Assembly: GCF_031769215.1 (NCBI RefSeq)
Contig: NW_026782115.1
Span: 620,001 to 684,000, forward strand
Direction of reading: 5' to 3'
Length of the DNA stretch: 64,000 bases
Source: Ylistrum balloti
Taxonomy: Eukaryota
The notes below the pieces were generated by a model. The model did not search any database. It was not told the origin of the DNA and worked only from the letters and a program-made list of their open reading frames with translations. The position numbers and the translations under genes were made by a program. Shown one piece after another: positions 1 through 64,000 of this stretch. Every line of letters starts with the position of its first letter. Position 1 is the first letter of the stretch.

Positions 1-2556
1 CGAAAGGTGAAATGACGATTGACCCTATTCTTCAACGGGTAAACAAATAAATACACATAAGGAAAAACACATTTAATACGGGAATTTATCGAATTCTCGA
101 TGAAGGATTAAACGGTATTAAACCAAGATACAATATAAGAAATGAATTGATACAACATCAAGGTTTTAATGACAACAACGGAATTACACGGGAAAGTAAA
201 CCTTGTAACATATAGTTTAAAACATTAACACGTCCAGGGCTAATGATTTTGTGACCCGACTTACTTAACGGTCAGGGGTATAGATTATGAGTGTCTTCTT
301 CGCGGTGAAAGTAATGTCTTTGATGTCAAGGTCCAGTAGTTTCCAATTCCTAACAAGCACTAAAGTAAGAAAATAGTTGAAGATGATGAATATGGGAAAT
401 AGGAGAATCAAAATTTCCATGAAAAATAAAATATTTATGTAGGAGAAAGAATGTCCTACAACGTGTGCCGTATATGACGCAGAAGATATCTACGAGTTGG
501 TAACCTTTCGCTTCAAGTTATTGTGATTGTTATTGAGGTAATAGTATCCTGAATGAAATTATATTATAGACGATGTAATTGCAAGTGAATTATTAGCAAA
601 TCTCATAAAACCAATGAAAGTTCCATAGGATATATGCAAAATACACATCTTGTAATTACAACGACCATAACTCTATTCAGTGAATCCGTTCATTTTAATA
701 TAACTATATCACCAGTATTTTGGGTCATATTGATTAGCTCTCCGATATTACTGAGCGAAAGTTTTCATCTTATGCGACTGGATTATTTCAGTCATGGGAA
801 CAGCCGCCGGAACATGGATCATTGTGAAGTCACAATACACCGGGACCATCTACAATTATAGTCACCGAATGAGATGGCGACGAGCAAGCATAAATGCTAT
901 TTGGTTTGTAGTTTTTGCTGCTTTCGTTTTTGTCTGTATACATCTATTAATGTTTTTTCCGCCACATTATTTTGTAATCATCAAGGAGTGGAATGATACG
1001 AAACCACGTGACATTATTAACGCCGCAACACGAAAAATAAATGAACAAACAATGTTAGATTTATAAGTGATGGTCACTTGGTTCACTACCTTGATGAGTT
1101 AAGGCAGATAAAGGGTGTTTTGAAACTCTTTTTCACATTTATGATTTGTTTATGAAAATATTAATGAAGTCTGTTTAAAAGCTTTAACAAAAATGGGCAC
1201 AAGAATTGAGAAATATGAAAAATAAATAAATAAGAATGATAACCTCACACATATAAATTACATGATATATCCTAATGAATATTTTGCCATGAATCACAAA
1301 TGGCGAATGTTTCGTTCAAGGATCACATTAAAGATCTTTGAAAAGAGGATTTGGATTAACGCATCGGCACTTGAAAACATTTCAGATATTCGTTAGACAT
1401 TTAACTTACATCAGGCTTAATACACATTTCAACCTTCAAAAGTTAAAAGCTAATGTTTTTTCCTTCATTAACTTATTATTGCCATAGTCAGCCATGCGTT
1501 TAATACATGTATGTATATGTACATCTCCATGTACAATAAACGTGCCATGGAAATTAATGTAACTCCTGTTTACTAGTTAACACTTATTTACTAGTTTTAT
1601 GTTTACAATATGACAGGTGCGACTTCCACATGTCTGATGAACACACTTAAATTCACAACAAAATATTTTGACGTTGAAGAATATAAAAACTTTTTCCTAT
1701 TATATCAACATTTTCTTTCGTTGTGGCGTGATATTGCTAGCGTTTTGAATACATAATTGAGAAATATGAATATAAAATGTCTCGGACATATCTCAGTTGA
1801 CGTAGGGAATTCTAAGTATTAAAGAAGCTTTATCTCTCCAGCTATCGCTCATTAAGCGATGGTCAAAGAAAGACGACACACAAAGACAAGAAACAAACAC
1901 ACCCTCAATCCCTCATAAAATAATTAAAGGTGATTTGGTGACGACTGAAATTAAATTAATTTTTTTTCAGAGGTAGAATTATTTTCCCAGAAGGTCTTAA
2001 ATAATTCTAAAGCATTGAGGATCATGTTTTAATCTTTAATTCATGCATAGCCACTTGTTTGCTCTGCCCCACGTATTGACGCAATAGTATGAGGAAAGAA
2101 CCCACATATTATATGGATTATAATACCGACCACTATCTGAGATATTGTTTAACGTTAGATAAGTTATGCTCAATAAATCGTTCGTGATCCTAAAACAACT
2201 TCTGGGATATGATGTTTCTTCCCACGAAGATCCACACGTGTTATTTTATCATTACAATAATTCGTACGATTTCTGCAAACGCGTTTGCCTCACCTTTGAA
2301 CAGGTACACTGAGACCTATATGAATTTGCAGTTTTTCTATTATAAGAATGTGAAGGTTCTTTTTATATCATCAAAGGGATTTGGCGGGTTCTTGTTTTAA
2401 AGATTTTTTTCTGGAAAAATATGTCACCTAGAACAAAAACGCATCTGTTCTTTGAACATGTATAAATCTTAATGGGTTTTAATTAAAAACGAGGATTGAA
2501 CATAATATGTTTATAGATTGACAATATCATCTTGCTGTTTGTTTCAATTTCTAATA

Positions 2557-2761
2557 CTGTAAATAACTTTCTTTAAGCGAGTATTTCATTTCGCGAAAGG
2601 TAAGTGACTGTCTTATTCGTGAATATATGATTTCACCGGTACCACACTACAAAAGTCATTTCTTTAAGGACAACTTCAGCAAACGTAAAAATTTGCGAGG
2701 GATTTGATTTCACGCGAATAAACGAAAACATAATCTCTCGCGAAAGAACCGTGATTTACAG
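2557..2761. mobile_element. MITE (non-autonomous DNA transposon, TA target)
   Basis: Imperfect ~27-bp terminal inverted repeats: CTGTAAATAACTTTCTTTAAGCGAG on the left versus the reverse complement of the right end, CTGTAAATCACGGTTCTTTCGCGAG. Flanked by TA at 2555-2556 and 2762-2763. Internal TCGCGAA-like motifs, no ORF. Confidence 0.75.
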
Positions 2762-4256
2762 TACCTATAATAAAAATAATTGTATTTGGAAAAAATGTCA
2801 TTCGCCATTACTGTCGCTGGTTAACTTTATGATTAATTTGAAAATAGGCTGAAGTAATATATTAACAATCTATTTTGTTTATTGTAGGATTTCAGGAATA
2901 AGCGCCACTGAAACCGCAACCGGAAGTCAGTTCCGATTGTCATTTTTTCCTTCCTGTTTAAGGTAAAGTATATGACGTACACACATGTCATAATAAAGTT
3001 AAGGAAAGAAAAGCAATTAACTTGTGGAAAACTTGGAGCTGAACATCAAAGGCTATTGTATGGAGAATTGATGACTGAGGTCATATCTTACACTGAGCAT
3101 AGAGTAGGTCAGCCAAGTAGATGAGTCAATCAATCATGTTGAATAATTATGATTAAAAAATGTTCTCTGAGATGTGGTGTCCTGTTGCATGTGACTAAAT
3201 ATCGTGGTTAACAAAATGCTAATTAAATGCATATATAATTTGTTTCATAAACCTGTGAAACGTGTTGCAAATGAATTACCAAATCCCCCGCACTGACAAA
3301 CCACAACATGTATAAGACCTAGAACTCACACCAGTGGGCACCTTATTATTAGGAAATCCATGATAAGTAATAGTCATTGATGTGACATAGAACGTGTACA
3401 ATGATGAATATTTATTTACACACTTCCCATGTTGTATCCAGGATGTAATACACACGATGTTACTCGAATTAAAGAAAGAAATCACGATAACTGTGCTTGA
3501 AATAATATCACATCAAATAACATGCGGCTAACAAAACAATCGAATCCTGTTGTAAATTGATCCAAAATAAATATCATCTTTCGGGTAATGTTTAAATTGA
3601 GCATTACATAAATTTTATGTGGGAAAATACAAGTTTTGGATATTCCATAGGAAAAACCAGATTACATAATTTCCTTTTAAAAATGATACTTGGCTGACAA
3701 AGGTAACAGACAAAAGTTTCAGTTGCGTAACTAGCGTTTCAAGATATGGGTTGTAGTAATAATAAAGTAGAGTAATTTATAGCTTGTCTCGTGTACTCAG
3801 TCATTGTTAATAGCATGCAAGGTAACAGAAGATACATGACAATCAATATACAGTATACCCCGAATGATAAGTCTGTGCTATCTCAAACAGTAAATTTATA
3901 GATAGTTAGAACAGAGTCATGGATAAGTCAAAAAAAATATGAGAGACCTGTGCAAATAGGTAAATATAAAAGTGGAAAACCCTAGGAATAAAATGCTGAG
4001 TGAGATAATTCATAAAAGTGCAGTGATCGTACCGTTTCAAATAATTACTCAAATGGTGAAAAGTGCAAGGTAATATTCTTCTTCTTTTAACATATCCTGT
4101 GTACTTCTGATCAGCAATATATAATGAGCCAAGACATTAAAAACTCCATCTTCACACTCGTAGAATCATCTGCCTTCAAATCTATTGCATCCATGGGGTT
4201 GGTTTATCTCTGTTTCTATATTTCACATAAATCTATTAAGGTTGATTCTCCTCTTT

Positions 4257-4450
4257 CTGTCTGTCTACATTTCTACACATTTGTTATGACCGATTCACAT
4301 TTTCCTGTCTGTTTACATTTCTACAAATTTGTTATGACCGATTAACATTTTCCTTACTGTCTGTCTACAATACCACACATTTGTTATAGCCTTTTTACAT
4401 TTTTCTGTCTGTCTACATTTTCACACATTCGTTCGTCCTATTCACATTTT
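4257..4450. repeat. Degenerate ~48-bp minisatellite, ~4 units
   Basis: Unit CTGTCTGTCTACATTTCTACACATTTGTTATGACCGATTCACATTTTC starts at ~4257, 4305, 4357 and 4405. Confidence 0.85.
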
Positions 4451-4973
4451 ACTATCCTTCCCTCTTCATTTGCACACATATATTAATCCCGATTCTCATT
4501 TTCCAAACTGTTCGTATGCAATTCCACACACTTGTTTTGACAGATTCACATTTTCAAAACCACTCTATATTTCCACGGTACAGTCCGTGAAGAAAGATAC
4601 AGTTCGGTTTTCTTCTTATATGATACCAATTTCCAAACATTATTACCCTTTATTAGGTATTAGTGTGTGAGTGACCTTTATTGTATGTGGGACTATAATG
4701 ATTTAATGATTAGTTTAATAAGTGAAAAACGTTCAGATAAGGAAAACATTAAGATATCATTTTTGGAATGTTTGGCATGAAAAATTTAATCTTTCATCAA
4801 GTCAACATCTTCGCAACACAAAGTTCAAGGACCGATTAGTGTTTTAAGATTGCTGTTCAGACCATAGCGAAGTCTGACTCCTACTGTCTAAACCCCCTTG
4901 GTTTATCACCTTGTATTACGGAGAAAACACAACGAGAGAGGTATCAGAGAGAGCCTAATTCAACCAGACAGTT

Positions 4974-5097
4974 TACCTGTCGTTACCTGGCACAGGTGTA
5001 TTGTAGCTTGCATAGCCGGATCACCTGGTGCTTTGTAGTGAGGTGTTAACGTCCCGTAGTATATATAGGAGAGAAAGCCCCAGGTAAATCATCAGTT
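4974..5097 (+). promoter_or_regulatory. g1 core promoter: CAGGTR cluster, TATA box, Inr
   Basis: TATATATA at 5060-5067 and TCAGTT at 5092-5097 (~30 nt spacing). CAGGTG/CAGGTA on either strand at 4974, 4984, 4993, 5022 and 5081. Confidence 0.7.
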
Positions 5098-5172
5098 CTC
5101 AACGCGACACATTACCGGTAACACGTACCTTATATTAGTGTCATATAGAGTAAGAAAATCTACAGGATTACA

Positions 5173-6126
5173 ATGGAAACTTTACTGTCATCAGCTCCAT
5201 CAAACACCACTGCCACTGACAGAATTAACAGTGCGCTAGCGACACTGAGGAATGAAATGGTAAATTTTGTCTCTAGTTGTCATCTGTCTGTACAAACAGT
5301 ATTAAATAACCTCTGATGTAACATTAGAGACTGGAATAGTAAACTTTATTTAATTTTATTCTCATTCGAGTTTGACCAAAAAAATTAATCGATTCAAAGA
5401 AATATAACTTTGGACTTAAAGTTATACTCTACGAAAGCAAACTTTGAATTTAATTGGAAAAAGTAACATTATTTCGACTTTTATTTTAAGTTTTATTTTA
5501 TTGTCTTTCCAGGCTGACCTACGGCAACAAGATGTGATGTTAATGAAACAGCTCATCAACATTAATGACACTATCCAGAGTCTAGCTAAACGACGGCCAA
5601 GTTCACACAGACCACTGAAGAAAAAATTATCCTTTGTCAACGGACGAAGAGCATTTGTGAATAGTGATGAATCCATTCCCGAAAACACCTCACACATACA
5701 ACAAAAACGAATGACATGGACTTCCAGCAGTTCTTTTGGCAGTATTGGTGGGTACTAACCAAGATAAACCTTCAGTTATTATTTATAGAAATGAGCTCAG
5801 TTGAAAAAAAAGAACAATAACGTTATTTTGAAATGAAGAGAAGAAAACACAATGATTAAATACTTACATTGATATGTTTGATGTTTTTTTCAGATTCCTC
5901 CAGTTCTACTGAAGACATGGGTTTTATGGATTCTGACAGTGATGACAGTCTTTGTAGTTCAGATCAAACCCTAAGTGACTCATTATCCTCCGTAACGTCG
6001 AGATCCTTGTTCATCGCTAAAATATCAGAAACAGACGATCAATCGGATGAAGAAATTTTCAGAAGAAACATCAAATTATGGAAATTTTCTCAGTCAGAAA
6101 GCTTCGAACATTCCGTTGTGTCTTGA
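5173..6126 (+). CDS. g1: LURAP-domain protein, long 3-exon form, 184 aa (exons 5173-5259, 5513-5747, 5894-6126)
   Basis: METLLSSAPSNTTATDRINSALATLRNEM|ADLRQQDVMLMKQLININDTIQSL...FGSI|DSSSSTEDMGFMDSDSDD...EEIFRRNIKLWKFS...VVS*. GT-AG introns of phase 0 and phase 1 (second donor G|GTGGGT, inferred from the required phase). 555 nt in frame. Confidence 0.85.
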
Positions 6127-9100
6127 ACATAAATGGAAAGCTTCTGTGTATATTTCATCGTGTTATGATGCTATAATACGAGAGCCTGACACCTAACTCA
6201 TGCTCAGAATTTAATCCTGATATACTCAGTATCCATATTAAGGATTAACTCAGTGGCCTTCAAAGTCCCAAAGGCAACTCGAGGCTGTCAGAGATCCGCT
6301 TCCAGGATATCCAAGATCACTACCGAAGACAGTTGTATTGAACCAAAGTGCCATCACAGATAGGACGGAATCACAAGGTAGTCCTAACCAGACGTCACAG
6401 GACATTGCATATTATATGTAATAAAAAACATTGAGCTACAATCACTGCCAAAGTGAATATCATTCATTTTATCGTTAGATTGGATTATTGAGAACAATAT
6501 TTCTTTAACTGTAATATTGAAATAGAGACGGTCCAAAAGGACATGCAGAAGAAGATTAAGATTGTGATGTAGTAGTAATCTGTTGTATTATGGAGCTATG
6601 TGTGAGTGAAAGAAAGAGTCATTCCACTTAAAGACGTCAAAACGAGACATGTGCCATTATTGCTCATTGCTGCCAAGAGTGGGAGTGTTGGTACGAGAGA
6701 CAGGAACGTGACAGGAGATAAGTAGTGTGGGTTATAATGTTGATTCATACAGTCATACTGTTTATGTTAGAAAGTAAAACAAATGTTTGACATGTATTAT
6801 CGATCTGACGATAAGTATGAATGGACGGTATTTATCTGTTTGATAAGCATTATTTTGTCGATCATTTGTTATCGTATGCATGTGTTTATACCTTCAGAAG
6901 AATGTGTTTGAATGTATACGCCTAGATGTTTTTGAATGTTTAGAATGTTATCAAACCGAATGAGATCGGAACAAATAAAAAAAGTCTTAAATAAATGCCA
7001 AATGTCTTTGTTTGCTGTTTCTTCTATGAGCAATACATCATGTTATGTACCCGGAAATAATATAGGGTGATCTGAGTATTGTTAAAAAAAAGCCTATATA
7101 CGTAGGTCGATTTAAGTTCTGTAATTCTATTGTCTGAACTGAATGTCTGACAATATTTATTCGAATAACGTTGTGCAAATATGAAAGCATATATGCGTTT
7201 CTACTTTCACTCATACAACAGTAGAATAAGCAAGTAACGTGAGAAATAGAATATGTCACTATACACACATATGCAGATATGTATCATGAAGAAAAACAAA
7301 TTCTATGTAATATCAAGGAAAACATCAGAAACAATAACTAAGAAAAACATTATATACAAAAGCCCTATAGTTTTTAATACACTTTGATAATCTGTTTGTT
7401 TATACCAACAACTTTGAAGACAACCGGTAGGCGTAGGTGTAAACTGATTGTATATTTCAACTAAAATAGTGGACAATGCCATAACTCTTTATCTTTTAAA
7501 TGTGTCCCAGTATCGGTCAGTCGCAGCTTACATGCCGCAAAACTAATGTTATAATAAAAGTTCTTATAACACAACCAATAGAAGATCTGGGTGTGACGTT
7601 TTAACTACTTAGGTTAGCACTGGTAAGTTTCATATTGGTCATTTGTCTGATGAAGTTGACCATTCAATTATTTAAACGTTACACAAAAAATATATTTTAT
7701 TCTATATTAAAAATTAATTCAAAATAATAACAGCGATGACAACATCTTTTTATAGCTTGAACGTAATATGAAAATCGATCAATACCTGTTCACAAATTAA
7801 AGTCGTTAAGATGTATGTCTTCTTGTAATTTTCCAGTAAAGCTTACCATTGCAAAAGTTATTAGCTACCTCGAAAAATCACGTGACAGGCTCATGGAATT
7901 AACAATAAGAGTGAAACTCTTCTCCGATTCTAGAAGACGCCGAAAGTATATGTATATACACGATAGAAATCAACTGAGCATATATTTAAAATTTATAACT
8001 ACTTTACTACTGTACTACTAATGATGTTTACTATAAAATAGTTTGTCATTAACGAACATTTGTCTCGTTAAACGAATCACACTGGACATTGCCCGTACAT
8101 AATGCTACGTACTTACATATATATGAAAATACATTCTTACGTTCCCAAAAGTAAGTACTTTGTGCTTTTTAATTCGGAAAGATGAGACAGATACACACAT
8201 TAAACACTGTAAAAATATTTACAAGATTACATAACCCAATAACAAAGTCAATTAGACTGTAAATTCTGAGATAAATATAAGGATATCCTCCGTACTTCAA
8301 TGATGCGATATCAATGTTGATAAAGTAGAAATAACCGGACACGATTAATGAGATATCGTGTAGGGTGGTTCATTTTTCCTTTTAAGAGTCTTCAGGAGAC
8401 TATTTGAAGAAAAAAAACCAGAAAAAACGATATTAAAGATTTCCTATTTCGTCAGTTTAAACAGGAAAATGTTGATTACAAAAAAGAACCCGTGTTATTA
8501 TCTTTTATGTTTTATGACTTGGCCAGATTATGTTACTTTCCTATCATTCCTTAACCCGGACAATTGAAGTGAGGAATAGTGCACATACAATTTTGATTTA
8601 GTACACAACACACGATCATGCATGCTGCAAGGTTTATAAAATGCTAGATTTATTGTTGGAGTTTCAAATTACATATCTGGCTATTCTTATCCATAAACGG
8701 CGTCTAACATGTTGATATAACCTTTATCAAATCAAATGTAACGCAAAATACAACATTGATATAAATACTGACAGGAAACTTTTTTAGTGCACATTTTCTC
8801 TTACGAAGCAAAAAATTCATGAAATACACTGAATATTGAAATCAGATACCTTATTTTCATTAGCTACATTACCGACAGACGTAAGTAAATGCATTAGATG
8901 TCATTAAAATACACTTAAGAGATTTAGCTCTCCCAGTACCAGCCGATATATATCGGGTTTTTGACGTCAGTTATAATTACAATATGCCAAACCCCTAATT
9001 TAGCATTTTTATTCCATTTCGATATAAATTTGGATCTATCTATCAGGAAGCATTCATCACTAATTCACTTTACCTATTAATTTTATTTTGAAAAAAAGAA

Positions 9101-10702
9101 GCTCTCATATTAGTTAAAACAATTGATTAAGGTAACTTGCATTGCAACATGATATATATACAACTCACATTATGAGATGGTACATGTAATTGAGGAAGAA
9201 AACTCCTACTAATCGTGGTTGATTTGTATAAAGATAGACTGTCTTTATGTGTTGATTCACAACATTATATTGCTTTTGAGTTTTGATATACACTATCATA
9301 TACAAAAAACGGTTTGTCACTTTTAATGCGCATTTATCCGTTTCATAATAGCCAAAGATAGCATTCAACAAAATGTGTCATCACAGGAAAAGGCGGATTT
9401 CAAGTGCTATTGATGTTTATTTCTGTCTATTTACTGTCTCCTTGGTAAGCATTGTTCATTATCAAGTTATATTTGTTTTTCGGTTAACTGTTTATCAGTG
9501 ATGTGTTTTCCTGTGAGTCAGTGAAGTTACTCGAGAGAGCGTCTTTCTGCCGTTTATATATTTAATCACCAGACACAATACAACTGAACTCTCAGCCGGG
9601 TTTACCCTGAAATTTGTCACTAGCTGTTGCCATGAAATGAGGTTTACGTCAATGTCTTTACATTGCAGAAACCATACCTATGATAATGCGTGCTATGCTT
9701 TTGTGCATTAAAGTTATCTTGCCTAGTCAACTAGCTACCTTCAATGTTAAAATGGCTTCCATTTCGTAATGATAAGTTGTTGTAATGTTCTTTTTTTGTC
9801 CAAGCACAGTAATTAATTAGTTTTGTCCCTGACAAATACCCATACCCACCGTGTATAACGCTGCAGGAGAGAAATTAGCTAAGTCTTATAATTTGTCATT
9901 TATTTTCAAATTTTATCAACAATAAGTAATGTACTAATTGATCATGTTTGCTAAGGAAATCAATTAAATTTTCATTTCGTTTCAGAACATCTAATTTAGA
10001 TAAAATGAATTCCCAAGGCATTTCTGACAGGCGTTTATTTATTATAATATTCTATGATGAGATTGCATTAACTAAACATGGAGGAAAAACAAAAACATCA
10101 GAAGAATGTTCGAGGGTAAATTAAGAAAACTTTTTTTAAAAAATTAAGAAAAAGAAACAATTTACACAATTAAAAACTTTAAAGGATAGTAAGATGAGGC
10201 GTTTCAAAAGGTTAGGGGCTTCTACTTTGTCGACAATACTTCCTATGTAAAGTCATATGGTCATTCCAAGTCAGTAATGTAAGGTTGTCAAAATGAGAAG
10301 TGAGCTAATCGAGCTAGAAAGCTGCAATACTAACAATTATCAAACACAAATAACTTCAAAGACTCTCTAGGAAATAATTGATAATGATTGATATGAAAAG
10401 CAGCTTGAAAACAGTAAAATATTGGGATCTGATGAGATTTTTAACATTTTTAGACGGTTCTATTGCTGTCAGGTGAATACAAACATAAAATCCTATTTTC
10501 ACAATACTGTTAATGATAAAAATATCAGTGATAAATTGTGTAGAATCAAAAGAAAAACTCATCTTTGTGATGATCATAAAACGTTCCTAGTGTGTCCTGA
10601 AGCAGTGTTCAATTTAATAAGCGTACTACATCAATTTTCTACATGTAACAATAGTGTTAAAATGATTCATACACATGAAAGAAGCAAACAAACTGTTTAT
10701 GC

Positions 10703-10704
<2 letters not shown>

Positions 10705-10752
<48 letters not shown>
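10705..10752. repeat. (GT)19 + (AT)5 microsatellite
   Basis: Read directly from the sequence. Confidence 0.97.
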
Positions 10753-12479
10753 CTGTGTTGTCATCAACACTATATTCTACCAATACTAATTTATATATAA
10801 ACAAATATTTTTTTATTATCAATATTGCTCGTCAATAATGTGTGATATTGTTCGTGTTTTTGTGATACAGAGTGAAGCGTTTATATCAATAATGCAGGCA
10901 TAACATTCAGTAATTATACAGTAGCCTTATTTGCATGTAAACAGACACATTTACATAAACTGGTGTACATTATACTGCACATTGGTGGGATTGAATAATT
11001 TTGTGTAAGTTTCATATCTAATTAGTTAAAAAAAAATTATGAATACTGAGCGTATGATACGGAAAAAGCAAATATCAGCAGAATGAATAGTTCATGACAA
11101 TCGATATACATGTTTATTGTTTTCTCTCTCTTTTTACTATAACACATAGGAAGTTTCCATTATCTATTCATCCATGTTTCCGACATAACATCAACTTCTG
11201 CGTCTCAACATCGTTTATAGAAGGTGTGACTTGTAGGTGTAAAAGATAATTAAACAAGGCAAAACAGAATAAAAAACAAAACATAAAGATATACGACTGT
11301 CATTTTCTACAGATGAATATACGTCTTTGATAACGTGCACTTGTTAAGGAGTGTAACGATATGTACAGTACGTGTGTACATGTCATGAGACTGGAGTGTT
11401 GTACTATTTCGACGCCTGTATCAGACACCTCCTGTAATGTATACAACAAGGCAGGACTGTGTGTGCACCCGTCCTACGGTCGACAGCACCAGTCAGCTTA
11501 CCCCCAGCCACGCTTGGTGTGTGACTGTTTATAGCAGGTATAAACGGTAAACAGAGCTGACAACAACAAGGAAACAATGATGCTAATGTGATATCATATC
11601 TAAAAGTAGATTATAATACTGAAGTCAATGGGTATGATAATCAACGCTAACCAAGGGGAAGTATATTACGTCTGAGGTGACTCCTAAGGTGGGGACCAAT
11701 TTTGAATGACTTGAAATTTATGTCTTATTGAATGCGATATTGATTTGTATTAACAGACTTTCAGTCATTCATGTGATAAATTCTTTCAAATTGAAATAAA
11801 ATAGGAAGAAAATGTAGCTAGTGCGAGATCTCTTATTTTCTACTGCAAGAGAGTCCCATCCTTATCAGTACTTCCTGAATGTAAACAAAACTGACAATAA
11901 CAAGTTGTGTGTCACATAAAGGGACATAACTCTTATACATACACTTGCTTTCATAACGGTATGTGTTTTGTTTTCGGGATACTTACAGAAATATGTGCCT
12001 TTATCTGTCGGATATTAGGACATTATTTACTGCTATAATCCTTCTTTCACATCTGAGTTAAATATTCTTATTATTACATAGAATAAATAAAGAACATCTT
12101 GAACAAGATTAGCACATCTAACTGTATTGGCATACATGCACAACAACATAATTATTTGCATATAAGGTATTTGCATGATAATATTGTCTCAAAAAAAATA
12201 ATTTATTGAAAAAGTAAATACTTTGAATTGTGAATTATTTCATAATTTGAGAAAAAATCCGATCCAATCAAATACTAGCCTTACACAGTCGTTGAGCGTT
12301 ATTTATGTTTTGATGATAATTATGGAATATCGTCGTCCCATTCTTGTGATATGGTAATGAACTTTTTAATAATTTTATACCAATACAACAAGTTGTTGAT
12401 TTTGGTTGAAGTAAGGCGTTGTAATTGTGTCGTATGATGTACGTTAAGATTGTGCTGTAAGTGGTGGAGTTCATCTGTT

Positions 12480-13300
12480 AGGGTTATAATGATGAAGGTG
12501 ATGCTGTTAGCTGTATAGTGGCGATAGTGTTATTGGTGATGCTGCTACAAGTGGTATAGTGGTGGTGTTGTTGGTGATGTATTTGTTGTTGGTTGTATAG
12601 TGGTGATGCTATGTTGCTGGTGCTGGTGCCGTTTCTGTAGAGGTGATGGTGCTGTTGTTGAGGATGGTACCGGTTCTGTAGAGGTAATGGTGCTGTTGTT
12701 GAGGATGGTACCGGTTCTGTAGAGGCGATGGTGCTGTTGGTGAGTATAGTACCGGTTCTGTAGAGGTAATGGTGCTGTTGGTGAGTATAGTACCGGTTCT
12801 GTAGAGGTGATGGTGCTGTTGGTGAGTATAGTACCGGTTCTGTAGAGGTCATAGTGCTGTTGGTGAGTATAGTACCGGTTCTGCAGAGGTGATGGTGCTG
12901 TTGGTGAGCGACGAGTTTTTGTGAGATTGGTTGATGCTGGTTCTGTAATGGTGATGTTAGTGCTATTTGTGACGATGGTGTCGGTCCTGTCGTTGCGTTG
13001 GTGCTACAGTGGTGATAGTGCTGTTGGTGAGGATGGTACCGGTTTTGTTATGATGATGGTGTTGTTGGTGAGGATGGTACCGGTGTTGTAGAGGTGATGG
13101 TGCTGTTGGTGAGGATAGTACCGGTTCTGTAGAGGTGATGGTGCTGTTGGCGAGGATGGTACCGGTTCTGTAATGATGATGGTGCTGTTGGAGAGGATGG
13201 TGTCGGGTTCTGTCGTTGCGTTGGTTCTGTAGTGGTGATGGCGTAGTTGGTGATATTTGTGAGGTTGGTGATAAAGTGTTGTCGGAGGATGATAAAACAT
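12480..13300. repeat. 41-bp minisatellite embedded in GGT/GAT/GTT low-complexity DNA
   Basis: Unit AGAGGTGATGGTGCTGTTGGTGAGTATAGTACCGGTTCTGT starts at 12639, 12680, 12721, 12762, 12803, 12844 and 12885; a second block lies at ~13020-13230. Confidence 0.9.
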
Positions 13301-13911
13301 ATTTTGTTTTCATAATTTATTCAATAACAATTGTAGAGAAAAAATAACGGCACATATCAGCCTTAAAATCTAAGACTATTGTCAATATCTCACGATGTAC
13401 ATTTCATCGTGTATATCTTCCCACTTTTAAACAATAACAAGCGGTTGAATAAATCAATGTTATGTATAAATTTACAATAAGTTGTTACAGATAAATTCTG
13501 CTTGTCATTTGTATATAACATGTTTTAGAGAAAGTCTCGTCAAAACAACATGCATTGTACAATAAATCTACACAGACATAGATATAGGTCAGACAACATT
13601 AAACCAGATACATTGGTGTTATAGGTGAATGGAATGCTTTCAATTTGATTTCCAGCATAGAATTTGGAACACAATATTGAAACCATCGATTTTAAGTTGT
13701 GAATTATTAATAGTCACTGATTTAACGGTTAGAAATACGTGCGGAAAGAATGTCAATTTCACCCGTAAAAGATGAAATATACGGTATATTATCACAGATA
13801 CGTCAGTAAAGACATTTGATTTTGAAGTAAAATGTTTGTATGGTTAATTTTGGTTCTATAACCGTCGTCTGGTCGCACGTTGTTCGTTCATAACGTGTTT
13901 GCAAAAGGTAT

Positions 13912-14644
13912 CTAAATATTCGGTTCTCTTCCACATATACTGTCGTCGCTATCGGAATCAGCACTACTCAAGTCTTCTTTACAGCTGGATACGTCTGAAA
14001 GGACACAGATTGCGAACTGTGAGACTAAGCATCCTATAAACTGAATTACATTACAAAAGAAAAAACAAATAATTACATTTATCCCCTTTCTTATATGATT
14101 TCACACCTTAGACAATTGATAGAATTGAGCAAAGGATATTTTTGAAAATGCAACATCCTAATTTACCTTCGATGCTGGACAGTGATCCACTCAAAGTAGT
14201 GTTCAAGCTGCAAATGGTCATGACATCTTGATCTTCCCGTTGTTTCATGAGTGAAATGTCCTCTTCTGGAATGGAGTCATTCCGATTGATGAATCTCCGT
14301 CGTCCTTTTAATAAATTTATTTTTTTCTTGAGAGATCCTCTTTGAACTGGCTTCCGTTTAGATAAGCTTTTGATGTTTTCGTTGATACACAATAGCTGTT
14401 TCATCAACTGTCCATCCTGTTGTCTGAGGTCTAGCTAAAATATAAGAGACAGAAAGGTAGCTAGAATTGAAAAAAGGGATGAAAAATGTGTTAACACGAA
14501 TCAGATCTAGTAATCAATATGATGAAAATAAAGGAATAATATACAAAAGGTGTTTACCATTTCACTTCTGAGTGTCGCAAGAGCATTGCTTATTCTTTCA
14601 GTTGAGGAACAAGTTGTTGAAGCTGCTGTCAGTAAAGAATCCAT
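13912..14644 (-). CDS. g2: LURAP-domain protein, short 3-exon form, 145 aa (exons 14644-14558, 14434-14167, 13994-13912)
   Basis: MDSLLTAASTTCSSTERISNALATLRSEM|LDLRQQDGQLMKQLLCINENIKSL...TLSGSLSSIE|DVSSCKEDLSSADSDSDDSICGREPNI*. Canonical GT-AG introns, phases 0 and 1. 438 nt. Confidence 0.88.
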
Positions 14645-14753
14645 CCTACTTAATTTTTATCAATCCTTCGACTTAAAGGAGTGTCGTAGATGCAAACATA
14701 TGCACTTGTCAGGTATTACTGTTTAAAATAACCATGCTGGCATTTTTTATTCT

Positions 14754-14761
14754 TTTATATA
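14754..14761 (-). promoter_or_regulatory. g2 TATA box
   Basis: TATATAAA on the minus strand ~110 nt upstream of the ATG, at a position comparable to the other paralogs. Confidence 0.55.
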
Positions 14762-17255
14762 CCCGTTGTCTCAATCACGTGGTGCTTTGCAACATTTGTG
14801 GGCGTTGGAATACCGAACTTTAGAAACAAAGCAGCTTTTAAACACTTCTAACAGCTAAAGAGAGATCTTTTGTAGTTCATGCAAATCAGATAACATGGTA
14901 TAATGATAATATGGTATTAGTAAACAGGTATAAGGTTACAATCTATTGTTTATATAGATTAAGATCAATTATCTATGATTCATCTAAGTGTATCTACGTC
15001 TTCCATCCCTATAATGTAACACTGTGGTATCACTGGTAGCAACGCTGCGTAGGCGAAATATACGACTGCATGCCAAAATCAGTTAAAACCTACTCATGTC
15101 ATAGCCTACCTCTTTAATCTTTCAATATGAACCGCCAAAATGAGAAAACTGTCTATCAAAAGTAAATTTCTTATCGCTTTCGGAAAAAAATCGCCTTGAA
15201 ATATTTGAACGTCGCTCAATTTACACTTTGTAAAAGACATCAACTGATTGATTTTTATTGAATGTGCTTGGCACTTAGTAGCTGTAAAATAAAACATTAA
15301 ACATTTTGTTAAAAATTCGGCACCAAGACTAGTTAACTTTATTTAGCGTTAACACATTCAGCAAACAATACAAAAGTATTATCATTATGTTCGTGTTTGC
15401 AATATATTTGATTCTGACAGTTTGTCTGTATCTCTTATCATTGCTGTGTACATCGATGTATACTATTTTCCTTTAAGTTCAATGATAGTTTAAAAGCCTT
15501 ATATGGTCAAAATAACAAACATTGTTTTTTTATAAGAGAATACAATTATTAGTGTTAAGGTGTAAACACGTCCTCAGGTACGACAAGTTATCATTCATGT
15601 ATAACCTTTGCCGTTATTCTTTTGATTTTGTCTTTTGTCCTGAATGTCGCACTGTTACATTGTACCTAACATACACCAACTGTCCTTTGTATTTCATAAA
15701 TCTTCGACCTGTCCAATGTTATTTCATCAAATTATCGACTAAGGGATCTTTCAAAATAAAAGACCTGGTTTTGAACTACATCTTTACCATCACGTGCTTT
15801 GTTTACATTACATATAAGTCTACTACGACCCAGTATTCCATCATCTGATAGAACATTGTGTAACAGTTTTAAGACCTGGATTTATTGTTATAGTTCTATA
15901 TGCCATTGACATCGTGAACGGTGCTGTTTATCTTCCTGAAGATACATGTTTTAACAAACTAAAGCTACAGTGTTTTATAAAATAAGTATAATATTACTCC
16001 GTTTTGACAATGTCCCAGGTCAATACAGGATTTGCATTTCACATGGTTAGACAAAAACAGATCTTTTAATTGATAGCTCTGCATACTGTCTTTAGGCAAT
16101 GAAGAAATAAAACACGCAAACAGAATATTTAATAAATACATTTTTTTATTTTTAAAATATAATTGCACTATGCCCTTTTGCCTTTAGAAAATAACATTCA
16201 TGCAACAAATTATACTCAGTTTTACACACGATGATATTGACATTGATTGACATTCACGATCTCATTCATAAAATATGTTTCATGTACATAGCACGTTTAT
16301 CCACTGAATGCATTAAGAACACACTTAACTCAGCATATGTATGAACTTCAGTCTTCTCGTTGTTTTATTTTCTTTTCATTTAACGATTAATATGTTAATG
16401 CTAACGTGTCCTCACTTGATTTCTATAATTCCGTTAATTAAGATATCAAACGTTTATCTTGAATACATTTTCTCACACACATATACATACATTCAGGTAT
16501 AAAGTACACTACTATATTATTTTCATATAAACACCTATCGGGTATTCAGGAAATCTGAACGAAGATAAGATGAATGAAAGACTGAAATATATTAAGTGTT
16601 CGATAGATATTTGAAAACCATTGGTGGATTTTTCCTAAACGCTCTCTCCAACGTTTGCGTGCTTTAAACATAAACCTTAAGTGTGCGTCGTTTAAAGTCA
16701 TATCCTCCCTTTTAAATGTCTTGGTTGTTGTCACGATGTTAACGTTTTCCATTATTAAATGTGGAGGAACACAGTGATAAAAACTCGGAGTTTTTTTAAG
16801 TGTTATAGCACTCTCTGGTGATACTTCATCGTCCAATGTCTTCACTATTCTCATCATCAGCTCTTCCTTATACGATGCACAGATTGGTTGCGTAAACCTC
16901 TTATCGTGTTAGATGTTTGATGTTAAATTCTAGAAGAGCAGAACATCTATGGCAGAAAAATCTGAAATGACAAAAAGATTGAATATGAAATACATGTATA
17001 TCGTAACAAAGAATGTAACATTGATATACATACGTTCAATTATACCATTTATCTTATTCTTTTTTTCGCTATTCTCAAAATTCTGTTTTACACATTTCCT
17101 CATTTTCTCCATTATTCCTTCTGATATTTACCTTCATTTTTCTTCATGCTGGTTTATGTTCATATCCTATAATCGTCCTCCTATTTCAGGGACTGGCTTT
17201 CTTCAGATATAGGGTTGGTTTCATCTAGTCCTAAGGCGTCTATTGAACTCCGTTT

Positions 17256-17698
17256 CTACATGTCATTCTCGGTACTGCACAGACTATCATCGCTGTCTGA
17301 ACTGGAATCTTCTTCGGGAATAGATTCATTCAGATTGATGAATTTTCGTCGTCCTTTAACTAAGGAAAATTTCTTTTTCATTGGTCTGCCTGGGTTTGAT
17401 CTCCGTTTAGTCAATGACTTGATGCTATCATTGATGGACACAAGTTGCTTCATCAACTTGATATCTTGTTGTCTGAGGTCAAGCTGAAACGTAAAAAAAT
17501 CGTATGAAATTAAATAGTTCTTTCACTAACAGTTAGCTAATATTTTTAGAGTGAGTTATTGTGTAGTGTTTTCGTCAAAATATCATTTTTCTATGTATAT
17601 ATTATACATTATTAAGTAATACTTACCATTTCGCTCCTCAGTGTTGCCAAAGCATTATTAATCCTATCGCTTGATTTTTCTGTCATAACGGACTCCAT
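17256..17698 (-). CDS. g3: LURAP-domain protein, 2-exon form, 99 aa (exons 17698-17627, 17483-17256)
   Basis: MESVMTEKSSDRINNALATLRSEM|LDLRQQDIKLMKQLVSINDSIKSLTKRR...SIPEEDSSSDSDDSLCSTENDM*. Donor GTAAGT, acceptor TTTCAG. Confidence 0.9.
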
Positions 17699-17793
17699 GT
17701 TTCCTTCAAGTAGTGATAACTATTCGGTAAAAGCTTAGATGTATTATCATACAGTAGCAAAATAAGAACTAGTTTAATTCCGCATGTGAAGCC

Positions 17794-17994
17794 TTTATAT
17801 ACACGCCCGTTTTCTTACGTGGGGTAATTGTAAATTGGTATGTGGTTTCTGTCATGTAATAAAAACATCTGGCAGAAAGATTAACTACCACCAGGGAGGT
17901 ATCGGTTACACCTGGATCACAGGTAACCTGTGTATCAGGTAAATATAAAATAGGTATGATGTTCCATGTTAAGGAAATAGATGGTGTTTGATAA
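17794..17994 (-). promoter_or_regulatory. g3 promoter: TATA box plus conserved upstream module
   Basis: On the minus strand: TATATAAA 17801-17794, CAGGTGTAACCGAT 17914-17901, TTATCAAACACCATCTA 17994-17978. Confidence 0.7.
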
Positions 17995-20125
17995 GTTCTA
18001 GTTGATCCACACAGGAGGGGTTGGTCCTCCCGCAAAGTAATGAAAGAGAGTAACTACAACATTAAATCATTTTTTGTTTGTTCAGATGTACCACACGTCT
18101 GGAAATTGTGTTCTCACCTCTGGTACTTGACATCTACCACTTAACACACAATGTGCTGCTTTATCTCGCCATTGTATCCTACCAGTCTTTGATTAACCCA
18201 ACGGAGAGCAATTATTGTAAAGACCTACATGAGTTTCATCACGTTGTATGAACTCGAATTGCTGTCTATTAAATGTCAAAATAACTTATAAATAGTTTTA
18301 TTATATGATTCCCCTTGACCTACCTGGGACTTGCATTATTCGAAATGTTTATACAACAATAAAATAGTCAAAGTAAGGAAATTGACTTCAATCAAAACGA
18401 TTGTAAAAAAGACACACAAGAAAAAAACACCAGTTAATACCACTTAAGAGTTAGATACAGAAGAGCCAAACAATAATTAAACTGCATCATGCGGCTGTTT
18501 CGTCTTTCTAGGACTTGTAAGCGATGCTAAGGGTCTTCATTTTGAAGCCTTAGAGCCGAATGAAGAAAATTCAAATGGCTAAAAGAAATGTTAAAATGAA
18601 GATAGAGAGGTCACTTGCCCCAAATTCAATAAATTTCATAATTTTCGTATGTTTGATAATGTAAGAACATTATCGAGTATATGTGTATATTCTGAACCGT
18701 CACTATTCGAATGATTCAAAATTAAATGACGACAAATTGACTATGACAAAATTCATTTTTATATATTCATTTTTATAATAATTATAATGATATTATTAGT
18801 CAAGAGCAGATAATGATTTAACCATACAAATTCACTTTTAAAACTCAATTTACTTAAAATTTAAAGTTGCATAAAGAAATTGATTAACATGATTATTTAT
18901 AAAAAATATATTATGTGCTGAAAGAACAGATATACGTTTTGTATATAAAAGGATAGTGATTTATTACATATTAACCAAAGCAATGCAAGATTCAAAATCC
19001 TCGTGTAGAAGATCAGAATGATGTAATTTGATCCAAAATTAATTAGCCCTAATATAGTCATCTGTTGCCGGAATATTTCGGTAGCACACCGCTACTAAGG
19101 GGGTCGGCTGTCGGCCAAAATAAACGCCCGAATATCAATCATTATACTTAATCAATACAGTATCATATTTCTAAGTAGAAGACATCATGCTGAGGTAATC
19201 TTTAAAACAAATATTTTGAATCATTATATATCAATACTATTGCAGATCGAAAGCAATGGTCAAAGCCAGCGTGTACAATGAATTCATGAAGAAAAATTAT
19301 TGATATCAATTTTCGATAACCATAGCTAAAATAAACTGACATTTTCAAATCTAACCATAGATTTATACATTTGGATTATGCTGACTTGTGTCTTGCATCT
19401 GGAAAGTGGTAATGCCAAATGAAAATAACAGAACTTTTGAAACAACGTTACCGCGGTATTGTTCAGTCATATATATGCATGCGTTTACAATGGATTGTTT
19501 CGATTCTGCAAATGATCACGTTTTTGAAATAACGAGTTAGATATTTCACAAGATCAGAGTGTTTCCAAGGTTAAAGCTATTTATGTTTCTTAGTTATATG
19601 ATCACAACAAAAATCAATTCTGTCTTATTTTTACTTGCATTTTCTTACTGCAGTAATCATGTAGTAATTTTGTCTGTTTTGGATACTTCTAAAAATAAAA
19701 CATTTACAGATGATATCAATATCATATAAAGCACCCTTTGATTACGCAGTTGCTGTGTTGACAGCCATTTCAGAAAATTTTTCCATTAACTTCGGTCGAC
19801 CTTTCAATTTTCCGCATCAGCGAGAATTTTTGCATTCCGTTGATTGGTGGGTTATTGATATCGATGTGTTGTTGACAAGCAATACTTAGTTATGTTAATG
19901 CATCGATAACAATAAAGACATGTCATGAATTAGTGTAGAATGGATGTTGGTGGTCAAACGATGGGGGTTGTATCAAGAAACTTTGTCATTCTTCGTTATA
20001 AACAAAGGCGACCAGGGTGGTGGAGACGAATTCTCCGTGTTGGTATCAAACCCCTGTTGGTATTAGATTAGGTGTATCTCACACATGGTTCTTAAATTGG
20101 TCTTAAATATAACAATAGTTAAACC

Positions 20126-20352
20126 TTATCAGACACCATCAAAACAGTTAATGTGCAAGGAATATGAATAAATTAACATTACATAGCATAGTCTACCTAC
20201 GCCAGGTGTAACTGATCTGTCTCTGTTGGTATTTGGCTTATACAGCAGGTGCTTTGTATTTCAGAATATTAAACCACACACCGATTTTATTTAGACCACA
20301 TCAGATTGGAATTCTGGTATAAATATGAGTCAAAACAAAAATCCGATCAGTT
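20126..20352 (+). promoter_or_regulatory. g4 promoter
   Basis: TTATCAGACACCATCAA 20126-20142, CAGGTGTAACTGAT 20203-20216, CAGGTG 20246, TATAAATA 20318-20325, TCAGTT 20347-20352. Confidence 0.7.
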
Positions 20353-20416
20353 CTTTAACAGACACTGATCTACTAGTATCAAAGATTTACCATACCTTTT
20401 ACAAACAAGAATTAGA

Positions 20417-20946
20417 ATGGAATCTGTACAGAAACCGTCCAACAGCACTGCTACTGAGAGGATTAACAGTGCCTTAGCTACACTCAGGAGCGATATGGTA
20501 ATTATTGTATAATTCATATTCCTAATCATTATCTTATTCTAAATTTGGCAACATCATCACAATATATTCAGCCTTGGCTACAATCCAGAGTGATATGGTA
20601 ATTATTATATAATTCCTATTTTTAAAAAATCATTATTGTTTCTGTTATTCGAGATTAGAGCATCTTTGATTTTGTTTTGTTTCTAAAATTAATCGAATTC
20701 GTACTTTTATCGTTACAGCTTGACCTCAGACAACAAGATATCCAGCTGATGCAGCAGCTTATGTCGATCAACGAAAACATACAGACGCTGACCAAACGAA
20801 GGCCTAACTCTGGAAGGCAACGAAAAACGAAATACACGATTAACAGACGACAAAAATTCATCAACCGAAGTGAATCGATTCCAGAAGAGGATTCTAGTTC
20901 GGCAGACTCTGACAGTGATGAAAGCCTGACCGGTATTGAAAATTAG
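20417..20946 (+). CDS. g4: LURAP-domain protein, 2-exon form, 102 aa (exons 20417-20497, 20719-20946)
   Basis: MESVQKPSNSTATERINSALATLRSDM|LDLRQQDIQLMQQLMSINENIQTLTKRR...SIPEEDSSSADSDSDESLTGIEN*. Confidence 0.88.
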
Positions 20947-23469
20947 TTAGGCACCTGACTTGCTGAGCTCTTAATCTCTCCAAAAAGAACTTTGTTATGC
21001 GAAAATTCAATCATCACCACCAGTTTCAAGATTTTACAATAGACTTATTCTTCCCTTGCTGGACAAAGGATATAACGTAATTTGGAAATGGAATTCGGGA
21101 ATATGATTAAGCGCGATTAGATATTCTGTGAGGAAACATTACTTAATTGAACATTTCAAAGAAATAGTTTTCCCGATGATGTGGACATTGTCTTTAACTT
21201 ACTCAATGGAATACGTACAGAACAGACTCTCTCCAATTGCAATGACAAACTGAGACAGAACTATAGTTCTATGACACTTGCTCAAATCTGCCATATATGT
21301 ATATCACTGTGTTCAGGTTGTGAAAAGATTAACATGTGTATGTATGTTGGAAAGTATGGTCTTTCAAATGTTAGTATGGCAGGTAGTGACACAATCCATT
21401 GTTGACGAATGTGATCATACTTCACACGCACAAAAAGCAACTCATGTCACGGCACATGTCTGCATGTGATTTTTTTCAAGAAGTGGATGAAACTTTGATA
21501 GACTATGATTTTGTATTATAGAGTCGTGTGTAAAGAACATGTAGCTTTATATTAGTACAAATGTGAAATCCGGAAAGAACAAGAAAATTCTTTCTAATTT
21601 TCAAGTGTTTAAAGAATGGCTGTGAGAAGATGTGTATAGGAATGTTTGTGTAGGGACAAAAGCAATATTTACTTTTACATTGTTACAAATATAATTAAAA
21701 TGAAAATGAATCGATTTTTTTCTTGTTTTTTGTTTTCTCTTTTTTTTATCGTGATTATCGCAGTTGGGCTGGTCATGAACAGAGAAAATCATTTCGACAT
21801 AGCTTGATAAGTAAAGAATGCGAATTACAACATCTGTGTTGTTATTTGATTCCGACAATACTGAATCTATTCTTGATAATTTCTACTCAAATAAGTTGAG
21901 TTTGATATAGCCTAAAACAGTTTTCAGAAATCGTAACATTTTACACGCACTAGGGCAGAAATAAATACAACCAAAAATTAGCTAATATATCGCGAAGTTA
22001 GTTAACTGGGATCTTTCATTAATCCATGCATTATTTTGTAGACAAAACATATAATAAGAACATTGCATTGAAAGGTACTATGCATTTGTGTAACTCTTAA
22101 ATACGGACCATGTTTAAAACGTCGTACACAAATTATATTATATATTCACTAATTCAACAAACACAATTATAGGAAATATACTAGGAAATATATTTGAATC
22201 ACCGACAGAGCAAGAAGCTTACAGACTATCAACAGTGTAGGAATTTGATGGTTTGTAGTATGAATGTTTTCAAAATAGTTTATGTAATTTGTAATATTAT
22301 GCACTTCAATGTTTTTTTTTTTTTTTTTTTTTACAACTGTTTCAATATAACACGCCATATTTGTATATAAATAACAAACAAATAGTAACGACAATATGCG
22401 GACTTTCACTGCTATGTTGTGGCAAGGAATTCATACCGAAATCTTTGTAATCTATTTCCTGTCCTGTAAGTTCTAAATGCGTCATTCATTTCACGGTTAG
22501 GAGGCGTCAAAACAGACGAGGTAGGGGATAAGATATCAATTACTGTAAGAATGGAGTAATATAGATACCTTATCAAACAACGTCTAAACAACAGACATGT
22601 AGCATTAATAATACATTGTCAGTACATTATATAGTTTCAACTTGTGCTAAATGTAATTGATATCTTCCAGGAGGTTCTTTGGTTAAGCAGCAGGTGCTTT
22701 TTATATGCAAATAATACCAACAATGTTTCGTTGCCTCTCTTGTCAATAACTTCAATTCATACCAGGTATCGTAAGGGAGGGATGTTTGATTTTATAATCG
22801 TTAATATTGATTATGTGTGTGAGGGAGATTTTTCTAAGTACCTGAAATAAACATCAATGAGATATAGTACGTTGTGTTCTTCTCTAGTTCATACACAGGG
22901 TTTTCAAATCACAAGCTCCTTATACGCACAATAAACATTATCAACGGTAACGGAAAAAACTCAACGGAGACAACAAGAAAATTTGATGACAGAATCAATC
23001 ATAAATAATGAGAGAGATACAATTTATAACTACAAAATATACTAACATTTCAGAATGTGAATGCATGCAGAATGCAGAAAGTTAAACTTACTAACCAGAC
23101 CACCAGGTGGTCGTTATTTCTAATGCTGTGCATGAAAACTTCAATCAAAATAATTTGTATTTCTTACTACAATCAAATAGGAGGTCTTGTCTATTTTAGC
23201 ATTTCTAGTTTTAGGTTAGCATATACTATTGCGCATTTTATTGAGTATTACTTAACGGCAATGCTAAATTTGCGTATGTATGTAGTGACCAAGAATATCT
23301 ATTATTTTCGGGGTGATCTGTTTTAAAACATGCTAAAAAAAACACGCATTTTATTCATTCATTCTGTTCAGAGAAAAAAATGCATGTTTCCTATAACATC
23401 GTATGTTGATTGCGATCAGCATTTTTGAGAATATAGCAATTACTGTAAAATTGCAATAATATTGGTGTC

Positions 23470-23673
23470 TTATCAAACACCATCTAAACAATAGATATTC
23501 AAAATAAGCTATCAAGCTTTGTCATTATATGATTAACAGTCAGCATATGCCATATGTAACTGATATCTCACCGGAGGTACTTGGCAGACATTAAACCACA
23601 CGCAATGTTACGTAGTCCTCATAGGGACGGCAGATATGTATAAATACTTAAGAAAACAAAATCCTGATCAGTT
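23470..23673 (+). promoter_or_regulatory. g5 promoter (type P1)
   Basis: TTATCAAACACCATCTA 23470-23486, TGTAACTGAT 23555-23564, TATAAATA 23639-23646, TCAGTT 23668-23673. Confidence 0.7.
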
Positions 23674-23738
23674 CTCAGACAGACACTGATCTTCTTGTAT
23701 CGAGGATCGATCATATATCATATAAACCAATTATAAGA

Positions 23739-24176
23739 ATGGAAACTGTACCGACAGCATCCAACAGTGCTGCTACTGACAGGATCAACAGTGCCCTGGC
23801 TACACTCCGGAGTGATATGGTAATTTTTATATAATTCCTATTTTTTTAAAATCATTATTGTTTCTGTTATTCGAGACTAGAGCATCTTTGATTTTGTTTT
23901 TGTTTTTTCTTTCTAAAATTAATCGAATTCGTACTTTTATCGTTACAGCTTGACCTCAGACAACAAGATGTCCAGCTGATGCAGCAGCTTATGTCGATCA
24001 ACGAAAACATACAGACGCTGACCAAACGAAGGCCTTACTCTGGAAGGCAACGAAAAACGAAATGCATGATTAACGGAAGACGAAAATTTATCAACCGAAG
24101 TGAATTGATTCCGGAAGAAGAATCGAGTTCGGCAGACTCTGACAGTGATGAAAGCCTGACCGGTATTGAAAATTAA
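23739..24176 (+). CDS. g5: LURAP-domain protein, 2-exon form, 102 aa (exons 23739-23819, 23949-24176)
   Basis: METVPTASNSAATDRINSALATLRSDM|LDLRQQDVQLMQQLMSINENIQTL...GIEN*. GT-AG intron, phase 0. Confidence 0.9.
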
Positions 24177-26681
24177 TTCATTTGGTTTAATAGAACAGTT
24201 TACGACTTGTTGAACTCTCAACGAATATGATTATAACAAAGAAAAGAAAAAAACATTTAACGATCATCGAATCACCAATAGTAGTCCCACAACCTCATGA
24301 TTCTTCCCTTGCTGGACAAAGGATATAACGTAATTTGGAAATGGAATTCGGGAATATGATTAAGCGCGATTTGATATTCTGTGAGGAAACATTACTTAAT
24401 TGAATATTTCAAAGAAATAATTTTCCTGATGATCTGGACATTGTATTTAACTTATTCAATGGAATACGTACAAAACAGACTCTTTCCAATTGGAATGACA
24501 AACTGAGACAGAACTATAGTTCTATGACACTTGCTCAAATCTGCCATATATGTATATCACTGTATTCAGGTTGTGAAAAGATTAACATGTGTATGTATGT
24601 TGGAAAGTATGGTCTTTCAAATGTTAGTATGGCAGGAAGTGACACAATCCATTGTTGACGAATGTGATCATACTTCACACGCACAAAAAGCAACTCATGT
24701 CACGGCACATGTCTGCATGTGATTTTTTTTCAAGAAGTGGATGAAACTTTGATAGACTATGATTTTGTATTATAGAGTCGAGTGTAAAGAACCTGTAGCT
24801 TTATATTAGTACAAATGTGAAATCCGGAAAGAACAAGAAAATTCTTTCTAATTTTCAAGTGTTGAAAGAATGGCTGTGAGAAGATATGTATAGGAATGTT
24901 TGTGTAGGGACAAGAGCAATATTTACTTTTACATTGTTACAAATATAATTAAAATAAAAATGAATCGATTTTTTTCTTGTTTTTTGTTTTCTCTTTCTTT
25001 TTATCATGATTATCGCAATTGGGCTGGTCATGAACAGAAAATCATTTCGACATAGCTTGATAAGTAAAGAATGCAAATTGCAACATCTGTGTTGTTATTT
25101 GATTCCATCAATCGTGAATCCATTCTTAAGAATTTCTACTCAAATAAGTTGAGTTTGATATAGCCTAAAACAGTTTTCAGAAATCGTAACATTTTACATG
25201 CACTAAGGCAGAAATAAATATAACCAAAAATTAGCTAATATATTGCGAAGTTAGTTAACTGGGATCTTTCATTAATCCATGCATTATTTTGTAGACAAAA
25301 ATCAAATAAGAACATTGCATTGAAAGGTACTGTGCATTTGTGTAACTCTTAAATACGGACCATATTTAAAACGTCGTACACAAATTATATTATATATTCA
25401 CTAATTCAATAAACACAATTATAGGAAATATACTAGGAATTATATTTGGATCACCGACAGAGCAAGAAGCTTACAGACTATCAACAGTGTAGGAATTTGA
25501 TGGTTTGTAGTATGAATGTTTTCAAAATAGTTTATGTAATTTGTAATATTATGCACTTCAATGTTTTTTGTTTTACAACTGTTTCAATATAACACACCAT
25601 ATTTGTATATAAATAATAAACAAATAGTAACGACAATATGCGGACTTCACTGCTATGTTGTGGCAAGGAATTCATGTCGAAATCTATGTAATCTATTTCC
25701 TGTCCTGTAAGTTCTAAATGCGTCATTCATTTCACGGTTAGGAGGCGTCAAAACAGACGAGGTAGGGGATAAGATATCAATTACTGTAAGAATGGATTAA
25801 TATAGATACCTTATCAAACACGGTGTAAACAACAAACATGTAACATTAATAATACATTGTCAGTACATGATATAGTTTCAACTTGTGCCAAATGTAATTG
25901 ATATCTTCCAGGAGGTTCTTTGGTTAAGCAGCGGGTGCTTTTTATATGCAAATATACCAGCAATCTTTCGTTGCCTCTCATGTCAATAACTTCAATTCAT
26001 ACCAGGTATCGTAAGGGAGGGATGTTTGATTTTATAATCGTTAATATTGATTATGTGTGTGAGGGAGATTTTAGAAATGTACCTGAAATAAACATCAATG
26101 AGATATAGTACGTTGTGTTCTTCTCTAGTTCATACACATGGTTTCCAAATCTCAAGCTCCTTATACGCACAATAAACATTATTAACGGTAACGGAAAAAA
26201 CTCAACGGAGACAACAAGAAAATTTGATCACATAATCAATCATAAATAATGAGACAGATACAATTTATAACTACAAGATATACTAACATTTCAGAATGTG
26301 AATGCATGCAGAATGCAGAAAGTTAAACTTACTAACCAGACCACCAGGTGGTCGTTATTTCTAATGCTGTGCGTGAAAACTTCAATCAAAATAATTTGTA
26401 TTTCTTACTACAATAAAATAGGAGGTCTTGCCTATTTAGTTTTAGTTTTAGATAACAGCATATACTATTTCGCATTTTATTGATAATGCTAAATTTGCGT
26501 ATGTATGTAGTGACCAAGAATATATTTATTATTGATCTGTGTTAAATATAAAAGCACGCATTTTATTCATTCATTCTGTTCAGAAAAAACATGTTTCCTA
26601 TAACATCGTATATTGAAAGCGATAGCAGCATAATTTTTGAAAATATAGCAATTACTGTAAAATTGCAGTAATATTGGTGTC

Positions 26682-26907
26682 TTATCAAACACCATCTAAA
26701 CAAAAGATATTCAAAATAAGCTATCAAGCTTTGTCATTATATGATTACTGTCAGCATATGCCATATGTAACTGATATCTCACCGGAGGTACTTGGCTAAT
26801 ATAACAAGTTCTTTATGCAAGATATTAAACCACCTGCAATGTTACGTAGGCCTTATAGGGGTGAAAGACAGGTATAAATACTTGTGATAACAAAGCCCTG
26901 ATCAGTT
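26682..26907 (+). promoter_or_regulatory. g6 promoter (type P2)
   Basis: TTATCAAACACCATCTA 26682-26698, TATAAATA 26873-26880, TCAGTT 26902-26907. Confidence 0.7.
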
Positions 26908-26972
26908 CTCAGACAGACACTGCTCATCTTGTATCGAGGATTTATTATATATCATATAAACCAATTATAGGA

Positions 26973-27402
26973 ATGGAAACCGTACCGACAGCATCCAACA
27001 GTAGTGCTACTGACAGGATCAACAGTGCCCTGGCTACACTCCGGAGTGATATGGTAATTTTTAAATAATTCCTATTTTTTTAAAATCATTATTGTTTCTG
27101 TTATTTGAGATTAGAACATCTTTGATTTTGTTTTGTTTCTAAAATTAATCGAATTCGTACTTTTATCGTTACAGCTTGACCTCAGACAACAAGATGTCCA
27201 GCTTTTGCAGCAGCTTATGTCGATCAACGAAAACATACAGACGCTGACCAAACGAAGGCCTAACTCTGGAAGGCAACGAAAAACGAAATACATGATTAAC
27301 GGACGACGAAAATTCATCCACCGAAGTGAATCGATTCCGGAAGAAGAATCAAGTTCGGCAGACTCTGACAGTGATGAAAGCCTGACCGGTATTGAAAATT
27401 AA
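26973..27402 (+). CDS. g6: LURAP-domain protein, 2-exon form, 102 aa (exons 26973-27053, 27175-27402)
   Basis: METVPTASNSSATDRINSALATLRSDM|LDLRQQDVQLLQQLMSINENIQTL...GIEN*. Confidence 0.9.
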
Positions 27403-29921
27403 TTCATTTGGTTTAATAGAACAGTTTACGACTTGTTGAATTCTCAACGAATATGATCATAACAAAGAAAAGAAAAAAACATTTAACGATCATCGAATCA
27501 CCAATAGTAGTCCCACAACCGCATGATTCTTCCCTTGCTGGACAAAGGATATAGCGTAATTTGGAAATGGAATTCGGGAATATGATTAAGCGCGATTAGA
27601 TATTCTGTGAGGAAACATTACTTAATTGAATATTTCAAAGAAATAGTTTTCCTGATGATCTGGACATTGTCTTTAACTTATTCAATGGAATACGTTCAAA
27701 ACAGACTCTCTCCAATTGCAATGACAAACTGAGACAGAACTATAGTTCTATGACACTTGCTCAAATCTGCCATATATGTATATCACTGTGTTCAGGTTGT
27801 GAAAAGATTAACATATGTATGTATGTTGGAAAGTATGGTCTTTCAAATGTTAGTATGGCAGGTAGTGACACAATCCATTGTTGACGAATGTGATCATACT
27901 TCACACGCACAATAAGCAACTCATATCACGGCACATGTCTGCATGTGATTTTTTTCAAGAAGTGGATGAAACTTTGATAGACTATGATTTTGTATTATAG
28001 AGTCGAGTGTAAAGAACATGTAGCTTTATATTAGTACAAATGTGAAATCCGGAAAGAACAAGAAAATTCTTTCTAATTTTTCAAGTGTTTAAAGAATGGC
28101 TGTGAGAAGATATGTATAGGAATGTTTGTGTAGGGACAAAAGCAATATTTACTTTTACATTGTTACAAATATAATTAAAATGAAAATGAATCGATTTTTC
28201 TTGTTTTTTGTTTTCTCTTTCTTTTTTGTCATGATTATCGCAGTTGGTCTGGTCATGAACAGAAAATCATTTCGACATAGCTAGATTAGTACAGAATGCA
28301 AATTGCAACATCTGTGTTGTTATTTGATTCCATCAATCGTGAATCCATTCTTAAGAATTTCTACTCAAATAAGTTGAGTTTGATATAGCCTAAAACAGTT
28401 TTCAGAAATCGTAACATTTTACATGCACTAAGGCAGAAATAAATATAACCAAAAATTAGCTAATATATTGCGAAGTTAGTTAACTGGGATCTTTCATTAA
28501 TCCATGCATTATTTTGTACACAAAAATCAAATAAGAACATTGCATTGAAAGGTACTATGCATTTGTGTAACTCTTAAATACGGACCATATTTAAAACGTC
28601 GTACACAAATTATATTATATATTCACTAATTCAATAAACACAATTATAGGAAATATACTAGGAAATATATTTGAATCACCGACAGAGCAAGAAGCTTACA
28701 GACTATCAACAGTGTAGGAATTTGATGGTTTGTAGTATGAATGTTTTCAAAATAGTTTATGTAATTTGTAATATTATGCACTTCAATGTTTTTTGTTTTA
28801 CAACTGTTTCAATATAACACACCATATTTGTATATAAATAACAAACAAATAGTAACGACAATATGCGGACTTTCACTGCTATGTTGTGGCAAGGAATTCA
28901 TGTCGAAATCTATGTAATTTATTTCCTGTCCTGTAAGTTCTAAATGCGTCATTCATTTCACGGTTAGGAGGCGTCAAAACGGACGAGGTAGGGGATAAGA
29001 TATCAATTACTGTAAGAATGGATTAATATAGATACCTTATCAAACACGGTGTAAACAACAAACATGTAACATTAATAATACATTGTCAGTACATTATATA
29101 GTTTCAACTTGTGCCAAATGTAATTGATATCTTCCAGGAGGTTCTTTGGTTAAGCAGCAGGTGCTTTTTATATGCAAATAATACCAGCAATGTTTCGTTG
29201 CCTCTCTTGTCAATAACTTCAATTCATACCAGGTATCGTAAGGGAGGGATGTTTGATTTTATAATCGTTAATATTGATTATGTGTGTGAGGGAGATTTTA
29301 GAAAAGTACCTGAAATAAACATCAATGAGATATAGTACGTTGTGTTCTTCTCTAGTTCATACACATGGTTTTCAAATCTCAAGCTCCTTATACGCACAAT
29401 AAACATTATTAACGGTAACGGAAAAAACTCAACGGAGACAACAAGAAAATTTGATCACACAATCAATCATAAATAATGAGACAGATACAATTTATAACTA
29501 CAAGATATACTAACATTTCAGAATGTGAATGCATGCAGAATGCAGAAAGTTAAACTTACTAACCAGACCACCAAGTGGTCGTTATTTCTAATGCTGTGCG
29601 TGAAAACTTCAATCAAAATAATTTGAATTTCTTACTACAATAAAATAGGAGGTCTTGCCTATTTTTAGCTTTTCTAGTTTTAGGTTAGCATATACTATTT
29701 CGCATTTTATTGATAATGCTAAATTTGCGTATGTATGTAGTGACCAAGAATATATTTATCATTTTGGGGTGATCTGTGTTAAGACATACTAAAAGCACGC
29801 ATTTTATTCATTCATTCTGTTCAGAGAAAAAATACATGTTTCCTATAACATCGTATATCGATTGCGATCAGCATTTTTGAGAATATAGCAATTACTGTAA
29901 AATTGCAGTAATATTGGTGTC

Positions 29922-30125
29922 TGATCAAACACCATCTAAACAATTAATATTCAAAATAAGCTATCAAGCTTTGTCATTATATGATTAACAGTCAGCATAT
30001 GCCATATGTAACTGATATCTCACCGGAGGTACTTGGCAGATATTAAACCACACGCAATGTTACGTAGCCCTCATAGGGAAGGCAGATATGTATAAATACT
30101 TAAGAAACCTAAATCCTGATCAGTT
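29922..30125 (+). promoter_or_regulatory. g7 promoter (type P1)
   Basis: TGATCAAACACCATCTA 29922-29938, TATAAATA 30091-30098, TCAGTT 30120-30125. Confidence 0.7.
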
Positions 30126-30190
30126 CTCAGACAGACACTGATCATCTTGTATCGAGGATTTATTATATATCATACAAACCAATTATAAGA

Positions 30191-30622
30191 ATGGAAACCG
30201 TACCGACAACATCCAACAGTACTGCTACTGACAGGATCAACAGTGCCCTGGCTACACTCCGGAGTGATATGGTAATTATTATTTAGATGTTTTTTCCATT
30301 AATTCTCTGTTTCTCCGTTATTTCGTATCTAAACTATTGGATATTTTTATTGATGTTTCTAAAATTAATCGATCTTTTACTTTAATTGTTACAGCTCGAC
30401 CTCAGACAACAAGATGTCCAGCTGATGCAGCAGCTTATGTCGATCAACGAAAACATACAGACGCTGACCAAACGAAGGCCTAACTCTGGAAGGCAACGAA
30501 AAACGAAATACACGATTAAAGGACGACGAAAATTCATCAACCGAAGTGAATCTATTCCAGAAGAAGAATCGAGTTCGGCAGACTCTGACAGTGATGAAAG
30601 TCTGACCGGTATTGAAAATTAA
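30191..30622 (+). CDS. g7: LURAP-domain protein, 2-exon form, 102 aa (exons 30191-30271, 30395-30622)
   Basis: METVPTTSNSTATDRINSALATLRSDM|LDLRQQDVQLMQQLMSINENIQTL...GIEN*. Its intron is diverged from those of g5, g6, g8 and g9. Confidence 0.9.
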
Positions 30623-32919
30623 TCCATTTGGTTTAATAGAACAGCTTACGACTTGTTGAACTTTCAACGAAAATGATCATAACACAGAAAAAAACTTTTT
30701 ACGATCATCGGATCACCAATAGTAGTCCCACAACCTCATGATTCTTCCCTTGCTGGACAAGGATTAATTGTGATTACGATATGAACGAAGTGGCATATTC
30801 TTAGGAAAATGAGTCGGTGTTGAAACTTTGATAAACATCGAAAGTTTGTTACCGATAATTATAACAACATTTCGTTCAAACGCATACGGTATTCCTTTAA
30901 CGGAATAAGAGATGTAGACTATGAAACATTTGCCCAATTCTGCCAGACATTTCTAACGATGTGTTCAGAGTAAAATGATGAGTATATGAAGTATGTAACA
31001 ATAGTGTAATATTAGGTTTTAGTATATGATAAGTGTGTACAAGAGATTGGGAAGGGAAAGTTGCAATACTTTTTTACATTGTTATAAAAATGATTAAAAT
31101 AAAGATGAAAGAAATTCTGATATTCTTGTTATCTGTTACCGCATAATTATTGCAATGATAGCTGACCAACGGCAGCAGAAGAGAACCATAGAAACACGGC
31201 TTCAAATACATTTCCTGATTTCATTTCATAATCCAGAGTATCTCTCAACGCTTCCTGTGATTAATAATTACTTCAGGCAATTTGTTCTGACTGTTGTATG
31301 TTATCTCTTCTAAGGCCAATAGTTGAGACATTCAACACATATTAGATGAAATAATAAATGTTTTTTCTTTAAACAATATCAAATTCGGCTTAAACAATGA
31401 ACGAAAAATCTTCTTTTCTATTTAAAAGCTCTATTGAATATCAGATTCTAAAGTTCATCCTAAGCATGAACACTATTCTAGCTAATAATCGAGAATAGGA
31501 CATGGAATATATCGCGCTAGAATTACATTGCTTTGTTCGGGCCCAGATTTGTTATATTTGATACGTGCTTGTTACACAATATGCTTCATAAGCCATATAC
31601 ATTATAGTTTCACTTGCATTGCAACAAACACACTAACTGCAGCACAAAAACGTATATTTCGAACATCTAAACTATCAATTTCATTATATATGCAGAAACA
31701 ACAGGACCCATAAAACCGTCAAAAGAAATGATATTGTGTTGCTCTGTGTAAATAGACACTCAAATATATTCTTTTTATTATAGATCATGAACTCATTACA
31801 ATTCCGTTACAAAACAATGTTTATTCTTATATGAATCATTGTAAAATAATGACAATTTTGAACTCTCGTTTGTATGTAGTGGGAAATATTCTTTTGTTAT
31901 GTATCAAGGATGTCGTCTCCTGTCATATTAGAAACATGAACGTCATATAATTCATGTTGTCTAGTTTAAAAACCTCGGACGCAGGGCGGGAGAGGGGGGA
32001 CATATCAATAACTGTAGGATTGTAATAATACAGATACCTTATCTAACACCATCTATACAATTGATAATTAACAATGGTAATACATTGACAATATCAGATC
32101 TATAATGACACAATTCCGTATGTAACTGATCTCTCCACGGAGGCTCCTGGCTAAAACAACAGGTGGCTTTTATAAGACATTACCAACCCACAGTCCTTCG
32201 TCGCTTCTTCGTTATTAAGGACTTCAATTGATTCAAGAGGAGAAAACCACGACATGCTCATTTTCACCATTGCGGGAAGGACGTTGGTTTCAAAGCCGTA
32301 ACTACAGAACATGTGTGTAATGATGATCCAAATAAAATAAACGTCAAGCCTAAATGAGTTTTTGTTGTTATCTGTATAATACCCTTTCTTGTCACGTCAT
32401 GTGCCATCATACCCAAAGAAAACATTATTAACAGTAACAGAAGCAAATCGGAGGAGGTAACATTAACGGACCTATTTTGGGATTTGATGATATAATCAAT
32501 CACAATTTGAAATGGAACGAGACAGATACCACGCATGAATAACAAACTTACATAGTGCAGGTTAAGAATGGGAGTAGAAAGTGAACACCGTCAACTGAAA
32601 GGTCATTCGGACGCTTTACACTAAAACAACGACCTTGCCTAATATTATACTCTCCGGTTTTAAGATAACAGCTACGTTTACGTAATTGATTGGACGCTAA
32701 ATTAGACAGAGCTGAACTGACATCTGTAGTTAGTGAGTAAAAGTATTCGTTTGTATTGATCTGCTGTATAAATATCAAAGCATGCATATCATGCATTCAT
32801 TGTGTGCTGAATAAAAACGACCCGTTTCCTGGTACGCCATACATAAATTCCGAAAAGCAATAGCACATAACTTTTGGTGAAAATTTCAATCATCGTTAAA
32901 TGGCAGTAACATTGGCATC

Positions 32920-33146
32920 TTATAAAACACCACTTAAACAAAAGACATGCAAAAATAGCCACGTACCATTGTCATTAAATGATATACTGTCACCCTGTGC
33001 CAGATGTAAATGATCCCTCGCCGGAGGTACTTGGCTAATATAACAAGTTCTTTATGCAAGATATTAAACCACCCGCAATGTTACGTAGGCCTCATAGGGG
33101 TGACAGACAGGTATAAATACTTGTGATAACAAAGCCCTGATCAGTT
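32920..33146 (+). promoter_or_regulatory. g8 promoter (type P2)
   Basis: TTATAAAACACCACTTA 32920-32936, TATAAATA 33112-33119, TCAGTT 33141-33146. Confidence 0.68.
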
Positions 33147-33211
33147 CTCAGACAGACACTGCTCATCTTGTATCGAGGATTTATTATATATCATACAAAC
33201 CAATTATAAGA

Positions 33212-33369
33212 ATGGAAACGGTACCGACAACATCCAACAGTACTGCTACTGACAGGATCAACAGTGCCCTGGCTACACTCCGGAGTGATATGGTAATTTT
33301 TATATAATTCCTATTTTCTTTAAATCATTATTCTTTCTGTTATTTGAGATTAGAGCATCTTTGATTTTG

Positions 33370-33401
<32 letters not shown>

Positions 33402-33673
33402 TTTTTTTTCTAAAATTAATCGAATTCGTACTTTTATCGTTACAGCTTGACCTCAGACAACAAGATGTCCAGCTTTTGCAGCAGCTTATGTCGATCAACG
33501 AAAACATACAGACGCTGACCAAACGAAGGCCTTACTCTGGAAGGCAACGAAAAACGAAATACATGATTAAAGGACGACGAAAATTCATCAACCGAAGTGA
33601 ATCGATTCCGGAAGAAGAATCAAGTTCAGCAGACTCTGACAGTGATGAAAGCCTGACCGGTATTGAAAATTAA
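33212..33673 (+). CDS. g8: LURAP-domain protein, 2-exon form, 102 aa (exons 33212-33292, 33446-33673)
   Basis: METVPTTSNSTATDRINSALATLRSDM|LDLRQQDVQLLQQLMS...GIEN*. The intron is lengthened by a (TTTTG)n/poly-T expansion at ~33365-33409. Confidence 0.9.
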
Positions 33674-35715
33674 TTCATTTGGTTTAATAGAACAGTTTAC
33701 GACTTGTTGAACTCTCAACGAATATGATCATAACAAAGAAAAGAAAAAAACATTTAACGATCATCGAATCACCAATAGTAGTCCCACAACCTCATGATTC
33801 TTCCCTTGCTGGACAAAGGATATAGCGTAATTTGGAAATGGAATTCGGTAATATGATTAAGCGCGATAAGATATTCTGTGAGGAAACATCACTTAATTGA
33901 ACATTTCAAAGAAATAGTTTTCCTGATGATCTGGACATTGTCTTTAACTTATTCAATGGAATACGTACAAAACAGACTCTCTCCAATTGCAATGACAAAC
34001 TGAGACAGAACTATAGTTCTATGACACTTGCTCAAATCTGCCATATATGTATATCACTGTGTTCAGGTTGTGAAAAGATTAACATATGTATGTATGTTGG
34101 AAAGTATGGTCTTTCAAATGTTAGTATGGCAGGTAGTGACACAATCCATTGTTGACGAATGTGATCATACTTCACACGCACAAAAAGCAACTCATGTCAC
34201 GGCACATGTCTGCATGTGATTTTTTTCAAGAAGTGGATGAAACTTTGATAGACTATGATTTTGTATTATAGAGTCGTGTGTAAAGAACCTGTAGCTTTAT
34301 ATTAGTACAAATGTGAAATCCGGAAAGAACAAGAAAATTCTTTCTAATTTTCAAGTGTTTAAAGAATGGTTGTGAGAAGATGTGTATAGGAATGTTTGTG
34401 TAGGGACAAAAGCAATATTTACTTTTACATTGTTACAAATATAATTAAAATGAAAATGAATCGATTTTTTTCTTGTTTTTTGTTTTCTCTTTTTTTATCA
34501 TGATTATCGCAGTTGGGCTGGTCATGAACAGAGAAAATCATTTCGACATAGCTTGATAAGTAAAGAATGCGAATTACAACATCTGTGTTGTTATTTGATT
34601 CCGACAATACTGAATCTATTCTTGATAATTTCTACTCAAATAAGTTGACTTTGATATAGCCTAAAACAGTTTTCAGAAATCGTAACATTTTACACGTACT
34701 AGGGCAGAAATAAATACAACAAAAATTAGCTAATATATCGCGCAATTAGTTGACTGGGATCTTTCATTAATCCATGCATTATTTTGTACACAAAACATCT
34801 AAATAAGAACTTTGCATTGAAAGGTACTATGCATTTGTGTAACTCTTAAATACAGACCATATTTACAAACGTCGCAAACAAATTATATTATATATTCACT
34901 AATCCAATAAACACACTTATAGGAAATATACTAGGAAATATATTTGAATCACCGACAGAGCAGGAAGCTTACAGACTATCAACAGTGTAGGAATTTGATG
35001 GTTTGTAGTATGAATAATTTCAAAATAGTTGATGTAATTTGTAATATTATGCACTTCAATGTTTTTTGTTTTACAACTGTTTCAATATAACACACCATAT
35101 TTGTATATAAATAACAAACAAATAGTGACGACAATATGCGGACTTTCACTGCTATGTTGTGGCAAGGAATTCATATCGAAATCTTTGTAATCTATTTCCT
35201 GTCCTGTAAGTTCTAAATGCGTCATTCATTTCATGGTTAGGAGGCGTCAAAACAGACGAGGTAGGGGATAAGATATCAATTGATAACTACAAGGTATACT
35301 AACATTTCAGAATGTGAATGCATGCAGAATGCAGAAGGTAAACTTACTAACCAGACCAAGTAATTGTTATTTCTAATGCTGTGCATGAAAAATTCAATCA
35401 AAATAATTTGTATTTCTTACTACAATAAAATAGGAGGTCTTGTCTATTTTAGCATTTCTAGTTTTAGGTTAACAGATACTATTGCGCATTTTATTGAGTA
35501 TTACTCAACGGCAATGCTAAATTTGCGTATGTATGTAGAGACCAAGAATATCTATTATTATCGGGTTGATCTGATTTAAAACATGCTAAAAACACGCATT
35601 TTGTTCATTCTGTTCAGAGAAAAAAATACATGTTTCCTAGAACATCGTATATCGATTGCGATCAGCATTTTTGAGAATATAGCAATTACTGTAAAATTGC
35701 AGTAATATTGGTGTC

Positions 35716-35919
35716 TGATCAAACACCATCTAAACAATTAATATTCAAAATAAGTTATCAAGCTTTGTCATTATATGATTAACAGTCAGCATATGCCATA
35801 TGTAACTGATATCTCACCGGAGGTACTTGGCAGACATTAAACCACACGCAATGTTACGTAGCCCTCATAGGGAAGGCAGATATGTATAAATACTTAGGAA
35901 AACTAAATCCTGATCAGTC
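35716..35919 (+). promoter_or_regulatory. g9 promoter (type P1)
   Basis: TGATCAAACACCATCTA 35716-35732, TATAAATA 35885-35892, TCAGTC 35914-35919. Confidence 0.68.
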
Positions 35920-35984
35920 CTCAAACAGACACTGATCTTCTTGTATCGAGGATTGATCATATATCATATAAACCAATTATAGGA

Positions 35985-36415
35985 ATGGAAACCGTACCGA
36001 CAGCATCCAACAGTAGTGCTACTGACAGGATCAACAGTGCCCTGGCTACACTCAGGAGTGATATGGTAATTATTAAATAATTCTTATTTTTTTAAAAATC
36101 ATTATTGTTTCTGTAATTTGAGATTAGAGCATTTTTGATTTTGTTTTGTTTCTAAAATTAATCGAATTCGTACTTTTATCGTTACAGCTTGACCTCAGAC
36201 AACAAGATGTCCAGCTGATGCAGCAGCTTATGTCGATCAATGAAAACATACAGACGCTGACCAAACGAAGGCCTTACTCTGGAAGGCAACGAAAAACGAA
36301 ATACACGATTAACGGACGACGAAAATTCATCAACCGAAGTGAATCGATTCCAGAAGAAGAATCGAGTTCAGCAGACTCTGACAGTGATGAAAGCCTGACT
36401 GGTATTGAAAATTAA
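35985..36415 (+). CDS. g9: LURAP-domain protein, 2-exon form, 102 aa (exons 35985-36065, 36188-36415)
   Basis: METVPTASNSSATDRINSALATLRSDM|LDLRQQDVQLMQQLMS...GIEN*. Confidence 0.9.
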
Positions 36416-39040
36416 TTCATTTGGTTCAATAGAACAGTTTACGACTTGTTGGACTCTCAACGAATAGTATCATGACTCAGAAAAAGAAACATTTTTACGA
36501 TCAACGTATCACCAACACTAGTCTCACAACCTCGTGGTTCTTCCCTTGCTGGACAAGGATTAATTATGGTTTAGAAATAAACATACTGACAGGTTTTTAT
36601 GAAGAGGATTCGGCGTTGAAATATTGATAAACATCGAAAGTTTGTTACCAATGATATATCAATTTCTTCAATCGAAGCAAAAACACTTTTCAAACTTATT
36701 CGTTGTTTCCATTACGTTACAAGGAGACACCGTTTGTCAATTAAATGACATTCGCCTAATACTGCCAGACATTTCTTTCAATGTGTTCACAGGGCATAGA
36801 TGTGTATGAAAGTTGGAACATTTGCGTAACGTCTATATGAAGTGTTTGATAAGAAAATACACGCAGTAGTTACATATTTGAGTGATGAGGAGAGTAAATA
36901 ATTCTTCATATCAATGTATATCTTTGATAAAAATGGCATTGTATAATCGTATGGAAATTAATTGTCTAATGTTATAATCAATGTGTAAGTGGAATGCAGA
37001 AGTAGAACATAATTTATAAACTTAATTCTAGTCTAAAAGATTAAAGTCAACAAATGAGCACAAAAGCGAAAGTGAAGGGAATGTTGCAATACCTATATAC
37101 ATTGTTACAAATTTAAATAAAAATTTAAGGAACCTTTATATTCTTGTGTTTTTATTGTACGCATGATTATCGAACTGTTTGCTGATCAATGGCGACTGAA
37201 GAAAACGAAAGAAAACCATTTTTTTATTTCAATACTTATAATCCAGAATATCCTTCAACACTTCCCATTATTAATGTTTATTTCAACCAGTTGGTTCTAG
37301 CTGTTTGTATCTTATATATTCAAAATTCTTCAGTTGAGACATTTGTCCCATTTGAGAGATATAATGAGGATATATTGATGGAAGTTTATACTCAGTATTT
37401 TATTTTGTAGTAGCTAATCATCGATAGTGTGCATAATAAATATTTGATTTGTTCGAACCTAAATTAGATAGATTTGATGCAGGCTTGACGTACAACATGT
37501 CTCACAAAATACACGCACATTATAACTTCACTAGCATTGCAATAACTATTGAATATTTAAACTAATAGTCAACTTATAGGGCACCATATGTCAACAGATA
37601 TTTCTTATATTATCATTCTCGCTGACCTTTGTGTCATTACAGTTTCCATTTTAAAACAACCTTTATATTACTATATCAATCATTGTAGGGGTAATTCACG
37701 ACAGTGCTTGACTTTCGCTGGTAGTGGCATCCACTTTATGTTGATATATTTGGGTTATCGTTGACTGCCGTATAAGAAACATGAATTTTATGTATTTCAT
37801 GGTGTCCAATGTAAAAACATAGGGAGCGGGGGATCTTATCAATAACTGTAATATTGCAGTGATACTTTATCAAACACAATCTACACAATAGACATGTAAA
37901 AATAGTAACTCATTGTCAGTTAATCATAAACAGGCAACCCATTCCACATGTAATTGATCTCTACCCGGAGTCAAGTTTCGCAAGATATAAACTACCCGCA
38001 ACGTAAAGTTCCATCATACAATAACTGCGAAATTAAAACTTCTAAGAAATTACTGCAAAATAACGACAGGAAACATTATCACTCCTCGGGAAAAAAACAA
38101 AAACGGTACCATTTCGTTTTCGATCGCAACATCATTACATGTAGAATATGACGTCAGCATTTTCGGAATAATCTTTCTCGTTTTCTAACAAAGATTACTT
38201 TCCGATTTTCTTTTTTGAGCTTAAAAATGTAGGATAAAGAACATTGAAGTTAGATGTCAATTTTGTTCAAACAATGTCTGTTTAGTTCTAACTTTGCATA
38301 TATCATAATTGTGGAATGTAAACGACGATTATTGGAAAACACTTATCCATATATCTTTAAATATTAATCATGAAAAAAATGTAATGTACGAATTTGAACT
38401 ATTATTACATTTTTATCACTGGCCATTTAAATATAATGAGTATCTAAAATGTTTAAATATCTAAACCATGGGCTTCTATTAAATACATAGATTACATATA
38501 TTTTTTGTCAGATAGCTTTCAGATGCATATATAAACATTCTACATTGTTAGCCAGAAACAACTAAATGTGTAACAAAATTGCCTATACAAACCTAAACTT
38601 AATGAAAGGAATCTCATAAATCATTTTGATAGTCATGGTGCGTCAGGCATACATATCTGTTACTTGTATCTCGTTTAAAGCACATTACTAACTTTATTTC
38701 AAATTACAAATAACATTTGACCGAAGCACAGCAATTTTATTCATATTGCAAATAATATTAATAACGTCATTACGTAAACCAAAAAGCAAAAGAATGCTAA
38801 TTGACTAATATCTCATAATTCTTGCAATTACACACATTATAACGGAAAATAAATTGTCATCTTAATAGAAGTACTGTAAAGGGATCCACGAAATTGTACC
38901 CCAGAACAAGTACAAGGTAACCAGTACCAAGTAGCACTGGTATTTCCTTCTGTCATGTCACGGATATTTCATTTCTTTAATTCCAGGTGTCTTGGTCTAT
39001 GCAGGAGAACCTACTGAATAAGGTTGGAATCCTGCGTTAG

Positions 39041-39228
39041 ATATTCAATACCATCTATAGGTTTAATCTGTAACCCTATAACCAGTTAATCGTCACACCA
39101 GGACACAAAGCCACTGGTGTAACCAATCTGCATATGGTAGCGTACGGCTAAAACATCACGTGATCAGTCATCTACCCGTGACAATGGGTTGGTATATAAC
39201 GACTTAACAACGCAAGCCTTAATCAGTT
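39041..39228 (+). promoter_or_regulatory. g10 promoter
   Basis: ATATTCAATACCATCTA 39041-39057, TGTAACCAAT 39118-39127, TATATAA 39193-39199, TCAGTT 39223-39228. Confidence 0.65.
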
Positions 39229-39285
39229 CTCGCCTAGTCACCGAATACACGTTACAGCTACGTCCATCACACTAAATCATTTAAA

Positions 39286-39990
39286 ATGGAATCTGCTCAC
39301 ACAACATCCAAAACCAGCGTTTCTGACAGGATAAATGGTGCCCTGGCCACTCTCAGGAGTGAAATGGTAATTAACTTGATCGTAATGATCATCGTAATCA
39401 TCATATATTGAATAATGCAATTCGATTGTTGGGTTTAATTTTTTCCCAAATTTCAAATCCATTTATTTCCCTTTGGAAATATATATCACTCACTCGTAAT
39501 CTGAAACAGCATCTTAATTTATTACCTTTGGTATTTACAGCTTGACCTCAGACAACAAGATGTTCAGTTGATGAAGCAGCTCATGTGTATCAATGATAAC
39601 ATCCAGACGCTATCAAAAAGAAGGAGCTCTAACACACCATTAAGGAAGAAGCTGGCTCTGGTCAATGGTAGAATGATTTTCGTAAATGTCGATGAGTTCA
39701 CCACTAAAAGACAAAACCGAAGTTCCCTGTCCCGAACTCTTACTGGATCTGTGTCCAGCATTGAAGGTAATTATTCAAGATTCATTAAAATTCATGTGCT
39801 AGTGCTATTTCAGAAGTTGAAATTGTCGTACCTGAAAAATTTTTTTTTGGAGTTAATATCATCACGGCAAGAATATATATAACATATTTATTTTGCTATT
39901 GTTTCAGAAACCTCAAGCTCCACAGAAGACCTCAGTTCATTGGATTCGGATAGTGATGACAGTTTGTGTGGAACCATGCATAACCATTAG
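39286..39990 (+). CDS. g10: LURAP-domain protein, short 3-exon form, 129 aa (exons 39286-39366, 39541-39766, 39908-39990)
   Basis: MESAHTTSKTSVSDRINGALATLRSEM|LDLRQQDVQLMKQLMCINDNIQTL...TLTGSVSSIE|ETSSSTEDLSSLDSDSDDSLCGTMHNH*. GT-AG introns, phases 0 and 1. Confidence 0.9.
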
Positions 39991-54700: not shown

Positions 54701-55199
54701 ACTAATGGCATCCGGAAGTTCATACACTAATCTAGATGTTTACTTATTAGCCATTGAAAACACCAAGGGAAGTCAGTCTCTACTTAATCACAGCTCAATT
54801 TCGTAAATAAATTTAAGTTTCATAAGTTGACCGTAGAAACATTAGAACGTAGAAATTGACACCGTCCTTATATTTGATAATTTAGATTCTAAATGTGTTG
54901 TTTTGAAGACAACTGTCAGATATACGATTTCACATGACATATTATCAATCGTTCCGTTAAGAATTATTAGCCACCAGCCCCAAGCGTTGGGACAAAGAGT
55001 AGCTTTGAAGGAGAATGCGACTTAATTTATATACATGCGAATGTATTTGAGTAGAATTTATAAAAGATACCTTCCTTGAATTCCTCAAACTCTATTTAAC
55101 AGTACGTTTCCCCAAACACACTGCGTACCCGAAGACTAAGTCAATAGATTAACATCTATAATAAATCTTATCTGCAAATATCATATCTTTGTGATATTA

Positions 55200-56720
55200 G
55201 ACAATAAGAGACAACATTGAGACAGAGTGAAGTCGTGTTAGGACTATAAATATTTACCTACTCCACCGACAATGGGTTCGTCCTGCCGGAAAGTCATCCC
55301 AGGAGAACAAAATACATATCCCCTGCATAGTTCAGTTATCGAATAATACACATTAAACCTTATACTGCAACTCAACGACATATTACAGGTACATGGTGAG
55401 TATTTGATTTCTACCAACCCAGGAGATGCAATGGCATCAATTCGGCTTGCTCTATGTATATCAGGTGCCTTGCAGACGTACAAACAGACATATAACATAT
55501 GATTAACATATATAAGAATCGATTTTGCAATGGTATTATATCTGATAATGACTTAAAAGGCATAATGGATGAATCCATGAAACATCGTCAGTTAAAATTG
55601 AATATCATTTGTAACAATGATAAAACCAAAGGAGAGAAATTATAAGTTGATGTGATCCTGATAAATTTGCAATCGTTATATTCATATTTTCTGGTCCAGT
55701 TTGAAATGCAGCATTCTCGGGTCAAAGGAATTTGGTATAACTGAAACACGCAACCCACTCATCGGAACCTAAAGTTAGTGATATTTTGGAAAAGCATTGT
55801 TTGATATTTGAAATACTTCTCGAAAACGCGCCATTTATTGTTGTAAAGTGCAGAAGGCGGAACTCAAAAAAGATTTGCTTGAATGCAAATATGCATCATT
55901 TTCCCTTCGTATTAAAGAATTATGTTTCTGTACTATTGAAAAACTGGTTTACAATTTCGTTTATTTAATTTCATGCAAGAGCATACACTTTTGAAACAAA
56001 TTACTTAATGCACTTCATAGTGTGCTTTTTTTGTTTGTTTTTTAGTAGAAGAAAGGAGAAACATATTGTATTTGCATTTGTGAACTTACTTATTGCAATA
56101 GTCAGTTTCCGGAACTTATGCTAGGTATCTGAAGAACAAATAAAAGCGAAAGCGTGACTTTCAAGTCAAGATGTTTTTTAAAGAAAATTATGTGGAGTTT
56201 ATAAATAGGACCTTCCTTGTGGCAGTGTAAAAGTTGTGCCAAAACTTCTATTTACTTACTCCCCAACAGTGGGTTCGTCCCGCCGGGAAGTCATACCACA
56301 AGAACAAAATACATATCCCCTGCATGGTCCAACAGTAAAATTAATACACATCTGACCTTAAATTGCGACTCAATCACATGTACTATGTTCTTGGTGAGTA
56401 TTAGATTTCTACCTACCCAAACGAAACAATGGTGTCAATGACGTATGTTCTATGTATGTCAAAGACCTTGGAAAGGTCGTATAGAAGACACCCATACCTG
56501 ACTAACACATGTATATATAAATGATATTACAGTATACAACGTATAATGACTAATCACATATATTCTGGATGAAACCTGATTAACTCGTTTTGACTGCCAT
56601 TCGTTACACATCCCTAACATGCAAAGGATTGTGTAAAAGTGAATGAAATCTTTTGAATACAAATTAAGCAACATATTCAGTATATGCAATTTCTGATTTC
56701 AAATGCATCATTAAGATGTT
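55200..56720. repeat. Old tandem duplication, period ~1.0 kb
   Basis: GGGTTCGTCC.GCCGG.AAGTCAT.CCA..AGAACAAAATACATATCCCCTGCAT at ~55274 and ~56271; GGTGAGTATT.GATTTCTACC at ~55395 and ~56393. Confidence 0.8.
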
Positions 56721-56992
56721 TCGTCCTTCTATATGCAGTGCCGCTAGGTGCCTAATTGATGTAAATATGAGGCAAGTAAGTAAAATTAAATTTTGTCAAA
56801 CCAAATCGTCGCTATGCATTATTTATTTTTCCCAAAAATAAATTTCAAACTTATCTCCTTTTGTTTTAAGTAAGGTTCATAACTAAAGCGTGTAGTAATG
56901 TTTTCCTTGTTTCCTTGATTTTATATGCAAAACATTCTTACTTCGTTTTTTTTTTTTTTTTTTTTAACACGAAATATATTTAGGTGTACATA

Positions 56993-57388
56993 TGTAACCC
57001 TGGTAAAATACTAACCGCAATATACCACTCGGCTAGAGAGAACGTCTTTTTAGCTCGATTGGTGAACGTCAGACGTAAGTAAGAAAGGGGTCCCGGGTTC
57101 GATTTCTAGCGGAGGTATTGAAATAAATAATGACCTCTGTTACATTGGCGTCCATGTAGAGACATGGGAATAGTATTTAGCCATGCCCCACCAGCATCTC
57201 TGAAACCCCTGGGAACTTGAGGAAAGTTATTTCCTGGAGAGGAAGTATGTAACCTTGGTAAAATACTAGCTGCAATATACCACTCGGTTAGAGAGAACTC
57301 GATTGGTTCAGCGTCAGACTAGTAAGCCAGGGGCCCCGGGTTCGATTTCTAGAGGAGGCATTGAGATAAAAAAATGACCTCTGTTACA
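56993..57388 (+). mobile_element. Complete TRIM (non-autonomous mini LTR retrotransposon) with tRNA-like LTRs, Helenus-type
   Basis: LTR1 56993-57144 and LTR2 57248-57388, both TGTAAC...GTTACA. PBS-like TGGCGTCC immediately after LTR1; polypurine tract GGAGAGGAAG (57236-57245) before LTR2. 4-bp flanks CATA / CATG. Pol III A box TAGCTCGATTGG (57051-57062) and B box GGTTCGATT (57096-57104, 57339-57347) inside the LTRs. Confidence 0.85.
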
Positions 57389-59763
57389 CATGAACAAAAG
57401 AATGCACATGTTTCATTGTAAAAGAAATGGTCTAACATGAGAAAGGTTTGTGCTGAATTTTCATGTGACTTTTTATATGTGTTACAAAGTTATTGATGAC
57501 AGTTTTTTCTGTAAAAACCAAGCAATATATTCACATTCAAAAACTCGCGCTTGATACGTCACGCAAATATCAATATGTTTGTAGGGGGATTATTGGTTAG
57601 TGAAATAGTATACGACCAGTAGGTCGGCTTGACGCCAATTTCGTAGTTTGATCCCTGTTTAAATAGTAATTATATGACCATATAAGTAGATATTTAAGTT
57701 AATTAATATGTAATTAGGCTTAATTAGTGACACCCGTAACTTAAGTAGGGTCCACAACGTGTTGGTAATAAGCAGGGTCCACGACGTGGTGGTAATGATA
57801 CCCGGACAGAAATATCTTGAAGGAAGGAAAATTGATGCTAATGGAGGCAATAGATAAACAAGAATCAAAACTTAAGATCTCTAACGGGGGAAGGGGGGGA
57901 GGTACTGGTTTATTTGAAATATTAATGCATTATCGAGTATTCTCAACAATCACATCGTGTATGCTGTATCTTTATCTAGTTACAAAATATATCGTTTTAT
58001 TAAATATTACACGTGTCATCCGTAAAATGTTTGTGCCAATTCAAAATATTTTCAACAATCTGCTATTTGGCGATCTATAGTTTTATACTATTCCTAAGTT
58101 CTTTCATTTCTGAAACAGATCAATCGTTTCTATTGGCGCAGTGTTGCAGGAAGATATCCTGAATTGATAAACAGAACAAGACTGTCATTCCTATGAAAAA
58201 CAAAACTGACATGGTGATAGTGAACTTGTTTTGCAAACTGAAAACCGGAATTCCAGCGACGTAGGCTGGCAAAATTCTGTGTTACTTAACAAACTATAAA
58301 TGCATCAACATTGAAAATATACATGCTAGGGTTGTTATCATCTCATTCCTTCACCTATGTTATTTGCGGCATTAGAAGTACAAGTTAGTTAAGGTAGCAG
58401 ATCAACACAACATTGGTCTTCCTGTGTACTAAGACATTCGCTGTAAACATTACGACACCTGATTAGGGTTTCACGGTAAAATCATTACGTGATAACCTTT
58501 AAACAAAACGATCAACTTTTTTTCTGGAAAAATGCTTTCACTAGTCATGAATATTAAATCCCTTATACAAATAACAGTGTGTTTATAAAGGATAGCCACA
58601 AACCATACACGTATTAGGTTCCAAGAAATCCAAGATGAATTCTTATTTTAGATCCAGTACTTGTTTTATATAAATTTTGTGTAACTAATTTCGTCTGTAA
58701 CAATACCATGTACGTGTGAATCATCATGTGTATTTCAGTGACATTTTTAGCGGGTATAGTACAAACAGTGAGTTAATTATCTAATATGACAAAGCATATG
58801 ATTAGAAAGCAACATGAGCATGAGTAATTTTCCTTGTGTTTTTCGAATGCCTTCTTGTTATTTCAAGATATTCCTAATTTCCATACATGGATTGATCAAG
58901 ATACACATTAAGGTATAACACTTTCATCCTACTGGAAGACATGGTCTGATTATCCCCGTACTTTCTACACGAGTTGCTGTGCAAATCTTTTTATTGTATT
59001 CTGTTATATTTTGTCCTAGTTTAATAGCATTTGAGTTTGAATGAAGCTTCTGTTGACATGTTGGTCCAGTATTTTTTGAGGCAATATATTCTAATTTCTG
59101 ATATTTTATTGATATATTTTAACACAACATGTGCATCTACTTCAAAATTCCTTTTTATTTACGTACCAACATATGCGTGGCATGAGATAGCTATGGCCTT
59201 ATCCAGGTCAATAGTCTAAGCGTTAAATTGACATAACCATTTATGAACCTTTAGACCAACATTTTTGTGCCTTGACCTTTTACAATGTATTGAATTCATT
59301 GTGTTAGATACGGTGCTTTCAGTTACAGACCTATAGCATATCAATAGTTCAACCTCGTGTCAAAAATACTTAGATGGCACATTGAGTGACACACAATAGG
59401 ACCCCCTACGAAAAAAATATGAATCAGCTAAAAAATTGAGCATGCAACCACCAGCATAGAGGTTATAAACAATTGGAATCTAATCGATAACTATCACCTG
59501 CTTCGTAGTTGCCGGGGAGGTGTGACTCGTAATTACTACCGTTTAATATCTTTCATTGGGGATTGTTTTAAGTATGTGGGAATTTAGACATAAAAGAGAA
59601 GATATATTTCACCACCACAAAGTACCTTTTGTTTCTTGACTAGGGTAATATTTCTTACACCCATGCGGGATATTGCTATGCAGGAGAGAAGAACTGAAAC
59701 ACAGCTAGATCGGGGGGGACCGTATCACATAATCTTAATGCTAAAACACACCTCCCATACAAT

Positions 59764-59952
59764 CACCTGACACAGACGTCTACCTGTCACATGTGTAACC
59801 GACTCCAATCCGATGGTACGTATTTTCTACACCAGGTGTTTTATAAAGAGGTGTGTACTCGACCGGCAAATTTATACACCTACAATGACGTTAGGAAGCC
59901 ATTCATACGAACAGAGTATAAAACACAGCGAAAACATAAGTTACAGTCATTC
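59764..59952 (+). promoter_or_regulatory. g12 promoter
   Basis: CACCTG 59764, TACCTG 59781, TGTAACCGA 59794-59802, CAGGTG 59833, TATAAAA 59917-59923, TCATTC 59947-59952. Confidence 0.62.
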
Positions 59953-60012
59953 TTATCGAGACAGCGAACTGTAAACTTGGCTATCCGTGATTGTATTCCT
60001 TAACATACTAAC

Positions 60013-60931
60013 ATGACGTCCGTGGTGATATCAGCATCCGTCAGCGACAGAATCAATGAAGCGCTGGCAACGCTAAAAACAGAAATGGTATGTATTAATT
60101 TTTATATATTGTAGAGTTTTTTTGTGAAATCTTTTTAAACATATAGTGTTTACATAAGTTTCCAATTTTTTTTTTTTTTTTTTTTTGTCGTTCGTAAATT
60201 TTGTATTACATCCATATAGAAATATCATTAATCAATGTTTCTCTTTTATAATCAAGGTGAATTTGAGACAACAAGATGTCCACTTGATGAAGCAGTTGAT
60301 TGGTATAAACGATACTATACAGAAACTATCCAAACAGCGACCCGGTTCACATAGTCCACATAAGGAGAAATTCACGATACCAAACGGACGACGAACGTTC
60401 GTAAACAAGACTGAATCCATCCCTGAAGAGACCCCCCTTGTCCGCCAACAAAGTGTTCCTAACTACTGTACAATGAACGGCAGCCTCAACGGATCTCTCT
60501 CCAGCATTGAAGGTAATTCAAATTAATAACTCTAATTGACACGAAGTCATCTTAAATAACTTAAATTTTAATTTTTGATTTTAATTTTAAATTTTTATTT
60601 AGTTTTAATGAAAAGTGAATTTGATCTACTAATTAAGTGTGCAAGAATGATAAAAACAAATGAATTCTAATGAACCTATTTTAACATATATTGTATCTCC
60701 CTTTCAGATGTCTGCAGTTCTCTGGAAGACCTAAGTGCAGCTGAATCAGATAGTGATGACAATTTGTTTGGTTCCGATCAAAACCTTAGCGAGTCTTTCT
60801 CGTCCACCACCTCCAGGTCACGATCAGTAGCGAACACTTCAAAGGAATCTGACCTAGACTATTGTTCTTACGAGCAAATCCTGAGAAGAAACATTAAGTT
60901 GTGGAAATTCTCTCGGACGCAACAACATTGA
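60013..60931 (+). CDS. g12: LURAP-domain protein, long 3-exon form, 184 aa (exons 60013-60087, 60257-60512, 60708-60931)
   Basis: MTSVVISASVSDRINEALATLKTEM|VNLRQQDVHLMKQLIGINDTIQKL...SLNGSLSSIE|DVCSSLEDLSAAESDSDD...YEQILRRNIKLWKFSRTQQH*. GT-AG introns, phases 0 and 1. 555 nt. Confidence 0.88.
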
Positions 60932-61471
60932 TATATATTGTATTCAAAGTTTACAATTATCGGAAAATCATTCCGGGAATATTGTATTTATGAATTGTTA
61001 AATATATGTGTTCATTTGGTAACAAATCTGATCTCAAAGTGCTGACAGAATTGCAAAACGTCACAGACAATTGTACAGTCCTTACACAGTGGGATTTGCT
61101 TTCCCACGGGGCTCTAATCAGTGAACGGAAACGGGAAAAAAACTGTGACGACAAACTTTGCAAATCTTGTTTCCATAAGTGATTATCAACCACGAGAACA
61201 GAAAATAATGACCAAACACATTTGTCTTTAAACCTGTTGAAACTTTGCTCAATCTGCCTAAAATTATGTTGTGTTCTGCTTGTATTCCTTTACAATGTCT
61301 TTCAGAGAGTGTGATTTTTAATCCATTGAATGATGGTGAAATTCAGTGTATGTTTGAATGTTGTGATATTAACGACATTGCTTGGTCATTCTTTGACCGT
61401 GTCATTGAGATATACATGTATTTATACAAATAGCAATAATGTAGACTTTCGACTAATTAGTGGTTGATAAT

Positions 61472-61770
61472 TTAGTGTGAATGTGTACAGCAAATTAGTG
61501 TGAATGTGTACAGAACATTAGTGTGAATGTGTACAGAACATCAGTGCGAATGTGTATAGAACATCAGTGCGAATGTGTACAAAACATCAGTGCGAATATG
61601 TACAGAACATCAGTGCGAATGTGCAGAGAAAATCATTGTGAATACGCACAGAAAATGAGAGTGATGTGTACAGAAAATTAGTGTTAATGTGTTCTGACAA
61701 TTAGTGTGATTGTGTAGAGAAAATTAGGTTGAATATATACGGAAGATTAGTGTGATTGTGTACAGAAAAA
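61472..61770. repeat. 23-bp minisatellite, ~12-13 units degenerating rightwards
   Basis: Unit TTAGTGTGAATGTGTACAGAACA starts at 61472, 61495, 61518 and onward. Confidence 0.92.
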
Positions 61771-63622
61771 ATGTATAAATGTTGAACAATTGACGCACTT
61801 AACCCAAGTGCACTAAAAATAAAAGTGAAAATAAAATTTGAAAGAAAGCAATGTGTTGTATTGTTGCTGTTAATAGATATTATGTCTAAAAACGGTTGTG
61901 AATAAAATTGAAACAAACGGCTGCCTGGTGTTTGAAGAACAATCATTGATCAATTGAACACGCAAGTATCACCAAACTTAATTAGTGTACTTTGTAATGA
62001 GTCACAGAGTCAATATCAGGTTCAATATACAATATAAGTCCAGCATATTGAAGTTAAATACGAACATAAAGACATGAGAAACATCCAATTTTAAAAACTG
62101 TGTGAAATCCTTAAGGACAATAAAATCATTTTTACTCGTAGCCAGCAGCTTGACATTAATGTGTGCTAGCTACTGGTTAGTCCAAGAAAAATGATTTTTT
62201 ACTGATAACGTGTACATCATATGTTAAGTATTTTTAAAACTAAAGTTCGAATTTGTGTCTCATAAGTTTGAATGGTATACAGTGATTAAAACGAAAATTA
62301 CAAGATGATACATCGAGGGACAAAAGAGAAAAAAAAATGATATTCGTTAAGCTGACAAAGCTTGTCATAAAAATATGCACCTTAATCTCTTTACTTCATT
62401 TATAATCTATCATACATACATAGGTTTTGTGGTACTTGTGTAATCACCGATTATACAACTGTAAAACGATGAAAAATTCAAACTGAATTACTCACGTACA
62501 TAGGTCCAGTTTTTGAGACAATGACCAGTCATTTGAAAGCTTAAACATGCCTTGTGATTCAGTAAGAGGGATTTTTTAAATACTGACCAAGCATGAGTCA
62601 ATATTTACATCGTGGGCGTACGTATCTAAACGGCGTTATGTCATCTGATGTGTTACATTGTAAATCTTGGGTGTTTCTTCATATACTTATATAATAATCT
62701 GATTTATGTGGTAAAATGGACATGTTACAAAATGAAAAATTTCTGCTTGAAACAGGATACTTGGTCAGATGTCGACACTGATTAGCCGTGGAAATGACAT
62801 TTCTCGTATTAAATTGAACGGAATTGTTTCATTTCAAAAGGAAAATAAAAGCTTTGTGGGAACTGCGTAGTCTTTGAAAAAGAATGAATATGTGTGAAAA
62901 TACACAGAGCTACAACTGGCTTATTGTACAACTCCGAGTGTGACGTGTTCCATTTTACTTTGTACACCTTTGTAAATCTCCTGACAGGTAATCTATTCAA
63001 TAACTCTTGACACTTTAATAGACTAGTCAAAAGAGTAAGACATTTAAATTTCAAACATCTAATCCGTAGATACAACGTATGACTAATGCACCAGAGCCTT
63101 TACCAACGCTAGTGTTTTAAACAAAGACCGACACATAACCCTACCGAACATTCACCCAACATGCATTTTAATCTGCATTTGGTGATAAGTAATGCGGTTA
63201 AAATATTTTAACACGATCTTAATTATCTATTAAATGAAGAAAGGTTTTAACTATAATTCCATCGATCACATGCTGTGTTCACTTTAATATTTTCTGGAAT
63301 ACATGTAATAATTGTTTTTCTTTTACGTCACGATTGCGTGTTTAACGTCGTGTTTTAGAAATACCACCCGGAGATTGAACATAATTAATCATTCTTTAAA
63401 TGCATGATGTGATCGTTGAACCCACACACCAAGCATGAAACCATTTATGTATGAAAATACGGTTGCAGCTTTCGTGCAATTAGCGAATTACTTATAACAA
63501 ATTATTTCTAATAGGTAACTGCGGACATTAACCCCATAGGTAGATAAAAAAAATATGTTCAAGGGGCTTTGATGAAAAATAACAAACCTGGACATTATAC
63601 TCAACATTTATAATTAGATCGA

Positions 63623-63755
63623 NNNNNNNNNNNNNNNNNNNNNNNNNNNNNNNNNNNNNNNNNNNNNNNNNNNNNNNNNNNNNNNNNNNNNNNNNNNNNN
63701 NNNNNNNNNNNNNNNNNNNNNNNNNNNNNNNNNNNNNNNNNNNNNNNNNNNNNNN
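63623..63755. other. Assembly gap (133 N)
   Basis: Run of N in the sequence. Confidence 0.99.
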
Positions 63756-64000
63756 ATCATTATTATTTTTATTTTACCGAACGTATTATTTTGATACGTA
63801 CGACATTTAACAATTAAACTTTGTTTACATGGTTACTGTAATGAGCGATCATCGATACGACACATAGATCAGTAATATCTATTCCCTTTACAATGTATGT
63901 AAAATACCTATTTTTGAAAATACTTTTCATTTCCATGATGCCTTATCATGCTGTTGCCTTGACAACTTAATATCTCCATGCGTAATGTTCGTGTCCATAT

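What the first reader, a model, noticed from the sequence alone, without database searches (positions are those of the whole stretch)
5173..60931. A 12-gene cluster of spliced LURAP/LRAP-domain mini-genes hidden from the ORF track
Seen in the sequence: twelve intact genes, with no stops or frameshifts after splicing and the same phase-0 intron after the (E/D)M codons; they are both old (g1, g2, g3, g10, g11, g12) and recent (g4-g9). Established knowledge, recalled: the helix LRxEMxxLRxxDVxLMxQLxxINxxI is the LURAP domain (Pfam LURAP) of LURAP1/LRAP35a, LURAP1L and FAM89/LRAP25, which act as MRCK (CDC42BP) kinase adaptors and NF-kB modulators; vertebrates have only a few dispersed copies. Inference: this is a lineage-specific, co-regulated (TATA+Inr, shared upstream and 3'-UTR elements) family of small adaptor or dominant-negative proteins. 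I know of no description of such a cluster, but could not search.
Basis: partly seen in the sequence, partly recalled or inferred. Interest (0 to 1): 0.85.

Follow-up and report, generated by a model that had tools for sequence, protein, structure and literature searches.

The report
Scallop tandem cluster of LURAP-helix genes
The window holds twelve intact, tandemly arranged small genes of a scallop, all carrying the helix that in vertebrate LURAP1, LRAP25 and DIORA1 binds the cytoskeletal kinase MRCK. The genes are real, conserved and already annotated as 'uncharacterized', but their function is untested.

Summary
The window is Ylistrum balloti JAUZWB010000167.1:620001-684000. It carries 12 intact spliced paralogues, all with a GT-AG phase-0 intron after the (E/D)M codon. 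Five of them (g1, g2, g10, g11, g12) also have a phase-1 intron and a third exon.

Spliced proteins pass Pfam LURAP (25-41 bits, cut-off 25). No FAM167 hit appeared.

All 12 genes are already called in the public annotation as uncharacterized proteins. No paper on them was found.

The cluster is not specific to this species. It is collinear in Mizuhopecten, and orthologues exist in Pecten and Argopecten. Only the six 102-aa copies g4-g9 are a Ylistrum-specific amplification (3.2-kb units, dN/dS 0.1-0.7, mostly below 0.4).

The genes are not LURAP1 orthologues. They belong to a subfamily found here only in molluscs: an N-terminal helix, a disordered Ser/acidic linker and a C-terminal YEEILRRNIxLWK helix. 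Only g1 and g12 keep the C-terminal helix.

The helix keeps the R/K-x-E/D-x7-D spacing reported as essential for DIORA1 binding to the MRCK KIM region. Binding to MRCK is inferred, not shown.

A shared promoter is supported (TATA, TCAGT initiator, upstream ACGT element). Shared 3'-UTR elements are not. No RNA run was available.

The parts
5173..6126 (+). g1, long form, 184 aa. Exons 5173-5259, 5513-5747, 5894-6126. Keeps the C-terminal EEIFRRNIKLWKFS helix.
   Evidence: Model. Identical to P0087, LOC132549754. Pfam LURAP 25.1 bits.
13912..14644 (-). g2, 145 aa. Exons 14644-14558, 14434-14167, 13994-13912.
   Evidence: A called gene of 145 aa has the same coordinates. Its orthologue is Mizuhopecten P0011.
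17256..17698 (-). g3, 99 aa, two exons: 17698-17627, 17483-17256.
   Evidence: A called gene of 99 aa has the same coordinates and a LURAP hit on record. Exon 2 alone scores 20.2 bits.
20417..20946 (+). g4, 102 aa. Exons 20417-20497, 20719-20946. The oldest of the young group.
   Evidence: The public model is 136 aa with a different 5' end.
23739..24176 (+). g5, 102 aa. Exons 23739-23819, 23949-24176.
   Evidence: Contained in P0003, LOC132549677. LURAP 38.4 bits.
26973..27402 (+). g6, 102 aa. Exons 26973-27053, 27175-27402.
   Evidence: Contained in P0002, LOC132549678. LURAP 40.6 bits.
30191..30622 (+). g7, 102 aa. Exons 30191-30271, 30395-30622.
   Evidence: The called gene (143-aa model) ends at the same stop and has a LURAP hit on record.
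33212..33673 (+). g8, 102 aa. Exons 33212-33292, 33446-33673.
   Evidence: The called gene (108 aa) ends at the same stop and has a LURAP hit on record.
35985..36415 (+). g9, 102 aa. Exons 35985-36065, 36188-36415.
   Evidence: Contained in P0001, LOC132549681. LURAP 39.5 bits.
39286..39990 (+). g10, mid form, 129 aa. Exons 39286-39366, 39541-39766, 39908-39990.
   Evidence: Identical to P0015, LOC132549748.
47932..48705 (+). g11, mid form, 130 aa. Exons 47932-48009, 48209-48437, 48620-48705.
   Evidence: Identical to P0017. LURAP 31.2 bits.
60013..60931 (+). g12, long form, 184 aa. Exons 60013-60087, 60257-60512, 60708-60931. The copy most like the out-group mollusc proteins. Keeps PLVRQQSVP, RSRSV and EQILRRNIKLWKFS.
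   Evidence: Identical to P0090, LOC132549684. Best window match of all out-group proteins. AlphaFold model: helix 2-52, disordered 53-159, helix 160-182.
20125..36674 (+). Tandem array of 2.8-3.3-kb units that carries g4-g9.
   Evidence: Self-BLAST: the longest unit-to-unit alignments are about 92% identical over whole units (shorter ones 70-93%), against 95-98% for the CDS of g5-g9. A Ylistrum-only clade with support 97/93.

Best explanation
Shown. This is a real, conserved tandem family of twelve nuclear genes of the scallop Ylistrum balloti. A thirteenth, divergent member lies 16.7 kb upstream of the window. The genes encode small intracellular proteins of the Pfam LURAP family. They belong to a subfamily found here only in molluscs. 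Its full-length form (g1, g12; 184 aa) is an N-terminal amphipathic helix of about 50 residues, a disordered Ser/acidic linker with basophilic phosphosite-like motifs (PLVRQQSxP, RxRSxS), and a short C-terminal helix YEEILRRNIxLWK. The other copies are progressively shortened. g2, g10 and g11 lack the C-terminal helix. g3-g9 also lack intron 2 and about 26-39 codons. They keep only the helix, a basic patch and an acidic DSDSD(E/D)S tail. g4-g9 were amplified in the Ylistrum lineage and have since evolved under purifying selection. All copies share one promoter layout.

Inferred. The N-terminal helix works as in LURAP1/LRAP35a, FAM89B/LRAP25 and FAM167A/DIORA1. It docks on the coiled-coil kinase-inhibitory-motif (KIM) region of the scallop MRCK (CDC42BP/Gek) kinase and so tunes actomyosin contractility. 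The long forms would bring a second partner through the C-terminal helix. The helix-only mini-proteins would occupy the same site without that partner, as stand-alone modulators or competitors.
For: Gene reality:
- Twelve intact GT-AG models.
- Seven models are identical to or contained in public proteins, and all 12 loci are called.
- Orthologues exist in Mizuhopecten, Pecten and Argopecten, with conserved order and strand in Mizuhopecten.
- dN/dS is 0.10-0.71 among g4-g9, and 0.38 or less in 14 of 15 pairs, with dS 0.03-0.23.
- The CDS is better conserved than the rest of the repeat unit.
- In a second individual, all indels listed within g10 lie in its introns.

Family:
- LURAP scores of 25-41 bits against a cut-off of 25.
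- The nearest Atlas clusters are LURAP-domain clusters of molluscs and chordates.
- The phase-0 intron after ...(E)M sits at the same place in the Haliotis 'LURAP1-like' gene. Both introns are conserved in Mytilus.

Architecture: alignment A2 and the AlphaFold model, with helices 2-52 (block means 94-97 over residues 11-50) and 160-182 and the rest disordered.

Mechanism lead:
- LURAP1 and LRAP25 bind the MRCK KIM through this helix. R124, E126 and D134 of DIORA1 are required for KIM binding (PMC12519202; PMC5677176; PMC3940853).
- The same n, n+2, n+10 spacing is R/K-x-E/D-x7-D in all 12 copies. The Asp is invariant across the mollusc family.

Co-regulation: TATA, TCAGT and an upstream ACGT element.
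Against: - There is no expression or junction evidence from reads. The only public run holding the stretch is DNA.
- No binding test of any kind was possible.
- The Pfam match covers only model positions 4-52 of 118. What is shared with vertebrate proteins is one amphipathic helix, which could bind other coiled coils.
- No copy has the C-terminal PDZ-binding motif through which LURAP1 recruits MYO18A or Dishevelled.
- The register of the R/E/D triad against human DIORA1 was inferred from spacing and from a fish FAM167A-like protein (P0066). It was not read from the paper's alignment.
- The presence and KIM conservation of scallop MRCK was not checked here.
Confidence: 0.6

Rival explanations
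1. MicroProtein model. The helix mainly mediates homo- or hetero-dimerisation within the family. The minis (g3-g9) and mid forms would act by pairing with the long paralogues (g1, g12, the 213-aa neighbour) and blocking whatever those do. They would not bind a kinase themselves.
For: The helix is a leucine-repeat amphipathic helix of about 50 residues. Truncated and full-length paralogues share one promoter layout, so they could be co-expressed. The truncation series keeps the helix and loses the effector-like C-terminal helix.
Against: No evidence for self-association was obtained. In vertebrates the homologous helix is documented as a KIM binder. The polar triad needed for KIM binding is conserved beyond what a simple dimer interface requires.
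Confidence: 0.2
2. The helix has been re-used for a partner unrelated to MRCK. The subfamily has its own C-terminal helix and phosphosite-like motifs, so the family name says little about function in molluscs.
For: Only positions 4-52 of the Pfam model match. Molluscs keep a separate LURAP1-like gene and a FAM89-like gene that could cover the ancestral MRCK role. The C-terminal YEEILRRNIxLWK helix is invariant at N, W and K. It appeared only in mollusc-named proteins among the hits that carry names.
Against: The triad spacing and the invariant Asp are kept. The profile of the scallop proteins retrieves LURAP1-like, FAM89-like and FAM167A-like proteins through this helix alone.
Confidence: 0.15
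3. The six young copies are neutral, recently duplicated DNA on the way to becoming pseudogenes, or an assembly artefact of fewer real copies.
For: They sit in a 3.2-kb tandem repeat whose units are about 92% identical over the longest alignments. No RNA evidence was available.
Against: All six are intact. dN/dS is 0.10-0.38 in 14 of 15 pairs at dS up to 0.23. The CDS is more conserved than the rest of the unit. The copies differ by 2-9%, so they are not collapsed duplicates. In another individual the g9 exon region shows word depth of 28-45 against about 10.5 in the flanks, consistent with several copies. Mizuhopecten has three such minis by tblastn.
Confidence: 0.04
4. The proteins are FAM167/DIORA-type rather than LURAP-type.
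For: FAM167A shares the same KIM-binding helix. A fish FAM167A-like protein is retrieved weakly by the scallop profile.
Against: No PF11652 hit appeared at E<=1 for any spliced protein, while LURAP passes its cut-off. FAM167 clusters rank far lower in the Atlas search (0.77-0.79 against 0.90-0.94).
Confidence: 0.03

Closest known systems
LURAP1 / LRAP35a (vertebrates)
   Same: Pfam LURAP helix with leucine repeats and the R-x-E...D spacing. A small, largely disordered protein. The mollusc LURAP1-like gene has the phase-0 intron at the same place in the helix.
   Different: Not orthologous, because molluscs have their own LURAP1-like gene. No C-terminal PDZ-binding motif. A different C-terminal helix (YEEILRRNIxLWK). 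Present as a 12-13 gene tandem array with truncated forms.
FAM89B / LRAP25 and FAM89A
   Same: Same Pfam family and similar size (about 180-190 aa for the long forms). The helix is reported to bind the MRCK KIM.
   Different: A separate FAM89-like protein exists in molluscs (P0058). It has the ...LRxLDMSLxCQL... signature that the scallop copies lack.
FAM167A / DIORA1
   Same: KIM-binding helix with essential R124, E126 and D134 (PMC12519202). The same n, n+2, n+10 pattern is seen here.
   Different: A different Pfam family (PF11652), which is not hit. DIORA1 also binds the C1-PH and CNH modules through other regions, and those have no counterpart here.
Mollusc 'uncharacterized' LURAP-domain proteins (Mytilus, Crassostrea, Dreissena, Mactra, Solemya, Patella, Batillaria, Nucella, Lymnaea, Physella)
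   Same: Same subfamily: N-terminal helix, PLVRQQSxP, acidic Ser-rich stretch, RxRSxS and the C-terminal YEEILRRNIxLWK. Both intron positions are conserved in Mytilus. Consecutive locus numbers in Mytilus and Crassostrea suggest neighbouring copies.
   Different: The scallop array has more copies and a graded truncation series. The six 102-aa copies are specific to Ylistrum.
MicroProteins (Id and LITTLE ZIPPER type single-domain competitors)
   Same: Paralogue-derived proteins of about 100 aa that keep only the interaction helix of a longer family.
   Different: Analogy only. No competition or dimerisation has been shown here.

Membership tests
Pfam LURAP (PF14854) | Whole-protein score at or above the gathering cut-off of 25 bits | tested here: met
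   g9, g6 and g5 (P0001-3) score 38.4-40.6. g11 scores 31.2. g1 scores 25.1, which is marginal. Scallop orthologues score 29-34. g12, g3, g7 and g8 have a LURAP hit on record. g2 and g10 have a faint one, and the g4 model has none.
Pfam LURAP (PF14854) | Match over the whole 118-position model | tested here: not met
   Only positions 4-52, sometimes to 55, are matched. The second half of the model has no counterpart.
LURAP1 / LRAP35a proper | [quoted passage not shown] | tested here: not met
   The C-termini are ...SVVS (g1)...TQQH (g12)...GIEN (g4-g9)...ENDM (g3)...EPNI (g2)...MHNH (g10) and ...YNHS (g11). The motif is as described in PMC5677176.
LURAP1 / LRAP35a proper | Orthology to vertebrate LURAP1/LURAP1L | tested here: not met
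   A distinct mollusc gene named 'leucine rich adaptor protein 1-like' (Haliotis P0065, with bivalve relatives P0059 and P0071) has its own signature. The signature is IELSNACRQFY upstream and SFDSGIHE downstream of the helix.
MRCK KIM-binding helix proteins (LURAP1, LRAP25, DIORA1) | Polar triad R, E, D at n, n+2, n+10 on the helix | tested here: met
   The sequence is L(R/K)x(E/D)Mx(D/N)LRQQD in all 12 copies. The Asp is invariant in 26 mollusc proteins. The register against human DIORA1 was inferred from spacing only.
MRCK KIM-binding helix proteins (LURAP1, LRAP25, DIORA1) | Physical binding to the MRCK coiled-coil/KIM region | not testable with these tools
   No complex prediction or experiment was available.
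LURAP gene structure | Phase-0 intron inside the helix after ...L(R)xEM | tested here: met
   The junction is the same in all 12 copies, in the Haliotis LURAP1-like gene (IDKAMETLRAEM|gtaagg) and at the equivalent place in Mytilus P0055.
FAM167 (PF11652) | Profile hit | tested here: not met
   No hit at E<=1 or at E<=10 for exon 2 alone.

The most novel reading that the evidence does not exclude
Molluscs evolved their own branch of MRCK-docking proteins. In scallops this branch diversified into a co-regulated array running from full-length two-helix forms to helix-only proteins of about 100 aa. The minis would be natural, genetically encoded decoys or activators for the MRCK KIM site. Their dosage (six copies in Ylistrum, a long-distance swimming scallop) would tune actomyosin contractility in a particular tissue or stage.
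Probability: 0.25. Interest if true: 0.6.

Novelty: new variant of a known kind. Interest (0 to 1): 0.35.

Why it matters
How KIM-binding proteins regulate MRCK kinases is still debated (release of autoinhibition versus a 'molecular ruler', PMC12519202). A natural series of paralogues that keeps the docking helix and strips away everything else would be a ready-made dissection of that module. It would also show that the LURAP, FAM89 and FAM167 helix is an old metazoan device with lineage-specific elaborations.

For mollusc genomics the practical gain is modest. A dozen 'uncharacterized LOC' genes per scallop genome get a family, an architecture, an orthology map and a testable function. Nothing here overturns current knowledge.

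Tried and rejected
- RNA evidence. The single run-finder call returned one run with no record of being RNA. Laying it showed a 5.4-kb contig across intergenic DNA, so it is DNA of another individual. It showed no joints and gives no junction evidence.
- 3'-UTR elements. No 8-mer is shared by 5 or more of 8 independent 3' flanks of 450 nt. One 7-mer (TGTGTTC) occurs in 6 of 8 and was not tested further. Canonical poly(A) signals are mostly absent within 450 nt, so the UTRs are probably longer.
- A 13th copy inside the window. tblastn with the divergent neighbour P0064 and with out-group proteins found only the 12 known copies.
- Literature. 'lurap' with 'mollus' gave no paper, and six scallop locus names gave none. 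One badly framed query returned only general bivalve papers.
- Resolving the order of duplications. The proteins are too short, and 21 of 32 inner branches are unresolved. The out-group was not monophyletic and had long branches, so I make no claim about which scallop subfamily is oldest from the tree. The statement that g12 is most like out-group proteins rests on tblastn scores.
- tRNA scan: none found.
- Fold search was not run, because the model is two isolated helices and would give meaningless matches.
- Spliced proteins without a stored id (g2, g3, g4, g7, g8) were not typed into Pfam. For them I rely on exon-2 scores and precomputed hits of the called genes.
Full report
**What is in the sequence.** The six-frame ORF list already shows twelve related reading frames containing ...LRQQDVxLMKQLxxINxxIQxL.... 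A pattern scan found twelve matching upstream mini-exons. Each ends ...ALATL(R/K)x(E/D)M and is followed directly by GTAA or GTAT. The scan also found one partial duplicate of such an exon end inside the first intron of g4. Scripted gene models gave the same structure for every copy:
- an ATG exon of 24-29 codons;
- an intron of 121-253 nt with a pyrimidine tract and AG, in phase 0;
- a second exon beginning (L/A/I/V)(D/N)LRQQD.

Reading the DNA downstream showed a second donor in g1, g2, g10, g11 and g12. It lies after ...SSIE-G|GTAA (g1...GSI-G|GTGGGT), in phase 1, and leads to a third exon that encodes an acidic, Ser-rich DSDSDDS motif. The final proteins are 184 aa (g1), 145 (g2), 99 (g3), 102 (g4-g9), 129 (g10), 130 (g11) and 184 (g12). 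None has a stop or frameshift.

**Where the window comes from, and independent support for the models.** Protein searches identified the genome as the scallop Ylistrum balloti. Contig look-ups place the window at JAUZWB010000167.1:620001-684000.
- My models of g1, g10, g11 and g12 are letter-for-letter identical to public proteins P0087, P0015, P0017 and P0090.
- g5, g6 and g9 are contained in P0003, P0002 and P0001, which add short N-terminal extensions.
- The called genes at g2 (145 aa) and g3 (99 aa) have my coordinates.
- g4, g7 and g8 are called with different 5' ends.

So all twelve genes are already annotated as 'uncharacterized protein LOC...'. They are hidden only from a prokaryote-style ORF list.

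**Family assignment.** Exon 2 alone gives sub-threshold Pfam LURAP hits of 15-20 bits at model positions 29-52. With exon 1 spliced on, the proteins pass the 25-bit cut-off:
- 38.4-40.6 bits for g5, g6 and g9;
- 31.2 bits for g11;
- 25.1 bits for g1, which is marginal;
- 29-34 bits for orthologues in other scallops.

No FAM167 hit appeared at E<=1. An Atlas search shows that family is still a separate Pfam entry and ranks it well below LURAP clusters. Only the first half of the LURAP model (positions 4-52) is matched, which corresponds to the leucine-repeat helix.

**Conservation and age.** Mizuhopecten yessoensis carries a collinear cluster on one scaffold (LOC110447665-675), with the same order and strands. 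In window orientation the called genes are:
- a 184-aa g1 orthologue;
- a 141-aa g2 orthologue on the opposite strand;
- a 101-aa g3-like gene on the opposite strand;
- 103-aa minis;
- 129- and 130-aa mid forms.

The g12 orthologue (P0089, LOC110447665) lies on the same scaffold, but its position was not looked up. tblastn finds further uncalled copies, about eleven in all, including three minis. Pecten maximus and Argopecten irradians have orthologues of the long, mid and mini forms.

In a maximum-likelihood tree the g1 clade, the g2 clade and the g10/g11 clade each unite several genera. g4-g9 form a Ylistrum-only clade (97/93), and the two Mizuhopecten minis in the tree pair with each other. 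Most deeper forks are unresolved. I left the divergent P0064 out of that tree.

g4-g9 sit in units of 2.8-3.3 kb (20125-36674). The longest unit-to-unit alignments are about 92% identical, while the coding sequences of g5-g9 are 95-98% identical. Nei-Gojobori estimates give dS 0.03-0.23 and dN/dS 0.10-0.71, with 14 of 15 pairs at or below 0.38. The young copies have therefore been under purifying selection since they arose.

Contigs of a second individual show about 1.5% divergence. All indels listed within g10 lie in its introns. Word depth over the g9 exons is raised, as expected for a multi-copy unit.

**The wider family.** A profile of the scallop proteins searched against 1.84 billion representatives found 58 proteins. 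Those that carry names are bivalves (Mytilus, Crassostrea, Dreissena, Mactra, Solemya) and gastropods (Patella, Batillaria, Nucella, Lymnaea, Physella). Their alignment (A2) defines a common architecture:
- the N-terminal helix, with invariant Q, D and I;
- PL(V)RQQS(V/E)P;
- an acidic Ser-rich stretch;
- R(P/S)RS(L/V)S;
- a C-terminal Y(E)EIL(R/K)RN(I/V)xLWK, with invariant N, W and K.

Only g1 and g12 keep the C-terminal motif, and only g12 keeps all five elements. g12 is also the best window match of every out-group protein. An AlphaFold model of g12 built on that alignment gives a confident helix at 2-52 (block means 94-97 over residues 11-50), a second helix at 160-182 (80-92), and disorder between them.

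The same profile also retrieved, through the helix alone, a separate mollusc gene that NCBI names 'leucine rich adaptor protein 1-like' (Haliotis), a FAM89-like protein (Nucella) and a fish FAM167A-like protein. The cluster genes are therefore a distinct branch of the family, seen so far only in molluscs, and not counterparts of LURAP1.

Gene structure supports common descent. The Haliotis LURAP1-like gene has its intron exactly after ...TLRAEM. Mytilus P0055 has both scallop intron positions. A thirteenth, divergent member (P0064, 213 aa, a 9-kb gene on the opposite strand) lies 16.7 kb upstream of the window.

**Origin of the short forms.** At codon level the two-exon genes read ...CCA GAA GA(G/A) GA(T/A) TC(T/G) AGT.... 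The three-exon g2 has ...CCA GAA GAG GAC... in exon 2 and ...GAA GAC TTG AGT... in exon 3. This fits an in-frame deletion between two Glu-Asp codon pairs that removed intron 2. An earlier first-stage note (s1-262948) proposed the same. I checked it only on these sequences.

**Promoters.** All twelve genes have TATAAATA or TATATAAA 84-117 nt before the ATG. Eight have TCAGT 29-32 nt after the TATA start, and g11 and g12 have TCATT there. An ACGT-core element (CACGTG, CACGTA, TTACGTAG or TGACGT) lies within 45 nt upstream of the TATA in 6 of 8 independent lineages. A random 45-nt stretch of this DNA holds ACGT with probability 0.11, giving a binomial P of about 5e-5. Six Mizuhopecten orthologues show the same TATA position. 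Five of them have GATCAGTTCT after the TATA, and five have an ACGT-core element upstream (CCACGT in four). This supports shared regulation, by inference.

Shared 3'-UTR elements were not found. The public models of g4-g9 start in small exons 450-1200 nt further upstream that splice to two bases before the ATG (for example 35322-35337 for g9). Whether that reflects a second promoter or read-through from the preceding unit cannot be decided without reads.

**How it most likely works.**
- Established by others: LURAP1/LRAP35a binds MRCK through its leucine repeats and MYO18A or Dishevelled through a C-terminal PDZ-binding motif. It activates and targets the kinase (PMC5677176; PMC3940853). LURAP1, LRAP25 and DIORA1 all bind the MRCK KIM region through the homologous helix. 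R124, E126 and D134 of DIORA1 are required for that binding (PMC12519202).
- Shown here: the scallop helix keeps R/K, E/D and D at n, n+2 and n+10. The Asp is invariant in the mollusc family.
- Inferred: the scallop proteins dock on the MRCK coiled coil. Long forms add a second interaction through the C-terminal helix. Mid and mini forms occupy the site without it.
- Against simple transfer of function: none of the twelve ends in a PDZ-binding motif, only half of the Pfam model is matched, and no binding or expression data could be obtained.

**Comparison, novelty and verdict.** It is wrong or unproven about lineage specificity of the whole cluster, about equivalence to LURAP1 and about 3'-UTR elements.

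The finding is a new variant of a known kind: an unstudied branch of the LURAP helix family, seen here only in molluscs, arranged in scallops as a conserved tandem array with a truncation series and a species-specific amplification. No publication was found in the searched library. That library does not cover most subscription journals. Interest is moderate.

Noticed in passing
Outside the window: JAUZWB010000167.1:594349-603324 (locus L004:10001-18976): A thirteenth, divergent family member (P0064, LOC132549751, 213 aa). It has both the helix and the C-terminal ...NMLMKNIQLWKFS motif and is spread over about 9 kb on the opposite strand, 16.7 kb before the window start.
   Followed up: partly
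window 20498-20600: Intron 1 of g4 holds a duplicate of about 100 bp of the end of exon 1 with its donor (...SALATIQSDM|GTAATT at 20597). Reading through from the first donor hits a stop after four codons, so only the first donor gives the full protein.
   Followed up: partly
window 19961, 22551, 26486, 29540, 33010, 35322 (starts of the public CDS models of g4-g9): The public gene models of the young copies begin in tiny upstream exons 450-1200 nt before the ATG used here. They splice to two bases before it (read for g9: 35322-35337, acceptor at 35982/35983). This could be an alternative promoter, read-through from the preceding unit, or a model artefact.
   Followed up: partly
window 12624-13213: A minisatellite of 41-bp period and about 14 copies with strong GC skew. 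It produces long His/Gln/Pro/Thr-rich ORFs on the minus strand (12484-13313) that look like a by-product of the repeat, not a gene.
   Followed up: no
window 61472-61769, 4244-4555, 42951-43033: Further tandem repeats with periods of 23 bp (13 copies), 48-52 bp (4-6 copies) and a T-rich simple repeat.
   Followed up: no
window 39300 and 39320 (g10 exon 1): A second individual (run X1) differs at two exonic sites of g10. By my reading of the codons both are non-synonymous (H5Q and V12A), and both fall in the variable N-terminal stretch before the helix. All indels listed within g10 lie in its introns.
   Followed up: partly
L001:7167-7540; L002:1374-1764 and 6816-7259; L003:3326-3823 (Mizuhopecten yessoensis): tblastn finds family copies in the Mizuhopecten cluster that no called gene in those loci covers. 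That species' cluster therefore has about eleven members, not the seven annotated ones seen here.
   Followed up: partly
Mytilus and Crassostrea proteins (P0019, P0033, P0049, P0055, P0048/P0093): Consecutive locus or protein numbers in Mytilus (for example LOC143048214, 217 and 219) and Crassostrea virginica (LOC111105349 and 350) suggest that the same subfamily is tandemly duplicated there too. Short forms of 75-129 aa (two of them named Mytilus) were also retrieved.
   Followed up: no
window 63623-63755: A run of 133 N, left as it is.
   Followed up: no

What the first reader, a model, noticed from the sequence alone, without database searches (positions are those of the whole stretch)
6443..61276. 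Positionally conserved 3'-UTR element (TCTGCCA..TGTGTTC) about 280-345 nt after the stop codon in all paralogs
Otherwise unalignable 3' flanks retain a TTGCY(S)AAHTCTGCCA-N10-17-TGTGTTC-like block. Positions: g3 16956-16950 (-), g4 21287, g5 24540, g6 27766, g7 30939, g8 34037, g9 36761 (ACTGCCA), g10 40310, g11 48987, g12 61253 (TCTGCCT), g1 6443 (CACTGCCAAAG, core only), g2 ~13593 (-) (TCTGACCTA, degenerate). The distance from the stop stays at ~280-345 nt even between long and truncated genes. In g11 the block folds into a clear hairpin (GCTGAAC-TCTG loop CAGA-GTTCCAGC), but this fold is not obviously shared. Inference: a selected post-transcriptional element (RNA-binding-protein or miRNA site, or a stability/localisation signal).
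Basis: partly seen in the sequence, partly recalled or inferred. Interest (0 to 1): 0.7.

Follow-up and report, generated by a model that had tools for sequence, protein, structure and literature searches.

The report
Conserved microRNA-site block in scallop 3' UTRs
A short sequence block about 300 bases after the stop codon of a family of small scallop genes has been kept in four scallop genera, and its never-changing seven letters are the exact pairing site of the microRNA miR-317, so it is most likely an ordinary but well-preserved microRNA control site.

Summary
The window comes from the scallop Ylistrum balloti. It holds 12 small LURAP/FAM89-like genes.

**Observation.** The block ACATTTGCYSAAH-[T/A]CTGCC[A/T]-N6-14-TGTGTTC is real at nine of the twelve genes, g4 to g12, 281-363 nt after the stop.
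- A profile built only from three other scallop genera finds exactly these nine sites in the window and nothing else.
- After collapsing to four independent lineages, the ordered pair TCTGCC...TGTGTTC never appears in 4000 controls.
- The claimed sites of g1, g2 and g3 are degenerate or misplaced.

**Conservation.** The same block sits 239-399 nt after the stop in 20 of 28 non-redundant family members from four genera. It lies midway between the stop and a conserved AATAAA. No shared fold exists.

**Reading.** TGTGTTC is the most widely shared heptamer in these flanks (17 of the 22 tallied; 28 sense occurrences against 1 antisense in all 28). It equals the seed match of miR-317. TTGCTCA matches miR-87 and TGCCAAA matches miR-96b within subfamilies. 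The universal CTGCC core is unexplained.

**Gap.** Spliced Argopecten transcripts show an 871-nt 3' UTR only for the g1 type.

This scan earlier noted a similar case, miR-1986 sites in another gene of this genome. I rate this a new member of a known kind, of moderate interest.

The parts
21273..21314 (+). g4 element (GACACTTGCTCAAA-TCTGCCA-N14-TGTGTTC), 340 nt after the stop at 20946
   Evidence: (E 9.6e-07)
24526..24567 (+). g5 element. The heptamer is broken by one change (TGTATTC).
   Evidence: (E 6.9e-05)
27752..27793 (+). g6 element, identical to g4
   Evidence: (E 1.2e-06)
30925..30966 (+). g7 element (TTTGCCCAAT-TCTGCCA-N14-TGTGTTCA)
   Evidence: (E 2e-05)
34023..34064 (+). g8 element, identical to g4 and g6
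   Evidence: (E 1.2e-06)
36747..36788 (+). g9 element (TTCGCCTAAT-ACTGCCA-N14-TGTGTTCA). ACTGCCA is also a miR-34 7mer-A1 match.
   Evidence: (E 0.0026)
40296..40333 (+). g10 element (TTTGCTGAAC-TCTGCCAAA-N-TGTGTTC), 319 nt after the stop at 39990
   Evidence: (E 2e-10)
48973..49010 (+). g11 element (CAGCTGAAC-TCTGCCAAA-N-TGTGTTC), 281 nt after the stop at 48705
   Evidence: (E 4e-06)
61239..61276 (+). g12 element (TTTGCTCAA-TCTGCCT-N10-TGTGTTC), 321 nt after the stop at 60931. Kept in the orthologues of three other genera.
   Evidence: (E 5.2e-06)
61007..61013 (+). Second TGTGTTC in the g12 3' flank, 76 nt after the stop. Present at 73-86 nt in all four genera.
16767..16773 (-). g3: the likelier homologue of the heptamer (TATCACTGTGTTCC), 483 nt after the stop. 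The upstream islands have decayed.
6657..6700 (+). g1: second block ATTGCTCATTGCTGCCAAGAGTGGGAGTGTTGG. Its TTGCTCA is invariant in four genera, but it has no TGTGTTC.
   Evidence: (E 0.45)
13586..13600 (-). g2: degenerate remnant (TCTGACC), orthologous to TCTGCCAAAT...TTGTGTTT in Mizuhopecten
40701..40706 (+). AATAAA of g10, conserved in the g10/g11-type orthologues. It is the inferred poly(A) signal, 391 nt after the element.
61818..61823 (+). AATAAA of g12, aligned with the AATAAA of three orthologues. It is the inferred poly(A) signal.

Best explanation
The block is a cluster of short linear recognition sites in the middle of the 650-900-nt 3' UTRs of a scallop LURAP/FAM89-like gene family. 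It was inherited from the family's ancestor and has been kept by purifying selection.

Its invariant heptamer UGUGUUC is a canonical seed site for miR-317, pairing with nucleotides 2-8. In the two-exon subfamily it is an 8mer, UGUGUUCA. miR-317-loaded Argonaute would bind there and lower translation or stability of the mRNA.

The neighbouring islands, 6-14 nt upstream, add further sites:
- UUGCUCA, a miR-87 seed match, in the two-exon and g12 subfamilies and in the second block of the g1 type.
- UGCCAAA, a miR-96b seed match, in the g10/g11 subfamily.
- ACUGCCA, a miR-34 match, in scattered copies.

This spacing is the one known to allow cooperative action of neighbouring sites (my own knowledge of the miRNA literature, not tested here).

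Shown here: the block, its conservation, its lack of structure and the exact seed matches. Inferred: that it lies in the mRNA of these genes, and that the microRNAs act on it. The universal CUGCC core is not explained by any microRNA I could check.
For: 1. The element is present in 20 of 28 non-redundant family members from Ylistrum, Mizuhopecten, Pecten and Argopecten, 239-399 nt after the stop.
2. In the 15-sequence alignment the only fully invariant run is TGTGTTC. The columns directly beside it vary.
3. An unbiased count of all heptamers in 22 non-redundant flanks ranks TGTGTTC first, at 17 of 22. That is above AATAAAA at 15 and above the maximum of 15 in 200 shuffles. TTGCTCA and TCTGCCA each reach 11 with 0 antisense.
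4. There are 28 sense against 1 antisense occurrences in 19.9 kb of flank. From the window background I estimate about 2 expected.
5. [quoted passage not shown]
6. A table of 89 mollusc mature miRNAs contains nt 2-8 matches to three of the roughly 20 heptamers of the block consensus: miR-317, miR-87 and miR-96b. By my calculation about 0.1 would be expected by chance.
7. A second TGTGTTC is conserved in all four g12 orthologues.
8. There is no conserved fold and no Rfam family.
9. Conservation continues to a conserved AATAAA and then ends.
10. Spliced Argopecten transcripts of the g1-type gene carry an 871-nt 3' UTR that ends in poly(A) 15 nt after that AATAAA.
Against:
- miR-317 was not located in the Ylistrum genome, and its co-expression with these genes is unknown.
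- The best-conserved part of the upstream half, CTGCC[A/T], matches no miRNA seed in the table consulted.
- Island A keeps TTGC..AA while its two central letters vary between subfamilies. That fits a degenerate protein site better than one miRNA seed.
- g1-type genes lack TGTGTTC altogether, and g2-type genes have lost the composite element (Yb g2 keeps only a stray TGTGTTC at +239), yet both keep long conserved UTRs.
- One distant bivalve homologue shows no such element in its transcripts.
Confidence: 0.6

Rival explanations
1. The block is a platform for sequence-specific RNA-binding proteins rather than microRNAs. One candidate is a factor reading two YGCY motifs (UGCY in island A, UGCC in island B). 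A UGU-reading factor on UGUGUUC would then control localisation, stability or translation.
For: - Island A varies in just the way YGCY allows. UGCU, UGCC or CGCC occurs in 16 of 20 copies, and UGCC occurs in island B in 19 of 20 (my count on the rows).
- CTGCC has no seed match in the miRNA table.
- The motif is linear and unstructured.
- The sense bias fits any RNA-level reader.
Against: - Complete invariance of all seven letters of TGTGTTC in 20 copies, with variable neighbours, is more typical of base-pairing than of protein recognition.
- Exact coincidence with three conserved miRNA seeds is unlikely by chance.
- The link to YGCY-binding or UGU-binding proteins rests on my memory of those families, not on a test.
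Confidence: 0.2
2. The block acts on DNA as transcription-factor sites, for example a bZIP-like TTGC..AA half-palindrome. It would be an enhancer or boundary that was duplicated together with each gene.
For: - The block shows short islands with variable spacers, as in enhancers.
- TTGCnnAA resembles C/EBP-type sites (from memory, not tested).
- In the tandem array the block lies 2-3 kb upstream of the next copy.
Against: - Additional independent TGTGTTC copies all lie on the sense strand, 28 against 1.
- The block always lies between the stop and a conserved poly(A) signal, including in g12, which has no downstream paralogue.
- Island A does not meet the consensus I recalled at its fifth position.
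Confidence: 0.08
3. The block is a cleavage and polyadenylation site. Cleavage would fall at the CA of CTGCCA, and TGTGTTC would be the GU-rich downstream element (classical consensus YGTGTTYY).
For: - TGTGTTC[T/C/A] fits YGTGTTYY (my knowledge of that consensus), and it lies 6-14 nt after a CA.
- In g9 an ATTAAA lies about 20 nt upstream, and in g1 an AATAAA lies about 25 nt upstream of the claimed core.
Against: - 18 of 20 copies have none of 12 common poly(A)-signal variants in the 40 nt upstream.
- Strong conservation continues for 320-425 nt to a conserved AATAAA.
- Argopecten g1-type transcripts read through both g1-type blocks to a poly(A) tail at +871.
Confidence: 0.05
4. The block is residual homology without function: a slowly decaying patch left over from the gene duplications.
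For: A single ungapped 20-mer across four collapsed lineages of the window is not significant.
Against: - All subfamilies are present in four genera, so the duplications are older than those genera. Yet the heptamer is invariant in 20 copies while the flanking UTR is unalignable between subfamilies.
- The ordered pair test gives 0 of 4000 controls.
Confidence: 0.03

Closest known systems
Canonical animal microRNA seed sites (7mer-m8 and 8mer) in 3' UTRs, here for miR-317, a conserved protostome microRNA
   Same: Perfect complement to nucleotides 2-8. Conservation falls off immediately outside the heptamer. The site is on the sense strand only, lies between the stop and the poly(A) signal, occurs in a second copy in some UTRs, and has neighbouring seed matches at cooperative spacing.
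   Different: The target relation has not been described. The site is kept across a whole paralogue family rather than in one gene. It is fused to a CTGCC core that matches no microRNA I could check.
miR-1986 site cluster in the scallop four-jointed-like 3' UTR
   Same: Conserved, strand-specific microRNA seed matches in a scallop 3' UTR that recur in other scallop genera.
   Different: A different gene and a different microRNA. That case has five repeated 8mers of one microRNA. This one is a single composite block with different candidate sites, shared by paralogues. I did not re-test that finding.
GU-rich downstream element of poly(A) sites (YGTGTTYY)
   Same: The sequence TGTGTTC[Y] lies a few bases after a CA dinucleotide.
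   Different: There is no upstream poly(A) signal in 18 of 20 copies. Conservation and, in the g1 type, transcripts continue far downstream.
Clustered YGCY / UGU-rich protein-binding modules in 3' UTRs (MBNL- and CELF-type sites)
   Same: Two YGCY motifs 7-8 nt apart, followed by a UGU-containing motif. The module is linear and unstructured.
   Different: The resemblance is recalled, not tested. The full heptamer invariance and the conserved TTT and AA around island A go beyond those motifs.

Membership tests
microRNA target site (miR-317) | Watson-Crick complement to miRNA nucleotides 2-8 | tested here: met
   TGTGTTC is the reverse complement of GAACACA, which is nt 2-8 of UGAACACAGCUGG.... 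It is invariant in 20 copies.
microRNA target site (miR-317) | Site lies within the mature mRNA, usually the 3' UTR | tested here: inconclusive
   It lies between the stop and a conserved AATAAA, with no poly(A) signal upstream in 18 of 20 copies. Transcripts exist only for the g1 type.
microRNA target site (miR-317) | Preferential conservation of the seed match over flanking UTR | tested here: met
   It is the top heptamer in 22 flanks and the only invariant run in alignment A2. It is kept in the orthologues of four genera.
microRNA target site (miR-317) | The microRNA exists and is expressed in the organism | tested here: inconclusive
   It is reported in all eight molluscs of one survey, including the scallop M. 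yessoensis. It was not located or measured in Ylistrum balloti.
microRNA target site (miR-317) | Repression that depends on the seed match | not testable with these tools
   This needs a reporter or Argonaute CLIP experiment.
poly(A) site with GU-rich downstream element | AAUAAA-type hexamer 10-30 nt upstream of the cleavage site | tested here: not met
   None of 12 hexamer variants occurs within 40 nt upstream in 18 of 20 copies.
poly(A) site with GU-rich downstream element | Transcripts end at the site | tested here: inconclusive
   g1-type transcripts read through to +871. There are no data for g4-g12.
structured cis-regulatory RNA element | Shared helices supported by compensatory changes | tested here: not met
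   The RNAalifold consensus energy is -0.01 kcal/mol, with two trivial pairs and no covariation. The two candidate helices hold only in the g10/g11 subfamily. There is no Rfam match.
LURAP / FAM89 protein family (the host genes) | Match to Pfam PF14854 above the curated cut-off | tested here: inconclusive
   The exon-2 ORFs score 16-22 bits against a cut-off of 25. The full annotated proteins carry precomputed PF14854 hits, and one oyster homologue is named leucine rich adaptor protein 1-like.

The most novel reading that the evidence does not exclude
The block is a composite, family-wide control module. An unidentified factor reads the universal CUGCC core and works together with miR-317. Each subfamily has then swapped the third partner (miR-87, miR-96b or miR-34) by one or two point changes in the same 20 nt. 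If so, paralogues that differ little in protein are told apart mainly by which microRNA combination silences them.
Probability: 0.2. Interest if true: 0.6.

Novelty: new member of a known kind. Interest (0 to 1): 0.42.

Why it matters
Experimentally usable microRNA-target pairs are scarce in molluscs. This case offers an unusually clean one. A single invariant seed match has been kept in some twenty paralogues and orthologues of four scallop genera, and natural loss-of-site variants exist for comparison: g5, the g1 type and the g2 type.

It also gives a handle on an uncharacterised, scallop-expanded LURAP-like gene family, and on how tandem duplicates may diverge in regulation rather than in protein. 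It is not a new principle. Conserved seed sites in 3' UTRs are textbook.

Tried and rejected
- **Sequencing runs.** The question whether the element is in the mRNA is therefore answered only indirectly.
- **Single-block significance.** An ungapped 12-, 16- or 20-mer star alignment over four collapsed lineages was not significant. The two-block test was.
- **My first idea,** that the block is the cleavage site plus a GU-rich downstream element, was rejected. There is no upstream hexamer, conservation runs on to a distal AATAAA, and g1-type transcripts read through.
- **A hidden downstream exon or splice site** was rejected. The annotated proteins end at the stops used here, and the block has no reading frame conserved across subfamilies.
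- **Hairpin models** (GAACA:TGTTC and GAAC:GTTC) were rejected.
- **A microRNA beginning UGGCAGA or AGGCAGA** that would explain TCTGCCA was not found, either in the Biomphalaria table or in the mollusc literature.
- **Conservation beyond scallops.** Transcripts of one distant bivalve homologue (L013-L017) lack the element.
- **Spliced models.** Annotated proteins from the database were used instead.
- **The N run** at 63623-63755 was left alone.

Full report
**What the window is.** The window is AT-rich (about 33% G+C) and has no ORF of 150 codons or more. It holds twelve copies of a short exon encoding ...DLRQQDVxLMKQLxxINDxIQxL.... This exon matches Pfam LURAP (PF14854) just below threshold.

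A word search returned the annotated proteins. They show the genome is the scallop Ylistrum balloti, and that orthologues exist in Mizuhopecten yessoensis, Pecten maximus and Argopecten irradians.

The family has five types, each present in several genera:
- a long three-exon type, g1;
- a 141-145-aa type, g2;
- a two-exon type of 99-108 aa, g3 to g9;
- a truncated three-exon type of about 129 aa ending ...NH, g10 and g11;
- a second long type, g12.

The database proteins served as gene models.

**Checking the observation.** The stops are at 6126, 13912(-), 17256(-), 20946, 24176, 27402, 30622, 33673, 36415, 39990, 48705 and 60931. The claimed cores lie 281-363 nt after them.

The exact two-part pattern occurs six times against none expected, and three more copies differ by one letter.

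Because g4, g6 and g8 are identical in the block, I tested the motif in three ways that do not lean on them.
1. A profile built only from nine blocks of the three other genera finds nine hits in the 64-kb window (E 2e-10 to 2.6e-3). These are exactly g4 to g12, on the gene strand, and nothing else scores below E 0.3.
2. With only g6, g10, g11 and g12, a single ungapped block is not significant. However, TGTGTTC is the only heptamer common to all four flanks. The ordered pair TCTGCC...TGTGTTC is found in none of 2000 shuffles and none of 2000 sets of intergenic pieces.
3. Among all heptamers in 22 non-redundant flanks, TGTGTTC is the most widely shared, at 17 of 22. That is more than AATAAAA, and more than any heptamer in 200 shuffles.

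The three remaining claims do not hold as stated.
- **g3.** The TCTGCCA at 16956 looks like chance. The stretch that aligns with the g4 type is at 16767-16810 on the minus strand and keeps TATCACTGTGTTC.
- **g2.** The site is a decayed orthologue of TCTGCCAAAT-N8-TTGTGTTT in Mizuhopecten.
- **g1.** The site is loosely kept in Pecten and Argopecten, is polymorphic within Argopecten, and never has TGTGTTC. The g1 type has a second, better-kept block (window 6657-6700) whose TTGCTCA is invariant in four genera.

**Related sequences.** I fetched the loci of 16 further family members from the other three genera. Of 28 non-redundant genes, 20 carry [T/A]CT[G/A]CC[A/T]-N6-14-TGTGTTC, 239-399 nt after the stop. 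The exceptions are the four g1-type genes, the two g2-type genes, Yb g3 and one Argopecten copy.

In the g12, g10/g11, two-exon and g1 types the 3' flanks of orthologues align in a series of islands. These islands run from the stop to a conserved AATAAA or ATTAAA 540-890 nt downstream, and conservation then ends.

The element sits roughly in the middle, 320-425 nt before that signal. It is the only island shared by the two-exon, g10/g11 and g12 types. It is not the only one shared between subfamilies, though. A block TTGTTAT(C/T)GACAACAGTC near the poly(A) signal is common to the g2 and g10/g11 types.

The only direct evidence comes from five Logan contigs of Argopecten RNA runs. They carry the spliced g1-type coding sequence followed by up to 878 nt. 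One of them ends in a poly(A) run that begins 15 nt after the AATAAA at +854, where the genome reads on differently. So for that type the long conserved flank is a real 3' UTR.

For the genes that carry the full element the location is inferred, from three facts:
- a conserved distal poly(A) signal;
- absence of any of 12 hexamer variants in the 40 nt upstream of the block in 18 of 20 copies;
- strand bias.

**What it is.** The 15-sequence alignment (A2) has one fully invariant run, TGTGTTC, and the neighbouring letters on both sides vary. In addition the G of TTGC, one A of the AA that follows, and C, T, C and C of CTGCC are invariant.

RNAalifold finds no shared fold (-0.01 kcal/mol). The two helices one might draw hold only in the g10/g11 type, and they show uncompensated changes elsewhere. 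Rfam has no match in the window. The element is therefore a set of linear motifs.

TGTGTTC is the reverse complement of GAACACA, which is nucleotides 2-8 of miR-317. The mature miR-317 sequence is printed for three species:
- a crustacean (PMC3309017);
- the bivalve Tegillarca granosa (PMC3972184);
- the snail Biomphalaria glabrata (PMC7328434).

One survey found miR-317 and miR-87 in all eight molluscs studied, including the scallop M. yessoensis (PMC11067994).

All two-exon genes have an A after the heptamer, which makes it an 8mer site.

TGTGTTC occurs 28 times on the sense strand of the 28 flanks, and its complement occurs once. Extra copies include one 73-86 nt after the stop in all four g12 orthologues.

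I looked up the reverse complements of the other heptamers of the block consensus in the Biomphalaria table of 89 mature miRNAs.
- UGAGCAA is nt 2-8 of miR-87, so the site is TTGCTCA. This is kept in the two-exon and g12 types and in the g1 type's second block.
- UUUGGCA is nt 2-8 of miR-96b, so the site is TGCCAAA. This is kept in every g10/g11-type gene.
- The variant ACTGCCA is a 7mer-A1 match to miR-34.
- Nothing matches TCTGCCA.

With at most 89 seeds among 16384 heptamers, I calculate that about 0.1 of some 20 heptamers should match by chance. Three do.

**Most likely mechanism.** The block is a conserved cluster of microRNA sites in the 3' UTR, with miR-317 as the common partner and subfamily-specific neighbours, acting through Argonaute-mediated repression (confidence 0.6). 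The universal CTGCC core and the TTGC..AA frame of island A are not explained by this. They may belong to a protein site, which is the main rival (0.2). A DNA-level role (0.08), a poly(A) site (0.05) and functionless residual homology (0.03) fit the data poorly.

**Comparison and novelty.** This is a new instance of a well-known kind of element. An earlier follow-up in this scan reported conserved miR-1986 sites in another gene of the same genome. I did not re-test it.

What is less common here is that the site has been retained across a whole, anciently duplicated family. Natural variants have lost it: g5 with TGTATTC, the g1 type and the g2 type. The neighbouring 20 nt appear to have switched candidate partners between subfamilies.

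Noticed in passing
window 12549-13288: A tandem array of 41-nt units, 13 or more copies, with strong GC skew, directly downstream of the g2 poly(A) signal. On the minus strand it reads as His/Gln/Pro/Thr-rich repeats.
   Followed up: no
window about 61440-61472 and L001-L003: A 30-nt block, ATGTAGACTTTCGAC.AATTAGTGG..GATAA, in the g12 3' flank is almost invariant in four scallop genera. It is better kept than the element under study.
   Followed up: no
window about 61480-61800: A Ylistrum-specific tandem repeat of about 23 nt (GTGTGAATGTGTACAGAACATTA-like) has expanded inside the g12 3' flank, between the conserved block and the AATAAA. It is absent from the three orthologues.
   Followed up: no
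window about 6620-6990; L007, L018, L019: The distal 350 nt of the g1-type 3' UTR is roughly 80-90% identical across four genera (judged by eye from the alignment), far above the proximal half. It holds repeated TATCGAT and TGTTATCG motifs.
   Followed up: partly
window 40640-40700 and 49300-49360; My_2 in L018: A block TTGTTAT(C/T)GACAACAGTC...GACTG just before the poly(A) signal is shared by the g2 and g10/g11 types. The 3' flanks therefore share more than one island.
   Followed up: partly
window 24561-24567: g5 is the only tandem copy whose heptamer is broken (TGTATTC). Whether g5 is still a working gene was not checked.
   Followed up: no
L008-L012 against L007, 300-325 nt after the stop: Argopecten transcripts from different runs differ from the genome at the g1-type site: ACTGCCA or ACTGTCA, and TTTGCTG, CTTGCTG or TTTCCTG. 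This suggests relaxed constraint there.
   Followed up: partly
L020 5553-5607 and 8287-8341: Two further strong matches to the element profile lie in Pecten maximus where no gene is called. They are probably unannotated two-exon copies.
   Followed up: no
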